From contig NW_020846678.1 in assembly GCF_003704095.1 (NCBI RefSeq), positions 186,158 to 250,000 of the forward strand: a stretch of DNA of 63,843 nucleotides, in the 5' to 3' direction. Position 1 is the stretch's first letter, and the number at the start of each line of letters is the position of its first letter. Positions 1-63,843 of this stretch are shown piece after piece. The translations under genes and the position numbers were made by a program. Source of the DNA: Pocillopora damicornis. Taxonomy: Eukaryota. Under the pieces are notes generated by a model. The model had not been told where the DNA came from. It saw only the letters and a list, made by a program, of their open reading frames with translations, and did no database searches.

Positions 1-543
1 AAGCTTTAGACTTTATCACTCGAACAATATTTTGCAGATTCCTAAATCCCGCTACGTAGACTTGTCTCTTTGTGGAGGCTATCTGCATGAGCTGTCCAAT
101 GTTGTAGTTCTTTCCAATTCCAATGGCAAATACTTCTATTCCTGCGCGCTTTAGTGCCAGTGCACTTCCGCGCACGCGGTCATTGGATATTCCGTCAGTC
201 ATCACGATTAAAACTGGCTTGCTGTTTCTGCGCCTGCTATTAAACAGGTTACGCCGGGCAAATGACAAAGCGTAGCCCGTCCTGGTGATGCTTCGGAGGT
301 ATGGAATACGGTCAATAGCTTTCATGAGATATCTTTTGTTGTTGTATGTGTTAAAACCAAACACTTTACGAACCCTTCTTGAATAAACAACAGCTCCAAC
401 GCGAGTGTAACGCCTTGAGATTTTAAATGAAGCCACTAATCTCTTGATGAAATTAAGGCAACGTTTGAAGTTCCCTCTGCCCGAGGCTTCGATGCTTCCG
501 GAGGCGTCGATGACGAAACCTAAATCAATCTTGGCTACGCAAA
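1..543 (-). CDS. Exon V13: vWA domain, MIDAS intact (truncated by window edge)
   Basis: After the AG acceptor at 544-545 it reads CVAKIDLGFVIDASGSIE...GRGNF...RVGAVVYS...VMTDGISND...IEVFAIGIG. Confidence 0.88.
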
Positions 544-776
544 CTAAAGAGAAAAAAATGAATAAAGGGGGTTAGTTTCTAAAGCCACTGTAGTGGTGCG
601 TCGGTGGGAGAGTATAACAGGGTAATTTAGTATTATCAACTCAGTTGATAATGTAAATTGGCCATCGTGAAGTGTGGAAAGGCTGACGTTTCGAGCGTTA
701 GCCCTTCGTCCATCGTTCTGACGGTGGCCAATTTACACTATCAACTCAGTTGCTAACACTGAATTACCCTGTTATA

Positions 777-807
<31 letters not shown>

Positions 808-3800
808 AAGAAACTCACCCCCTTCATAAAGAGAGAAAAAACTGACTAAGAACCTGCAAGAATAAATCACGACTATTAAGAACGCATAAAACGCACTACA
901 CCTACGCAAGGTTGGTTATCAAAATGATAATAATCATAAATAATAATGATCGTTGAAATCTTAAGTTTTCGGATCCCTTATAAGGTAACACAATCGTCCT
1001 TAGAACACTTATCGGATACGAACTTTTTTTTTGAGTTGAAGACTTTAAGAGCTCGTTGTGTTTGAAAGTAGAGTACGTCAAAATGTCGAAATATTTATCA
1101 ATTTCGAAGAAGAAATTCTTTCTCATGGATACGATGGGTGAGACCTTGCTCAAACCAGCTCTTGCGAGGAAAGCAGTTAAGCATTGTAAGAAAACACGTG
1201 ATAAATACCTGGTCCAGCTGGACGAATGACCGGTGGAACGATGATAGGACCTGAAACGATAGCAATAAGATAAAAAAGTAAAGGTTTGTAAAAAGCCATC
1301 GATCCATATTAATTCCAGTGCACTCAGTGAATTCTACTAGAGCATTTAGTTCGTTTTACTTTGAATGTTGCGCTAAAGATCTACAGAAAGGGAAATGTTG
1401 GATCACTCTAAACAGCTCCGTGACCAGATCCATACATGGCAGTCACGAAATACATTTTCTCTATCGCGAACAAATAACTGCAACGACGTTAATCTTCCAA
1501 TTTATACATCAATCACTGCAATTTACCTCGAGTGAAGCATCTCTTTTTCCGACGTAAAATTTGTGATGCTGATAAGGGCTGATCATACACCTGCATGCAG
1601 GAAATACGACCGAAGAGGTAACGCCTATCACCAGCGCGAGCTCCCATCCGTACAGGATAGTTCGTGGCCAGTCTTATCTTTCCAATGCGCCTACTTGCAG
1701 TAAACCGCCTGTTCACAAATAGCTTAGCAACGCCAGTTGTGCCATCGTAAGTTGCACCAACAAACTGCCATCGACGATTTAGGACTCTGGTTGTAACCGC
1801 CGCTGTAAATCGCCTTCCTTTACGACGCGTAAACCGTACAAACAGCGTCGTCGGTGAAACCATCCAAAAGTGCACGCCCCAGCCGTTCGGCATGTAGTTG
1901 AATATTGGTCCTGCACGTCCTTCGTGGTAAATCCATGCCAGTAAAGTAATGGACCGCTTAGTGTCGAGTTTACCGCGGTTAGGGAACTCGATGAAGCTGT
2001 TTTGGTGTCCGAGGAATCGCGTCGCTGTGTTGGGTCTTCCGTCCGGGCCTGTTATGTACCTGACGCTTCGAACGCTTCCCGCGGGATTACGATACAAACT
2101 GAGGTCACGACCGCGCGTACGCAAACTGAGTGGGTACACAGCCTGAGCTCTCGGGTTGATAACTGAAAACGTAAACCAAAAGGGTAACAGGTGCCTCTTT
2201 CAGAAATCCTGATTTATGGAAAAATGCTTAAAATTGCTTAACGCACTAGATCGGTACAGAAAACAGCCAGTGTATTTCTGCATTTACGATGATAACAAAG
2301 TTTAAACTTAAATATATTTACAAAACCAAAGTAAACTACTGGAGAGTTAGCAACACCAATTTTTTTTTGTCGTATCATAATGTTTATTTGTAATATGTGA
2401 ATTCGTTAAGATGGAAACCATCGCTCATCGATCTTAAGTTGCTTTCGCTTAGGAGAATGTTATTATTTTTTTTACAAGGCTGCTGTGATTCTTTTCATTT
2501 AATATGAAGCTCATATGGAGCGCTTTCGTTGTGATTCCACCCGGTTAAATGAAGTGCCATTTTCCTCTGTAATATCTTTTAGTCTAAAGTGTTTAAGGGC
2601 AGAAAGACTAATGACAACATTTACTTCTGATATTCCCCACTTTTTATTTTTATCCTTGTTTTCCTTACCTGGACGAACTGGGGGCTTACGAGGACGTGTA
2701 GGGCGAACCGGTGTTGGTCGTGCGGGAAGTGGATGCACTCCTAAAATGCAATATACAAAATAGTTTGGTCACAAAAAAGGTCATTTTTAATTGACTGTCG
2801 GAAGTTATCCAGGGTTGTATTGGTTTTACTTCACCCTGCTATGTGATTAGTTTCGAGATAACGCATCACCTCCTCAGCCAGTGAGATTCAAACTAAAAGC
2901 AGCTGCGACAGAGGCCCTAAAGGTTGAGGTTGTTTTCGCAAACATACTTTCAGATCTCATTGACAGTAACCTTTTTTTTTTTTGGCGTTTTCAGTTACTG
3001 TGATTCTTGTTTGAACAATGAGTGGCAAAAGGATTTGGCAAGTCTCTAATTAGAAGGTGGTCGACAACCCTCCATTGAATATATAAAACAGAAATGGGAT
3101 AAGTTACTCGAAAGTTCCCCTCTCCCTCTCTGACAATGTTGTATTAAATTAGCTCTATGAGCGAGGCCCATCAATTTCCCTCCGAAAGCTCCCCGTGACG
3201 TGAAAATATCAANNNNNNNNNNNNNNNNNNNNNNNNNNNNNNNNNNNNNNNNNNNNNNNNNNNNNNNNNNNNNNNNNNNNNNNNNNNNNNNNNNNNNNNN
3301 NNNNNNNNNNNNNNNNNNNNNNNNNNNNNNNNNNNNNNNNNNNNNNNNNNNNNNNNNNNNNNNNNNNNNNAAACAACAGACAGTTACAAAGTGTCGCTTA
3401 CCTTTAAAGCATTTTGTCTTTCGCTTGATGATCTGCCACCTGGACAGAACCCGTCCATAAACTTGCATACAGGAGATTCTCCCACGGAAGTATCTGCTTC
3501 TTGCAGCTCCCATGATTGCAGGAATGTTAGTACCAAGACGAACTCTTCTGAGCCGCGTGCGAGAAACGAGTCTTCCATTCACATAAATCCTTGTTTCACC
3601 CGTTTTCTGTTCATAAGAGGCGGCTACAAAGTGCCATCTTCGGTATCGCAATACTCCGCGCGCCCTCAGTGGGCGAATTCGGCTGTTCCGTGATCCACGC
3701 GGGAAAATTCGTATAAACAAACTACGCGCTCTACCGACAGAGAAATCGACGCCGTATTTGAAGATCGGTCCAGGGCCCTCGGGGTAAAGCCAAGCAAGTA

Positions 3801-6800
3801 ACGTTATTGCCTTTTGTGCGTCTAAACGACCGCGATTTGGGAATCGGATCAAGCTGTTTCTCCGACCGTAAAACTGGTATGATGTACCGGGTTTTCCATC
3901 AGGTCCGACCGCAGGCCTCACAAAGCCAAGAATGCCAGGTGGGTTTCCGAAGAGACCAACGTCTTTTCCTTTGATTCGGTACTGAAGAGGATAAATTGCT
4001 AAAGCACGCGCAGGTCCTAAGGAACATGTAAAAAGACAACGGCTGATTGAAGTCAAATATCAACCCATCCCTACGTAGTAATATGCTAGATTCACTGACT
4101 TAGATTTTTAAAAACAGTGGTGATTCATTTTAAGAATTATTGAGCCTCAAACCTAATTCTATAAAGGAATGTGTGCCTGATTATCTTAATGCAAATCTGG
4201 CAAGGAACCGCAAACAAAAATGCTGCCAGTGAACGTATCACGTTTTCAGTTTTTTAAAATCTTGTAGAACAGACTCTCATAAATTGTGGTATGCTATTAC
4301 GCTTCTGGCACTGTGATGATCTATTTTAGATGATAATCGATTCAATTATTTGTTTATTCAATTATAACCTATCAATCAATTTAAAATTGACGGTAGCAAA
4401 ATAGGTGAGGTATCGCACAGCAGCAGGATGCACTGAAAACATAAGTTCATGAAAAAATTGTGACTTGTAAAACAGAGTCTTTGGAGACAAGCTATAGAGA
4501 CACTTACCGGGCTTCGGAGGTCGACGAGTTGGTGGACGTGTTGGAGGCCTGGGTATAACTGGTTTGACAGGTGTCACGAATTTATCTAAAGTTAATGTAA
4601 ACACGTTTTAAGCCGAACAAAGTTTAAGTTATATTTATATATTATCTAGACTCAAACAAGTCGCAATCTGTTATCCTTCATAGTTTGACAATTTTTTTTT
4701 CGAGGAACGGAATCGCATATCAAAACGACAAAATAAAATAGACGCCAGGAACAGATACCAAGATCGACAGAAGTAGACGGAAAAAGATGCATCCTAGCTC
4801 TACAAAATTAAACGCTACAACGCAGAACAGAATTCTTCATCACCGAAACTAAGGTGAAATAATAATAAGCCGTTGTTGGACTGATTGAAACCAACGAAAA
4901 AATGGGACGAGGAAGGTAAAAAATTAGGAAAAACTGCAAGGAGCTACCAACCTGACTTGCAGACCTTCTTTTTCATGAGTGTAACCAAGGACTCAATATT
5001 CCTATACGCTGCTGTATAGACATGTCGACGATCAGTAGCAATGTACTGCAGCTCCCTAAAGTTGTAACGCCTTCCTATGCCCATAGCAAATACTTCTACT
5101 CTTGACCTTTGAATCAAAGCTGTTGCACCCCGGATATCATCTCTGGACGGGCCAGTGCTCGTCAAAACCAGGACCTTTCTCCTTGAGGTCCGGCTTATGA
5201 TGTTCCTGTATGAGTACTGCAAGGCAGCCCCTGTATAACGAGCTCCGCATACACGTTTCATGTTTTTGATGACTCTGATGACGTAGGACTTTTTGGCGCT
5301 GAAATTGATTAAGAGTTTGGGAAACTTCGCGTACGTAATCAAGCTGATTCGTACTCGTTTAGCGGAGATACGCAGCTCGCTAATCAAACGAATCAGGAAG
5401 GTCTTCAGACGGAGGAAGTTAGCTTTGGTAAAGCGGTCGTTTTCCGTACAAGCGTCTATAACAAAGGTGAGGTCGATCTTGGGTTTACAAACTGAGAAAA
5501 AAGGGGAATAAAAAACACACATTATTACAAGAAATATTTTAAATTAGCTTTGAGCAATATACTATAGAATTATAACAATCGACTGAAAAAACTCTCCTCT
5601 TGACTCTGATGATGACGGACGATTAAACTACACGATCAATTGTAAATTATGATAACAGAGTTTCTTTAGTCCAATGGTTCACTTCTGTACACTTTGGTGT
5701 TAATTCTTCGATTTTATTAGTGAAACGGGCTATTTTACCAGATGTGTAAGATAAGAGCTAAACATTATTTATATCACGAAGGGGATTCTAGCAAGACGGT
5801 ATAAAAGAGTACCATCAGTGGCTGTCAAAAAGCAAGAATATATTAATTGTCTGACCTTTTCCGGATGGTCCTGGCGGTCCACCTGTGGGAGAAAAATAAA
5901 CATGATTTGGGAATCATGCAAGTTTTTCTATAATGATTTTATAACATTGAAAGGTATGGAATAAATTTGAGGTACACTTTTAACACGCATGGGAAAAAAC
6001 TTTGGGAAAGACTGCAACACAGACAGATAGATAGCCAGAGAAATTGAAAAACAACCAGATGGACAGATAGATAGAATGACCGACGGACGGACGGTACGGT
6101 CAGATGGAATGGTATATGGATTTGTTTACCTACGCCACATGAGGAGCTCTTAGAAGCTCGCTAACTAGCGAGTTTGCATCAAGATCATATTATCTTTTGG
6201 GAAGAAAGGGGTAAAATGTTTAAACAACCGTGCTGATTTGTCACTCTAGTTAGCATCTTTGGTTTAATTGTTTAATTTGGGACATTGTAAATAAATAAAG
6301 GTATAGAATAACTCAATGAAACGTGAATCGTCAAAGATCCCAGCTACTGGAATGAGTACCAGAGGACTACTTAAAAAAAGCCACCAAAAGAGTTGAACGC
6401 TGGACTATCTAGAAAAAATCTAACTGAGAAAGAGAATAGACGTTTAAAAATTTAGAACTCCAAATATCAACCTCAGCCATTCATTCGCGATGGCTTCAGC
6501 AAAGGCAAACATTAAACTCAGCCCACCAGACAGACAGACACACAAACAACCCGACAAAAAGGCCGACAAAGGCAGACAGTAAGGCAGATAAAGGCAGACA
6601 TACGGACTGAAAAAATAGATGCATAAACAATAGACTGACAAATGGAGAGACACACGGACAACTAGACAGTAAATACAAACACGGACAGACATAACGACAC
6701 ACACTGACAAGTAGGTGCACAAACAATAGCAGAAGGATACACACAGAGACAAAGAAACAAATTAAACAAACCAACAATTAAGCAACTTACGTCTAAAGCA

Positions 6801-9800
6801 GCGCTTCTTCCTGCGTGCAATCTGATTGGGGTTCAATGCCACATCAAAAACCATTACACAAGATATGCGCCCGCGGAAATACCGCCCATCTCCTATCCTG
6901 GCACCCATCCTCACAGGATAATTTGTCGCTAGACGAATTCGGCCCAATCTCCTTTGCGCTATTACTTTACTGTCTAAATACAACTTTGCATAGCCCGTAT
7001 AGTGGTCGTATGTGGCAGCAATGTACTGCCATGTGCGAGGTTTAATACGAGGACTAGCAAGAGCAGTCGTGGATTTTCTTCCTTGTCGACGCGTATAACG
7101 TACAAAAAGCGTTCGCGGTGACACCATCCACAAATGCACTCCCCAGCCGTTTGGCATGTAGTTGAAGATCGGGCCCGCACGTCCCTCGTGGTAGATCCAT
7201 GCGATGATTGTGCTTGATCGTCTCGTGTCCAATTTCCCTCTGTTTGGGAACTGTATGTAGCTGTCCCGGCGTCCAAAAAACTGGTATGAACCTCCAGGTA
7301 ATTTGTCAGGGCCTGGTGCTGATTGTACGTAGCCAAGCTTTCCTGGTGGGTTGCCGAAGACACTGATGTCACGACCTCTGGTACGCGAGGTTAGAGGGTA
7401 GAATGCTGAGGCTTTAAATGGTCCTTGAAGAAAGAAAAATGAGAACAAAACATTTATAACGCTCAGGTTCAATAAGTATCAGACTGAACAAAGTAACGAC
7501 TTCTTACAAGACGCGCAAAAGCAAAGCGACATTTACTCCGCACTTTTGGATGTTATTGTATCCTAGGCGACTCTTTGGAAGACGCAAATTCTAAAAGAAG
7601 AGTAAAAGGTTCGCTCCTCTGAACATTCTCAGGCCTTTTTCAATTGTTTGAAGATTGATTAGAGATTCGATAATCTAGTATTATCAACTGAGTTGATAAC
7701 GTAAATTGGCCACCATAAATAGTTTCGCAGCTGACATTTCGAGCGTTAGCCCCTCGTCAGAGCAATTGGAGGAATTGTGGGTTGTGTGTGTGTTTATATG
7801 CAAAAAATGGAGCTACGCTATTGGTAGGAATACAGTGACGAGAAAAAAAGAATAAACTAGTTAATTAATACGGGCTCGTTGATACCGTGGGGATTAAGAG
7901 TACCGATTTGAAAGATAAATTTTTGTTCTAGAGTTTTGCGGCATTCAAGGTTCGTGTCGGCTTCCTAGTCATGGACATGTCACTGTGTTTTGAACGATGA
8001 TTATGTTATATTGTATACATGTAACCCTTACCTTTAGGTTTTGTTGGTGTTGGTGTTGGTGTTGATATTGGATGTGTCGGCGTTGGTGGCTTGGGTTTGG
8101 TTATGGGAACTTGGAAAAGACATACACAAATGAGACTAGTTAACTAAATAATCAACTCTTAGGCAAAAGAGATATAGCGAAGACAAGTAAGCAGAGGAAA
8201 GCACAGGAAAACACCAGAGTTCAGATATGTTTTGTTTCCACGTTACTCTGCAGGCACATTGATCCTAAGACCACATTTTAGGAGTGTTATTACAGTCAAA
8301 TTGTGCTAAGATGTCTGAATTGATCCGTTTGTAATTGAAATGAGGTGCATTGCCCAGTGTGCTAATCTCTATTGGGAAATTTTCTTACGACCCCTTCAGA
8401 AATTTATACTTGTCTTCGAGTGCGAACATTAAGTCTAGGGAGACGAAAGACACCAAATTTTAGAAAATGGATGGGATATCGTACCCTGAAAAACATTGGT
8501 TTATAGTGCTCATATTTAGCATATACAACACATGCGATAAGAAAGGTTAAGGCAACTGACTTTTACAAATAAAGATTAATTACTTTTAGGATCACTTACA
8601 GGGCCTGAAGCAGGTTTTACTAGCCGCTAAAATTTGTTTCCGGTTCAGCGCGCGACTATAGATCTGCACGCAGAAGATTCTTCCCTTAAAGTAGCGTTTG
8701 TCGCCATGTCGTGCTCCAAGCCTGATTGGATAGTTTGTTGCCAATCGGAATCGTCCGATACTCTTAACAACAAGTAACCTGGAATTAACCCAGAGTTTAG
8801 CAACTCCAGTCTTGAAGTCGTATGTAGCACCAACGTAATTCCATGCCCTGTAACGTATTTTTCTGCTGGTGACGACTACCGCCTTAGTAAATACGCCATC
8901 TCTGCGGACGAACCGCGCAAAAAGCGTGCGTGGTCCAATCATCCACAGGTGCACGCCCCATCCGGGACCTGCCCTGTAGTTGACTATGGGACCTTTTAGA
9001 CCTTCGTGGTAAATCCACGTCAAAATGGAGATCGACGCCACCGTGTCGAGTTTTCCATTGTTATTTGGGATTTCAATGTAACTGTTACGGTTGCCAAGGA
9101 ATTCAGTAGCTCCGTCTTTCCTTCCGTCTGGGCCCGGGGCAATTCTTACGCCAACGCGTCTTCCAGTGGGGCATTTACGTGGGCTGATGTCACGAGCGCC
9201 ATTGATTCTATCCAGTGGATAAACAGCCACCAATAGAGGAAGTTCTATAGAAAAAAATGAAAAGATGCCAATGTTACTTCTACGGGAAGAAATTTACAAA
9301 TTTGGCCCAAAACTCTTAAAGAAATAATTCCCGCAGAAGATATTGCTTCTTATTTTTAACCGGAGTGTCTAAACTCCTCATCCAAAAACAAATAATGTTG
9401 ACAGCGAAGAAAATGATCAAAGAGGTTGAAAACAACATGGAGGGGGTTGGGATGGGACAAAACGACCGCATGGTGAAAGTAACGCGTCAGTTATCCCTGT
9501 ATTTTGTTGAGGTGTTAAGTTATTTTACTTCTAATAGCCATAGCTAAACCTTGCGGACAGCCTATGCTACCTTGATTTTATTCCTTGACATTTTTTTTTA
9601 AGACCATTACTTTCTTTAAGAATTTCAGACTTTTAAGAAGTCCTGCTCAGTGATAGGTGCAGTCAAGAAGGAATTGAAATATCTTTCTCTCACCTGGAGG
9701 TGGTCGAGTTGGTGTAGGTCGGGCTAAGATAAGTGAAAAAAAAAAGATAAAAATGTTATTGATGAAAATCAAAAACCAAATTCAAATTCAGTACTTTCAG

Positions 9801-12800
9801 AAATTATTAGCAAGGCAAACCTCTGAAACATTTCTTTTTGATTCTCCTAAGCTGTCTTCCGGTCAGTGCTCGATCGTAAATCTGAAGACAAGCGATCCGC
9901 CCTCGGAAGATCCTTCTGTCCCGGGGCTTCTTCCCTGATATTGCCGGGTAGTTGGTAGCCAACTGAATCTTCCCGATGTTTCTCTGTGATATCGGTATGG
10001 CGTCATTCCATAGAGTGGCCAGACCCGTGACGTAGTCATAAGTTGCAGCTATGTAATTCCAAGTCTTTGGTTTGATTCTCCGGCTTGTGACAACGCTGAT
10101 GGTCTGCAGGGACCTCGGCACGAACTTCACCAGGAGAGTGCGAGGATTTTTCATCCACAGATGCACTCCCCATCCGCGAGGAAAATAGTGGAAGATTGGT
10201 CCGCTACCTTCGGGGTAGACCCACACAACGATGGTAAGGGAGTTCTTTGTATCCAGGCAACCCTTGTTTGGGAACAAGATGTAGCTGTTTGCGATGCCTT
10301 GAAGATAGTACGAACCCAATGGGAGGCCGTCAGGTCCTGGAGCCGGTTTAACGTTCACAAGTCTAGCAGCTCTGTTGCGGTTGATACTTATGTCTCTTCC
10401 TCGAGTGACGCCATTAAGAGGGTATATAACTCTGGCAGCTGCCGATCCAGTTACTGCAATAGAGAAAACGTAGTAAAAACTTCGGATGCCTTTTCTCTTG
10501 TCTTTTTAATCTAACGGTCACTTTCTCAAAAATCACGTCTGTCTACTGTCTTTCATTCAATCAGGGTACTATTGGAGACCGCAAAGCTGGTTCCCGACGG
10601 GCTGAAGAACCCCTTTTCAGAATCTTTTACGCCTTCCTGTCCCTTAATATTTAACTTTTACGCGAAAGCTCAACTCAAAGAATGAGTGGCAGAAATTGTG
10701 TTTGATGAAACTAAACAGTGACGAGGATATGAGAATGAAATTTGGGACGGCAATGATATAAATTCTCAAATTCCATCGCATAGAGTTATGGAATACCTGA
10801 ACAAGCTTTGACTCGCACAGCATTCAGCACCGCTGATAATGTCCTCAACGAAGCTGTAAACACATGGAGTCCATTTGTAGCGATCTGGTATAACTGTGTT
10901 TTGCTTGTCCTTCTACCAATAGCGACAACAAATACTTCAATTCCAATACGTTTTAAAACGCGTCCCGTCCGCTGTACACGGTCTACTGAGCGGGCACTTG
11001 CAAATACCACGAGCACACGCTTCCGTCCACATTGCCTTCTTCTTCTAAACAAGTACCTACGGGTATAGTGGAGAGCTTTTCCTATCCTGAGAGGACCTCT
11101 TTGTGGTCGAATCCTTCTTATGACTGAAAGCATGGAAGACGCCCTAAAGAAGCGGTTAAATCGGAACAAAGGCTTCGGTCTTGACGCGTACGTGACTACA
11201 CCGACGCGGGTTTCTTGGGTTGAAATTCGCAGTGAGTAGAGAAGTCGCGCTATGTTCCGGGTAAGTAGACGGAAAATTCCTCTGCCTGATCGACGCAAGG
11301 AGTAAGAGCTGTCTATCAGGAATCCTAGATCCATGTTTGCTCTGCAAGCTGCAAGAAAGAACATAATTTTAAAAATCATGTGTATATCTGTCATGCTGCG
11401 TGTAGGACAACTTAATTCTTAAAGAAAGCTTATACTATGGCTCTCCCCCTCTCCTTGCTTTGAAACCTTCAATCCACCTTTGTCGTAAACCTTGCTGAGA
11501 ACGTGTCAGATTTCAAAAGAAAAAAGGGAAATCAAAACTGAAGAACTTTTGTTACTAATGAAACTTTCGTTGCCCTACATTTAAAATTTTGAAACTGAGG
11601 GTAATCTTTGTTATGGTTCATAAAATAATTGTGCCTTGCACAAATGGAGATCGTGGCTACTTCTTTGCGGGTGAAGTGGAACAATCAATTCAGCTCCAAC
11701 GCTGAATTACCTAAATAATCATTAAAACTTACCATGACCTAGGTTTAACCTAATACTAAGATAATAAGAATAAGCCATCCTAGTCTACCAGAGATAAGTA
11801 CAACAGTCGCATGATTCAGAAGTAGTGTTATGCAGGGGTTTCAACAAGAAACTACTGAAACCCCTGGGGCAATGGCAAAATGCAAAACTGAATAGGAATA
11901 TTTTCCTAAGATGACCAACTAGAATTGATTAAGGTTTCGAGTACTTACGTCTTGGCGGGCCCGGTTTGGTAGGTGTTGGTGTGGGTGTTGGAGTAGGTGT
12001 GAAAACTTCTGTAAACAGAAGAATACATTTACAATTAATCAAACGTTATGAATATGTTGTAATGCCTACCTACCGATAGTTTATACCTCAAAGCAAGAAA
12101 CTGCTTAACGATCAAATATTCTGTGGACTTCCTTTAAAATCATACGGTACTAAAGCCATACTCAACGTAGCTGGAAGCAAGGTAGAAGTGTCGCCTTTAT
12201 TCAATATCAAATTAGTTTAGTATAAGTATCACTTTTATACAACTCTGAGCTCGTTATCCTTACTTGTCTTCAAACAAAGCCTCTTAGCCAATTGGATCTG
12301 TATTGGTCGCAGTGGTACGTCATAGATCTGCAAACATGTAATTCGTCCACGGAAATACCGCTTATCTCCAATCCGCGCACCCATTCTAGCAGGATAGTTT
12401 GTAGCCAGTCGAATCCTACCGATTCTTTTCCGGGCAACTTCTCTGTAATCGATATATAATCGGGCATATTCCGTACGCTGATTATAAGTAGCAGTGACGA
12501 AATTCCAGGCCTTGGGCTTGATAAGGTTGGTTTGCACGGCAGCTGTAAACTTTCGTGCACGAGTCACGAAACGAACAAGTAACACTCGTCGACGCACCAT
12601 CCACAAGTGGACACCAAACCCATCCGGTTTGTAATTAAAGATCGGTCCTACGGGGCCATCCGGATTTATCCAAGCCAGAATAGAGATTGAATTCCGAGCG
12701 TCTAATCGGCCTTTGTTCGGGAACTCGATGTAACTGTCAGAGCGACCTTTGAACCTAAATGAGCCACCTGGCCTTCCGTCTGGTCCTACGCCAGGGCGCA

Positions 12801-15800
12801 CATTTGCCATGCGCCCTGATGGGTTTTTACTTCTGCTGACGTCACGGGTGTTATATCGAACGTTTAAGGGATAGAAAGCCATGGCTGGAGGTAAAGCTAA
12901 AAGTAAGAGAAACAACAACAACAAAAATGATTTTGTGAGATGATCCAGGTTTCGCTACCATATAAACGAGACAGTGGGTGAATTGAAGGCAAGACTCATC
13001 AGAAAATTAAATCATCAAGTATAATCGAGGTGTACTAAAAAAAATCAGGCATTTACCTGTAGGTGGCTTTATGGGTTTAGTTGGAGGACCTGTAAATAAG
13101 TGGTAAGTAGTAAGAGTCATAGAATGTAAGAAAAATGTTAAAATAGATGCAAAAAACATCAAATTCTAACTTAATGAGCCAAAACCAATTATTACTTGTT
13201 GAACTAAAGTTAAGCCTTTTGACACCATTTTCAAAGAGACAAACGAAAAAGTTTCTTAATATCGTTGCATCAGATATTTCATGGTTTTTTAAGGTGCAAA
13301 AGGAATAGTTGGTTCGTACCTGGAACTAACAATGCCGATATCTTCAACTTCGCAGTACAAAAAGGCTCTTTATCAAAGACCTCAGTACTAAAGCTCACCT
13401 GGTTTATTGCAAAGGTTCTTGACTTTTTTAATCTGAGGTCCAGTCAGTGCCTTAGAGTAAACTTGCATACAAGCTATGCGCCCGCGGAATGTTCCACCCA
13501 TGTACGCAGTTGTCTTTGTCGCTAATCTAATGCGCTTGATATTCTGCGTTAGTACAGGTCTTGAATCCACCCATAGCGTAGCTATGCCTGCTCGCTGATT
13601 ATACGTACAACCGACGTAATTCCAGCGGCGTGGGTAAAGACGCCGTTTAATCAAAGCCCGCGTAGGCCGCCCGTTCCTCCGTTTGAACTGGACATATAAC
13701 GTGTCCGACCGGACCACCCAGAACCTTATCCCACGGAAGTATTCAAAAATAGGACCACGACCTATAGGAAATATCCAAGCGAGAAGTGTTATAGAGTCCT
13801 TAACATCCAATTTTCCCGAGTTGGGGAAACGGATGTAGCTGTTGCGACGACCAAAGAATTCCGTTGACTCGCCAGGTTGGCCGTAAGGGCCTGGGGCGTA
13901 TCTAATGTTGTAGCTTTTGCCTGGAATGTTTCTTCCTGAGCTGATATCACGTGCGCCAGTTTTGCTGTCCAGTGTGTAGACAGCAACGGGTTGAGGAAAG
14001 CCTAGTATGAAAAGAAACCAATGAGTAAACAGAACCCAAAAAACAGACATGCAAAGTCGGATCTTGATCGATACGGCTTTTCTACGGAACATCGAGAAGA
14101 TCAAACAAATGTAATCACTACGCCCAATCAGCAAAAAGCGAGAATGCGCAGGCATTACATACACACGGTGCGAATTTCACTTCCTAGACAACAGCGTATA
14201 GTGGAGAACAACAGATGCTATCCCGGAGAACTTTTAATAACAATTAATTGAAAAGTGCTCTTTATCGAATACCATTAAGCAAGCAGAAAGGAAGGTACTG
14301 TATATGATGTGAAGCGAAGTCTGACAAATGGCCGGAACTCCGCGTTCGTGATAAATAATAATACTCATTTATTATCGCTCATCGATTTTCTTTTTAGACT
14401 TACTTGGTTTTCTTGATGGAGACGGGGTAGATGGTCGTATGGTCGGCCGCGTAGTTATTTGAGCTGGACAAGTAATAAAAACGCTGTTAATACTCTGAGT
14501 ATAGTTTCAATATTTTCACAAAGTAGGAAAGTTTGATTGTAATAATATTTCTGTAGAGAGAAAAAAAAGAAATTTTGAAAATACCTCTGCACGCTTTCCT
14601 GACTATGCTTTTGACGATGCCATAAAGCGAATTAAAATTAACCATGTAAATATGACGAGAATCAGTGGCTATTGCCCTAAGCTCCTGGTTCCTCACTTGA
14701 GTGGTGACACCAACAGCGAACACTTCAATGCCAGCTCGATGTATCTGTAGACTTGGTATCTTCACACTATCATACGACGGCCCACTCATCACCGTTATCA
14801 GAACCCTCTTCCGTCGACTGCGTCTGAAAAGCGCTCCGACTGCGAGCTGTAAGGCCTTTCCTGTGCGTCTTGATCCTCGGGTATACCGCATCCTTCTAAT
14901 AGCTCGGTTCAGCCGGCGTGGATTCGTGTACCAGTTGAGTCCGAACTGCATCCGAGCAGACGAACCGTATACGATGACTCCTACACGTGCTCGGCTCCGA
15001 GAAATCGAAAATGATCGGGAAACGAGTTCTACGAACTTTTTTATTCGCCTGAAGTTGTTATGTCCAACTCTTCCAGAGGCGTCCAAGACAAAGCCAATAT
15101 CAATTGCTAGGTTGCAAGCTGGGGGAAATAAAAACGCAAGTTTTGAAGTAAGAACAATTGATCGCAAACACAATCTACAGTGGTAGATATTAGTGTCGTA
15201 AAAATACGTTGATATGAAGAAAACCTTCACTGCAATTTAAGAATGTTCAAAACTTTTTTCTTTTAAAAGATGAACGACCGAGAAATGGGAATAGATTCGA
15301 GGTAAAGTGGAACGGCATTCATTTCCTATCCGATAATTGTTCAGGAGATGTCACAGTTGTACCAGGCAGAGGCAAACATATCGATTCACTGCTTTTTAAA
15401 AACAAGATATTGTATGACCAACCAGCTCTGCCACAAAGATGAGCGATTTAACGACTTACCTGGAGGTGTCATAGGCTTTTTTGCTAAAAAAAGGAGCAAA
15501 AGTAAGAAAAGAAAGTCAAAAAAATTTAAAATATGGCTTATCTATACTTTAAAGCATGTTTCTTTCAAAAAATATATCGTCCCTTCTTTACAATGGTGTA
15601 ACAAGAAGGAGTTATTTGTGAAGAAACTACCTTCCTAGTTCATTCCTCAATCCACAAAGGCAGTATTGTAAGCAAAATTGGACTTCCTATATTTGTTGAT
15701 ATGATCGAAGAACAATTTTTCAACCAGCTATATCGAACATCTTGATCGCTTACCACCAGGAAAAGCTTCAAAATTTCAAGGTAAGTAGCTTCATGCGCAA

Positions 15801-18800
15801 CAGAATTCACTTCGAAAATATCGTTAAAGATTACAAAGGTTCATACATTTATTGCCCCTGATGCATGTTCTTGCCCCTTTACGCATGTAATTGCCCCTAT
15901 AGACATATCATTGGCCCTATAGGCATGTTATTGCCCCTGTATGCGTGTAATTGCCCCTGTGGACATATTACTGCCCCTAAAGGCATGTTTTGCCCCTGTA
16001 TACATGTTAGAGCCTTCGTATGGATGTTATGGCTTCTGTATGCATACAGTGAGTAAAATACAATTAGATCACTTACGCGGCACATATGGTGTGCAAGCCT
16101 TGTTTTTAATTACACCAAGAACAGTGCTTAGTCTCCTGAACCCAGCCGTGAACACATGCAGTGGACTGGAAGCCATTTGTTGCAGCTGAAGCCTTCTAAA
16201 CTTGTGACCAATCCCCAAAGAAAAGATTTCCACTCCTTTCCGTTTCAATCTCTCGGCGGGACCTATTACATTATCTTGCGAAATCCCGTCTGTCAAGATA
16301 ACAAGAACTGGCTTTCTGCCTTTTGACCTTCCTCGCGGAAATAAGTACCTGGATGGGACAAAGACCAAAGAATTATCAGCATACATATTCTAAACATTTT
16401 TCTCCCTACTATATAGATTTAGCCAAGCCTAAAAGCGGTGCTTGCATTTTTTTTCCCGCACGTCTCAAGAGCACAACGCCTTGCCCCGGCCAGGACTAGA
16501 ACCCGGGTCTTCCGACTCGGAGCCCACTGCTCTGACCACTGGACTACTGAACAAAGCCGTGGCGTGGGCGTGCCCGCGGTACAGTTGACCACGCATGTTA
16601 AAAGTGGCACCGTGTACGGTGGTACGGTCGTACATCCAAATTTTTTCCGCTTGATGGGTTGCTACTCTTTTGTATAATTATGGGGCTACGCTCTGCGAGC
16701 TCCGCTATTAAAACGATACAGGTTAGGAAAATTTCTTTACAGGATCAAGGCATTTTGTCTTTCGTTGACCATTTTCTTTTTTCTCACGAATTCTGCGTTT
16801 GATTAATTACACCTTTACAAGGAAAAATTAATTCCTGGTTGCTGTATATTACTTGGTTTAAACTAATTTGTCAAGTTTCCCGCTACATCTGAAGCTAAAT
16901 CTTGGTTTCTTTGGCATGAAGCGGCTAAGAGTTCTGGATGTGGTTGCTATTATAGCGGTACCGTTAAGTAAAGCGAGCGGATGTCAGCAATTTGCATTGT
17001 GACCGCTCATACTCCTTAACAACCGTTTCTTCCTTTCAGAGCCGCCATGTTTTTGTTTTGATCACAAGTGTAATTCGTTTAGTTTTTTCATTTATGAAAT
17101 CCTCCGGTCTTCCGCTTATCGGACTGGGCGGTTATCTCAAGAATAAAGACGTTCGGGAGCAGTCGCGATCGTACTCGAAAATAACGCGTCCCGTTTGTTA
17201 GGTGTGCATAATCATGTACTCTATCTTGAGAGGAAAGAGGATCTGTGTGAGGCGAGTATCTTGCCATAGAGCACAACACAGTGATCCCAGTAATGGGCAA
17301 GCAGAGTTTAAGGTGATAACTTTTAGACTAAATCGTCAGGAATCTTAAAAATAAGTCGATGCATACAGAAGCATCGTTAAGAATAAATATCCTTCAGAGA
17401 TCTATACATTACTTGTACTCAACAGCTTCACACACGTACCTTGAAACGTATGCAAGGGCTCTTCCCAGCTTTGTTCCTCCATATGGATATCTCACACGAT
17501 CAACTGCCTTGATAACGCTTGGCAGGGTGTAATATCGGTTAAAACGGAAGATCGGGTGTGGCCGAGTGGAGAACACTACCATACCCACCCGGGTCTGGCC
17601 CGCAGAGATAGGGAAGAAACTGATGAGAGTCTTGATAAAATCGAGAATGTGCATGAAATTTCCTTTGCCTCGGTTCTCTATGCTTCCAGAGCCGTCTACC
17701 AGGAACCCAAGATCGACTTTCAAGCGACATACTAGAAAGAAAAGAAAGTGGTTTGAAAACGCGCTGTCCCACTCAAGGCCAAATGATGAGAACCCTTTGC
17801 GATTTGGGCATCTTGATCACTTTTAATCGTTAATAAGCCAGAGAGATGAGAGGTCAATTGCTTACCTGGTGGTTTTGTTGGTGTTGGCTTTTTAATTGGA
17901 ATAGTCGGCGATGGGGTCACAACTTTAAAGAACAAACAAACAGATTAACATTAGCGACCAGACACTAACGACAATAATAATATATCAAAAAGGCCTGTCG
18001 GAAGATGAGTTGTGAACGAGTAACATTCCCCTGAGATCTAACCCAATGACCGTATATTTTTCGAGTCATTTTGCACCGGTCTAACAGAGCAAACTGATGT
18101 TAAACGTGCTGGTCCACTGAAGGCCAAATGACGAGATCATTAACGATCTGGGAAATATAACGCATCGAATGCCTCAAGCATTCAGATTGGAGTCCAAGTA
18201 CGATCCACTGTTAAGACGCTTCTAGACTTCCAAACTGGGTGATGGCTACGTTTTCAAACGTTCAGCTTGACAAATTTTTAACCCTAATGGATTAGGCCCA
18301 TGAATAATAATCATTAGCATGGCATTTTTGTTCATACTTGTGCGTACAACGGTGCTTCGTAGCTCTCGGGTGTTCACATTCATCCTTATATGATAAAATG
18401 TACTCTTGCAATGCGCCATGTATCAAAGGGTTTTTAATGAGTTTGTATTTAATAGTGCTATCACTAAAAAATGTTCTTATTCTCTGTTCTTTTAAACCCA
18501 AGAAATCATTAATGAAATTTGCCTGTTTTCGTTGTTTAGGCTGCTTATTTTCATAACCTAAATCACAACATAATAAAGGACTTAAAAAACGTTGCTTTTC
18601 AAAATTAANNNNNNNNNNNNNNNNNNNNNNNNNNNNNNNNNNNNNNNNNNNNNNNNNNNNNNNNNNNNNNNNNNNNNNNNNNNNNNNNNNNNNNNNNNNN
18701 NNNNNNNNTAGTAGGGAAAAGTTAACCGTCTGATAAATTGTTCAATTCTGGAAATTTGTGAAATGAATTTGCTTTTTTTCACAGTTTGCACAGCCCGAGT

Positions 18801-21800
18801 TGATCTCGGTTTCCTTATCGACGCTACCAGTCNNNNNNNNNNNNNNNNNNNNNNNNNNNNNNNNNNNNNNNNNNNNNNNNNNNNNNNNNNNNNNNNNNNN
18901 NNNNNNNNNNNNNNNNNNNNNNNNNNNNNNNNNNNNNNNNNNNNNNNNNNNNNNNNNNNNNNNNNNNNNNNNNNNNNNNNNNNNNNNNNNNNNNNNNNNN
19001 NNNNNNNNNNNNNNNNNNNNNNNNNNNNNNNNNNNNNNNNNNNNNNNNNNNNNNNNNNNNNNNNNNNNNNNNNNNNNNNNNNNNNNNNNNNNNNNNNNNN
19101 NNNNNNNNNNNNNNNNNNNNNNNNNNNNNNNNNNNNNNNNNNNNNNNNNNNNNNNNNNNNNNNNNNNNNNNNNNNNNNNNNNNNNNNNNNNNNNNNNNNN
19201 NNNNNNNNNNNNNACAGGGTGAAGAGACCAGCCGAGGCTCTTAAGGGAGCTGGTGTGGAGATATTCATGATTGGTATTGGCAGCATCGGGAGGACGAGTT
19301 TACTACGAGTTACAACTGACACCAAGCATGTATTTGTAGNNNNNNNNNNACAGCTTTTGTCCATTGTAAGAACACTAAAGGACAGGATTTGTTACTCACC
19401 AGGTAAGTTAACTTTGGAAATATACGTTGTACTGCCGTAGAATGATGAAATGCTAAGAAATTCTGATTAAGAGTATTTTGGTTTTATTGACTGAGTTGAT
19501 ATTTTAATTTAAACCCGTTGAAGAGTTTTTGCAAGCCGACCTTTCGAGCGTCAGGTCTTCGTCAGCTCCCTACGTTTGCCTGTAAACTCTTTAGGATGGC
19601 CAATAAACATAAGCAACTCAGNNNNNNNNNNCAAGTAATCTTGTAATACGCCACACTTCACCCGCTTCTGATTATGAGCGTTCGTTTGAGGGGGAAATTT
19701 TTCTTTCTTAAGCAAATTAATCCNNNNNNNNNNTGTCCCCTTGCCATTTTCAAAGATAAGATCAAGGTTTCACTTTGAAATTTAAAACTCAAAGGATCGC
19801 CTTTGGTTATCTTTGTGCAAAATTTGTTTGTACTTATCTTACCCCTGTTAACTCGTGAGACTTTGTTTTTCTCAGTTATTCGCCGAGGAGCAGTTGCAGT
19901 TTATCAGCTCAACAGCGCCTCCAAGAANNNNNNNNNNNNNNNNNNNNNNNNNNNNNNNNNNNNNNNNNNNNNNNNNNNNNNNNNNNNNNNNNNNNNNNNN
20001 NNNNNNNNNNNNNNNNNNNNNNNNNNNACAGGGTGAAGAGACCAGCCGAGGCTCTTAAGGGAGCTGGTGTGGAGATATTCACGATTGGTATTGGCAGCAT
20101 CAGAAGGACAAGTCTAGTACGAGTTACAACTGACACCAAGCATGTATTTGTCGTTGGGTATACACAGCTTTTGTCCATTGTAAGAACACTAAAGGACAGG
20201 ATTTGTTACTCTCCCGGTAAGTTTTCTTTTAAAAGAAATGAAATTGCACTGGTTTGAAAAAATTAATTGACTCTTATTCCCCTTAAAAAAAAGGAAAATA
20301 CTTTTAAAGTCGAAATGTTTCATACAATTTTAATTACATTAACTTTCCTGGGACTCGTATACCGAAATTATTTGAAAGACATATTTCCTAGCCTTTTAAA
20401 ATGGTAGCCAAATCACTTTTTCTCGGAACAGTTGAGATACAGCGACAAAGAAAACTTTAAATATTCCATGCAGTTATTTGTAGAGAAATCTCTTTTTATC
20501 TCTTTCCTTGCTTATGCGTGTAAAATTCAATTTCTAGTTATTCGTCGAGGAGCGGTTGCAGTTTATCAGCTCAACAGCGCCTCCAAGAACCGTGACATCA
20601 GTGGATACNNNNNNNNNNNNNNNNNNNNNNNNNNNNNNNNNNNNNNNNNNNNNNNNNNNNNNNNNNNNNNNNNNNNNNNNNNNNNNNNNNNNNNNNNNNN
20701 NNNNNNNNNNNNNNNNNNNNNNNNNNNNNNNNNNNNNNNNNNNNNNNNNNNNNNNNNNNNNNNNNNNNNNNNNNNNNNNNNNNNNNNNNNNNNNNNNNNN
20801 NNNNNNNNNNNNNNNNNNNNNNNNNNNNNNNNNNNNNNNNNNNNNNNNNNNNNNNNNNNNNNNNNNNNNNNNNNNNNNNNNNNNNNNNNNNNNNNNNNNN
20901 NNNNNNNNNNNNNNNNNNNNNNNNNNNNNNNNNNNNNNNNNNNNNNNNNNNNNNNNNNNNNNNNNNNNNNNNNNNNNNNNNNNNNNNNNNNNNNNNNNNN
21001 NNNNNNNNNNNNNNNNNNNNNNNNNNNNNNNNNNNNNNNNNNNNNNNNNNNNNNNNNNNNNNNNNNNNNNNNNNNNNNNNNNNNNNNNNNNNNNNNNNNN
21101 NNNNNNNNNNNNNNNNNNNNNNNNNNNNNNNNNNNNNNNNNNNNNNNNNNNNNNNNNNNNNNNNNNNNNNNNNNNNNNTTTCATTTTTTTGGTTTACTCT
21201 TGTTTGTAAAGGAAACATCTTTTTTAGATACATGCAAATTTTTTATTTATTAAATTAACTCTCAAGTCTTATTGAAACGGTAGTCACGCGATGTTTTCTG
21301 ATAATATTCCCACTTAAAATGTGTTTCAAAGGAATTTTTCTTGTGGGGAGAAGATGTTACCGCCATANNNNNNNNNNNNNNNNNNNNNNNNNNNNNNNNN
21401 NNNNNNNNNNNNNNNNNNNNNNNNNNNNNNNNNNNNNNNNNNNNNNNNNNNNNNNNNNNNNNNNNNNNNNNNNNNNNNNNNNNNNNNNNNNNNNNNNNNN
21501 NNNNNNNNNNNNNNNNNNNNNNNNNNNNNNNNNNNNNNNNNNNNNNNNNNNNNNNNNNNNNNNNNNNNNNNNNNNNNNNNNNNNNNNNNNNNNNNNNNNN
21601 NNNNNNNNNNNNNNNNNNNNNNNNNNNNNNNNNNNNNNNNNNNNNNNNNNNNNNNNNNNNNNNNNNNNNNNNNNNNNNGTTTAATACCGATCTCGTAATC
21701 CATTGATGAGATCACAGTGTACCCTTAGGTGTAATGGTAGAATGGGCATCCAAATTAAAAGTGTGCAAGCGTTTGTCGCCACTTAGACTTACTCTCACCT

Positions 21801-24800
21801 ACGCGTAAAGTACGAACTAATCATTGAAGTCTTAAGTNNNNNNNNNNNNNNNNNNNNNNNNNNNNNNNNNNNNNNNNNNNNNNNNNNNNNNNNNNNNNNN
21901 NNNNNNNNNNNNNNNNNNNNNNNNNNNNNNNNNNNNNGGTGTCGGGGTTGGAATTGTGATGATCACTGAGAAAAAGGGCAAACGTAAATCATGGGTTATT
22001 ACTTCGATTGAGTCTTCACAAAAAGCAGTTGGGAATCAGTGGTAAAGGAAGAAGACTGCCTGGGGTCAGGAACTCGAAAAGGAAAACTCAGATAACTCGC
22101 AAATCAAATAGAGATACATTACCTTTCCTGAAGCATCTCTTCTTTGTCTCCTCGATCTGCTTCCTGTTTAGTGCCACACTGTACAACTGAAGACAAAACA
22201 GTCGACCACGGAAGTATTCCCTGCTGCCTTTCTGTCCACCTAGTCTGATTGCCTTCCTAGTTTCCAACTGAACTTTACCAATTGTTCGTCTAACAACTGG
22301 TTTGGAATTCACCCAAATGGTCAACATTTGACTTCGCTCGTCAAATGTTACAGCAATGTAGCTCCAAGCCTTGTAATTGATAATTCTTCCTCCTGTCTGT
22401 ACCGTTATTGTCGTCCTTTTTGTTCTTCGGACAATTATCACTTGGAGTACTCTGGGACTGATCATACGCAGCTGGAAGCCTCTGCGGTTTGGATTGTAGT
22501 TCAGAATGATTCCCCGTCGTCCCTCGTGATAAACCCAAATACAGACAGTGATGGAGTATCTAGCGTCTAGTTTCCCTGTGTTAGGAATCTCCACGTAGCT
22601 ATTTGATCTTCCATAAAATTGTGTAGAGCCATCCCGTCTGCCATCAGGGCCTTGTTTGTATGTTATACCATAAAATCTAGCTGATGGGTTTCGATTACGA
22701 CTGAGATCTCGTCCGCGCCTAATGTAGTCCAGCGGATACACAGCCAGCGTTCTGGGAAGCTCCACTGAAGGAAATAAAAATATCAAATTATTATTTTGAG
22801 CGGGAAAATAGCAATTCCTGATTTAAATGCTGTGTTTGAAAGTGTACATACATGTGCGTGAGAGTGAATGCTAAAGATTCCAAACGTAGTCAAACGTGAT
22901 CATTGTATTTTGATTTGTGTCAAGCATTGTTGATAAAAATTGTGAAGTAAATAACATCAGACTAGTCGAGGAAGATAAGGGAGTTGACACTTAAGAGTTG
23001 CTCAGGAATAATAAATACAATAAAGCGATAGAAAATATTTAAATTGTCATATAGTTACCTCGAGGTGTACCGGTTGGTTTGGTGACAGGGCGGACGATGG
23101 GTACTGAAAATAAAGAAGGAGTGTGTAAAAAAGTGAAATATTTATGAGCTCCTTCTTTAAAAAGTAGCAATGAATCGTACTATAATGAATTGTGGAGAGG
23201 AGATAATTCTTAAAATATTTTCAATGTGTGATGTCTCTGCCAGGGCTTCCCTCTCCAGACAGTGATAAGGTTTGATATTTTATAAAATCATCTCCACCAC
23301 AGTAAGATTCGAATGAGAAAATAGAAAATTGCCTTGAGACAAATAAGAGAGAAAAGCCATATTTTGTTGCTAAATCATGCCGTGGAACGGTTATTGTTCT
23401 ATGTTTCCCACTCTTCCCCCCTCGAAGGTCGAAAAGACATTCCTATGCAGAATAACTATACAACCAGTCTTGTGTGGGTGATTCCAGGGCCCAGTTGTTC
23501 AAAAGAAGGTTAAGCCTTAACCCAGAGTTAAGTCAGCCTAACCTTGGGGTAAAATTTGAGTCGCATTATTCGAAAGTAGGTTAACACTAACCTCAGGTTA
23601 GTTTAACCCGTCTTTGAACAGCCCGGCCAAGATGTTGTTGAACCCAACCCTAACCACGATTTAAGCACTTACGCGGGAGGTTCATTAAAAGTTTCATTTA
23701 AAGGAGTTAATTAACGAAAGGGTCCTAAGTTCTAATGCCATTTACTTTAATGAAACGATCAGATCCTGGCATAGAAGATAAGTAATGATCTTCTCTACTC
23801 ACCAACTTTCTGCCGTTGGCACACTTGCTTCTTTAAAGCCAATATGATTGTCATTAGCATGCTAAATGATGCAGTCACTACATGCTTCCGATCCGTAGCT
23901 ATCTGGTATAACTGTCTACGCCTGTAGTTCTTTCCAACACCCACTGCGAAAACTTCAGTACCAGTCGCCTTCAAGCGACTGGCAGCAGGACCGACACGGT
24001 CTTGTGAAATACCATCAGTGATCAACACCAGCACTTGCTTTCTTTTGCGAGGAGTTCGTTGTTTGAAAAGGTAGTTTCGTGTAAATTCTAAAGCATTTCC
24101 GATGCGCGTGCCCCCTCGAGGATAACGCACCTGATCGATCGCTCGGAGGATTTGAACTTTGGACGAATACCGTCGGAACCCGAAAATTGGGATCGGTCGA
24201 GAAGAGAATAATACGAAACCGATTCGTGATTTCCCTCGAGACACTTCAAAGAAGCTGACCAACGATTTAATGAGGTTTAGTATGCGACCAAAGTTTCCTT
24301 TCCCTTGGAACTCGATACTTCCAGATCCATCGACCAGGAACCCGAGGTCTACAGCAATCTTACACACTATATAACACACAAAAGAAAGACACAAGTTATT
24401 ACTTTCTACGCCCAATATCCACGGTGTGGCAATTTCTCACATGGTACCGTGCGATAATCAGGTCTAAAAATTTCTTGCGAGTTCAAAAAATCGCACACTG
24501 TATAAATCTTTACGATAACGCTGGGCAAAGACGAGCAACGACGACTTCATAGATGAAACAATAACTATTACTAATAAATAATAAATAATAAGCAAAACTT
24601 AATTCGTACTAAAAAATACATCGACAATAAATACAATAATAAATTATCTATAACTGTAATGAGAGTAAAAAATTACGATTTTGACTTACTTTCCGGTAGA
24701 GGACGTGTCGGAGATGTTACTGAAAGAAAAAATGACACGAGTGATTAACATCAAAATGCAATATTCAAGAGAGCGTGCCTCAGACTACTTCTACTTCCAT

Positions 24801-27800
24801 CTTAAACTAAAATAAACAAAATCTTACAAAGATGCCGCATTAAAGGAAGAAATTCTTGTAACCTCCAAAAAGGTGATATTTTGGTAGATTTTATCAGTGG
24901 ATGCAAAAGAAGTCTCTTCTGAAGTTCAAAAATTTTAGTAATTCTCAGGATTTGAAGTGCTTGAAAAATATCTTTCACGGTGAATACCTAGAGCTAACAT
25001 ATTTATTTTTAAGCATTGAAACATACTTACTTGAAGGCGTTGGCTTAGAAATTGGCCCTAAATGTGAGTGAGAATGAAAGGGAATTAGGCCTGTTCTAAA
25101 AATAATATGCCGGAAATCAACTACAGTGGTAAGGCTTATTCGTAAAAGCAACGATGCGGTTGTTTCGCGAAGTTAAAAGGGCCTTCATGTAAAATCTCAT
25201 CTCACTTTCGATTTATATTAGCAAGTGTTAATAATTCTCTCTCGAGTATTTTCTAGGAAAGACTTGACAAAGGTGTCCTCCCCAAAATAAAAGTTTCCAC
25301 AATAGATAAGGATCTTACACGTTAAGCTTTACTATGAATAACCTGTAGGCTAATTAAAGTTGTGTTTTGTTATAAAAGATAAGTTTACTGCTTATCGTAA
25401 TTATGCACATACAATGTTGCTCAAATGATCTTTAGCATCATGAGTGTGCTGACTCAACCCGTTATTGACTCACCAAATAATTGGCGTTCGAAAGTAACAA
25501 AACCACTGTGGTACATCGTTTGCATCGCGATATTCATTCGTTATCAATTGTAAAGACTACCCGTAAAGACTTCCCTGGATTATCCCCTTTGAGTAATGAA
25601 CTCCAACGAGTACGTTTCGTTCAATGTAACTTTTTAAAACGAGACAAAAAAGTACAGAAACTTACATTTCTTGAAACACCGCTTCCGCGCTCCACGTATC
25701 TGTTTCGCGTTTAAAGCAATACTGTGGACTTGGAGACAGGAAATTCTACCACGAAAAGCCCTTTTATCGCCAATTCGTGCACCCATCCTGATTGGATAAT
25801 TCGTGGCCAGCTCGAAACGCCCGATGCTCTGTCGCGCTACAGGTTTCGAGTCCAGCCATAATGTAGCGACGCCAGTGTTGTAATCGTAAGTGGCTCCAAT
25901 GTAGTTCCAAGCTCTATAACGCGGTTTTGTAGAGTAGGTCGCAACTGAAGATGTTCGCCCTCTTGAACGTTTCACAAAACGGACGAAAAGCACCCTGGGT
26001 CCAACCATCCATAGATGAACTCCGAAACCACGTCGATCGTAGTTGAAGATAGGCCCAGACCGCCCGTTGTGGTAAATCCACGCCAAAATGGTTATAGAAC
26101 GCCTGGTATCGAGCTTGCCATTGTTTGGGAATTCGATATAACTGTTTGACGAGCCGAAAAACTGAGTTGATCCCTTTGGATTTCCGTCGGGGCCTGGTGC
26201 TGGACGGACATGTGACGGGATACCGGGCGGGTTGTTACGAGTGATATCTTTAGTTTTAGTCTCCCCATCCAGGGTAAATATAGCGACAAGAGGGGGTAAC
26301 TCTGAAAGACAGAAAATCACGCACGTATATCACACAGGATCCATACCTTAGCTCGAATTAATCATGCCTTCAAAACAAAAAGAAAAAGCAAAAGAAAAAG
26401 GCTAAAAATGTTAAAGTGCTCATCTTTTCAGGAGGACGAAATTTTGAATCCAAAGTTTAATGTGTTGCAGATTTATAACATTCGTTTTACAAAGTCCAAG
26501 TATTAACTTGTGTGACATAAATAAAAACCAACACTAACCTGGAAGAGGCGGCTCAGGTGGGGGGGCACCTAAGATCGAAAATCACATAGTGGCAATTAAT
26601 ACAAACTCATCGAATCAGTTTTAAGAGTGGAATATTGTAGGGGTTTACGCTTAGCTGACAGATAAGTCTTCGGTTGAGGGTTGCATCCACAACTGACTCT
26701 AATAATTGCCACACGAGGGCCCAAAATTTCATTATGGGAAAATGTAGATCATAACATATCGATAAATACTATGTATCTATGAGCGTGTCTCAAAACTGAG
26801 CTTTAAAAATAAGTAACTTGAGCAAAAGAACCCCCATGTTCGCATTCGCTCTCGCCGGAGATGGTATAGCTCAATGATAACGGGCGGTAAAACTCTTTTC
26901 TTTTTGGTAATGCACGTAGTGAGGACAACTTTTGACTTTTTTAACTATTTTATTACGAAAAATTCTGATGATTGATTTATACTTTTATCCTATAAGAAAC
27001 TTGTAGTGTAACTCACGCTAAAACTTCCAAATGAAAAGATATTTTAAACAAATTTTCAGTTCAATCAAATCCACAGGTGCTCACCTCTGAAACAAACATT
27101 GCGTCGCTTGTTCATCTGAGGTCCAGTCAGTGCTACATCAAACACCTGCATACAAGCAATCCGACCACGGAAACGAGTCCTAGATCCTGGTCTGCTTCCC
27201 ATAATCGCAGGATAATTGGTAGCGAGCCTCAAACCTCTTCCGATATTTCTCTGTGCAATTGGCGTTGACTCGCGCCAGAGGGTAGCTAGCCCAGTCTTAC
27301 AGTCATAAGTTGCAGCAATATAGTTCCACATCCTCGGGCGAATACCTTGTGCTCTCAGAATGAACGACCTACGACCAGAGCGCCGAACGAACTTCACATA
27401 CAAGGTATTCCTCCTGAGGATCCAGAAGCTTACTCCCGAACCTCTTGGGTTGTAGTGGAATATAGGACCGCCTTTCTCAGGGTGGACCCAAGCTAGTAAG
27501 GTTATCGAGTTCCTGGTATCAATGCCACCATTGTTAGGGAAGTAGATGTAGCTACCGCGCCGACCGGTGAAATAGAAGGATCCCCGTGGGAACTTGTCTG
27601 GTCCAGAAGCCAGACGTACCTGACTGGGACGCCCGGGTTTATTTTTCCTGGGGCCGATGTCTCGTCCTTGGGTTCTACTGTTGAGGGGATACAGTGCAAC
27701 GGCACGAGGTGGTCCTGTAAATTAGGTATACTTTATTTTTAATATTCAGCATAGTTTTCTTAAAACAAAACCATTATCACACTCACCACTTAGAACAAAG

Positions 27801-30800
27801 ACATTTATCTCATAAAGCATCTGAAAACTAACGAAAAAATAAATAACGAAGAAAACAGCCAGAAGCGCGGGAAAACGCAGGTAACTAGATTGTTATGGGT
27901 TTTAGCTTTGCATGTCGCTGATTGAGATGCTGGGGCGAGTTTTCTGAGCCAATCACAGAGCAAATCAAGACAAATCAAATGAAAGTTTTGAATACTTCCG
28001 ACTCTTCTTGAAAATGGCTCTATAAATTAATTAACTGCTGGGTTTAGTTAACCGCCTTTTCATATAACCTTACTTCTCTTGGACAGATGATGTTATAATC
28101 ACAGTCTGGGCCTTTAAGTTTTATCATTAGTCACTAAACATTATTCTGGTTACTTCCTGCAATTTGAAATTTCTCCATTTTGCTCTTGGGCTTGAAACTA
28201 AAATAATTGAATGAACTTGTTTTTGGGAGAGGTTTTATTGGACTGCTTAAACAGCTTCGTCACGGCAACTCTGGCAGCTATTATGATACACTTACTCGTC
28301 GGCGTTGGTACGGTCGCTGCAAAAGAAAAATAATTTACAATAAGCTGACTAATCATGACGGATAATCATAAATACACAAAACTTCAAACAAAAACAGCCA
28401 ACACGAAGATACAAAAAGCCGAATGAAGAGAGACAAGATATTATCCCCCTTATTCTCTGAAGTAAGTTTCGTTCTCAAGGAGTTACGTGTTCCACGCTAT
28501 TCATCCCTTACGACCAGGATTGAAATTCAATTGGATAAATTTCCGTATCTCTCGAAGTTTTCATAATTTGCGTCGATTTATTTTAATCTTCTATATTTCT
28601 TAGATGACTTTTTCAATGTTCCCTAGAAAATTTTCTTTCTCTTTAATTTGTAATATCCATTGTCTGCGTAGTTCAGTCGTGAACATATAAGTTATGCATG
28701 ACAGAAAAACTTGACTTCACTCACTGTGGAAACTCGCATCGAAGATACCATCGGCTTAAGTTTCAATAACTTAATAAATATTAGACGAGTACTACACGAT
28801 GATAAACTCACGTCTAGGCGTTGGTCGTGTAGGGCGACACACTTTCTCTTTGATGGCCTGAATAACTTTTCCAAGCCGACTAAATCCAGCCGCAAAAACA
28901 TTACGAGGGCTTGATGCAATCATCTGTAGCTGACTTCTGCTGAATCGCGAGCCGATTCCAAGGGCGAATAGCTCCACTCCCTCTCGCTTAAGGCGTGAGG
29001 CAGGTCCTCGAACACCATCCGAGGAAACACCATCAGATAAGATAAGCAGGGTGCGTTTACGCCCTTGTATGGCGCGCCTTCGGAACAGCACACGGCGGAC
29101 ATATCTGAGAGCTCGTCCAATAAAACTTCCCCGTCCTCTCGGCAGATATCTGGCAAGAATAACAGAAATGTAAATCGCAGCATTTATATTTCCGCCAGGA
29201 AACGTTACGTTTTTATTGGCTGGAGGAAAACGAGTTTAGGGCGCGGAACAAAGTTTCGTCCAGTCGAAATACGAAAAAATAGGCAACATGACACCAGTCC
29301 TAGACAAACCTTATACGGTTGATGGCTCTGACAATATGCGCTCTTGAACCATATCTGTTGAATCCAAACATGAGTCTCGGTCGAGAGGAGAACAGCATCA
29401 CACCTACTCGTGTTTGTCGCGTGGACAGAGGGAAGAAGCTGACCAAAGATCTCACGAAGTCAATGACTTTTCTGAAGTTCCTTCGCCCGACGCTGCTGGA
29501 ACCATCGACAAGAATACCAAGATCCACACGAGATCTGCAAACTAACATAGAAAATGATTAATTTGTAGTTTCACCTGTAACTGATTGCCCCATAACACTC
29601 TGAAATATAAAACCCCCTCGCTGGTAGCTAAAGGGCATTAATTTTCTCTAGCCCTTTCTTTGTGCTTTGTTGGCGACGACTGATCCCAATCCATACCGCC
29701 TGAAAACCAAGTGATCCAACCGAAAAACCACCGAAACCCCTAAAAAGTCTCCTGATGGAGTTTGAAAAATAAGAATTAAAGTTTCATGTTTAGGAAACAG
29801 GCAGTTCAAGGGGAATGGAGTCGCCCTCCGCACTAAACTCTTTTGTTACAACTCCATAGTAGACTAATACACATTAATTTTCATGGTTGCTTAAAGTAAT
29901 TACGCTCCTGCTATCAGAAACAATAATGCGCAGTTATGCGATATTCATAAACAACCATGATTCACTGAGCAAATTAAGATAGATTTTCCAAAAGGTTTTT
30001 AAAAAATTATGCTATGGAGAAGATCTAAAAATGTAAAAATATGTGACGGATACCTGGACTTGGAGTGGCCGGGGGTTGTGGAACTAGAATGAAAAAGAGA
30101 AATTCAGAGTTACATAAGTAAAATAATGAAATACACTTGTAAGAAAAGAAGTTGGAATAATTCAATAAAATGTACCAAATCTCTTAATTGCTGGTAACAC
30201 TTACTTGGTCGAAAGCATTTCTTTTTTAAGGCGATGATCTGAGGTCGCGTGAGTGCCACGTTGAACAGTTGCAGACACGCGATTCGTCCACGAAACACAT
30301 GACGAGAGTGAGGCTTACGACCGATCATTATGGGATAATTGGTGGCCAGCCCACTTGGGAATCGGCCAACATTTCTTTGAACAATCGGGTAGCCGTTACA
30401 CCAGAGAGTCGCCAAACCGGTGCGGTGGTTGTAACTAGCTGCAACGTAGTTCCATGTCCTGGGTTTGAGCCCGCGACCAATCAAAGCTTTCACTCTGCGG
30501 CCCGTCCTACTCCTTGGAATAAGCCGAAAGTAGAGTTGAGTGAGACGGGTTGCCCACAGATGGACTCCCCATCCTTTGGGATTGAAATGAATCAAAGGTC
30601 CTGGAGATTCAGGATACACCCAGAGTATCATCGTCAGCGAGTACCGTGTGTCAAGGCAACCATTGTTCGGGAGAACGGCATAGCTTACTCTCGTTCTTCC
30701 CCTAATTCGAGTTCTTCCTGGGAAGTAGTAAGCTCCCTTCGGGTGTCCGTCAGGTCCCTGGATGTAGGAAACACCTACAAGTCGTGCGGGAGGGTTCTTG

Positions 30801-33800
30801 TATTGACTGATGTCACCGCCTCGTACTGCACTTGTGAAGGGATACGTGGCTACAGCTCCTCTAGAAATGATGACTAGAAGAAAAGTGAAATGAATTAATA
30901 TATCTACGCTTAATTGCTATTGATTGATTTTCTCTCGTTCTATCCCAACTCTGCAAAGTGGTGTCATTCCAATGCTTCAATATTGACAAGTTAAATTGAA
31001 CACTATGACTTCAATTTTTCCATTCTATTTGAAGGTTGAAGACAGTCGATGTCTGTCTGTCTGTCTGTCTGTCTATCGGTCGGCCTGCCGGTTGGTTGGT
31101 CGGTCAGTAAGCCAGTCAGTCAGTTAGCAAATAGAGTACTAGGACGAAAAGGTCTCAATTGTAACTCCAAAATTATGTAGTCTTACCTGGGGAGTGGCAC
31201 ATCCTGTCCTTGATGGTTCTCACGATAGTCAATAAGCTCTGTGCATTCTTAACAAACACGTGGAACCGGTCTGTAGCGATTTTCCTCAAGTATCGCACAC
31301 TAACCCGACCAAGGCCGACTGTGTACACTTCAATACCGGCAGCGTGCAAGATTCTTGCCGGACGCACCACATTGTCACGTGTTTCACGAGCAGTTACCAG
31401 TACGAGTACTCTTCTCCTGCCGCATGTGGGTTTGCCTCGGAACATATGTCTCTTAACATACATCAGGGCTCGAGCTGTATTTCTTCGCCTTCCACGCAAC
31501 AAACTCAACTTTTTAAGCTCTCGGTACACTTGCGCTCTACTGTACGATTTGCCAAAGCGGAAAACCAGCCGCTGGCTTGAAGCGAAAAGGGTTAGAGCTA
31601 CTCTAGTTTGCGATCTCTGGACATCAAATCGCCTGACCATTTCCTTTACGTATTCGATAATGCGCCGGAAAGTGACGGATCCAGTTCGGCGAGAGCCATC
31701 GATAAGGAATCCCAGGTCGATGCGGGCTTTGCAAACTTAAAATCAAAACAAAATATGTGTAAAATGTCAGTTTACTTTGAGCACGGTTGGAACAACTGTA
31801 GCACATCTCGTGACGAACTTAGTAACGAAGGAACTTTTTAAGTCAACCTATTAAAAGCGTTTTCTGGAACCACTGAAATCAATGTAATCCATATCAATCA
31901 TTATACCGAGATAAGAACAAATTGATAAATAAATGAACAGATAAAACACATTAGGAAAAAAAGCAAAAGTATGAGGAACGAAGGATCTTTCAGAGCACGA
32001 CACCTTAACGCAGAACTACAGGGATACTCCATGATTTTTCTCTGAGGTGAAAGAGTCTTGGTAACAATTTGTTACTTAAATCATTTTGCAATTCCAAAGA
32101 GAAACCTGAGCGTTTGAGCACAAAGTCTTCGAATGAGAGTTAAGAACGGAATCATTTGTTTTGCTTAAAAAAAAAAACATTTTCATTTACCTCTCGGAGG
32201 CGGAGTTGTTGGTTTGGTGACCGGCGTCGTTGGCTTAGGAACTTGAAATAAAATTAATACACAATTTTATGTAAATATAATTTGTTTTAATACCTTAAGA
32301 TCTACAATGACTAGTAGTCGGGCGTAGGCGGTGCTTTCTTTAACCTAACATAGATTCGGCCAACTGGTTGGTTTCCAGTAAAGCTTGCATCGAGAGAAGA
32401 AAATATTAGCGAAGCGACTTCAAAGTTTCAAACGCAAAAAGCGGAAGGCTACCGACACTGTCAAAAAGTTGGTTGGCAAACAATGCAATAGTAGACTTCT
32501 TCTTCCGCAGTTCAATTGAAACAACTCCCAGCCTAAGAGGAGAGGACTCAAAATCAGACCTGAGAATGCAGTTCATCAACATTACCTGGCAAAAAGCACT
32601 TCCTTTTAGCTTCAAAGATCTGTTTTCTTGTCAACGCGACGCTGTAAAGCTGTAAGCAGAAGATCCTTCCTTTGAAATAGTTGCGACTTCTCCTGATGGC
32701 TCCCAGTCTGATAGGATAGTTTGTGGAGAGACGCACTCTACCCAAACGCCGTCTTGCTACCGGCTGAGAATTCAACCACAGCGTAGCAATACCAGATCGT
32801 TCGTCATAAGTAGCACCAACATAATTCCAAGCTCGGTACTTTAACCGATTGCTTCTCAAGGGGCGAGTTGTGCGTCCGTCGCGGCGCATAAAACGAAGAA
32901 ATAGCTGCCGATAACTCGTCATCCACAGATGAACGCCGTAGCCATTCGGATTGTAGTTTACAATTGGTCCCTTGCGGCCATTATGGTACACCCAGATTAA
33001 GAAAGTTATGGAATACCTCGCGTCCAGTTTCCCACGGTTGGGGATTTCCACGTAGCTGTTAGGTCTTCCGTAAAATTCCGTAGAGCCGTCCGTACGACCA
33101 TCAGGGCCTTGTCCATATTTCACACCGACAATTCGTGCGCTCGGATTTCTTCCTCGACTGATTTCTCGACCTGCTCGCACACGATCGAATGGGTAAACAG
33201 CCATAGTACTTGGGAGACGAACTGAAGTTAAGATGAACACCTTTCAGAAACACTAATTTCGTGTATAGTTGAAGAGAGGTAAACGAATCGAAATCTTTCT
33301 TTGAAAAGATCGAATTGAAATTTCGAGAGAATTTAAAAGTAAAAACAAAACTTAAAGTAATTTTCATTTCTTCATATAACCTCAAATGATATACGGCATT
33401 TAAATCGAGCAACAGCTGACCTACCTCTTGGGGGTGTTGGTACTGCAAAAAAGCAAAGGAAGGGAAAATCAGATAACATGAGAAGTAAATATATTTTAAA
33501 TTAAGTAAGGTTCAATTATCACCTTATCTTTTACGTTGTATGGACACAGGATTAATTTCAAAGATGGAATAACTTGAATTTTAGTGTGCAAGCAGGCTAA
33601 GAAATTGAATTGGATATACACTTTTTTCAATTGAAAATATTGGTCTTTACAAGAGCAATGCTTACTTGGAGTGGGCACTGGCTTCTGGCAGGCTTTGCTT
33701 TTAATCTTCTGTATAACTTTCCCGAGCGATCTAAAGGACGCCGTAAATATATGATTGTTATCGGTAGCAATCTGCCGTAACTGAGATATTCTATATCCTC

Positions 33801-36800
33801 GTCCGATGCCAAGAACGAAGATCTCACATCCTGCAACACGAAGACGACGCGCCGGTCCACTTACACGGTCCTGGGAGATGCCATCGGTAAGCACGACTGT
33901 CACCCTCTTTCTATTAGACGCTGGTCTTCCTGGGTACAAATACCGTCGGGCAAATGACAAAGCTTTTCCAATGTAGGTACCTCCTCGGGGATACCTTAGG
34001 TTCTCTATAGCTCTCAAGATGGCCGCCTTCGTATAGTATTTATTAAACCTGAAGATAGGTATAGCTCGGCGAGTGTAGAGGATCACACCAACATGAGTAT
34101 CTCGGCGAGAGATTGGAAAGAAGCTCACAAAAGACTTGATAAAGTTTAACATACGGGCAAAGTTTCCTCGGCCGTAACGTTCAATACTGGAGGAACCGTC
34201 GATAAGGAAGCCCAGATCAATAGGTACGGCACAAACTAAAGAACGAAAAAAGAAGATAAATTAGGGGCAACTAAAAACAGGCAGATACCAGAGAGACTGT
34301 CTAATTGTTATGTTAAAGTTTTCTCACTATTTTGATTGATGGAGTCCATTGAAAGGCGCCCGAAATGAACTGTTCATTATGTGTTTTGATAAACCCGATC
34401 TTTCTGGGTGGACGAACGGTTTTAAATACGACACGTGTACACTGATTAAAAATACAAACAGAAAGGTTTTGAAGAGACTCAGACTTAAGTAATATTTTGC
34501 CTCAACATTTCTGGCCAATTGAAAGTATTTGAAATTCCATCACAATAAAAGGCTTTAAAATTCAGCAAATCAGAAGCTCTTTCAAGATTTTACCTGGCAA
34601 AACCATAACGGAGAAAAGACGCTTAAAATAGTCAAGTATTACTAAAATTCTAGGTTGGGTACATCTCTGGCCTTTCGGAAAATAACGACAAAGCTGTACA
34701 ACAAACCTGGTCGAGGAGTTGATGGTTTCTGAGTTGGTGCGGTGGGTACAACCACTGGAAAGTTTAAAGAAACATTATATTAATAGAATTCTCAAAAACT
34801 AGTAGACACCTTTACACCTTAAAAAGGTCGCTTGAACGAGAGCTATAGCATTCGGCTGACAAATCATCATTTGACGCTGTTGATTGCTTACGCTCAGGTT
34901 GTTAGGAGGTGAATCACGATCACTGAAGGGAGCTTTTTTATAAACTACTCTCATCTGCAGGATTACACCATATTATCGACAATTGTTTTTACACCAATTC
35001 GGTTCAAAGTATTTACTAAACATCAATGTCTACCAAGACACCTCGTGCGATATGACTTATGGCGACAACAAACCGTCGCCGTGGAAATCGTTTCCAAATA
35101 CTCGAGTTCAACAGTATTCCACGATCATAGATAATCATTTTCGAGGTAACTTCACAGCTGAGTTCAAAGACTCTTGTACAAAAGGTGACGTGATAGATGG
35201 TTCATGTTTATCATTGCGCTTTTGAACGCAATTAGACTGTAATTTCTTCTCCTACCTGGTCTAAAGCACTGCTTTCTCCTAGCGATAATCTGTGCTCTCG
35301 TCATAGCCACATTATAAATTTGCAAACACGCAATACGTCCACGAAATATGCGACGATCTCCAGGCCGCTGACCAATGACTATGGGGTAGTTCGTGGCTAC
35401 GCCCAAAGGAAACTTTCCGATATTCCTCTGAGACACAGGAAGCCCATTCAGCCAAAGCGTTAAAAGTCCTGTGCGGTGGTCATAAGTAGCACTGATATAG
35501 TTCCAACTGTAAGGCTTCAAGCTCTGGGTGGTCAGTGGTTTAACATTATGCCGCGAGCCCTTTCTAGGCATTAAGCGTAAGTAGAGCTCGTTTGGATGAG
35601 TGAGCCACAAGTGAAGGCCCCATCCCTTCGGATTGTAGTGCACAATGGGACCGGGCTTCTCCGGGTAAATCCAGGCAATTATCGTAATAGAGTAACGAGT
35701 GTCCAGACATCCGTTGTTTGGGATCAGAGCATAGCTGCCTCTTAATCGTCCTCTTTGTCTTCGCATCCCTGGGAAAAATAAAGCTCCCTGCGGATGTCCA
35801 TCTGGGCCTTGAATGAATGAAACGCCAACAAGCTGTGCTGTTGGATTCCTGAACCTACTGACGTCACGTCCGCCAGAGGTGCTTGTAAATGGATAGAAAC
35901 CGACTGCACCACCGGAAACAATAACTAAAAAATTGAAAAAAAAAAAAAAGCGTTGTTAAAGGCGAAACTCACGGGGCGACAACGTGTTAGGAACAAGTCG
36001 TAAAGACAAACAGTTTCGAATAATTTAGGACATTTTTAGACAAAATTTCTGTCCCCGAAAAATAAATTTGTCTCCGTCACAGATTGCAAATATTCAAAAT
36101 CTGCACGATGATATGCGCGGCGATAAAAGAAGTAGCACTGACTTTTATTAGGAATAGTGTCCATGAGAGAGAACTGTGGAACGAGTTTTTACCGTGTGTT
36201 TCCCAGCATTATACTATTTATGAATTATTTTCGACGGCCATATTTCTGCCACACATATCTCTTGAATTTTCTATTCGCAGACACTCGATGAAACGCAGTG
36301 GAGCAGAGAATGTGCAATGCATGACATAACGAAAAACCGATTCTCACTGCTGAGACAAAGTAAAATATTTAGATACCTGCTTTGCTAAGTTTTAAAAATG
36401 CGGAAATTGTTTGACTACCAGAATCCTACTGACCTGTCGAACTGCATATTTTATCTTTGATAATCCTACTTAATGACACCAACTGCCTCGCACCAACTCT
36501 AAAAATATGACTTGAGATTGTGGCAACACGAAGCAACGATTGTCTCCTCACTCTTCCAATACCAACAGCGTATAATTCTACACCCGAGGAAAATAATCCT
36601 CTCGCAGGCCTTGTGACATCATCGCGGGACTCTCCAGTTGCCAGAACAACAAGAACCCTTCTTCGCCCGCAGCGTGGTCTACCTCTAAATAGGTAGCGAG
36701 CTGTGTAAGTCAAGGCTCTTCCAAGGTATCTGCCAGTGCGACCGATGGGTCGGATCTGATCAATCAGTCTGCTTATTTGACTTGGATTGTAATTTCTTCT

Positions 36801-39800
36801 AAATCCCAAGAGGAGCCTAACTCTAGAGGTGTACAGTACAATGCCAATTCTAGCTTTCAGCCTGGAAACTTCAAATAACCTGACTGTGTCCTTTAAGAAT
36901 CTCAGGATGACACGGGAGCTGTACCTGACGCGAGACGCATCCACCAGGAAGCCGAGATCGATACGCTGCCTGCAAACTAACAGAGAAATAATAGAAGCTT
37001 AGGGAAAAGCATTTGCAAATCATCTTCAGTTTTCTTAAACTTTGTTAAAATTGTTAAAATAAGCATGATGAATATATTCTATCATGATAGGCCTACCACG
37101 TGGCGCTGGTTTTGGACGAGGACCAGGAGGAGGAGTAGGAGACGGAACTGCAAGAGAAGAGCTATCTGTTAATACCTTCGTGATCATAAAAAAGTTATCT
37201 TTAAGTCCTATGTACATGAGCTGTGTCATAAATTTAAACCTGTGTACCAGCATACATATACAGCTTTCTTATTCAGATTGTCATCAACGAAAGCTCAATG
37301 TACAAACCTTAACCTTTGTTATTTATTATTTAGAAGCATTTAAACAGAACGTGGTCAGCACAAACCTGGTAGAAAGCATCTCTGTTTAGCCGCGAAGATC
37401 TGTTTCTGGCTGAGTGCAGCACTGTATACCTGCGCACAAAAGAGTCGTCCTCGGAAATAGCGCCTGTCACCTTCCCGTGCTCCGAGTCTCACGGGATAAT
37501 TTGTCGACAACTTTATTCGCCCTAAACGTCTAATTCCGACGGGTACTGAGTTGATGTAAAGCGTCGCCACGCCCGTTCTGCCATCGTACTTTGCACCGAC
37601 GTAATTCCACGCCTTGTATTTCATTCTTCCACTTGTGATCGGTGACGTGAATTTCCCTGAGCGTCGCACAAAGCGCGCGAAAAGTTGGCGCCGCCCTGTC
37701 ATCCAGACGTGCACGCCAAAGCCTCGTGGATTGTAATTGAATATGGGTCCTGATATCCCTGCGTGGTACACCCAGATGAGAATAGTTATTGAGTATCTTG
37801 TGTCCAGCTTTCCTGTGTTAGGAATTTCGACGTAGCTGTTCCGTCGTCCATAGAAACGTAAGGATCCATCACGACGGCCGTCCGGACCTTGAGCCGTGCC
37901 TACGCCCATTAGAGTGGCCGAGGGATTTTTAGTTCGGCTGATGTCTTTACCCCGCCTCGGACCGTCCATAGGGTACACGACTACAGAATCTGGAATATAA
38001 ACTGCAAGATAATTGTAACAGAAAATAAATTCCAAAGTCAGAGGAAAATCTTCTCGTCTTAGTATCAAATTTGCTGTGACACGACCTGAGTGACCTCAGT
38101 GTTAGCGGATCGGAATCACTGTAACAAAATTTCAACTGGTAGCAACAATCAAAAGAAGATTATGATATAGCTCGTTTAAGAGCTGGTTTGAAATGATACA
38201 TACTTCTTGTTGGTGTAGGCTTAATTGGCCCTCCTGAAACGGAAGAAAAGATATTTAATACTCCGCCCTGATAAAGCCCTTGTGCCATATCAAGCTAAAC
38301 TTGAATAAGTCTTCCCTTTCCTTCAGCAGCAAGGATTTTTATGAACTTATATCTCTGTTAGCCTGCGAGTACTCTTCTCTTATTTTCTTTACTTCTCGCA
38401 GGAAATTCCTATACATTTTCTGAACTTGTGTCTTTGTTTCTCATCCCAGAGAAATATCAGTACAACATTCATGTACTAACCTGTAGGTTGGACAAGCTGA
38501 CAGATTTTGGACCTTATCATCTTTGATAAAGCAGCCAACCCTCTGAACGATACAACAGAAACATGGTTCCTGTCTGTGGCAATCTGCAACAACTGTCGTC
38601 TCTTCAGCGCTCTTCCGATACCAACGACAAAAACCTCAACGCCTTTAGCCTTCAACAGCGACGCCTGACGCCCGACGCGGTCCTGTGATATACCATCCGT
38701 GAGCATGATCAAGACGCGCTTGCGATTCCGTTGCCTACGTCTGCCAAATAAGAATCTCCTGGTGTAAGCCAAAGCCTTGCCGATGTAAGTCTTTCCACGA
38801 GGGTACCTAATGCTGTCAATAGCCTGTTGCACGTGCGTGATGGTGTTCAGCTGGCCAAATCTGAACAGTGGAAATGGATTGGTGGAGAAGAGCACTGCAC
38901 CCACACGCGACTGTGTTCTTGAGACGGGCAGCGTGACCACAATGGATTTTACGAAGCGAAGCATAAGCCTAAAGTTTCCTCGACCGTGATATTCGATACT
39001 TCCAGAGCCATCAATTAAGAAACCAAGGTCTACAACTGTTCTACAGACTGAGAAAGCAAAGTAACGAGTAAAATAAGTCAGTCCGCCCCTTGGTCAAATC
39101 CTAATTGAAGGTTACGGGTCAAGTAACGGTCACAGTCACCCACCCACTAAGAGAAGGCCGTCCTATTTATTAGTTTTACTGGAGCTTCTTCTGAACGTTC
39201 TACAAGAGCTACAGGAAGTAGTTCTGGTCACAGTTATCTCATTCACTGTTGCTACTGGATGGGGATGAACCATCTAAAATTCCCTGATAAGCTTTTGACT
39301 ACATCATAGATACCAGTCAGGGGTGGAACTTGAGAAGAGAACTTCCTCGAACGAAGCTTAGACACAACAATTATTGGGCCCACTTATTTGTCACTGTCCA
39401 AAGAAAAAGGTCAGAACATTGCCAAAGGACTTTGAAATCTTAAGATAAAAAAAATTCACATTTAGGACTGGCGTTCAGAAAGTAAGGAATCACGTGGATA
39501 GCCAAAAGTAGGCGCAAACGCTCATTCGTCAAATCTAAAAGAAACTTTCAAGGTTGGCCGACATATGACAAATTTCCATAAGAACGGACCATTGCCTGGT
39601 CGAGGAGGTGATCAAGGTATTCAATACCCCTTTTCTATAAGGTTGTTTTGAGGATTTTTGTTTAATTGGATATTATCAGAATTACTTTTGCCGTAGTCGT
39701 TGCCCCCCCCCAAAAAAAGAAAACACACTTTGATAAATCGTACCTGGTGGGGGAGGTGTTGGTGGCGGTTGTCCTGTTGATAGAAAAAGAGAAAGAGTGA

Positions 39801-42800
39801 TTTGATTTAATGGCGAGCTAATGTAAGCTATGAAACATAACTAAATTGCTGTGCAAGAAGTAGTTGGAAACTGCTCTTAAGGTACGATTCAGTTGAACGT
39901 ATCCATTCGTTTGGTACACAAGGTCGTTTCGTGGTTGCGCATCAAAAATGTACGTCACGTAAACAAAACTTATCTAACGCTGGTAATATTGTTTTTGAAC
40001 ATAAGAAAACCTACTTATTTAAAACATACCTGACATGGATAACACATTTTAGTAGAATGGGTACGAAACGAATCGACCGACCGGGTACAAAGGGTCCTAG
40101 CTGGGTATGAATCGACTTGGTACGAAACGACTCTTAGAAGAACAGATATTTTACAATTAATGAAAGTTTAGCCAGGCTTACGTTTGAAACATCTCCTTGC
40201 AGCATTTATGACTTGCTTTCGCGTAAGCGCCACGCTGTAAACCTGAACACAAGATACCCTGCCACGGAAGTACCGACGATCGCCAATTTTTGCACCCATA
40301 CGCACGGGTCGGTTTGTCGCCAGACGAATTTTCCCGATGTTAGACCGAACAACTGGTCGATTATTCACCCACAGTGTGGCCATTCCTGTGTTTCCATCGA
40401 AAGATGCACCAACGAAATTCCACGCTTTGTATCGCACGTTGTTGCCATGGGTTACGAGCGGTGTGGTGAAGCGACCACCCCGTCTGACAAACCGGGCAAA
40501 GAACTGTCGAGGTTTTGTCATCCATAGATGCACGCCCCAACCCGGACCACGATTAAAGTTAAAGATCGGACCAGCATAACCCAAGTGCAAGACCCAGGCC
40601 AACACTGTTATGGAATTCTTTGCGTCTAGCTTTCCAGTATTCGGGAACTCCACGTAGCTGTTTCGATTCCCAAAGAATTCGGTAGCTGTGTTCGGCCACC
40701 CGTCAGGACCTGGCCCTGTTCTCACACCAACAAAGGTACCAGTGGGGTTTCGGTTTCCGCTGACGTCACGTCCTTGGTATTGTTCGTCGAGGGGGTAGAT
40801 GGCAACAATGCGTGGGAGACCTGAGTTGAAGCCAGTGTAAAATAGTAAGTGGACGTACTGATTACAATTTTGCTACTTGGAGACAAATAAGGTCCATATT
40901 TCTGAGGGATAAGGCGATCAAAATCCGGCGCGCACACAGCTGACACTTGAAAACGATCGAAAAGCTGCAAGCACGATACTTAAACTGCGTAACTGAACTA
41001 GACACCGTAACAAACTAGGACATTTTCGTTTTTACATTTGGAGACAAAAATTGCAAATGGTGTATAATCACGTTCTACTGCGAACTACAATGTCCCACCC
41101 ATTTCAAAGGTACTGATTACAATGACACATTTTCCCCTAGAGCGGAGGCACCAAGTTCAAACCCCAAAACCACCAAGTTCAAACTCCCCAGGCTGTTTCT
41201 TTCAAACTTAGAAAACGTAAATATGTAGAAATTATTCGGAACATTTTTTTAACGTACCTGGCGTTGGTTTCGGTGTCACAGGTCCTAAAAAAGAAATGGA
41301 CAATTGTTTAAGGTACAAGATTTTTAAGTAAGTCAGCAGAAGTATGCATGCAAACGGCCCCGACGAAGCGCTGAGTTCTAAATCGGTGTCTTAAGTATCT
41401 ATCTACTTCACACCATTTGAACTGTGTGCAGCAAACTTGGTTGAAAATGTATTCACCGAATATCAGTTGAAGATACGAAAAATGTACCAGAAAAAATTTT
41501 CAGTGCGGATCGAAACAGGCGTAGTGAATTATAAGTTTCCTGCCACTTGTTAAATGATTTGTACTTTTTTGAAGGACTTCACGACGCGAATCGTTTATAC
41601 TAGTGATGTCAGATAAAATATACCAACTTACTTGCGCGGAAGCAAAATCTCTTGAGCCTCCTTATCTGATAAGAGTTAAGTGCAAGATTGTAAATATGAA
41701 GACACGAGATGCGACCTCTGAAATGTCTAGGGTCACCGGGCTTTCGTCCTGAAATAGCTGGGTAATTTGTGGCCAGTCGAATCCTCCCGATATTTCGTTG
41801 AGTGATTGGAATAGCATCCAACCACAAGGTTGCCAAGCCAGTTTTCTGATCGTAAGTAGCAGCAATGTAGTTCCACACTCGGGAACGTATTCTCCTAGAG
41901 ATCTTGAACGATTTTCTCCGGTTGCGAGTCACAAACTCCGCACGGATTACCCTTCGGCTAATCATACGGAGATTGACACCGATACCCCTGGGATAGTAAT
42001 GGAATATCGGTCCAGCACTTTCTGGGTAGAGCCACAGAAGGATGGTGATTGAGTTATGTGTATCCAACCGTCCGGTATTTGGGAAGTAAATAAAGCTGTT
42101 GGCAAATCCTTGCAGTTGGTAAGAACCAGCGGGAAGCCCATCAGGTCCGTTCTTAGAAACGACATTGACAAGTCTTGCAGGCGGGTTTTTAAAGGGGCCT
42201 TTGTCTTTTCCACGTTCTATGCCATTTAATGGGTATACGCCCATAGCCGGGGGTGGCTCTGTTGGAATGAAAACAAACGTAATCGGATTATTAAGCCAAT
42301 AGTATAAATTAAAAGTAATAATGAGTGTGATATTTTTCACAAATCCCATTAGTTTGCCTCTGTCAATGACAATGCCACGTAAAAATCATAATATTAACAA
42401 AGAGGGAATATAGACTCAGTGTGTAAATAGCTGGCTTACCACAGTAAGAAAGATAGAAAACATGGGCAACCTCCCCCCCCATCTGCCAATTACAAGACGT
42501 ACAAACACTGGTCTATTAGGACTAAGTTCCAACTCAAGTAGTGAATTGTTGGAGATATGTAGTTACCAGAGGGAAACTGTCACATAATAACATTTTCTTA
42601 CCAATCTTTGGTGATGGTTTTTTTGTCACATATGGGCCAGGCTCTGCAATCAAAGAAAACATGAAACGTCAGTACAACATTAAATTCTATTGAAACATGA
42701 TGTAGCTACAACGTTACAAACTTCATTCCTCTCTTTCTCTTCTGAAGAGATGCACATTAAAAGAACTGGATTTTTGAGGCTATTCATCGTCTTAGATCAT

Positions 42801-45800
42801 CAATAAAACGAATTCCAAATTTGCAGGTTGTGTAAAATTTTTAGCGGTTGAGAACTTGCACGTTTGCGCCAATATATAAAAGTCTTCAAAGGTTAAAGAT
42901 CTGTATAAATGTGATTCTTAGTTGCCGTTCGTAATATGAATTACATCGAGGATTGTTGAATTTTTTACTTACTCCTTGTTGGTGTCGGTTTTGGAGTAGC
43001 TGCACATATCTTTGCCACAAGTTTTGGCAGGTTGGTTGTAATTCTCAATCTTACACCAGTGAACACGTGGTGACGGTCATTCGCTATGGTAGACAAAGAG
43101 GTCATGCTGGTCCTGCCACCCATTCCAACCGCGAATATCTCGACCCCAGCTTGCCTGAGCATCTCGGCAGGCCGCGCAACACCATCGGAGGATCTACTAC
43201 CAGTGACAACTACAAGGACTCTGGCTCGAGAAGACGACCGTGACCCAGTATACAAATATCTCTTAGCAAAGCGCAACGCGCGTCCTGTATACGATCGTCC
43301 GCGAGGAAAGCCGATCTTTTTCACTGCCTTTAACAAATCGTATTTGCGCGAGAAGGTACGGAAATTAGATACCGGAATTGGAGTGTTTGAATACGCAATA
43401 ATACCGACACGAGTATAGATCCTAGAAATGTCAAAATATCTGATGATCAATCGTGCGAGGTAAAGGACTTGGCTGAATCTATACCGACTGCCACTGCCGT
43501 CAAGTAGGATACCAAGATCAATACGAGATCTGCAAGCTAAATGAAGATTTTAAAGTATAAAAATTAATTCATTTTATAATCACAACATGATACTTTTTCC
43601 ATAACAAGGGTCACCATTTTCCGATTAAAGCCAATTCTAAATTTATTGCACATTTTCAGGATACAAAAAGCTTTACATAAATATAAATTGTTTAATTTAA
43701 GTATAAAGAGAAGTTGGACGGTTTAAAAAACTCTTAGATTTAAATAGGAGCATAACGGGTTTAAAAGCTACAACTTACTTTTTCCCCGAAGGGGTGGTGC
43801 CGGTGTTGGTGGTGCAGGAGTGGGGAAAGCTGAAAAATGCAATAATACGAAAAGAAGGAACAGTTATGTCAATCAAATTTGCCTCTAAATTAAATAACAA
43901 ACAACAAAAAGGAACACGTTAACCAAATGAAAACAAAGGGGGCTCCCCCCTTTACACCCTTACATCAGTATCAATTTTCTCCACACTATTCTCTGTACAT
44001 TTTCCATGGTATTGAAATGGAGAATTTGTTTAGAAGTCGAGAACTTCTCTTGTTGATACTCTAACGACCTTAACGTGTGATTCGGGAGGTAAATTTAAAG
44101 AATAATTTATATGCTAAACGCTTTTTGGGGTCAAAGAGTTAAAAGAATTATACTCACCTTTAAAGCAAAGTTTCTTGGCGATCCTGATGAGTCGTAATGA
44201 GAGAGCTACATCATAAACCTGCATACACGTTATCCAACCACGAAAATTGCGATTATCTCGTATTTTTGCACCCATCCTAGCAGGATAGTTTGTCGATAAA
44301 CGTATTCGACCAATAGCCTTAGTAGCGACTCTTTTGTCGTTGACATACAATGCTGCAACACCTGTGTTCTGATCGTACGTGCAACCAACAAAACTCCAGG
44401 ATCTGCGCCTAAGGATTCGACTGATCAGCGGCGGTGTCATAGCTCGCGTGCGCCGCACGAAACGTGCAAATAGTCTTCCTGCGCGTGTAACCCAAAAATG
44501 GACGCCAAACCCCCTGGGATCGTAGTTGAAGATAGGTCCCGCACCCCCATGGGGGTTGATCCATGCTAAGAGAGTGATGGAGTTCTGGGTGTCAAGTGGT
44601 CCCGTGTTGGGGAACTCAATAAAACTGTTAGGCTTTCCTGAAAAACTGTACGAGCCACCACGTCGTCCATCGGGGCCGGGCGCTGGTTTAACGTTGAATA
44701 ATTTTCCCGGCGGATTCCTCTTGGGACCAACGTCATAACCTCTGTAACTCACCGTCAAGGGGTAGAAGGCAACAGCATCCGGGAGTCCTATTAAGGGAGG
44801 CCAGGTTTATATGTCATGTTGGCGTAGTGACGTGTAAACTAATATTATTAGATAAACACCAATGGAATAAAGAGTGAGCTTTCGCGCGAAACATGACATC
44901 TTCACACGTGAAGATAACATGTTATTTTATCACGTGAAGATAAGATGTTATCTTAACACGTCAAAAGATCAATGTTGCTCTGGTTACAGCGCATGGTTCT
45001 ACTTCAAAAAAAAAAAAAGCGAAATGAGTTAGTATTTCATTGATGTTTATATCATAAATAGAATATTACAAGGCCGCTTATAGATTTTCCTTCTCGCGTT
45101 AAAAAATAATTCACTCGTTCGTTTTGCGCATTCGTGAAATATTTTTTATCACTCGAGGAGAAATTTCGTATCTCCGTACGGCCAGGTAATATCATCTATG
45201 TAAGAGGTTATTGTACTGGTGTCGTGGCTTTTTAAAGCTTTAGAAGTTGTATGCGCGTTATGAGAAGAGGTTTGCGATGTAATAGATGAAATATATTCCA
45301 TCTAACCACTTACTTTGAGGTGGCTTGGGCCTCTGTGTTGGACCTAAGAATGACAATAAATTTCAAATATCAGTGTTACGTCAATTTTGCCCAGCTAACC
45401 TGTAGAGCAGGCGTAATTTTGGCGAGCGAGTGCTTAGTATTTTCCAAGCGAAAATTATGGCCGCCATCTTTGATTTTAACAGCAGCGGAAGGCTGGGGAG
45501 AACAAGAACATTTTACCGAGGGGTGGGAGTGAGGGAGTGAATATTTTCGACCTTCTTTCTCCCCCTACCCCCACCGTCCACTCTGACTCCAAATCAAACA
45601 TGGCCGCTCGGATACACTATTGGGAGCTTTTAACGTTAACTCGCCTTACTAAGACAACTGCACTGCAGGCTACTGCCTCGCCTAAAAGAGGAGCCCTAGT
45701 TGGCTTCTTTTTGCCACCCATCATTCTCTTCGAAATATTTCCAAAGGTACGTGGCTCTGCGCGTGGTAGCGCCGCTATGATATAAATAAATGCAATAAGA

Positions 45801-48800
45801 ATTGTTACTCACGTGCTCGGAAGCAAACCCTTTCAGCTCTTTTTATTTCAGGACCAGACAAGGGTACACTGTACACTTGCATACAAGAGATCCTTCCACG
45901 GAAGTACCGCAAGTCACGCGGCAATGCACCCATTCTTACGGGTCGATTGGTAGCTAGACGAATGCGACCAATGAACAGAGACTTAACAGGTTGAGAGTCT
46001 CGCCATAGCGTTGCAATTCCTGTCCTTTCGTCATACGACGCTCCAACGTAATTCCACCTTCCAGGTCTCAATGTGCGACTGATCAACTGCCGGGTTGGTC
46101 TCCCTGTGCGGCGGACAAATCGCACGAACAGAGTATTCGGTCTGACGACCCAGAAGCGAACTCCTCCCGGAGAAAAATGAAATATTGGTCCAGAACCTTC
46201 AGGGTATACCCAGGCGAGGAGAGTCAGGGAGTATCTAGAATCGAGTTTTCCCTTGTTGGGGAAATCTATATAACTGGTTTTTCTTCCGTAGAAATAGTAG
46301 GAACCATCAGGCAGCCCATCAGGGCCAGGTGCGGGACGTACGTTGTGTAACTTTCCCTCGGGGTTCTGGCTAGAGCTGATGTCTTTACCTCTTGTTTTTC
46401 TACTGAGTGGGTAAAACGCAACGATACGGGGGAACCCTGAAAATTTGAAACAAATTCGATAAATAAAAACATACAATCGTAGCATAATTATTAAAATGAA
46501 CAGTTTATTTTTGTTACATGGTATACATCATGAAGAGGCCCTTGTGCCGTAAATTTCATAGTTACTATATTAAAGATTCTCGTGTGCTATAAGGAGCAAG
46601 ACATTTCCGGACTTGAAAGAACTGGGTAATGTCGAAAGGAATGCATTTAAAATTTCAGTGCGTTTGCAAGCTGTAAACCTTACGAATTAAATTCTTTGAT
46701 TAGTAATGGGAATGAATGCAGTTCCTGACTTATAGGTACAAGATTTGTTTAAAGATTTTTATAAACTATGGGCGACAAATTTATGTGAAAACAACTTAAC
46801 TAACACTTAATTATATAGCGTTTGTAGATCGCGTCCCTTGGTTTAGATACCGTTACATAATGTATTTTCCCGCGCATCTCATTTAAACCTTTAACAATGA
46901 GTTTCCATTACCAGAAAAACTACACTTACGTGTTCTTTTAGTTGGCTTTGTAGTCGGTTCTGAAAGCAAAAGAAAGATGGTACGAGAACGGGTCACTTTA
47001 ACACAAAACTACACTTTCACCATACACATGACTAACTCGTCGCTTTTCTGCATTTTCTTGTGTTTTGAGTCCAGTCCACTTTAATTTCAAAAACCAATAT
47101 TGCGGTATGCCTCAACATTATTTTTGTGAATGGGCTTAAAATCGAGCGGCCCAGCCTCTGTTTTCAAACGGTTTTAAAAAAATCATAACGAGTAAACAGA
47201 ACCACGATTACTATCATAAGGCGTCCGTGAGGATTCAGAGTAAAAAACGAACAAACTTCCTGCGGCGCAGGAAAATCTGTGATCGAGCGACGAGTGACGA
47301 GTGTGCATCTGTTGGTCGACAGAGTGCCTGGATTTTCTATACCAATCACGGAGTGGTAAACCAAAGATTGAAAAAGCCCGGATTACTTGCGGCACTCGAA
47401 ATTTTAAATATTAAAGTTACCACTTACTTATTGGGGGTCTGGTGATGGGACAGAGGCAGACACGATGCTTCGCTGGTAAAAGATTTCCACCAGTGCCTGA
47501 AAATAAATAAGACGAATTGGATTGCTTGCGTGAACTAAAACTAAAAGTCACTTCACCTATCGCATGTTTAAACAAGGTTGATAACTTGGAGTATGTCAAG
47601 CCACAGCGGTTGTCATTTTTTGGGATAAGCAGCGAGGTGGACTAGGAATGAGGTGAGAGAAACGACATAATAAAGTAAACTTTTTCGTGGTCAGATTTTT
47701 GGTTAAAATGGCTGCTTCTTACATAAATCGCCCGATACAGTAATATATTAAAGTACACCTTTTCTATGTTCAGATTTTTCGCTTAAATGGCTGCTTCTCA
47801 CAAAAATCACCGATACACCCACATAACCTCGAGTAAGTGCTATGGAAATTAATATCAATTTTAGATCATTTCATTGCCCATTTTTTGTATTTAAAGGATT
47901 TTCATATCCTGTGTGAAATTGTAGATATTCACAGTCATAGATCCAAGTCCGTAAACACTTAGGAGAGGGAATTGAAGTACCAAGGATTCGAAATAATAAA
48001 GTTACGCACCTAAGCAAATTGCGTTCCTGAGTTCGTTAACTACGATTCCCAAATGAGTCCAGTCCGCAGTAAAGATGTGATTCCTTCGAGGAGGAGAAGC
48101 CATAATGTCTAACTGACGACCATTAATGTACCGTCCCACCCCTAGACAATAAATCCTTACACCACGGGCCTTTAAAGCGTTTGAAGGTCCTGCAACGTCA
48201 TCCATCGAACTTCCATCGGTTATGACCACTACTACCTTAGTGGTCCTTGAACGTCTGGTGTTCTTACGGAACATCTGGTTTTGCGCCATCAATAAAGCCC
48301 TACCAATACGACTCCCTGATTTGGGGTAATGGACCCCCTTGTTAAGCCTGTTGAAGATAGCGCCGTTGTTTGTGTAGCTGTTAAAGCCGAAAAGCTTATA
48401 CGGCTTGGTACCAAACACGATGGCTCCCACGCGCGTGTTTGTTCGGGAGACTGAAAAACCGAGGACAACATTACGGACGAAGTCGATCAACCGTCGGAAG
48501 TTTCCGATGCCATAACGTTCCACGCTTGCTGAGCCGTCGATCAAAAATGCAAGATCTATGGCAGTTCTGCATGCTGTTGGAACAGAAAAAAGAGCAATAA
48601 AATTGTTTGATGCATATTGGCAGAGAAAATGTAATGATAAACTAGGGCTTATCCATCTACCGTTTTCAAATAAAATGTGACCACTTCTAATTAATAATTT
48701 GTTGAACTTCAATTTCGTTGCCAACAAGGAACAAAGTTTGGGTCTTTGAGGGATATATATTTTTTAGTAATTAAATCTTAAAATAATTTAAGGGATCTTG

Positions 48801-48975
48801 CCCAGGTATGGAAAAATATGTGGATACAAATAATATTAGTAAGAACAAGTGATATAAACCAGGCTGAACTTTACAATGAGTTACATTTGGGAGAGGAGGG
48901 AAGGGGGAGTCGTCAGCTAAGATATAACAATGATAAAATTTTACTTACTCATTGGCGCTGTTGGCTTTAAGGTTG
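1..48975 (-). CDS. Giant multi-exon, highly basic vWA / LamG-like repeat protein (>=13 vWA + >=18 LamG-like domains, ~6,600 aa in window; 3' end outside window, 5' end uncertain)
   Basis: Successive minus-strand ORFs fall into two recurring domain types bounded by canonical AG/GT sites. All complete module exons are multiples of 3 and phase 1-1, so they splice into one frame. Order 5'->3': V L L V L L V L V L V L V L V L L V L [gap] V V L L V L L L V L L V. Extracellular location is inferred from the domain types and paired Cys. Confidence 0.9.
565..824. mobile_element. Fold-back element with ~100-bp inverted arms, derived from Penelope-like termini; damaged hammerhead core in the spacer
   Basis: 565-668 is the near-perfect reverse complement of 721-824. 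The spacer contains CTGACGTTTCGAGCGTTAGCCCTTCGTC, shared with 7731-7760. Confidence 0.8.
1209..48975 (-). CDS. Set of 30 Pro/Thr/Lys/Arg-rich linker micro-exons of the giant gene
   Basis: Each is AG/GT bounded, phase 1-1 and a multiple of 3 (except the gap-truncated one): 1209-1250, 2669-2740, 4508-4585, 5856-5882, 8032-8109, 9694-9723, 11949-12008, 13057-13089, 14404-14463, 15460-15483, 17866-17922, (21938)-21965 truncated by gap, 23059-23103, 24690-24719, 25031-25057, 26539-26568, 28296-28316, 30054-30083, 32191-32241, 33425-33442, 34707-34754, 37097-37147, 38204-38233, 39744-39773, 41258-41284, 42602-42643, 43779-43829, 45314-45343, 46930-46959, 48949-48975. Confidence 0.8.
1527..2162 (-). 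CDS. Exon L18: LamG-like (ConA-fold) domain
   Basis: YPL...GPDG...FPNRGKLDT..SITLLAWI...WQFVGATYDG.TG..LFVN...LATNYPVRMG...GRISCMQVY...CF; 636 nt, AG/GT bounded. Confidence 0.88.
2785..2900. repeat. Interspersed repeat; degenerate inverse copy at ~27860-28015
   Basis: TGTGATTAG...CTCAGCCAGTGAGATTCAAACTAAAA resembles the reverse complement of TTTTAGCTTTGCATGTCGCTGATTGAG...CCAATCACA. Confidence 0.45.
3402..4016 (-). CDS. Exon L17: LamG-like domain
   Basis: Same motif set (ORF 3046..4056); 615 nt, AG/GT bounded. Confidence 0.88.
4952..5491 (-). CDS. Exon V12: vWA domain, MIDAS degenerate (DACTE)
   Basis: CKPKIDLTFVIDACTE...RISLITYA...YTGAAL...VEVFAMGIG...EL..IATD...VC; 540 nt. Confidence 0.88.
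6527..6780. repeat. Degenerate (GACA)n microsatellite; related tracts at 6019-6110, 31050-31125, 59380-59545
   Basis: 4-nt periodic GACA/GATA/CAAA/TCAA units. Confidence 0.75.
6791..7423 (-). CDS. Exon L16: LamG-like domain
   Basis: ORF 6762..7472 motifs; 633 nt, AG/GT bounded. Confidence 0.88.
7670..7942 (-). mobile_element. 3' fragment of a Penelope-like retroelement (GIY-YIG C-terminus + 3' region)
   Basis: Minus strand 7858-7942 translates CRKTLEQKFIFQIGTLNPHGINE..., the typical end of a PLE GIY-YIG domain. It is followed by a hammerhead motif and the arm sequence seen at 625-668. Confidence 0.78.
7728..7763 (-). ncRNA. Minimal type I hammerhead ribozyme motif
   Basis: GCU-CUGACGA-GGGGCUAACGCUC-GAAA-U-GUC-AGC: CUGANGA and GAAA core boxes, short stem II, GUC site; PLE context. 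Confidence 0.6.
8600..9244 (-). CDS. Exon L15: LamG-like domain
   Basis: ORF 8592..9233 motifs; 645 nt. Confidence 0.88.
9821..10453 (-). CDS. Exon L14: LamG-like domain, extra-Cys subtype (NKGCLDT)
   Basis: ORF 9807..10358 extended to the acceptor at 10454-10455; 633 nt. Confidence 0.88.
10797..11348 (-). CDS. Exon V11: vWA domain, extra-Cys subtype (RQCGRKR), MIDAS distal Asp lost
   Basis: ACRANMDLGFLIDSSYS...RVGVVTYA...VLVVFASARSVD...IEVFVVAIG; 552 nt. Confidence 0.88.
12264..12896 (-). CDS. Exon L13: LamG-like domain
   Basis: ORF 12235..12924 motifs; 633 nt. Confidence 0.88.
13399..14001 (-). CDS. Exon L12: LamG-like domain
   Basis: ORF 13388..14164 motifs; 603 nt. Confidence 0.88.
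14585..15118 (-). CDS. Exon V10: vWA domain, MIDAS degenerate (DASGR; MSGPS)
   Basis: ACNLAIDIGFVLDASGRVG...RVGVIVYG...IEVFAVGV; 534 nt. Confidence 0.88.
15851..16010. repeat. 20-bp minisatellite, ~8 degenerate copies
   Basis: Unit ~TTGCCCCTRTAGGCATGTTA repeated head-to-tail. Confidence 0.9.
16077..16348 (-). CDS. Exon V9b: C-terminal half of vWA domain V9
   Basis: YLFPRG...VLVILTDGISQDNV...VEIFSLGIG...KAC; joins V9a through a phase-2 intron (292+272=564 nt). Confidence 0.85.
16410..16710. mobile_element. ~300-bp non-autonomous element with an internal tRNA-like (SINE) cassette, copy 1
   Basis: Strongly similar to 61600-61885. The minus strand has A-box TAGTCCAGTGG and B-box GGTTCTAGTCC; sub-terminal inverted match AGCGGTGCTTGC / GCGAGCTCCGCT. 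Confidence 0.8.
17440..17731 (-). CDS. Exon V9a: N-terminal half of vWA domain V9, MIDAS intact
   Basis: CRLKVDLGFLVDGSGSIE..GKGNF...RVGMVVFS...YPYGGTKLGRAL. Confidence 0.85.
18785..20608 (+). other. Gap-interrupted plus-strand fragments of the same gene family: vWA start (18785-18832), two vWA ends (19215-19402, 20028-20216), two LamG starts (19876-19927, 20538-20608); probably mis-oriented contigs
   Basis: CTARVDLGFLIDATS; RVKRPAEALKGAGVEIF...LKDRICYSPG|gtaag twice; ag|VIRRGAVAVYQLNSASK twice; separated by N-runs. Confidence 0.8.
19535..19567 (-). repeat. Degenerate third copy of the PLE hammerhead/terminal repeat
   Basis: CTGACGA-AGACCTGACGCTC-GAAA-GGTC on the minus strand; flanks resemble the 565-824 arms. 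Confidence 0.5.
22123..22764 (-). CDS. Exon L11: LamG-like domain
   Basis: ORF 22088..22786 motifs; 642 nt. Confidence 0.88.
23487..23628. mobile_element. MITE-like element (~140 bp)
   Basis: Terminal inverted repeats GGCCCAGTTGTTCAAA...TTTGAACAGCCCGGCC with an internal imperfect palindrome. Confidence 0.65.
23803..24366 (-). CDS. Exon V8: vWA domain, MIDAS intact
   Basis: CKIAVDLGFLVDGSGSIE...GGTRIG...ITDGISQD; 564 nt. Confidence 0.9.
25666..26301 (-). CDS. Exon L10: LamG-like domain
   Basis: ORF 25634..26320 motifs; 636 nt. Confidence 0.88.
27085..27714 (-). CDS. Exon L9: LamG-like domain
   Basis: PPRAVALYPLN...GPD...YIYFPNNGGIDT...WNYIAATYD...LATNYP...GRIACMQVF...CF; 630 nt. Confidence 0.86.
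28812..29149 (-). CDS. Exon V7b: C-terminal part of vWA domain V7
   Basis: YLPRGRGSFIGRAL...LLILSDGVSSD...VELFALGIG...KVC; phase-2 junction with V7a (232+338=570 nt). Confidence 0.85.
29310..29541 (-). CDS. Exon V7a: N-terminal part of vWA domain V7 (DGSSS)
   Basis: CRSRVDLGILVDGSSSVG..NF...RVGVMLFS...AINRIR|gt. Confidence 0.85.
30205..30873 (-). CDS. Exon L8: LamG-like domain, extra-Cys subtype (NNGCLDT)
   Basis: 669 nt, same length as L6; AG/GT bounded. Confidence 0.88.
31187..31735 (-). CDS. Exon V6: vWA domain, extra-Cys subtype (PTCGRRR), MIDAS degenerate (DGSRR)
   Basis: CKARIDLGFLIDGSRR...IEVYTVGLG...IKDRMCHSP; 549 nt. Confidence 0.88.
32586..33221 (-). CDS. Exon L7: LamG-like domain
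   Basis: ORF 32554..33240 motifs; 636 nt. Confidence 0.88.
33666..34235 (-). CDS. Exon V5: vWA domain, MIDAS intact
   Basis: CAVPIDLGFLIDGSSSIE..GRGNF...GGTYIG...LTDGISQD; 570 nt. Confidence 0.9.
35256..35924 (-). CDS. Exon L6: LamG-like domain, extra-Cys subtype (NNGCLDT)
   Basis: ORF 35164..35766 extended to the acceptor; 669 nt. Confidence 0.88.
36434..36976 (-). CDS. Exon V4: vWA domain, extra-Cys subtype (PRCGRRR), MIDAS degenerate (DASRV)
   Basis: CRQRIDLGFLVDASRV...VELYAVGIG...IKDKIC; 543 nt. Confidence 0.88.
37366..38001 (-). CDS. Exon L5: LamG-like domain (alternative in-frame acceptor at 37989)
   Basis: ORF 37355..38068 motifs; 636 nt. Confidence 0.87.
38481..39047 (-). CDS. Exon V3: vWA domain, MIDAS intact
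   Basis: CRTVVDLGFLIDGSGSIE..GRGNF...GKTYIG...LTDGISQD; 567 nt. Confidence 0.9.
40182..40820 (-). CDS. Exon L4: LamG-like domain
   Basis: ORF 40168..40725 extended to the acceptor; 639 nt. Confidence 0.88.
41632..42258 (-). CDS. Exon L3: LamG-like domain
   Basis: ORF 41609..42349 motifs; 627 nt. Confidence 0.88.
42973..43536 (-). CDS. Exon V2: vWA domain (DGSGS present, distal Asp lost: VTGSRS)
   Basis: CRSRIDLGILLDGSGS...RVGIIAYS...YTGRAL...VEIFAVGMG...KIC; 564 nt. Confidence 0.88.
44158..44787 (-). CDS. Exon L2: LamG-like domain
   Basis: ORF 44114..44758 motifs; 630 nt. Confidence 0.88.
44846..45200. repeat. Interspersed repeat with internal tandem CACGTGAAGATAACATGTTAT units and imperfect inverted segments
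   Basis: Three ~26-bp related units at ~44900-44970; TAAACACCAATGGAATA pairs with TATTTCATTGATGTTTA. Confidence 0.5.
45395..45671. mobile_element. Putative non-autonomous TIR element
   Basis: Ends TAACCTGTAGAGCAG...CTGCACTGCAGGCTA are imperfect inverted repeats; GC-richer than the host intron. Confidence 0.5.
45813..46436 (-). CDS. Exon L1: LamG-like domain
   Basis: ORF 45805..46485 motifs; 624 nt. Confidence 0.88.
47428..47496 (-). CDS. 69-nt CLC linker exon (GTGGNLLPAKHRVCLCPITRPPI)
   Basis: tttcag|...|gtaagt, phase 1-1; homologous to exon 57366-57434. Confidence 0.8.
   Translation of the reverse strand, partial: ALVEIFYQRSIVSASVPSPDPQ
48010..48573 (-). CDS. Exon V1: first vWA domain (DGSAS...ITDG)
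   Basis: CRTAIDLAFLIDGSASVE..GIGNF...RVGAIVFG...VITDGSSMDDV...AIC; 564 nt. Confidence 0.9.
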
Positions 48976-49546
48976 CTGAAACAAAATAGAGTTTAATAGT
49001 ACTTGGTGAGAGTCAGATTCAGTGCAAGACTAAGGAGTATGATCATTACAGACGACTTGACATATTGTGGCAATGTTCATTACATCGTAAGCTATTCATA
49101 CCTCTGGAGCTGAATGGCCTATATTATAGACTTTGCTATATTTTCTCATTTCACTACACACGCGAGAAGGTTGGAAAAAAAAAAACTAATGATATTAACA
49201 CGATGGTTAAAATGTAAACTGCAATCTGACGTTCTCTCTCATACTTTTCGTGACATGGGTGTCAATCTGGATTAGAAATAACAGCATACATATCATCTAC
49301 AGTGATTCAAATGATAATACATGTACAGGTTTAACTTCTTTCTACAAAGCAAAGCTATCATACTTCGTTCAAACCGGTGTGGAAAAAAGTTTAAAGCTAA
49401 TCCGTCATGTGTAACAAACACTGAAAGATTGCGTTACTGAAGGTCGTAACTAGATTTGCTTAAGAGAGAGAGAGAGACAAACGAGTGTAATTAAAAATAT
49501 ATATATAAAAAAAACACGGGGTCTTAGTCGTTTGACTTTCGATAAC

Positions 49547-49914
49547 CTGTAGTACATGACTTTGAAGCATAAGCCAATTCGTGAAAACCCCAAAATTGTA
49601 ATAATATGCTTAGAACGTGCGCGACAACACAGCACGGCAGTTCAGAAACAAACGAGTCGCCATTGTGAACAATTCTAATTTCACAATAATCTTACAAAAT
49701 TACTCCTTCAGATACCAGATGTCCTATATAATAAATGGCATATTAATTTCATTTCAAGGAAGTATCGAGCGGACCATCAGATAATTCAATCAAACAATTT
49801 GAATAAACGATTCACAAAGGTTACACAAGCTCAATCGATCCGCAATGTCAACAACATCGACATGAACAAACGAAAATACCTGCAGTTTTTCAGAGCTATT
49901 CTTGAAGAATACAT
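49547..49914 (-). CDS. Tentative first coding exons of the giant gene (49880-49914 + 49547-49674)
   Basis: ATG at 49914. The joined frame reads MYSSRIALKNCRIVHNGDSFVSELPCCVVAHVLSILLQFWGFHELAYASKSCTT and ends in phase 1. It has a hydrophobic stretch and an AxA-like site, but the acceptor is weak. Confidence 0.35.
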
Positions 49915-49988
49915 CTTGAATACTGAGATAAATTTGGGTCGAAACAAAACGGTTGATCGTATCGTCGATAAACTTAGGAACATTGTTG

Positions 49989-49994
49989 TTTATA
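49989..49994 (-). promoter_or_regulatory. Candidate TATA box of the giant gene
   Basis: TATAAA on the minus strand ~75 nt upstream of the tentative ATG; motif only. Confidence 0.25.
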
Positions 49995-50473
49995 GAGCAG
50001 AAGAGGCAAAAAATGCGCGACACGAGCGTGACAGTCAGCCGTTACGCACGAAACGTATGCTATGTATGTGACATATAGTATACCGAGTAATCCTAGGCAT
50101 CGTTTGCTTCTGCTGGGTTATTTCATAAATTAAAATATTGAAAGAAGGATAAAACAAAAACTGACATCATGAAAGAAATTCTTGCCAAATGATCTGTCAC
50201 TATTGAATCTAATTTAACAGAAAAACGAAAAATCATCCTTCACTCACGGCACATAATTGTTCCTCTTGTAGTTTACCACATTTACTTACAGATCTTAAAT
50301 AAGTTAGCAAGCCCCTATTGTTAGCGCAGTATGGCAGGACGAACGTTTTTTCTCCCGCTAGCCCTTTGCAGAAACTTCTGCTGGCTCTTTTTTTCCGAAG
50401 GCCCCATTCTTTCCCTAAGGCAAAGAAACACTCGTGCCCAAGCGCTAATAACAAGGGTGTGCTCGCAGGTGCT

Positions 50474-53400
50474 TCAGTACTCACGGCAAACTGGGCATCT
50501 TCCTCTGAACGGCGTAACAAGTTTCGGTCTCGGCGGGCTTACGTTGAAAACTTCTGTTTGAGAGGGAATGTCCTCATCTATGGCATCGTTACTCTCTTCG
50601 TCGACAGCTGCTTCTGTTTTGTTCGCTGCTGGAATTTCTTTCAGCAAAGCTTGCTTGTCTGCTTCGTTCTCTGCCACAACGGCGTCTTCTTCTACTTCAT
50701 CTTTAAAAGGCTTCAAGTCTGGTTTTCTCGCGCTGTCGATGGATTCTTTCGACCGCTCCGCCCAGGGGTTGATCTCTGAGGAATCGTTCACTTCAGCTTT
50801 GTGCGCAGTGGGTGAAGTCGTTAGATGCACCGCTGGTGTAACTGCAGCTGTCGGAGGTGCTGTGGGAGTAGGATTTGCTTGAGCGATGCTTTCCTTAGAA
50901 ATGCCGCCCTCTGTTTCGTCGCTCTTCTTCGGAATGGAAGTGTTGGTATTCAAATACCTATCGCAACAAAAAGGATTTTTGTAAATCGACGAGATCCAAA
51001 GAGTAGCATAAAAAAAAAAAACAACAACAAAACATGACTTTTTTTTGTGCTTTAACAAGTTTTCATTTTAATCCCTCCCTAACCTTGTTAGTACTGACAA
51101 ATGAGGATATCTTTATGGAAAAAATACTCACTGGTAAACTTCATTACCCCAAGGCCCTCCTTCTCCATCAGCTAAAGGAAGAAAAATGAAGAGGTTTACT
51201 AATTAGCGAAAACAACAGAAGCAGACCGACCAAGACTTGTGACAAGTGATCATCAAGAAATGAATGTTAAATGCCATCTGCAAACAGCAGGGAAAAAAAC
51301 AAAAAAAACAAGAAAGACTTATAATAGAGACAATAGCAATAACAATAATAATAATAATAAAAACAATAATATTAATGATTATAAGAGAAATCAACAGAAA
51401 TTAAAAAGACCCCCAATATTTTCTCTTGGAGTAATAACAACAACAACGAAAGTAAAGCGACGACAAGGGAATTACGTTTTATCTACACTTCGATCAACTA
51501 GCATAAGCGTTTATTCAGTGGATTTCTGATGGTATACAGATTACCTAATAATGCACGTTTTGGTATCGGTCTTTGTTTCTGATCTATTTGAGAACAGACG
51601 CTCGGCTGAGGTCTTATATTTGCTAAGCCAAGGCCTTAGAAGAGTTTTAAGGATCTGTCTAGTAGGAAAATAAAGATAAGCCAAGGCAGAAATATTGTTG
51701 ACGACAAAAAAAAAAAAAAAAAACCCGTCCTCTAACAAAGTAGGGCTCGTAGGCAATTTTGTACTTTTTCTCCTTTCCCCTCTTTCTGTTCATTTTTACG
51801 TCAAAATGTCATAGGTTTAGCTCGTGTGCCATGATTTTGAGGTTTGAACAGTCGCTTGATGTCATCTGAAATTTATAGCCAAGAGAGTATCAGTTGATAT
51901 TCTTCTGTTATAACTGAACTGCCGCATTGCTGGGCGATGAGAGTCTGGTCTGAATGAGATAAATCAATTTGAATTGATCTTGATTTAATTGGGTATTTTG
52001 TTGCATCTATCATAATTGCAGATTACCTTATTTATCTCGGTAGCAAAATTTTATCCTCACCTTTGCAGGAATCACTGACACCATATTTCATAAACGTCTT
52101 ATCAGCATCTTTGCCAGAGAAACACTGCCCTCCATTTTGAAGAGAGAAAATGATAAAACTGTTGTCCAGTGCAGCCTCGGCACATTTCATGAGCGCGTTG
52201 GTTCTCTTTTTGTAATCAGGTTCAAACAGCATAGCATGTTTCTTTTCCATTAAGGGAATAGCCCTGTCCCAGGTATCCTTCCAGCAACCGAGACTTTTAA
52301 AACCTGGGTTACGAAATGAAGCAAATCAATAGAGGAACAAATGATAAGTAAATTTTTATTCTTATTTTTTCGACGACGGGAAGCTTTTACGAGCTGTCAA
52401 GCAACACATAGTTGTGTATCAGATTCTGCTAATTTTCTTTGCGGTGCATTAAGTCTCAGTTTCTTTGTTGGTATTGTGTTTAATTGTTTGTGTATGTGTT
52501 TGTGTTTAGAGTTGTACAGGTATCTTTTCTGCGTCTCGTGCAAGTTTGGACCCGGTTGTCTTTTGAACAAGCAACGAGCTTTGGTTGCCCTGTGTCTCTT
52601 TTAGTCCACACTATTTTCTTGATCAGCTCAGAAGTACTGTTAAAATTCGAACAGCACAAATGAAATGGTTTTGTCAAACAAGTACAGTTTTGGTATGTCT
52701 GTTTTAATTTTCGGCAAACCAAAAAACGTGTTACAAATCGCAGATATCTTGAATAGAAACATTACGTCGAAAACCTTAACAACATGCACAGCAATAACAA
52801 CAACATCCATGTGCTCTTACTTCTTCCTCTGATGTGATACACTTGATCTCTGTTGGGTTGTAATTCCAGCTTTTCCTTATCTTTCTTAGAGTGTTTATCA
52901 TGCAGTGGAATTTGCGGTTGTGTTGGCTTTGCTAGTTGATCCTGAAATGGAACAGATAACACTGATGCTGGTTGAGGTGGGGCTGTTGGCTCCTGAATAC
53001 CACCTGGTACCATGTTGAATGATAGCCCTGCATCCAGCTGAGGGGCGTTGGATATCTCCGGCATCTCACTTGGCGGACAGGGCGGTTTGTCTGCGGAAAA
53101 ATAAAGTATGTCAGTTGTCTTAAGGAATAAGGAAGTATGTTGAGCATATGTCATAAGTGAGAGTCAAGGAAAACTCTGAATAAATAAGGAAAATTTGAGG
53201 CAATTTGCATCCGATTTGGTCCAAAAGAAATTCTTGAGATGGAAGTAATAACTAAGTGTTCAAGTTACTTGGCCCATAATCGTAGACGGTATGTGTAACC
53301 CTCAACAGAAAGTCGTTCATCGATTTGTATGCTTATAAGGTTCATAAACAAATTACGCCGTATAGGCGGCGTAATTTATCTCGCGCTCACACATACAGGT

Positions 53401-54265
53401 ACTCATAAAGTTACACAGTTAACATTAAATGTCATTTAGTTATCAGAGCTGGTTCGTTTATTTGTCAGGAAGATGCATAATTCGATGAAGAATAGTAACT
53501 TAAGGGAATAGTTTTCATTTTTAGGCAAAAAGAAACAAAACAAAACAAAACAAAGCACACCTGTACAAAAAGTGTTGATTGGACAGCAAGGGAGACCATC
53601 CGCGCCATAGGGAATTGCAACATTTGGATAACTATAAGCTGTAACAAGAAATATATCGTTAACGCAGCATAGTAACAACTGTATGGAAATGAACATCCAT
53701 TACAGTATGTTTTATGCAAAGAGTGTCGATTTTGTTACGTAACTACATTTCTTGGGTGATGCAACATTCTGCTGAAGTTATCAATGTATCTTTCAATCAA
53801 TCAATCTATCAGTTAATCAGTTTATTACGGTCAAAGTGTAGGATGAGATTACTTTTCGTTCCTGAGACAGAGGGTCGTGTATAAAATGCTTTACAATACG
53901 CAAGGTAAAGAAACCAATTACAGTAACCTATCACTGAGGGAAAATGAAGTATGCTCAAAATGAAAGTATATGAATTCTTAGGTTTACAATGTATCTGCTT
54001 TTAATTACACCTTTGGCATCACTCACGGTCAATTTTTTAAAAAAGCCAAAATAATAAACCGTGAAAAGGCATTTGCTCAGTGTTAGGTGTTTACCAAAAG
54101 CTTATGGGTGGGTTTATAGGTGGTGTACTTACCTATATTTTGACGTTTTTCATTCGTTACATTTTTCCTTTCTTGATTTAAGGTAGATGTGTTATTTTTC
54201 TTGGCAGGCACATGGCTAGCAACTAGCAAGAACAGGATAGCTCTTAACAGCGAAGAGCTGAGCAT
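50474..54265 (-). CDS. Secreted 415-aa protein: signal peptide, KR propeptide site, short Cys motif, Pro/Gln region, WSC-like domain, acidic low-complexity tail, C-terminal CxxC
   Basis: Exons 54133-54265, 53561-53638, 52821-53090, 52061-52303, 51132-51171, 50474-50957 sum to 1248 nt in frame with GT-AG sites. N-terminus MLSSSLLRAILFLLVASHVPA; domain LGCWKD...RAI...KCAEAA...FSLQNGGQCFSG...KYG.S.SC..DGEGGPWGNEVY. Confidence 0.82.
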
Positions 54266-57200
54266 CCTCGCCTGTCGGTAAATATTTGGCAGGATCTTTT
54301 CAAATAAAGCAATAATACAGCAGATTTCCGTATTCATTTATTAAACCAGAGAACAACTTTTTGATTCTGTTAAAAAAGCTTAGAAAAGCTTGGTTGATCT
54401 GGAAGTACGGTAATCAAGAATAAGAGAACACTTCTCCCCTTCGTTAAAGTATGACTTGTTTGTTGTAAATTTTTTTTTCAAACTTTCTTCTGACTGAAAT
54501 GTTGGTTTTAAGGGTCAGTAGCCTCCAGAAAGTTACCATGCTTTTCTGTGAAGCATGGATTAATAGTTAGGTCGATTTAAGTGACTTCGTATAAAAAGAA
54601 TGTTATAAAAAATAGTGTTTTGTCTGCGAATAGGCCAGCTTTGATAAATCTTAGTCTGGTCATGGTTGCGATAGCCTTAGCTACATTTGAATTTAAAGTA
54701 AAAATTGAAAAAGATGATAGTTTTCCCACAATGACCAAGCAGCGAAACATTTCCGTAAGACGGTTATTTTAGAAATTATTTCAGGTCCAGAACTAGAATT
54801 CTCTATTTCACTAATTTAAGCGGTTGGATTTAAATTGAAACAACAAAAATAACTTGGACCTCAGCAAGTAACATGGAACATCATTGAATGCTCTTTTGCT
54901 AAATATCGCAAATCCTAATCAGTGGTATAAAATTAACTGAATTATCAAAACTTCATTCTTTTGATCAGATTTCAGAAAAATTGAAATAAGCTTTTGGGTG
55001 GAGGTAAACTTCTTACTTGTAACGAGTGAAGTTTGCAACTGAATATAATTATCAAAAACAATAAAGTTGTTAAAGAATCTTATTAAGATGTTACTCAAAA
55101 TCGATAGGGGAAAACAAGACGAAATTGTCGCAGATACCTATTTGTTATCTTCATTTCTTAATTGCTACTTTCAATCGAATTACTTTATAGGGTAGCCTTT
55201 GATTTTATTACCATTCGATTAATTTTTAAAAACTCGACTTATTCAAAATCGTAAGATTAACCTTTTTCCCCTTTGAGCGTGCGAATAAAAGATAAACTCT
55301 TAAGCGATGTGAACTGGAGAAGCATCTCTATGATTAGTCACCATGAGAATAAAAATGTTGTCTAATCACTCTAAAATTTCATGGAAGATATCCGCATCCA
55401 GCGGACATCTTAACTAAAGCTAAACATTTGCATGAAATTCGTGAACCAAACCTTTTTAGTTATTAGAATCTTTCATTCCTAGTGTCTCAAGGATCAGAAG
55501 ATCAAGCAAACTCACCTCGTCTCAACTGCTTACCGTTCGTATTCCTAATCCATCTCTCAGGGGAAGAGAGAGAAAAAAAAGCAATTCGTATAAACAAAGG
55601 AGACGTCCTCCTTCTTATTTATGAGAGAGCGGTTTTTCACAATTTATCGCTCAATATCTACTAAGCGCGCAGTACCTGGTACTTGCTCAAAACTATCTCA
55701 CGAAAGGTCGGTTATGATAAACAACCAGCTAAGTTTAGTCCAAACAAACTATTTATTTTTTCTTTTTTGCGAAAACCAAAATAAACGTTTGCAAACGTGG
55801 TGATCCATATTCTTACGAAAGCTACAAAATAACAATCAACGCAGAAGGTGAAAAATTCTCGCTTAAAACAATTGCAAGCTGCCATCTTTGCGTTAGCGAT
55901 GGTTTTCTTAGGTGTAACTGTTTGTTCTTTTGTTCCCCCATGTTATGGTGTTTGTGAACGTAAACAAGCAGACACGTTTAGAGTGAAGGGCAGGTAACCG
56001 TTTGAAATGCCTTAAGTCTCTTTATCAGTAAAAAGAAAGAGAGCAATTTTGGCCCTCTCCTGGAAGAACATTCGAGAATCTTCTGATTCAGTTATCGCCT
56101 AAACAAGATCGTAGTATTCAATCGAAAGATGTCTCGTTATTCAAACGCATTTAACCGTGGATCATGGGCTCTCTGCTGAAAATTCCCTGTTTCTGAGGGT
56201 AGAAAATTGCTATGACTCGTGTTAAATGAGGCACATATTCCTCAATTTGCATTTCTCATAATTTCAGTACAGCTCTAAGAATTCAATTTATGTATTTTAA
56301 TTGGTTAAAAGTTTAAAGAAGACCAGGCAGTCAGACTCTTGACTTTTAAAGACCCATTTAATACCACCATACTGCCTCATATTATCATCATGAATCGATT
56401 GATAACGGCTTATAGGCTACACTAAGACAATTTAAAGAGTCTTCATCTCGCGATGCACCCTCTAGCGGAATGCTTATGATGCTGTTGAATATGACGTCCA
56501 CATGTCTTTTTTTTTTCCAAGTCTCCACTAAGAGACTTGAAGCCTATGATAAAAGCTCGAAAATTATATTCACTTCCAACCACCCACTACGTCATTTTGT
56601 AACTTGAGTTTCATGATAAACCACTTTAATAAAGCCGAGCATGCTGCCTTATTTGTCTCAAATTCTATATAGCAACGAGACTGGTGAACAGCTGTTTGTT
56701 TTGAGCGCGAAAACGACAGTGTATGTATCGTTCTCGCAGCTGTTCGTTCAATTGGACAGTATGCGTCGTTTGTAGGAATGTTTATACGCCTGTAATTTCC
56801 TCGCTCTTGCATGACGAAGTGAAAAGCTATGGAGAAGTTATGCCAGAGACTTTCTATCATCGTAGATCGCTCATAACATTATCTCAGCTCATCTTCTGTT
56901 CACATATTCAACTTTCGTTTTAACTTTGTTTTAATAGGTAAAACACGATAAATAAAAAGCGCCAAATTAAACGTAATTATTTTACTTTTATTACAACTTT
57001 GGGTGTCTGAAAAATGCTATCATCTTCATTTGAATAACGGAGCTTTAAGAATCATTAGGGCCACCATCATCCTTTGATTTTACCTGACTGGAGTTTCAAA
57101 CTGTGAAATTGAAAAAAGTCAAAATTATTTAAGTATATACCAAAACGATTTTGACACAAAAACGTAAACGTTTTGCCACGTAAAATGATCAATCGAACAA

Positions 57201-57365
57201 AGATATCGATCAGATGTTAATTCTTAATTGTATAAAAGAGGAACATGATCGGCGACAACCAGGTAAATTTTAAAATCAAACCCAAACGAAAGTTACGTAA
57301 CTGATCCGACTAAGAATTCACTTACTTCTCTTGGAAATTCATTTAGTTAATATATGGTTACTCAC

Positions 57366-59893
57366 TGGGCTTTTTCCTTCCCTTGTTGCAGAGGCACTGT
57401 TTGTGTCCAGGTTTCTTTAAGAAACCACCAACACCTTTAAAAATGAAGGAGGAGATAGAAAGAAAAAATTGTGAGCCGTCATTTTTTGATCAATTTTAAA
57501 ATTTTTATAAGCTAAGAAATTAAAGATTGAAAATTGGAAGGGTAAAAACGCTTCACTTCACCAGATGACATCAAGTGTACGTGTGACCAACAGTTTTTCT
57601 GTCATCTTCGTCAACCACTTTTATCGAAAAGGAATACAGTGGAACAAAAAAAGCACAGCTTTAATAAGTTCATGTAAGAAAATACATTCAAAAGGTGTCG
57701 TGTTAAACATAACCCTTTTTTTTAATTCACAGCTCAAGGGGTTGCTAAAGCATGCGTTTTTCTGCAATTCTATTGACTCTCAACTCAAAGAACCGATCAG
57801 CTTTCAACGTCTCCTTAGAATTAAGGATATTTCACTTTGTCAAATTGTCCTGAATGGCCAACAAAGGGATATATGGTGACTAGTTAGGAGGATTAAGTTC
57901 CAGATCTTTGAAGTGAAAGGCTTAAGTATCCGGTGTTTTTGCCACTCACCATAGCACACACTTTTCACCAGATCATCTCTGATATACTGTAACTTGTTAA
58001 ACGGACCAATGAAAACAGTTTCACTGACAGGTCTGGAGGACATTGCTTCTAGTTGTTTGATACTAAAGTGGTATCCAACTCCCACGCCGTAGACTCGTAC
58101 ACCACATTGTTTGATTTTGTATGCAGGTTGGGTGACGTCGTCAGTTGACCTGTGGTGTCATAATGTTTTCTTTTAGTGTTTCGTCTTTCAAGATGCAAGC
58201 ACGGAATTTCAGACCTCACTTATGGTCGTGATAAAAAATTTTTTCAAGCTTTTTCAAGTTGAGAACAGTTTAAAAAATTTGAAAATTACAGGCTTACTAA
58301 ACTAGTGTGAACAGGGAATATGGAAGCGATCTTCGCAGTAATTAACACTACTTAAGCAGTAGTGAAAATAAAACCAGATGTGTAGTCCAGAACAAAAAAA
58401 CTGATATGATACCTTCCATCCGTAATAACAATAAGAACTTTAGGGATTTCCTTGCGGGAGTTGCATTTCTTGTTAAACAAATAGTAATCTGCCATACTAA
58501 GTGCATAACCAGTATTTGAACTTGTTAATTTTTGTGTAGAGGCTTTTCTCAGTGCACGAACCAAAACAGATTTCTTCTGCTCGCTGAAAGAAAAGCGGGA
58601 AAAAGTAAAGTTTACTATAATCATAGAGCGAAATGATGAAATCACAAAACTTTTGAAAGTTTAAGGGACGATCTTTTTATTTATACTCAGAGTTTAGGAA
58701 GACTTAGTAGAGGAAGGAAGGATAGATTTTCCAGTAGATCCACTTAAGGATTCTGGGGTAGTCTAGTCTGGCATCGGACGGACATTTGAGGCAACTGAGT
58801 TCCCTCGTTATCAACAATCATTAATAATATTTAAGTTCACATTTGGACATCTCTTCACCCATTTTCACTTCTGGCCACAATTTGTATGAATGTTATCTCA
58901 GTGATATCTCAAGGGTCATCTTTCAATTGCGATTTTTGCATTACATTTGAGCAGTAATTATCAAGATAGCCTAAATGAAAGTATGAGCTAAAGAACGGAT
59001 AAAAGTCATGTAAATTCAACAAGCAGAGAAGAAAACAAGGGAACACCTTTCAAAATCAAAAACCAGATCAGTTTTGACGCCGTATGTGACCACGCCAACT
59101 CGTGTCTTTCGTCTTGAAATTGAAAATTTCCTGATTGTAATTTCTACAAAGTCGAGAATCTTTTTGAAGTTTCCTTTTCCGTGTTTTTTCACGCTGGCCG
59201 ATGCCTCAATCACAAATCCTAAGTCCATGTGAGCATAACAAACTGCAAAAAGAATTGTATCGGCACAGCGTGAGAAGCGATTTAAGTCAAATAAGCTCTA
59301 ATAATAACTTAATAACAAGCTATTTCTACTTACATGGACCAGGCTTTCTCAGCAATGCTGCAAATGAAAAATATCGCATTAATTAATCAATCGATCAATT
59401 AATCGATTAATCGATCAATCAGCCAGTCAGTCAATCGATCAGACAGACAGACAGACGGTCGTGGAGTCGACCGATCCATATGTCGGTAGGTCGGTCAGTC
59501 AGATGCCGGGGCTAGTCAGCGTTCAATCAGTCGGTCTGTCGATTAGTAGTTCACTACTAACTAAAGAGGCTACGAAACCATCCTTTACCAGACTAGATGG
59601 GACTGTGGAAAGCGTCATACAATGCAAAAAGGCCAAGACTTACGGCATGGCAGACACCCAGGAAGCCTTGCAGGCTGACCATCAAGGAAGAAGTAGTTAT
59701 GTTTGATCAGTCTTGAATCCCGAGGATGCTTTTTCAAATATTGAGTCACTTCGCCTTGAACACTGTCAGAGCTCTGCGAGGAACCATTGAGGAAATAATG
59801 GTTCCGCTTTTCATACGTTTTCGCCTTTTCAAAGCTGTAACCGGAAATAGCTCTAAATAGAAGCAGAATCGCGAGGTGCAAATAAGTTAACAT
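57366..59893 (-). CDS. Secreted vWA-domain protein, paralog of the giant gene's N-terminus; terminal exon not identified
   Basis: Exons 59644-59893 (signal peptide MLTYLHLAILLLFRAISG), 59334-59357, 59047-59242, 58413-58583, 57950-58149, 57366-57434 splice in frame; CYAHMDLGFVIEASASV..GKGNF...RVGVVTYG...VITDGRSTDDV...VYGVGVG...SVC. Confidence 0.82.
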
Positions 59894-60683
59894 GATCCTC
59901 TAAGATGATTAAAAATTTCTCGAGATAGTACTCGAAATTCAGAACGTTCTATTTTTTTTGTTTAGCCCTGCCTACAATTTTCCACTGACCACGCTATGAT
60001 ACAATAAACCGCCGGTTCGCAACCAGCCTAAATAAGCTGTTTTGACATTTCTAAACCAACGATTGCTCCTAAAGGCTTAACACACCCGTCAAATTATGAT
60101 AAACAATTTTAATTGAATTTTAAAGTTTGGTACGGCACTTAACAGGTCAGCCATGTTCACAAGATCGAAATGCTAAACGAGAAAAAAAAATGTGGAACAA
60201 TTGTTGAAGTGTTTGATACTCTCAGTTCGCGATTGTGGAGACTATTTCAAAATAAAGTAAAAAAAAAAAAAACTTTTTCTTTGGATTTGACCTTTTCCTG
60301 ACTGACCCCGATCGGTTCTGACTTACGTCGGTTTATTCAGAATTCAACAGTTTTGCCCGAAAAAAAAATTGCAGACCAACAATTTACGTCTAGAGTTGAC
60401 ACTACAGGTATAACTCAACGTTTATGAAGCACAAATATGATAACCGGCAACATAGGTGTTGCTGTTATGGAAAGCCAGTTCATTCATTGGGGGTATAAGT
60501 TTGAAACATTTGACAAGTTATTTTTTGATTCCTGTTGTTTTGAATCTTGCTAGTATTACTTTCTTACAGCTTTCTTTGCCACTAACAAAAGGCGGGCCAC
60601 AGTTAGAATGGTTTTTTAGCTAACTAATAAAAAATCATGACTGTGAATATACGATAGTAATCTATGATTACTGTGGATGAAGA

Positions 60684-60837
60684 AGTGAATGTGAGAGTGA
60701 TCTTCGCAGTAATGAACACCACTTTAACAAATAGGGCCTGAAAAAAAATTCAGTCCTGTACGGGATTTTTTTTCAGGCCTTATTTCCACCGCTGCTTAAG
60801 TAACATTCATTAGCGCGAAGATCGCTCTTATATTCAC
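60684..60837. mobile_element. Palindromic fold-back element; half copy at 58313-58372
   Basis: GTGAATGTGAGAGTGATCTTCGC...GGCCTGAAAAAAAAT / ATTTTTTTTCAGGCC...GCGAAGATCGCTCTTATATTCAC. Confidence 0.7.
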
Positions 60838-61352
60838 CTAATAAAATTATATAAAGGCTAACTGCAGGGTACACTCATTTATCATTCTTAAGAAGGGGAT
60901 TAGGAGGTCTGAGTTAAAAATTTTATGAAGTTCGTGGATGATTAGTTCGAAATGAAAAGATTTTTACAAGATTCTTCCCTGTAATTACACCATTTCTTTC
61001 CATGACGCGTGTCGATTTCATAATAAACAAATTTTAATTTAAATTTCATCATAACTCGTGTCCTTATCAGGTTTGTATCCATTCAAATCCGACATGTTAT
61101 GTATAACTAACTTGCCATTAGAACAGGTTGTTGCCCGAGCCTGCATTGTTTTGAATCTATAATGTTAATTATTGACTGAGGTTTCAAACTGTTCACAAGC
61201 GTTCTTTATCGAAGATCAAGGCCATACACAGCGTTTTACAGGTTTTTTGAGACAAAGTTTCGGTGATTAAACAACTATAGCTTCCAGCAAGCTTTCGGAA
61301 AATTAAAAAAGAATGGAATTGGTACCGGTCATTCCGCCATTTGTGTCTGTGA

Positions 61353-61406
61353 ACCTGGTCAGCTCAGTCGGCAGAGCATCAGACTTAAATCTGAGGTTCA
61401 CGGGTG
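61353..61406 (+). pseudogene. 3'-truncated tRNA-Lys(TTT)-derived fragment
   Basis: AGCTCAGTCGGCAGAGCATCAGACTTAAATCTGAGG resembles the D and anticodon arms of eukaryotic tRNA-Lys. The anticodon loop is only 6 nt, and the T-arm and 3' acceptor strand are missing. Confidence 0.65.
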
Positions 61407-61599
61407 CATTTTTCTTCTCCTTTTCGTTTAGGGCAGTTGTGACCAGAGTAAACGGTGTTATAAAACATATTTTTGCCTCTTCCTCTTCTAGGTTTATCAA
61501 CTGTGGCGGTTTTAAATGAGTTTAAATTTTAATATACCAGGATGTACAGAGTGCTCATTCTTCAAAATGTTCCGGCTCTTGTATGATATTATGTGAATA

Positions 61600-61885
61600 A
61601 TATATAGATTTAGCCAAGCTCGCTCGCACGTCTCAACGACTTGCCCCGGCCAGGACTAGAACCCAGGTTGTCCGACTCGGAGCCCAGTGCACTGACCACT
61701 GGACTACTGGACAAAGCCGTGGCGTTGGCGTACCCGCGATACAGTTGACCACGCATGTTAAAAGTAGCACCTTGTACGCTCATACGTTCGTATGGTCGTA
61801 CGGTCGTACATCCAAATTTTTTCGGAAAATGGTTTACTACTGTTTTGTATAATTATGGGGCTACGCTCTGCGAGCTCTGCTATAA
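61600..61885. mobile_element. Same element, copy 2
   Basis: TATATAGATTTAGCCAAGC...CCCCGGCCAGGACTAGAACCC...GGGGCTACGCTCTGCGAGCTCTGCTAT shared with copy 1. Confidence 0.8.
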
Positions 61886-62000
61886 ATTATCTCAGAATAT
61901 TTCTGACTATCTGTGGGTCCATGCTGTTACTGTGTTCAATCAACACTATCATTCGAATCAAAATGAATGTATAAATTTCAAAAAAGATTTACTTTATACT

Positions 62001-62072
62001 TCTCCCGGCGGGGAATCGAACCCCGGTTTCCCGCGTGACAGGCGGAGACACTCACCGCCATACTACCGAGGA
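62001..62072 (-). tRNA. tRNA-Asp-GTC: tRNA-Asp(GTC), divergent; possibly a pseudogene
   Basis: TCCTCGGTAGTATGGCGGTGAGTGTCTCCGCCTGTCACGCGGGAAACCGGGGTTCGATTCCCCGCCGGGAGA: anticodon loop CTGTCAC, intact T-arm/B-box, T-tract shortly downstream. Against function: A14->G and an acceptor-stem mismatch. Confidence 0.8.
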
Positions 62073-62344
62073 GCCCCCTTACCACATTGGGTAAAGACAA
62101 CAAAAGTAAAAAAAACCATTCTAGAATCCCATGCTGCCTAGAAAAGATCGATGTGGAAAAACCCAACTAGCACAATTCAATAACTTCTCAAATATATTAT
62201 TAATAATATTAATTATGGCTGAAATAATGCAAATCTATATGTTCCTTTCTTGCTGTGGTCGCTTAGGAACAAATTTTAGACGCAAAACGGATAGGGGAGG
62301 GTCTGTTATAGTGTTGAAATAAATGCCCTTTCTCCAACTGTTCA

Positions 62345-63843: not shown

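Follow-up and report, generated by a model that had tools for sequence, protein, structure and literature searches.

Relation to described extracellular proteins

Among solved structures, the VWA module described here is closest in sequence to collagen VI alpha-3 (PDB 9han_C; 285 bits summed), which shares with the coral gene many tandem VWA modules and a Cys near each module end. The coral gene differs in having no Gly-X-Y triple helix and, among the ORFs scanned with Pfam, no visible Kunitz or FN3 modules, as well as in its interleaved LamG_3 modules, its roughly threefold greater length and the strongly basic character of each module. The second-best solved VWA match is mussel proximal thread matrix protein 1 (PTMP1; PDB 4cn8; E 1.9e-34), an invertebrate extracellular VWA protein from a load-bearing secreted material, but with 454 residues, just two VWA and neither LamG_3 nor WSC. 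SVEP1/polydom (sushi, VWA, EGF, pentraxin) is a giant extracellular adhesion protein that pairs VWA with a pentraxin/LamG-type jelly roll; however, it contains a single VWA and a single pentraxin domain compared with dozens in the coral, where the ORFs scanned with Pfam contain no sushi, EGF or HYR modules. Automatic annotation could well label the coral gene SVEP1/polydom. Pif and BMSP, secreted matrix proteins of the mollusc shell biomineral, also unite VWA and laminin-G-type domains and have both basic and acidic stretches (PMC11291548); they are likened to the coral gene by architecture, not sequence, and differ in their chitin-binding domains, their one to four VWA and their far fewer modules.

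The nearest named relatives of the LamG module, at 31-46% identity, are uncharacterised LamG_3 mosaics of amphioxus, acorn worm, Lingula, Nematostella and Hydra (for example XP_078610005.1, XP_032240504.2 and XP_065639357.1). A VWA domain is also present in amphioxus XP_078610005.1, and WSC occurs in a Hydra LamG_3 mosaic protein and in amphioxus XP_019624450.1, but these mosaics have two to five LamG_3 among lectin, CUB, PAN or polycystin portions, and none shows an alternating mega-array. As the earlier note on this DNA had supposed, no characterised or named protein, nor any literature description, was found with this VWA/LamG architecture.

Architecture and extent of the array

The window is the whole stretch analysed, 63,843 nt. 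Its positions 1-48975 are best explained, at somewhat better than even confidence, as the first two-thirds, counted from the 5' end, of a single very large scleractinian coral gene on the minus strand (Table 1). They hold 31 modules, all on the minus strand, assigned by Pfam as 13 VWA (PF00092) and 18 Laminin_G_3 (PF13385); these two families, both anticipated in the earlier note, were matched in 16 and 18 of 37 stop-to-stop ORFs (best E 1.3e-40 and 1.9e-18). Domain exons within 1-48975 total 18,660 nt (6,220 aa), or ~19.3 kb including linker micro-exons, close to the 19.9 kb summed previously. Continuation past the left edge had also been proposed, and the array indeed extends 28.5 kb beyond it with 20 additional VWA/LamG modules. 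Altogether, it comprises 24 VWA, 27 LamG_3 and three WSC modules (~31 kb coding) in ~50 exons, nearly all one-domain, of a gene of roughly 80 kb. The predicted product would probably exceed 10,000 aa, larger than the ~6,600 aa claimed before. A make-up of only VWA and LamG holds for 1-48975 but not for the whole array, whose three WSC modules lie in its 3' third, left of the window; a WSC-like candidate exon is also present upstream, at 52303-52061. The small Cys-containing intron ORFs contained neither a collagen GXY run nor any Pfam domain, and the reported lack of collagen and EGF stood in the ORFs scanned.

Almost every module is a single exon; modules encoded by one phase-1 exon each are typical of collagen VI-type tandem VWA genes. 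The 43 complete module exons over 77 kb are uniformly phase 1-1 and stop-free, and their length is divisible by 3, since the polypyrimidine-AG acceptors leave 2 nt and the GT(A/G)AG donors leave 1 nt. A phase-2 intron splits two VWA modules (29541-29310 + 29149-28812; 17731-17440 + 16348-16077). Most neighbouring modules are connected by Pro/Thr-rich micro-exon linkers, many of them predicted. Identity among modules (LamG 36-88%, VWA 25-61%) follows a pattern of old block duplications, and that modules of such age have nevertheless all stayed open speaks for selection rather than for a pseudogene array. Left of ~7400, the LamG modules are more alike and make up a younger subfamily, and further, shorter arrays of the VWA/LamG family are present elsewhere in the genome.

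Table 1. Features of the locus in order of transcription (window coordinates)
Feature	Position	Strand	Evidence
Candidate first exon MLSSSLLRAILFLLVASHVPA..., phase-1 donor TAG/gtaagt	54133..54265	-	predicted
Candidate first exon: ATG 53696, hydrophobic start, phase-1 donor ending CAG	53561..53696	-	
Candidate upstream exon, WSC-like, phase 1-1; putative member	52061..52303	-	25.0 bits, cut-off 27.8
Candidate upstream exon, acidic, Pro/Thr-rich, phase 1-1, unique in genome; putative member	50485..50859	-	
Linker micro-exon TLKPTAPM, 27 nt	48949..48975	-	donor 48949 joined to 48573 in polyA run X5; acceptor predicted
VWA exon, first of array, MIDAS DGSAS..TDG	48010..48573	-	Pfam, splice ends, RNA joints/loose ends at both ends
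Linker exon with CLC motif, 69 nt	47428..47496	-	RNA joints at both ends in X1
Linker micro-exon PTTKPTKRT, 30 nt	46930..46959	-	acceptor 46959 is RNA joint; donor predicted
LamG_3 exon	45813..46436	-	Pfam, splice ends; donor 45813 is RNA joint in X1, X3
Linker micro-exon PTQRPKPPQ, 30 nt	45314..45343	-	RNA joints at both ends, X1, X3
LamG_3 exon	44158..44787	-	Pfam, splice ends; acceptor 44787, donor 44158 RNA-confirmed
Linker micro-exon FPTPAPPTPAPPLRGK, 51 nt	43779..43829	-	RNA joint to 43536 (X1, X2); X3 loose end from 44158
VWA exon, MIDAS Asp lost (TGS)	42973..43536	-	Pfam, splice ends; RNA confirms both ends
Linker micro-exon PGPYVTKKPSPKI, 42 nt	42602..42643	-	X3 loose end meets acceptor 42643; donor predicted
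LamG_3 exon	41632..42258	-	Pfam, splice ends
Linker micro-exon PVTPKPTP	41258..41284	-	predicted
LamG_3 exon	40182..40820	-	Pfam, splice ends
Linker micro-exon QPPPTPPPP	39744..39773	-	predicted
VWA exon, MIDAS intact	38481..39047	-	Pfam, splice ends
Linker micro-exon GPIKPTPTR	38204..38233	-	predicted
LamG_3 exon, used for fold prediction	37366..38001	-	Pfam, splice ends, structure model
VWA exon, MIDAS degenerate	36434..36976	-	Pfam, splice ends
LamG_3 exon with basic insert	35256..35924	-	Pfam, splice ends
Linker micro-exon VVPTAPTQKPSTPRP	34707..34754	-	predicted
VWA exon, MIDAS intact	33666..34235	-	Pfam, splice ends
Linker micro-exon PTPPR	33425..33442	-	predicted
LamG_3 exon	32586..33221	-	Pfam, splice ends
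VWA exon, MIDAS degenerate	31187..31735	-	Pfam, splice ends
LamG_3 exon with basic insert	30205..30873	-	Pfam, splice ends
Linker micro-exon PQPPATPSP	30054..30083	-	predicted
VWA N-terminal half exon, phase-2 donor	29310..29541	-	domain match, splice ends
VWA C-terminal half exon	28812..29149	-	Pfam, splice ends
Linker micro-exon TVPTPT	28296..28316	-	predicted
LamG_3 exon	27085..27714	-	Pfam, splice ends
Linker micro-exon APPPEPPLP	26539..26568	-	predicted
LamG_3 exon	25666..26301	-	Pfam, splice ends
Linker micro-exon PISKPTPS	25031..25057	-	predicted
Linker micro-exon TSPTRPLPE	24690..24719	-	predicted
VWA exon, MIDAS intact	23803..24366	-	Pfam, splice ends
Linker micro-exon PIVRPVTKPTGTPR	23059..23103	-	predicted
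LamG_3 exon, last ahead of gap cluster	22123..22764	-	Pfam, splice ends
Nine clustered assembly gaps, left unfilled; uncertain in content, order and orientation	18609..21937	.	
VWA N-terminal half exon, phase-2 donor	17440..17731	-	Pfam, splice ends
VWA C-terminal half exon	16077..16348	-	Pfam, splice ends
Linker micro-exon KKPMTPP	15460..15483	-	predicted
VWA exon, MIDAS degenerate	14585..15118	-	Pfam, splice ends
Linker micro-exon, Pro/Thr/Ser-rich, 60 nt	14404..14463	-	predicted
LamG_3 exon	13399..14001	-	Pfam, splice ends
Linker micro-exon PPTKPIKPPT	13057..13089	-	predicted
LamG_3 exon	12264..12896	-	Pfam, splice ends
Linker micro-exon (TP)n, 60 nt	11949..12008	-	predicted
VWA exon, MIDAS Asp lost	10797..11348	-	Pfam, splice ends
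LamG_3 exon	9821..10453	-	Pfam, splice ends
Linker micro-exon RPTPTRPPP	9694..9723	-	predicted
LamG_3 exon	8600..9244	-	Pfam, splice ends
LamG_3 exon	6791..7423	-	Pfam, splice ends
Linker micro-exon GPPGPSGK	5856..5882	-	predicted
VWA exon, MIDAS degenerate	4952..5491	-	Pfam, splice ends
Linker exon, Pro/Arg/Thr-rich, 78 nt	4508..4585	-	predicted
LamG_3 exon; gap 3213-3370 in its downstream intron	3402..4016	-	Pfam, splice ends
Linker exon, Pro/Arg-rich; alternative donor 2690	2669..2740	-	predicted
LamG_3 exon	1527..2162	-	Pfam, splice ends
VWA exon, 3' end lost in 320-N gap just left of window	1..543	-	Pfam, splice ends

Transcription, splicing and the 5' end

The gene is transcribed and spliced, with splicing observed for the first four modules and expression in polyA RNA. 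RNA contigs from runs of three studies, one polyA (X5), were used for the ~6 kb tested; they confirm eight predicted exon ends and join the first four modules via Pro/Thr-rich micro-exons of 27-69 nt. Minus-strand GT..AG joints were found at 48010, 47496/47428, 46959, 45813, 45343/45314, 44787, 43779 and 43536, and contig loose ends connect 48573 to 48949, 44158 to 43829 and 42973 to 42643. A joint linking micro-exon 46959-46930 with exon 46436 is absent among those listed, and unspliced contigs are also present in the same runs. One 1,959-nt contig continues 1,218 nt past 42973, and RNA continuity covers 48975 to ~40300. Because of the uniform phase 1-1 and these joints across the first four modules, the separate ORFs are read as exons of a multi-domain gene, in agreement with the earlier note.

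Since any exon could be skipped without a frame shift, and micro-exon linkers are typical cassette exons, the locus might instead yield many shorter block-skipping isoforms, the full 10,000-aa chain being rarely or never made. This appears quite unlikely: the joints seen are all between neighbouring exons and no skipping joint is listed in the 6 kb tested, although contigs drop rare variants, which weakens this argument.

A gene start at 48975 was rejected, as the micro-exon there has its own predicted acceptor and no usable start. Four candidate exons, two of them putative first exons, lie upstream (Table 1); the match of 53561..53696 to the X5 loose end is limited to the 3 nt CAG.

Assembly gaps and the number of genes

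Gap 3213-3370 is intronic, with exon 4016-3402 before it and exon 2162-1527 after it, and hence interrupts no reading frame; a 337-aa ORF spanning it is an artefact. The cluster at 18609-21937 is flanked by exons 22764-22123 and 17731-17440, both phase 1 and thus frame compatible. Its sole coding piece, a VWA C-terminal half at ~20028-20212, is on the opposite (+) strand, which makes order, orientation and content there uncertain. A further gap of 320 N lies immediately left of the window.

It could be hypothesized that the array is made up of at least two neighbouring genes from one family, each encoding a protein a few thousand residues long, with a boundary for example in the gap cluster or close to the left edge of the window. 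The limited RNA continuity, the break in the assembly at these two places, the younger LamG subfamily and the shorter arrays elsewhere would fit such a split. However, the array showed no internal first or signal-peptide exon that combined a signal-like start with a usable phase-1 donor, none of the module exons terminates in a stop, and the flanks of both the cluster and the 320-N gap are all phase 1. Adjacent genes are therefore considered unlikely, and we infer a single transcript across all modules.

Charge, fold and proposed function

All modules are extremely basic (computed net charge +18 to +37, pI 10.8-12.0), so that the net charge of the whole chain would exceed +1,000. The earlier note did not mention this feature; its observation is confirmed, and its interpretation is partly supported overall. 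The LamG module is, by its structure model (37366..38001; pLDDT 97.4), a ConA-like lectin-type jelly roll, with best structural matches to a carbohydrate-binding domain (Z 22), lectin-like jelly rolls (~20) and PTX3 (17.8). By their closest solved matches, the VWA modules belong to the collagen VI/PTMP1 type, and the MIDAS metal site is kept in about two-thirds of them and lost in about one-third.

These properties point, with slightly more in favour than against, to one very large single-domain-exon gene for a polycationic product that would be secreted and act as an extended, probably O-glycosylated, multivalent cross-linker. VWA modules retaining MIDAS may bind matrix proteins. For the LamG_3 and WSC modules, which are cationic and lectin-like, the partners may be polyanionic glycans or acidic proteins of the matrix; sulfated glycosaminoglycans, mucus and acid-rich skeletal matrix are candidate ligands. 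The spirocyst, glue, mucus or mesoglea setting suggested in the earlier note is conjectural. The symmetric exon phase could let protein length vary through exon skipping.

Antimicrobial proteins are often highly positively charged, and the charge of the modules, their fold kinship to pentraxins and sialic-acid/carbohydrate-binding modules, and the pairing of LamG in relatives with C-type lectin, F5/8C, SUEL, PA14 and WSC domains might suggest a humoral protein of pentraxin/lectin type, acting in pattern recognition or agglutination and clumping microbes in mucus. The pentraxin signature is missing, however, and the VWA modules are matrix-type, so that such a role appears improbable next to a structural matrix polymer. 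Approximately half of the single-module relatives at 30-40% identity with computed charge are not cationic. Strong basic charge is also found in close relatives from other assemblies, and comparable VWA/LamG exon arrays occur in two other assemblies at 58-68% identity.

Module content and exon structure

The locus is a transcribed and spliced multi-module gene of cationic VWA and LamG_3 exons joined by Pro/Thr linkers. G+C content is 40% across the window, which includes ten runs of N. From position 1 to 48763 the minus strand carries stop-to-stop ORFs of ~190-260 aa, spaced 1-2 kb apart. Pfam searches matched VWA (PF00092; best 139.9 bits, E 1.3e-40, passing the gathering cut-off of 23.8 bits) in 16 of 37 ORFs and Laminin_G_3 (PF13385; best E 1.9e-18) in 18 of 37, as had been expected in an earlier note on this DNA, giving 13 VWA and 18 LamG_3 modules within 1-48975. 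Acceptors, with a polypyrimidine tract and AG, lie just 5' of the conserved domain start and leave 2 nt of a split codon, and donors of the form GT(A/G)AG follow right after the conserved C-terminal Cys and leave 1 nt; inter-module introns are thus all phase 1 and exon lengths divisible by three. In two VWA modules the coding sequence is interrupted by an additional intron (Table). In all, the domain exons of the window amount to 18,660 nt.

Besides VWA and LamG_3, neither the array ORFs nor 21 small Cys-containing intron ORFs yielded a Pfam domain, which agrees with the absence of EGF reported in the earlier note. With no sushi (CCP), EGF or HYR domain in either set, an SVEP1/polydom identity was rejected, and so was a collagen or collagen VI identity, since no run of five or more GXY occurs in any minus-strand frame of the window; the absence of collagen noticed earlier was thereby confirmed. 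By sequence, the VWA modules are nearest to collagen VI alpha-3 and to mussel proximal thread matrix protein 1.

Nine assembly gaps cluster at 18609-21937, between exons 22764-22123 and 17731-17440, and because both flanks are phase 1 the frame would be preserved across them. The sole coding piece inside this cluster is the C-terminal half of a VWA module at ~20028-20212 on the plus strand, either a misoriented scaffold piece or a true inversion. Another gap (3213-3370) falls within the intron 3' of exon 4016-3402, so a long ORF spanning it was dismissed as an artefact.

Table. Split modules, linker exons and candidate 5' exons of the giant gene (window coordinates, acceptor to donor)
Feature	Position	Strand	Phase	Remark
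Candidate first exon, signal-like	ATG 54265	minus		prediction
Candidate first exon, signal-like	ATG 53696	minus		prediction
Candidate upstream exon, Pro-rich	53090-52821	minus	1-1	
Candidate upstream exon, WSC-like	52303-52061	minus	1-1	25.0 bits, just under 27.8 cut-off
Candidate upstream exon, acidic, Pro/Thr-rich	50859-50485	minus	1-1	
Linker micro-exon	48975-48949	minus		added from loose contig end
Linker exon (CLC exon)	47496-47428	minus		69 nt; revealed by RNA joints
Linker micro-exon	46959-46930	minus		30 nt; revealed by RNA joints
Linker micro-exon	45343-45314	minus		30 nt; revealed by RNA joints
Linker micro-exon	43829-43779	minus		51 nt; revealed by RNA joints
Linker micro-exon	42643-42602	minus		added from loose contig end
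Split VWA module	29541-29310 + 29149-28812	minus		extra phase-2 intron
Split VWA module	17731-17440 + 16348-16077	minus		extra phase-2 intron

Splicing and linker micro-exons

Part of window 42900-52899 is present in 21 public runs, nine of them recorded as RNA. Contigs of four runs (three metatranscriptomes, of which two are random-primed and from coral and one is polyA, and a run that is probably RNA) were aligned to 42960-48959; the RNA evidence consists of assembled contigs, not reads, and covers these 6 kb. Joints that read GT..AG on the minus strand, hence CT..AC on the plus strand, coincide exactly with predicted ends 48010, 45813, 44787 and 43536, so that the check by spliced RNA proposed in the earlier note was positive for these joints in this 6 kb. 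The joint from 46930 to 46436 is absent among the joints listed, and unspliced pieces, for example 46996-47547, are also present in the same runs.

RNA joints, together with loose contig ends mapping to 48949-48978, 43813-43829 and 42629-42643, support small exons that are all phase 1-1 and code for Pro/Thr/Lys-rich linkers (Table). Exons of this symmetric type might also be used as cassettes, giving shorter isoforms, a reading considered rather improbable. A scan for phase 1-1 Pro-rich micro-exons recovered all six RNA-supported ones and predicts a linker in most remaining introns and none in a few VWA-to-LamG junctions. Among the latter are 36434-35924 and 31187-30873, where the VWA modules have three Cys and the LamG modules three or four, compared with the usual two each.

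Extent of the array

HMMs built from the window modules were used to scan the 60 kb left of the window. The array extends to ~157,650 of the contig (NW_020846678.1, here C3313, of which the window is 186158-250000), and another nine LamG and 11 VWA modules were found there, again bounded by phase 1-1 sites; the gene does continue past the left edge, as the earlier note had proposed, by 20 further modules. Three WSC modules (PF01822) occur in this 3' part on the same strand, two scoring above the Pfam cut-off of 27.8 bits (28.7 and 31.5 bits) and one just below it (24.2 bits). Next comes a divergent Laminin_G_3 spread over two exons, both phase 1-1 (C3313 157485-156403), with a good donor just before the stop. 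Altogether, the array comprises 24 VWA, 27 LamG_3 and three WSC modules in ~31 kb of coding sequence, predicting a product of >10,000 aa. The earlier description of a protein of >6,600 aa made only of VWA and LamG domains is therefore probably exceeded in size, and its "only" holds for the window part, given the WSC modules left of the window.

It is probable that all modules are carried by a single mRNA. In one RNA contig of 1,959 nt the alignment ends exactly at donor 42973 and 1,218 nt continue past it, so this contig reaches at least two more modules. That the array consists instead of several adjacent genes is unlikely. A separate gene of many TSP1-repeat exons (WSxWSxCSxTCG) lies on the plus strand at C3313:142137-150145 and runs towards the giant gene's 3' end.

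The 5' end

The first RNA-supported micro-exon, 48975-48949, has a good acceptor, and its sole ATG would yield a product without signal peptide; the gene start is thus most likely located further upstream, where several candidate exons were predicted (Table). The loose end of a polyA contig reaches 3 nt (CAG) past this micro-exon; read-through could explain these, as could a donor at 53561, 53004 or 49547. In the contigs of the four runs over 42960-48959, neither candidate first exon has an RNA link. A homology search meant to pick up short RNA-contig ORFs with an upstream exon, made with the N-terminal 54 residues encoded by the first VWA exon, gave no protein. The acidic candidate exon has no paralogue in the genome, which leaves no synteny comparison with other arrays. 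WSC and the LamG module type of the giant gene occur near each other at several further loci of the genome and are found in one protein in a Hydra relative and in an amphioxus relative; on these comparisons, the WSC-like candidate is mildly favoured as part of the gene.

A separate VWA unit is located at 57366-59893 on the minus strand, with a signal-like start at 59893 (MLTYLHLAILLLF...) and a VWA split in three exons (~59242-59047, 58583-58413 and ...-57950); 3' of these lies an exon of 69 nt, 57434-57366 (...KQCLCNKGRKKP), which is a paralogue of the CLC linker exon. The unit may represent either a gene next to the giant gene or a distant 5' portion of it.

Charge and divergence of the modules

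All 43 complete single-exon modules are strongly cationic (net charge +18 to +37, pI 10.8-12.0). LamG relatives above ~43% identity are equally cationic, and many at 30-40% identity are neutral or acidic. VWA modules have a Cys at their start and end, and the MIDAS motif (DxSxS..T..D) is intact in 11 of 17 complete single-exon copies, being lost or degenerate in the other six (43536, 36976, 31735, 15118, 11348 and 5491). In LamG modules two Cys are conserved, located in the last strand and in the C-terminal helix, respectively.

Pairwise identity ranges from 36 to 88% among LamG modules and from 25 to 61% among VWA modules, with the LamG modules left of ~7400 forming a younger group. The three LamG modules of the LamG-LamG-VWA-LamG block 46436-41632 are 55-61% identical to those of the block 14001-9821, and together with the pattern of divergence this points to expansion by old block duplications. 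That all modules have stayed open despite the age of these duplications argues for selection, and a pseudogene array was ruled out by the absence of any stop in 43 diverged exons.

Fold and family membership

The AF2 model of the LamG module (pLDDT 97.4) is a 15-strand jelly roll with a C-terminal helix. It aligns with carbohydrate-binding domain 4 of the arabinanase AbnA (Z 22.0, rmsd 2.5, 189 residues; VIA-align), the lectin-like N-terminal subdomain of clostridial neurotoxin binding regions and NTNH (Z 19-21), PTX3 (Z 17.8), sialic-acid-binding CBM40 (Z about 17), short pentraxins and collagen IX NC4 (Z about 15), the heparin-binding TSP-1 N-domain (Z 14.2) and laminin LG (Z 13.5), matches which at 10-19% identity indicate fold-level kinship. 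By Pfam and this model, the module is a member of the Laminin_G_3/ConA-like lectin superfamily. A toxin reading was rejected, as the subdomain matched is a generic lectin-like jelly roll, on par at such identities with many carbohydrate-binding modules. Pentraxin membership was also rejected, with only two of 37 ORFs weakly matching PF00354 and the signature HxCx(S/T)Wx(S/T) absent, the aligned strand reading S-I-T-L-L-A-W without His and Cys. A humoral lectin or agglutinin role, to be weighed between the lectin-like fold and the missing pentraxin signature, is regarded as highly improbable.

Relatives and possible function

The nearest named LamG relatives come from amphioxus, Ptychodera, Lingula, Nematostella and Hydra; they are uncharacterised mosaic proteins that combine two to five LamG modules with lectin, CUB, PAN, WSC or polycystin parts, whereas the mega-array of the giant gene is found in none of them. 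In the large public protein collections searched, the coral sequences of this locus are present as single-exon ORF calls only; an ORF identical to one module is present on a Tara Pacific coral metagenome scaffold, and comparable VWA/LamG exon arrays occur in two other assemblies at 58-68% identity. Literature searched for Laminin_G_3 with VWA, coral, cnidaria, SVEP1 and giant proteins returned only work on the shell proteins of molluscs and one survey of very large proteins, with no description of a giant VWA/LamG_3 array architecture.

Large secreted proteins underlie the formation of coral matrix, mucus and skeleton, and to our knowledge few of them have been characterised. The product of the giant gene would be secreted and may act as a multivalent cross-linker, its VWA modules binding matrix proteins and its cationic lectin-like modules binding polyanionic glycans or acidic proteins. 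More speculatively, it could represent an undescribed class, a conserved anthozoan VWA/LamG_3/WSC polycation of >10,000 aa and >+1,000 charge that condenses or templates coral polyanions and whose length is tuned by symmetric-exon skipping, although this proposal as a whole is unlikely. If true, the polyanions concerned would include, for example, acid-rich skeletal matrix proteins, sulfated mucus and the polyanion-filled cnidocyst matrix. Among predicted cnidarian proteins, the product of this locus would rank with the largest, and the extreme positive charge shared uniformly by its adhesion- and lectin-type modules is an unusual, testable property. The locus also illustrates how such genes are hidden by short-read assemblies and ORF-level gene calls, and its exon map, with RNA-confirmed junctions and linkers, supplies peptides and probes with which cell atlases and the proteomes of skeleton, mucus and cnidocysts can be searched.

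Other copies and repeats

The genome searched (234.35 Mb, 4,393 contigs) holds at least 88 LamG module copies, including a LamG-only array on contig C3436. There, a tight array of ~10 cationic-family LamG_3 modules lies on the plus strand (C3436:243339-254705), with no VWA match listed between them, and smaller groups occur on contigs C4207, C4289, C1535, C4228 and C55. A search with the WSC-like exon of the window detected more than 25 WSC-like exons densely arrayed on the minus strand of C2706:20583-65339. Within the window, a LamG_3 copy of the same family at 62318-63025 (plus strand) is spread over two ORFs with three stops within the match, and is probably, from its sequence, a pseudogene or a diverged intron-split copy.

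Two intronic repeats were also observed. The stretch 45360-45760, where contig depth is far above that of the exons in all four RNA runs and loose ends are many, is a dispersed expressed repeat and not part of the giant gene. A palindromic repeat of ~270 nt at 556-827, self-matching on both strands and present in dozens of genome copies at 72-93% identity, looks MITE-like.

Follow-up and report, generated by a model that had tools for sequence, protein, structure and literature searches.

A window of 63,843 nucleotides from the genome of the stony coral Pocillopora damicornis raises, between its positions 1527 and 46436, the question of what kind of gene encodes a long run of folded yet extremely arginine-rich domains, and what such a product might bind. 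One very large, expressed gene accounts for the feature, and its product would be a natural 'supercharged' polymer of ordinary folded adhesion-type and lectin-like domains, carrying about +30 each. The exon map places 31 exon pieces between these limits on the minus strand, which encode 18 Laminin_G_3 (L) and 11 vWA (V) domains. The first-pass annotation had put the number of domains at about 31, a figure that holds for the exon pieces, while the domains themselves number 29, plus any in a gap-ridden zone at 17732-22122; this count is a lower bound, with at least one vWA module in the zone left out and the gaps kept unfilled. Modules are encoded by one minus-strand exon each, with an AG acceptor, a GT donor and introns of phase 1 at both ends, save for two vWA domains that are each interrupted by one additional intron. 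When ten full modules were compared with Pfam, they matched either VWA (PF00092, E 1e-23 to 1e-40) or Laminin_G_3 (PF13385, E 1e-14 to 1e-18), and one L module also matched Pentaxin (26.4 bits). Each V bead is bracketed by an N-terminal and a C-terminal cysteine, and the DxSxS motif and downstream aspartate of the MIDAS are both present in seven of the 13 V modules of the window.

The start of the gene has been located through the Oculina gene model P0236, with which it is colinear from the signal peptide through the WSC-like domain and the acidic spacer to V1. The first coding exon (54134..54265, minus strand like all exons described here) contains the start codon and a predicted signal peptide with a hydrophobic N-terminus (MLSSSLLRAILFLLVAS...), after which comes a dibasic site, ...NEKR, that is conserved (tblastn match to P0236 residues 1-44, 75% identity). 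Next come a Pro-rich exon (52807..53100; residues 68-171, 67% identity, colinear) and the exon of a WSC-like cysteine domain (52056..52349; residues 153-242, 81% identity), which scores 25.4 bits against Pfam WSC, under the 27.8 cut-off. An open frame with an acidic Pro/Thr/Glu-rich spacer (50477..51067, frame limits rather than exon ends; R 7, K 17, D 12, E 20) lies in the order expected from the acidic part of P0236, and is absent from the P0236 tblastn rows filtered at ≥60% identity. The beads begin with V1 (48010..48573, net +18, 90% identical to the P0236 V1) and a small exon following it (47435..47497; residues 614-634, 21 of 21 identical). They continue with L exons at 45813..46436 and 44158..44787 (both +24), a V exon at 42973..43536 (+26, 73% identical to Orbicella P0234), L exons at 41632..42258 (+26, 88% identical to P0234 across 208 aa) and 40182..40820 (+23), a V exon at 38481..39047 (+26, MIDAS motifs kept), an L exon at 37366..37989 (+28) and a V exon at 36434..36976 (+29, 19.4% Arg, MIDAS lost), all of them placed by the exon map.

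Transcription is documented by RNA contigs from four runs of four studies (adult coral metatranscriptomes), whose splice joints coincide exactly with the GT-AG sites that had been predicted, every joint reading CT..AC on the plus strand. An L exon at 35256..35924 (+23) is joined (34754>35256) to a Pro/Thr linker mini-exon at 34707..34754 (VVPTAPTQKPSTPRP, by translation), which has joints on both sides in three of the four runs. A V exon at 33666..34235 (+25, MIDAS motifs kept) is likewise bounded by RNA joints; within the joint 33223>33666, 16 letters correspond to a micro-exon (PTPP...) at 33425..33442, or 33427-33442 (three of four runs). The L exon at 32586..33221 (+31) is connected through the joint 32241>32586 to a further translated Pro/Thr linker, at 32191..32241 (PKPTTPVTKPTTPPPR), and the joint 30873>31187 links the V exon at 31187..31735 (+32, MIDAS lost) to the L exon at 30205..30873 (+31). 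These last two joints are present in all four runs and four additional ones in two or three. Three linker mini-exons are thereby supported by RNA, with candidates between most of the remaining modules. The contigs span five consecutive modules rather than one 30-kb transcript, and a single transcript across the whole array would be an extrapolation from them. Relative to the window, they show 32 exonic differences, of which 19 are synonymous and 13 non-synonymous.

Further along the minus strand, the exon map gives a split V domain (N-terminal half 29309..29541, 3' end approximate; C-terminal half 28812..29150, 5' end approximate), L exons at 27085..27714 (+32) and 25666..26301 (+25), a V exon at 23803..24366 (+25, MIDAS motifs kept) and an L exon at 22123..22764 (+30). 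The adjoining zone, 17732..22122, is interrupted by nine gaps and has plus-strand vWA fragments, so that continuity across it is tentative; the zone could divide the array into two genes. Two blocks of it, 19214-19621 and 20028-20229, match each other at 90-95%, as duplicated, inverted pieces. Beyond it lie a second split V domain (N-terminal half 17439..17731, 3' end approximate; C-terminal half 16077..16349, 5' end approximate), a V exon at 14585..15118 (+28, MIDAS lost), L exons at 13399..14001 (+28) and 12264..12896 (+29), a V exon at 10797..11348 (+36, pI 12.0), L exons at 9821..10453 (+27), 8600..9244 (+28) and 6791..7423 (+30), a V exon at 4952..5491 (+28, MIDAS lost), an L exon at 3402..4016 (+37), the L module L18 at 1527..2162 (+33) and a V exon at 2..543 (+30) that extends off the window start. 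The gap 3213-3370 begins 31 nt beyond the donor of the exon at 3402-4016, so that it is intronic and breaks no exon, and the frame is independent of its length because all exons are of phase 1-1. This gap could conceal a small exon. Past the window, the module array continues for a further 4,088 aa on contig C3313 (about 157.6-186.2 kb), joined to the gene by strand, spacing and family only; if one protein, the full array would comprise about 10,270 aa and some fifty domains, with a net charge near +1,480.

The many assembly gaps and the inverted duplications in 17732-22122 might suggest a decaying repeat array, an assembly artefact or unselected drift in composition, as might the public annotations, which contain only fragments of 210-684 aa. 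Such a non-functional origin is nonetheless largely refuted and held to be exceedingly improbable, considering that each of the 33 exon pieces of the window keeps an open frame and intact splice sites, that spliced RNA occurs in four runs and that synonymous changes are in excess. The confident fold models, the conservation among corals and the nature of the compositional shift, all described below, speak against it as well.

The 33 pieces comprise 6,183 aa with 848 R (13.7%), 299 K, 191 D and 90 E (1.5%), a net charge of +866, and the 1527-46436 domains (5,816 aa) reach +818 (R+K-D-E). This bears out the extreme arginine enrichment of V and L modules and the net charge of several hundred positive that had been claimed from the sequence. 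Whole modules range from +23 to +37, with a pI of 10.81-12.00, the V module at 48010-48573 (+18) being the exception. A hand count for L18 of about 33 Arg, 7 Lys and 8 Asp or Glu in some 208 aa proved close to the measured 34 R, 7 K, 6 D and 2 E in 211 aa. The proposal that the charge sits on globular folds rather than on low-complexity sequence is supported by predicted structures of L18 (pLDDT 97.0, pTM 0.93) and of the V module at about 10798-11346 (pLDDT 91.9, pTM 0.90), and by the spread of the gained arginines in L over 21 alignment columns where neutral paralogues have E, Q, T, N, G or S. The basic runs in these domains could also suggest a polyprotein precursor, cut by furin-type convertases at RR/RKKR runs into some fifty small basic proteins, and RRKKR-type runs do occur near the C-terminal cysteine of some L modules. 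However, R-x-[KR]-R sites show no enrichment, numbering 15 where 500 shuffled versions of these exons give 20.9 +/- 4.1, and they lie inside folded domains rather than in the Pro/Thr linkers, which makes this processing very improbable.

Charge might have been typical of the domain family in this lineage, and a comparison within the genome indicates that it is not, other L and V modules being near neutral. In a chosen subset (61 L modules of 92 matches and 52 V modules of 150 matches listed), the 35 L modules of two basic loci carry +23 to +40, against -11 to +12 in 26 elsewhere in the genome, and their 20 V modules carry +18 to +37, against -14 to +16 in 32 others. Among the genome modules measured, supercharging is confined to this gene and one paralogous locus (C3436), the highest-charged comparison modules being intermediates: L modules of +12 on C1472 and on C217, and a V module of +16 on C165. 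The shift is specific to arginine, as lysine stays level and Asp/Glu drop by half or more: in L and V respectively, R makes up 13.0 and 13.1% of the basic modules and 4.6 and 5.3% of the others, K 5.0 and 5.8% against 4.6 and 6.5%, and D+E 4.0 and 4.3% against 8.9 and 12.3%, in modules that are mutually related, so that rank tests on composition overstate independence. All six arginine codons are in use in the window exons (CGN 502, AGR 346) and two unrelated folds are affected, a pattern that argues against unselected drift. In the tree, all 35 basic L modules group together to the same side of one branch (SH-aLRT 94). At C3436, the L modules carry +26 to +39 and interleave in the tree with those of this gene, and the V modules carry +18 and +21; that locus differs in being richer in lysine (each L module has some 26 R and 16 K), in a Gly/Pro-repeat stretch upstream of its vWA and in having, in the stretch fetched, far fewer vWA modules. 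Aromatic residues give little support to the suggestion of Arg/aromatic cation-pi adhesion: in L, their share equals that of the neutral paralogues (Y at 5.0 vs 4.7%, F at 5.6 vs 5.7%, W at 1.9 vs 2.1%), and in V it is slightly greater (Y at 3.8 vs 2.5%).

Taking these properties together, the probable explanation, held with somewhat more confidence than doubt, is a secreted beads-on-a-string polycation, produced from this gene, that would bind and cross-link polyanions. The protein would consist of a signal peptide, a WSC-like domain, a short acidic spacer and about fifty single-exon vWA or Laminin_G_3 beads, the latter ConA-like, strung together through short Pro/Thr linkers. Within a single clade of the family, both unrelated folds would have been turned into polycations as polar or acidic surface positions changed to arginine and Asp/Glu were removed. 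Secretion is predicted from the sequence, and the polymer would act extracellularly or within a secretory organelle. Polyanion binding by the domains is plausible, with sulfated glycans, acidic glycans or proteins of the matrix type, and microbial surfaces among the candidate partners, and about half of the vWA beads may retain a metal site able to hold a ligand carboxylate. A point against this explanation is that the ionic strength of seawater weakens charge-driven binding; arginine may have been chosen over lysine because it pairs its hydrogen bonds when binding sulfate, carboxylate or phosphate, an arrangement that would withstand that ionic strength.

Relatives in other cnidarians bear on where such a polycation could operate. 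The relatives, those of other stony corals included, are no less basic than this gene: all 77 L homologues of at least 180 aa carry +17 to +41, and all but one of the 52 full-length V homologues reach +17 or above. Orthologous modules of the named corals are 88-90% identical to those of the window (tblastn; L against P0234, V1 against P0236). One specialised possibility, considered unlikely, is that the product belongs to the cnidocyst contents, most plausibly as the basic, eosin-staining material of spirocyst tubules or else as a counter-ion to nematocyst poly-gamma-glutamate, making it an organelle component rather than a general matrix protein. Cnidocyst proteins often have a propeptide ending in KR, and the conserved ...NEKR site follows the signal peptide here. 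The basic family is seen in stony corals, and one basic vWA module (P0343, +28) is named from Nematostella; the named Hydra L relative measured is at only +4. This taxon range rests on few named sequences. According to passages of a Nematostella matrisome study, nematocytes and spirocytes differ in cnidocyte-specific genes that include vWFA-domain proteins, mentioned there as a class (PMC12549020).

The relatives named from stony corals (Orbicella, Oculina and Desmophyllum) would also suit a cationic counterpart to the acidic organic matrix of the skeleton, a calcification-specific scaffold beneath the calicoblast layer that would form coacervates with sulfated glycans and acid-rich proteins. 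According to passages on coral skeletal proteomes, vWA and laminin-G-type domains are common there (PMC4890752). No matching entry was found in the main-text passages of coral skeletal-proteome publications, including the latter; with 14% Arg, such a protein would yield very short tryptic peptides, so absence from published lists is weak evidence. The presence of a basic vWA module in Nematostella, a non-calcifying sea anemone, counts against this role, which is considered improbable. A defence role in the surface mucus, with the polymer agglutinating or killing microbes by charge in the manner of cationic antimicrobial proteins, appears more doubtful still. The extreme charge density, the lectin-like (ConA-like) L fold, the WSC-like N-terminal domain and expression in adult coral metatranscriptomes would fit such a defence, but the size and bead architecture look structural, and immune effectors usually evolve fast, unlike the closely matching orthologous modules.

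As regards known systems, the solved structures that best match the V profile in sequence are collagen VI alpha-3 (9 stretches, 872 bits) and mussel byssus PTMP1 (4cn8, E 4e-64). Like PTMP1 and the N-terminal vWA array of collagen VI alpha-3, the gene would present tandem extracellular vWA beads, but here they alternate with Laminin_G_3 and carry +18 to +37 per domain, compared with -14 to +16 in the other genome vWA arrays measured, and a collagen triple helix was not seen among the exons of this window. Polydom/SVEP1-type proteins likewise combine vWA with a pentraxin or ConA-like jelly-roll in a secreted matrix protein, yet their Sushi, EGF and HYR domains were not matched in the gene pieces scanned with Pfam. 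The coral fragments are labelled 'vitrin-like' at NCBI, a name that reflects the vWA domain only; LCCL, which is part of vitrin, was not found in P0236. LG domains of laminin alpha, agrin and perlecan, and VWF A1, bind heparin or sulfated glycans through basic surface patches. They belong to the same fold classes as the beads of this gene (V profile against VWF A domains, E about 1e-21 to 1e-24); in them a basic patch lies on an ordinary domain, whereas here 21 columns along the whole L domain are involved and acidic residues are largely removed. The charge density of +1.23 to +1.29 per kDa (about +1.25) is comparable to that of engineered +36 GFP, at about +1.3. 'Naturally supercharged' human and viral proteins are a class described in passages of two papers (PMC3855322, PMC11400631). 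Supercharged proteins of these kinds are small and, for the most part, bind nucleic acid within cells or in viruses, or else they are disordered, in contrast to the approximately fifty folded domains, predicted to be secreted, of the coral gene.

The giant minus-strand gene of the window, an array of arginine-rich L (Laminin_G_3) and V (vWA) modules, carries an extreme positive charge. The 31 exon pieces within its core (1527-46436) comprise 5,816 aa, and their charges (R+K-D-E) sum to +818, confirming the extreme Arg enrichment that the first-pass annotation had claimed, and all 33 pieces in the window amount to 6,183 aa and +866, with 13.7% Arg, 4.8% Lys, 3.1% Asp and 1.5% Glu. Charge was summed exon by exon, and every search and fold prediction was likewise performed on single exons rather than on a spliced model. 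Whole modules range from +23 to +37 (+18 in V1, the first vWA exon), with pI values of 10.8-12.0. In L18, the L exon at 1527-2162, an earlier hand count was borne out, with 34 R, 7 K, 6 D and 2 E (eight acidic residues) in 211 aa. The charge density reaches +1.23 per kDa in L and +1.29 per kDa in V modules, as opposed to +0.03 and -0.04 in their same-genome paralogues. The threshold for supercharged proteins lies at about +0.75 per kDa, and both module types qualify as naturally supercharged, their net positive charge per kDa being well above ordinary.

This charge is not typical of the domain family in the lineage, as judged from L and V modules measured in the same genome. Profile searches returned 92 own-genome matches for L and at least 150 for V, a subset of which was fetched, with only full-length modules measured. 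The 27 L modules of the gene carry +23 to +40 and the eight on C3436, a contig with a second, paralogous supercharged locus, carry +26 to +39, whereas 26 L modules on 15 other contigs range from -11 to +12. For V, the corresponding values are +18 to +37 (18 modules), +18 and +21 (two modules on C3436) and -14 to +16 (32 modules on 11 other contigs). The second locus also has a Gly/Pro-repeat coding stretch upstream of a vWA domain (C3436:241000-241700). The shift in charge is arginine-specific: when basic L modules are compared with the others, R stands at 13.0 vs 4.6%, K at 5.0 vs 4.6% and D+E at 4.0 vs 8.9%, the V values being 13.1 vs 5.3%, 5.8 vs 6.5% and 4.3 vs 12.3%. A codon or base-composition cause of the Arg gain was rejected, given that all six Arg codons are used in the gene (CGN 502, AGR 346) and Lys is unchanged. 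Arg/aromatic cation-pi cohesion, also put forward in the first-pass annotation, is not supported by composition: L modules match their neutral paralogues in aromatic content, and V modules exceed theirs only slightly.

When 35 basic L modules are aligned with the 26 others, R/K is up by a frequency of at least 0.4 at 21 columns, at which the paralogues have mostly E, Q, T, N, G or S, while both groups share a basic character at only five columns. The same 61 modules were used for a quick maximum-likelihood tree (IQ-TREE; duplicate rows and modules that contain X or cover less than 180 profile positions excluded), which places all 35 basic modules on one side of a single branch (SH-aLRT 94), within which the modules of the two basic loci interleave. 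Two unrelated folds have shifted the same way in the same genes, which points to selection acting on overall protein charge rather than on a single binding site. The basic clade is adjoined by the +12 L module of another locus, C1472:656861-672977 (minus strand), where L and V modules of intermediate charge occur (L +12, V +5); this locus is a possible picture of the state preceding supercharging.

Structure predictions indicate that the charge is borne by globular folds, as had been suggested, with confident models obtained for both module types. The L18 model, built from a 92-row alignment (pLDDT 97.0, pTM 0.93), is an all-beta sandwich with the jelly-roll arrangement of Laminin_G_3, and a 19-row AF2 model of the most basic V module (10798-11346, net +36; pLDDT 91.9, pTM 0.90) shows alternating strands and helices, i.e. 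the alpha/beta Rossmann-like vWA fold. The nearest solved folds to the L18 model in Foldseek are ConA-like jelly-roll subdomains of clostridial neurotoxin binding domains (TM 0.63-0.77), although at 12-18% identity and with only half of the target chains aligned. Membership in the neurotoxin receptor-binding family was rejected, with Toxin_R_bind_N reaching 18.4 bits (cut-off 23.8) in one of five L modules; the likeness is that of the shared, widespread ConA-like fold only. Sequence searches of solved structures gave weak matches for the L profile, and collagen VI alpha-3 and mussel PTMP1 as the closest for the V profile. No Gly-X-Y frame of the kind expected of collagen VI was present among the minus-strand open frames of at least 90 aa in the window. 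Vitrin consists of an LCCL domain followed by two vWA domains; a Pfam scan of the 646-aa Oculina patagonica model P0236 revealed VWA and a sub-threshold WSC domain, with LCCL absent. The metal site of vWA domains (MIDAS) was read as a sequence motif comprising a DxSxS loop plus a downstream Thr and Asp. Both DxSxS and the TDG/SDG Asp are kept in 7 of the 13 V modules in the window, and the six which lack one or both include the most Arg-rich V modules.

The window has a GC content of about 0.40-0.44 and is eukaryotic in look, with a long run of stop-free segments of 190-260 aa each on the minus strand. According to Pfam, these segments alternate between VWA (PF00092) and the ConA-like Laminin_G_3 (PF13385), well past the curated cut-offs. 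All 12 V segments scanned scored 44.5-139.9 bits (cut-off 23.8), with nine whole modules at 82.7-139.9 bits and three halves of split domains at 44.5-76.2 bits, and the five L modules scanned scored 52.6-67.5 bits (cut-off 27.6). On the minus strand, profile HMMs made from the window's own modules detect 18 L and 13 V domains. Apart from two V domains that are each interrupted by an extra intron, every module corresponds to one exon, with a polypyrimidine tract and AG acceptor on one side, a GT donor on the other and phase 1 introns at both ends; positions 1527 and 46436 coincide with exon ends. An assembly gap at 3213-3370 begins 31 nt past the donor of exon 3402-4016 and is therefore intronic, and since all exons are of phase 1-1 the frame is independent of its length, though a small exon could be hidden within it. 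The zone 17732-22122 contains nine gaps and plus-strand vWA fragments, with two blocks (19214-19621 and 20028-20229) 90-95% alike. Two near-identical C-terminal vWA fragments (…RVKRPAEALKGAGVEIF…ICYSPGK) lie between the gaps at 18715-20254 on the plus strand, and the fragments of this zone look like pieces of a single vWA exon of the gene, duplicated and placed in the wrong orientation by the assembly. The array was counted across this zone with its gaps left unfilled, its continuity there being provisional, and the module totals omit at least one vWA module located there.

Transcript evidence has been obtained for one 5.9-kb stretch (30100-36000), which was compared with contigs of four RNA runs from four studies, these being coral and marine metatranscriptomes with PolyA and Oligo-dT libraries among them. 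The RNA joints match the predicted exon ends exactly, with 30873>31187 and 32241>32586 present in all four runs, 33223>33666, 34235>34707 and 34754>35256 in three, and 31735>32191 in two. All six are CT..AC on the plus strand, which corresponds to GT-AG on the minus strand; the RNA contigs themselves carry no information on expression level, strand or transcript ends. The joints also revealed three small minus-strand exons that had not been predicted beforehand: the Pro/Thr linker mini-exons VVPTAPTQKPSTPRP (34707-34754) and PKPTTPVTKPTTPPPR (32191-32241), and a micro-exon at 33425-33442. A mini-exon scan recovers all three and predicts similar Pro/Thr(/Lys/Arg) mini-exons between most other modules. 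Within exons, the RNA contigs differ from the window 32 times, with 19 synonymous and 13 nonsynonymous changes; in the absence of constraint, a synonymous to nonsynonymous ratio near 1:3 would be expected, and the observed one lies far from it. In one run (X1), wholly intronic contigs were detected at 32302-32547 and 33463-33695, derived from unspliced pre-mRNA or library DNA.

The 5' end of the gene has been placed by alignment to P0236 (KAL9981499.1), which is colinear with the minus strand of the window, while the RNA joints cover 30100-36000. Along this strand, a signal peptide (54265-54134, 75% identity) is followed by a Pro-rich exon (53100-52807, 67%), a WSC-like domain (52349-52056, 81%), V1 (48586-48008, 90%) and a small exon with 21 of 21 residues identical (47497-47435). 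The WSC profile (PF01822) scores 25.4 bits in the window (52035-52325) and 24.9 bits in P0236, under the cut-off of 27.8, and the domain is thus named WSC-like only. An acidic stretch of P0236 matches, by order, an open frame at 50477-51067 (minus strand) whose exon limits are approximate, and residues 1-420 of P0236 have a net charge of -13. About 24 residues past the predicted signal peptide (54134-54265, minus strand; residues 1-44 of P0236), a conserved ...TNEKR/QNI dibasic site occurs. Cnidocyst proteins often have a propeptide ending in KR, and this site could mark one. A polyprotein cut by furin throughout the array was rejected, as R-x-[KR]-R occurs 15 times as opposed to 20.9 +/- 4.1 in 500 shuffles, with no enrichment. 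The window corresponds to C3313:186158-250000, and on the same strand nine more L and about 11 more V modules continue downstream to about C3313:157.6 kb, adding 4,088 aa and +617 net as HMM envelopes. Judging from strand, spacing and family, the whole array may constitute one protein, in which case its modules would total about 10,270 residues with a net charge near +1,480.

Relatives of the modules have been detected in other cnidarians. The Desmophyllum pertusum 684-aa model is 68% identical to the head of P0236, and P0234 (XP_020613580.1), an Orbicella faveolata fragment, comprises, in order, the C-terminus of a V module, a Pro/Thr linker, an L module and a further linker, being 88% identical to the L module at 41633-42256. 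For one L exon, all 77 homologues of at least 180 aa carry +17 to +41 at 46-98% identity, and all but one of the 52 full-length homologues of a V exon stand at +17 or more. A search of 1.84 billion representatives with the L profile returned 684 proteins at E<=1e-30, and 148 of the best 150 rows contain a full L module. Among these, 48 are basic (net +15 or more), all of them single-module proteins of 173-309 aa, while the other 100 average +10 or less; ten rows looked up include proteins of amphioxus, Nematostella (P0044, +5) and Hydra (P0070, +4). No protein with several basic L modules was found among the best 150 of the 684 matches, a result that leaves room for long models, as short representatives can stand for clusters with longer members. 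ESM Atlas matches were limited to generic LamG clusters. The named basic homologues, which cover part of the taxon range, come from several species of stony coral and from at least one sea anemone. The latter is represented by P0343 (EDO50081.1), a partial Nematostella protein with 50% identity to the V exon and a net charge of +28, and this basic vWA module makes a role confined to calcification less probable.

Taken as a multi-vWA/LamG matrix protein at the extreme of charge, the product combines a signal peptide, Cys-bracketed extracellular-type domains, Pro/Thr linkers and conserved Arg charge on predicted folds. The vWA and LamG domains are textbook matrix modules. We infer that the protein would be secreted and would act as a multivalent polycation, binding and cross-linking polyanions, with Arg favoured for the paired hydrogen bonds that it forms with sulfate, carboxylate and phosphate, which would resist screening by seawater. 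The seven V beads in the window with DxSxS and the downstream Asp could, in addition, hold a ligand carboxylate through a metal. The first-pass interpretation is thus partly supported: the charge stands apart from that of the family, and polyanion binding would be its presumed function. A role in cnidocysts, and in spirocysts especially, would be a live option. In Lophelia, the content of the spirocyst tubule is described as a strongly eosinophilic (basic) substance regarded as the adhesive microfibrils (PMC5363355), and in Nematostella the cnidocyte genes by which nematocytes and spirocytes differ include some for vWFA-domain proteins (PMC12549020). A bolder and rather improbable version is that hexacorals build giant polycations from ordinary folded matrix domains, the product of the gene being the eosin-staining substance of the spirocyst tubule, i.e. 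the adhesive microfibrils that glue prey and substrate. If so, spirocyst adhesion would amount to a metre-per-gram-scale supply of bead chains of +1,500 charge fired onto negatively charged surfaces, and vWA/LamG supercharging would underlie, at the molecular level, a cnidarian organelle for which no resolved chemistry is known.

Literature searches by domain, charge, name, accession, nematocyst, supercharged and polycation retrieved no paper on the protein, which supplements may list as 'uncharacterized protein', and nothing on the gene was found in passages of a Pocillopora spatial-expression paper. No description in print was found of a natural secreted polymer of this kind, with about fifty folded domains of two unrelated folds. 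Each domain is at the charge density of the engineered +36 GFP, kept so across coral families, and the gene offers a naturally occurring test of how much supercharging folded domains can bear, with neutral same-genome paralogues as controls. The acidic macromolecules of corals have been much studied, and the protein is a candidate for their cationic partner or for the basic spirocyst content. Underwater adhesives or coacervates that tolerate salt and rely on arginine could be modelled on it. Public models found for it in named corals are only fragments (210-684 aa) that bear the labels 'vitrin-like', 'uncharacterized' or 'hypothetical', which represents an annotation problem, and the high Arg content would tend to conceal the protein from tryptic proteomics.

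Additional features have been observed at the borders of the gene. Just past the last basic module, a Laminin_G_3 domain of non-basic type (Pfam E 2.5e-15) occurs at C3313:156398-157012 (minus strand), which may belong either to the tail of this gene or to its neighbour. Immediately upstream of the giant gene, on the opposite strand, a Laminin_G_3-like L-type module at 62318-63025 is split into two open frames (profile positions 13-110 and 153-223), with three stops within the genome match, and may represent either a pseudogene or an intron-containing module. At 57843-59893 on the minus strand, a vWA domain far less basic than the array is spread over three exons (59019-59297, 58355-58660 and 57843-58157), with a signal-peptide-like start, MLTYLHLAILLLFRAISG, at 59893; these exons probably belong to a distinct small gene, located upstream of the giant one, for a secreted vWA protein.

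What the first reader, a model, noticed from the sequence alone, without database searches (positions are those of the whole stretch)
9821..36976. Linker-less vWA->LamG junctions coincide with one extra Cys in each partner: predicted disulfide-locked di-domain
Every domain junction in the assembled minus-strand array has a linker micro-exon except V4->L6, V6->L8 and V11->L14 (the gap-region V->L pairs also show none). Exactly those vWAs carry an extra Cys (PRCGRRR, PTCGRRR, RQCGRKR). Exactly those LamGs carry GCLDT where the others have GKLD/GRLD/GPLD/GGID. The three-way correlation holds in 3 of 3 cases. Inference: an inter-domain disulfide makes a rigid V-L unit within an otherwise flexible chain.
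Basis: partly seen in the sequence, partly recalled or inferred. Interest (0 to 1): 0.8.

Follow-up and report, generated by a model that had tools for sequence, protein, structure and literature searches.

The report
Cysteine-paired vWA–LamG cassette without linker
In a giant, very basic coral matrix-type protein built of vWA and LamG-like domains joined by proline/threonine linker micro-exons, one conserved vWA–LamG pair type lacks the linker and carries one extra cysteine in each partner, which fits a disulfide-stapled two-domain unit but has not been shown directly.

Summary
On the minus strand every domain is one phase 1-1 exon. Nearly every junction holds a P/T-rich phase 1-1 micro-exon with good splice sites. 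V4→L6, V6→L8 and V11→L14 hold none. Those three vWAs alone carry a Cys two residues before strand β4 (xCGR[RK]R). Those three LamGs alone carry NxGCLD.

The 3-of-3 count is not three independent events. The starred vWAs fall together in one, weakly supported, group of the tree; the GCLD LamGs split into two neighbouring groups, and a single group is not rejected. So the pattern may be one inherited cassette.

The cassette is strictly kept in seven loci from other corals. All 16 V*→L* junctions lack a linker exon, against 70 of 79 other junctions that have one. All 64 L* and 22 V* homologues keep their Cys. The connecting peptide is conserved.

Single-domain AlphaFold models put both Cys in loops. 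The vWA Cys lies on the face that holds the domain termini.

An inter-domain disulfide is the most economical reading (about 0.55), but it was not tested. No joined di-domain model could be made and no coordinates are returned. RNA reads were unavailable. None of the assembly gaps touches the three junctions. The gap region holds V*/L*-type pieces on the opposite strand.

The parts
36434..36976 (-). V4* exon: vWA domain, MIDAS-degenerate, 3 Cys (1, 102, 177)
   Evidence: Pfam PF00092 E 4.9e-23; splice sites; Cys map; AF2 pLDDT 91.8
36669..36671 (-). extra Cys102 codon of V4* (PRCGRRR), two residues before strand beta4
35925..36433 (-). V4*->L6* intron, 509 nt, no micro-exon candidate of any composition
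   Evidence: no conserved island against L003/L004
35256..35924 (-). L6* exon: Laminin_G_3 / ConA-like jelly roll, 3 Cys (72, 199, 219)
   Evidence: Pfam PF13385 E 7e-17; splice sites; AF2 pLDDT 94; Foldseek
35707..35709 (-). extra Cys72 codon of L6* (NNGCLDT), in loop 68-78
31187..31735 (-). V6* exon, extra Cys104 (codon 31424-31422, PTCGRRR)
30874..31186 (-). V6*->L8* intron, 313 nt, no micro-exon candidate
30205..30873 (-). L8* exon, Cys72 (codon 30658-30656, NNGCLDT); also a non-conserved Cys158
10797..11348 (-). V11* exon, extra Cys106 (codon 11031-11029, RQCGRKR)
10454..10796 (-). V11*->L14* intron, 343 nt; only a weak 12-nt non-P/T candidate
9821..10453 (-). L14* exon, Cys65 (codon 10259-10257, NKGCLDT)
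37097..37147 (-). P/T linker micro-exon L5->V4*
   Evidence: counterpart in L003 and L012
34707..34754 (-). P/T linker micro-exon L6*->V5
   Evidence: counterparts in L002, L003, L004
32191..32241 (-). P/T linker micro-exon L7->V6*; conserved with L004 18675-18728
   Evidence: blastn island 92.6% over 27 nt; sequence
30054..30083 (-). P/T linker micro-exon candidate L8*->V7
14404..14463 (-). 19-aa linker micro-exon V10->L12, near-identical in L002 and L013
11949..12008 (-). P/T linker micro-exon L13->V11*
   Evidence: counterpart in L013
9694..9723 (-). P/T linker micro-exon L14*->L15, peptide identical in L013 10930-10959
8032..8109 (-). P/T linker micro-exon L15->L16, needed to avoid a TGA at the direct junction
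20028..20608 (+). gap-region cassette on the opposite strand: V*-type C-end (to 20216), 321-nt intron without P/T exon, L*-type start (20538-20608), bounded by N

Best explanation
V4-L6, V6-L8 and V11-L14 are copies of one ancient two-exon cassette.
- It joins a MIDAS-degenerate vWA domain directly to a LamG-like (Laminin_G_3) domain.
- The splice goes through a conserved split Val codon and a conserved 11-13-residue connector.
- The proline/threonine linker micro-exon that separates almost all other domains of this giant polycationic coral protein is absent.
- Each partner has one additional exposed loop Cys.
- The vWA Cys sits on the face that carries the N- and C-terminal Cys clamp and the exit to the next domain.

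The most likely role of the two Cys is an intramolecular V*-L* disulfide. It would fix the two domains into one rigid composite bead.

Shown: the cassette, its Cys, the missing linker exon, its conservation, and the loop positions. Inferred: the bond itself and the rigidity.
For: Sequence and gene structure.

Cross-species evidence in seven loci from other corals:
- Every NxGC[LMV]D LamG is directly preceded by an xC[GA]xRR vWA, with no mixed pair.
- 0 of 16 V*→L* junctions have a P/T micro-exon candidate. Other V→L junctions have one in 18 of 20 cases, and remaining junctions in 52 of 59.
- 64 of 64 L*-type and 22 of 22 V*-type database homologues, down to about 47% and 39% identity, keep the Cys.
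- The junction is conserved as C-x-S-P | V-I-[LIV]-S-R-G-A-V-A-x-Y-P-F with a fixed spacer. It is 13 aa in most copies, 12 in two, and 11 in the L14 type.

Structure:
- AF2 V4* (pLDDT 91.8) places Cys102 between helix 84-94 and strand 104-112, next to strand 4-12, which starts after Cys1. Helix 168-178 ends at Cys177.
- AF2 L6* (pLDDT 94) places Cys72 in loop 68-78.
- V* has lost MIDAS residues: DASRV or DGSRR instead of DxSxS, and ATG, TAR or ASA instead of TDG. This fits a structural rather than metal-dependent ligand role.

The ML LamG trees place the Cys-less L3 next to L14* (95/92, SH-aLRT 94). Its partner V2 also lacks the Cys and has a long P/T tail plus a linker exon. That would be a second, coordinated change.
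Against: - No di-domain model and no coordinates, so the Cys-Cys distance is unknown.
- No RNA evidence that V*→L* is spliced directly.
- The starred vWAs group together, with weak support (82/55 including V11; 72).
- AU tests do not reject a single L* clade (p 0.128). They also do not support placing V2 with V* (p 0.18 and 0.24). The correlation may therefore rest on one evolutionary event.
- Other domains of the same array carry odd Cys without an obvious partner. Examples are FKRC in downstream vWAs, AGCEIF in V5, VGCTY in L2 and L12, and RKCPTG in L15.
- L8 in this genome has a fourth, non-conserved Cys.
- Three Cys cluster on one face of V*, so the actual pairing could differ.
Confidence: 0.55

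Rival explanations
1. The two conserved extra Cys are used for intermolecular disulfides, or for bonds to other matrix partners. They would polymerise or cross-link the protein rather than bond to each other. The missing linker is a separate inherited feature of the cassette.
For: Both Cys are in polar or basic exposed loops. The best solved relatives of the vWA are the vWA domains of collagen VI alpha3 and of von Willebrand factor. From general knowledge, such matrix proteins multimerise through disulfides. Nothing measured here distinguishes cis from trans bonding.
Against: The two Cys never occur singly in 16 cassettes and 86 homologues. They always sit in neighbouring domains joined by a short conserved connector. 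Cross-linking sites would not need that arrangement.
Confidence: 0.25
2. The correlation is only shared ancestry. One ancestral V-L unit happened to have these residues and no linker exon, and it was then duplicated. The Cys are free thiols or have unrelated roles.
For: V* falls in one group and L* in neighbouring groups of the trees. A single origin is not rejected. Other lone Cys exist in the array.
Against: Strict retention of both Cys, of the split Val codon and of the connector argues for selection on the junction. This holds across paralogues that are only about 40-50% identical, and across several coral genomes. Exposed free Cys are unusual in secreted proteins (general knowledge).
Confidence: 0.12
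3. An inter-domain bond exists but with another pairing. The loop Cys of V* bonds to Cys1 or Cys177 within the vWA. The displaced terminal Cys then bonds to the LamG Cys.
For: Cys1, Cys102 and Cys177 all lie at the same end of the vWA fold. They sit at the starts of the adjacent strands beta1 and beta4 and at the end of the last helix (plus the established vWA topology).
Against: The N- and C-terminal Cys pair is kept in all vWAs of the array, including those without the extra Cys. The canonical clamp is therefore the default.
Confidence: 0.08

Closest known systems
Collagen VI alpha3 N-terminal vWA array (PDB 9han, 4igi, 6snk)
   Same: Best solved sequence relative of V4* (E 2.6e-57 summed over repeats). 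It is also a beads-on-a-string array of vWA domains in a matrix protein. The extra Cys of V* aligns to the loop before beta4 of these domains.
   Different: It has no LamG-like domains in the array and no Cys at this loop in the aligned repeats shown. It has no P/T micro-exon linkers like those here, and it is not polycationic.
von Willebrand factor A1/A3 domains
   Same: vWA fold with an N- and C-terminal Cys pair at the base of the domain. The disulfide clamp itself is from general knowledge.
   Different: VWF A domains have no third Cys in the alpha3-beta4 loop and are not followed by a jelly-roll domain.
Mussel proximal thread matrix protein 1 (PDB 4cn8)
   Same: Second-best solved relative (E 1.5e-10). 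It has tandem vWA domains in an invertebrate extracellular fibre or matrix protein.
   Different: It is a vWA-vWA pair, not vWA-LamG. I did not verify how its domains are held together.
FACIT-type collagens with a vWA domain followed by a TSPN (LamG-like) domain
   Same: A vWA is directly followed by a ConA-like jelly-roll domain in an extracellular protein. This is recalled from general knowledge and was not tested here.
   Different: No collagen triple-helix region was seen in this window. The repeated alternation, the extra Cys pair and the extreme basic charge are not features of FACITs as far as I know.
Laminin_G_3 / ConA-like lectin jelly rolls
   Same: Pfam PF13385 hit. The AF2 model is a confident beta sandwich. 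Foldseek finds ConA-like jelly rolls such as clostridial neurotoxin Hcn subdomains and a GH43 accessory domain, at TM about 0.6-0.74.
   Different: Identity is only 12-18% and there is no sequence match to any solved chain. The fold resemblance implies neither toxin nor glycosidase function.

Membership tests
vWA domain (PF00092) | Profile match above the curated cut-off | tested here: met
   V4* 82.7 bits and V11* 103.2 bits against a cut-off of 23.8
vWA domain (PF00092) | Alternating beta-alpha Rossmann-like fold | tested here: met
   AF2 pLDDT 91.8; six strands alternate with helices
vWA domain (PF00092) | Intact MIDAS (DxSxS ... T ... D) | tested here: not met
   V4* has D-A-S-R-V and A-T-G. 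V6* has D-G-S-R-R and T-A-R. V11* keeps DxSxS but has A-S-A in place of T-D-G.
Laminin_G_3 / ConA-like (PF13385) | Profile match above the cut-off and a beta-sandwich fold | tested here: met
   52-62 bits against a cut-off of 27.6; AF2 pLDDT 94, all-beta; Foldseek probability 1.0 to jelly rolls
Inter-domain disulfide-stapled di-domain | One Cys beyond the intradomain pairs in each of two adjacent domains | tested here: met
   V* has 3 Cys and L* has 3 Cys; L8 of this genome has a fourth, non-conserved Cys
Inter-domain disulfide-stapled di-domain | The two Cys are kept or lost together across relatives | tested here: met
   16 of 16 cassettes have both. 64 of 64 L* and 22 of 22 V* homologues keep theirs. 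There is no mixed pair. Few independent events underlie this.
Inter-domain disulfide-stapled di-domain | Both Cys surface-exposed and facing the interface | tested here: inconclusive
   Both lie in loops of confident models, and the vWA Cys lies on the face with the termini. No coordinates are returned, so exposure and facing were not measured.
Inter-domain disulfide-stapled di-domain | SG-SG within bonding distance, or chemical detection of the bond | not testable with these tools
   A joined V+L sequence has no reference and was left out. No database gene model with the cassette was found among the best 150 representatives.
Linker micro-exons | Phase-compatible exon with splice signals, conserved in position and peptide between species | tested here: met
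   For example, 14463-14404 matches L002 10672-10731 and L013 3388-3447.
Linker micro-exons | Presence in transcripts, and direct V*->L* splicing | not testable with these tools

The most novel reading that the evidence does not exclude
The array may toggle junctions between two states during evolution. One state is a covalently stapled, linker-less vWA-LamG composite bead. The other is a free pair separated by a P/T (probably glycosylated) spacer. On this reading the V2-L3 pair is a former cassette that lost both Cys and gained a spacer together. The stapled bead would be a new composite module of a scleractinian polycationic giant matrix protein, with a binding or mechanical role distinct from either domain alone.
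Probability: 0.3. Interest if true: 0.55.

Novelty: new variant of a known kind. Interest (0 to 1): 0.45.

Why it matters
If the staple is real, it defines a structural unit of an undescribed family of giant, extremely basic (domain pI about 11-12) vWA/LamG proteins conserved among stony corals. It would be a clean natural example of how a modular matrix protein mixes rigid and spaced junctions by exon design. It also gives a small, expressible di-domain of about 400 residues as an entry point for biochemistry on a protein too large to handle whole. It does not touch a long-standing open question, and the protein's function remains unknown.

Tried and rejected
- Di-domain fold: the joined V+L protein has no reference, so this step was left out.
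- I looked for a database gene model spanning the cassette. The word search found only single-exon ORF calls. The full HMMER search of representatives listed long LamG proteins, but none with GCLD or the vWA Cys. Desmophyllum pertusum gene models cover the vWA alone.
- The PDB sequence search for L6* found nothing significant.
- The ESM Atlas search added nothing beyond Laminin_G_3.
- Three literature searches found no description of a vWA-Laminin_G_3 array in corals and no accessible PTMP1 structure paper.
- AU tests meant to establish a second independent event (V2-L3) were inconclusive.
- blastn between species recovered only one micro-exon. The others needed the splice and phase scan.
- I considered a furin-type cleavage reading of RCGRRR and rejected it. 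P4 is not Arg, and the motif runs into strand beta4.
- The direct-splice stop at L15→L16 could have meant a gene end. I rejected that in favour of the micro-exon at 8109-8032.
Full report
**What is there.** The minus strand of the window carries an array of single-exon domains. Pfam assigns them to VWA (PF00092) and Laminin_G_3 (PF13385). Reading 5'→3', the order is V1 L1 L2 V2 L3 L4 V3 L5 V4 L6 V5 L7 V6 L8 V7 L9 L10 V8 L11 [gaps] V9 V10 L12 L13 V11 L14 L15 L16 V12 L17 L18 V13. The array continues beyond the window on the same contig. Every domain exon begins ag|NN and ends N|gt, so all are phase 1-1. All domains are extremely basic, with pI about 11-12.

**Which organism.** The genome has 234,350,878 bases in 4393 contigs. 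Related DNA comes from a Tara metagenome scaffold. One relative is named as Desmophyllum pertusum. So this is a stony coral. From memory only, the size and contig count match the public Pocillopora damicornis assembly.

**Gaps first.** The N runs inside the finding's span (18609-20027, and further runs to 21937) lie between L11 and V9.
- None of the three junctions, their exons or their introns contains N.
- Across the gap region the recognisable coding pieces lie on the + strand. There are two V*-type C-terminal pieces, one V N-terminal piece and two L*-type starts.
- Continuity of the minus-strand array across the gap, and the numbering after it, are therefore not established.
- One + strand junction is fully visible. 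The donor follows 20216, the intron is 321 nt, and the acceptor precedes 20538. It shows a V*-type end and an L*-type start with no P/T exon between them.
- The positions of the two Cys fall in N. I did not try to fill them.

**The observation.**
- The three vWAs V4, V6 and V11 have a third Cys in xCGR[RK]R (codons 36671-36669, 31424-31422 and 11031-11029).
- The three LamGs L6, L8 and L14 have NxGCLDT (codons 35709-35707, 30658-30656 and 10259-10257).
- All other LamGs in the window have K, R, P or G at that position.
- A scan for phase 1-1 exons with a pyrimidine-rich acceptor and a reasonable donor finds a P/T-rich micro-exon at nearly every other junction. It finds none in the three V*→L* introns.

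**Are the micro-exons real?** They are not scan artefacts.
- One (32241-32191) is the only intronic island that blastn finds conserved with another coral locus.
- Many have positional counterparts with the same phase and a similar or identical peptide in loci L001-L004 and L012-L014.
- L15→L16 would create TGA if spliced directly, but reads through with the micro-exon at 8109-8032.

- Other extra Cys exist at other positions: V1, V5, V12, L2, L8, L11, L12 and L15, plus FKRC in downstream vWAs.
- Three junctions have only weak linker candidates.

**Independence.**
- In trees of the domains, the starred vWAs fall together in one group. V4/V6-type support is 100/99. Including V11 it is 82/55 and 72.
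- The L6/L8-type LamGs form a strong clade.
- L14 groups with the Cys-less L3 next to that clade (95/92; 94).
- An AU test does not reject a single GCLD clade (p 0.128).
- It also does not reject V2 joining V* (p 0.18 and 0.24).
- A second, coordinated change in V2-L3 is suggested but not secured. There both Cys are absent, the vWA has a long P/T tail, and a linker exon is present.

**Conservation.** This is the stronger evidence.
- All 64 database homologues of the L* type keep the Cys, down to about 47% identity.
- All 22 of the V* type keep theirs.
- In seven loci from other coral assemblies, every GC[LMV]D LamG is directly preceded by an xC[GA]xRR vWA, with no mixed pair.
- Over the window and these loci, 0 of 16 V*→L* junctions have a P/T micro-exon candidate. 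Other V→L junctions have one in 18 of 20 cases, and remaining junctions in 52 of 59. Fisher's test gives 4e-8 and 4e-12, not corrected for relatedness.
- With direct splicing the split codon is Val in 15 junctions and Ala in 1.
- The connector is conserved in sequence and length: 13 residues from the last vWA Cys to the aromatic of YPF in most copies, 12 in two, and 11 in the L14 type.

**Structure.**
- AF2 of V4* with an alignment of homologues gives pLDDT 91.8. Cys102 lies in the loop between helix 84-94 and strand 104-112 (beta4). Cys1 precedes strand 4-12 (beta1). Cys177 ends the last helix.
- By the established vWA topology, beta1 and beta4 are neighbouring parallel strands. Their starts, and both termini, lie on the face opposite the MIDAS. 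So the extra Cys sits where the next domain leaves.
- V* domains have lost MIDAS residues.
- AF2 of L6* gives pLDDT 94. Cys72 lies in loop 68-78 between two strands. Cys199 and Cys219 are nearly invariant across all LamGs.
- Foldseek finds only generic ConA-like jelly rolls at 12-18% identity. That says nothing about function.
- The tools return no coordinates. The joined V+L sequence has no reference, so I left the joined fold out. The key distance was therefore not measured.

**Reading.**
- The cassette is real, old and under selection as a unit.
- An intramolecular V*-L* disulfide that turns the pair into one rigid bead is the most economical explanation (about 0.55).
- Trans cross-linking is the main rival (about 0.25).
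- Mere inheritance with free thiols is less likely (about 0.12), given the invariance.
- An alternative pairing within the three clustered vWA Cys cannot be excluded (about 0.08).

**Comparison with the known.**
- The vWA is closest to collagen VI alpha3 and VWF A domains, and to mussel PTMP1.
- The LamG has no solved sequence relative.
- I found no paper describing this vWA/Laminin_G_3 array in corals.
- Earlier notes of this scan describe the same stretch as a beads-on-a-string protein (s1-765089). They also describe a related giant coral matrix gene with a cationic LamG array elsewhere in the genome (s1-760913). I used these as context only.

Noticed in passing
window 18715-20608, + strand: Inside the gap-ridden stretch, the V*-type and L*-type pieces lie on the strand opposite to the array. 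There are two cassettes, with L*-type starts at about 19875-19927 and 20538-20608. This is either an inverted duplication or mis-oriented small contigs in the scaffold.
   Followed up: partly
window 8600 / 7430 and 8032-8109: Direct splicing of L15 (donor t|gt) to L16 (ag|ga) gives TGA. The 78-nt P/T micro-exon between them restores the frame. This is internal evidence that the linker exons are used.
   Followed up: partly
L005-L007 (G000:C3313:156200-186199, minus strand): Downstream vWA domains of the same array carry a different extra Cys in helix alpha1 (F[KR]RC[LI]xF). Sometimes they carry a further Cys in strand beta4 (for example VVICMTDG). The following LamG has no matching Cys.
   Followed up: no
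window 33667-34233 versus L003 5355-7514, L004 11265-13490, L012 13852-14480: V5 is one exon in this genome, but its orthologues in other corals are split in two at about profile position 100. V7 and V9 are split at a similar place in this genome. This points to intron gain or loss within the family.
   Followed up: no
all domain exons, e.g. window 36435-36974, 35257-35922: Every vWA and LamG domain is extremely basic, with pI 10.9-12.0 and 30-43 Lys+Arg against 4-11 Asp+Glu. The whole protein would be a polycation with probable mucin-like P/T spacers.
   Followed up: partly
window 42974-43534 and 41633-42256 (V2, L3): L3 is the nearest relative of the Cys-bearing L14 in the trees but lacks the Cys. 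Its partner V2 lacks the vWA Cys, shares the lost TDG Asp with V*, and has a 10-residue P/T tail plus a candidate linker exon (42643-42602).
   Followed up: partly
window 62318-63025, + strand; 57843-59297, minus strand: LamG-like fragments lie on the + strand near the window end. A three-exon vWA lies about 9 kb upstream of V1. Whether these belong to the same gene was not examined.
   Followed up: no
window 5856-5882: The only candidate micro-exon between L16 and V12 encodes a short Gly-Pro-Pro-Gly-Pro-Ser-Gly-Lys stretch with a weak donor. It is collagen-like but too short to interpret.
   Followed up: no
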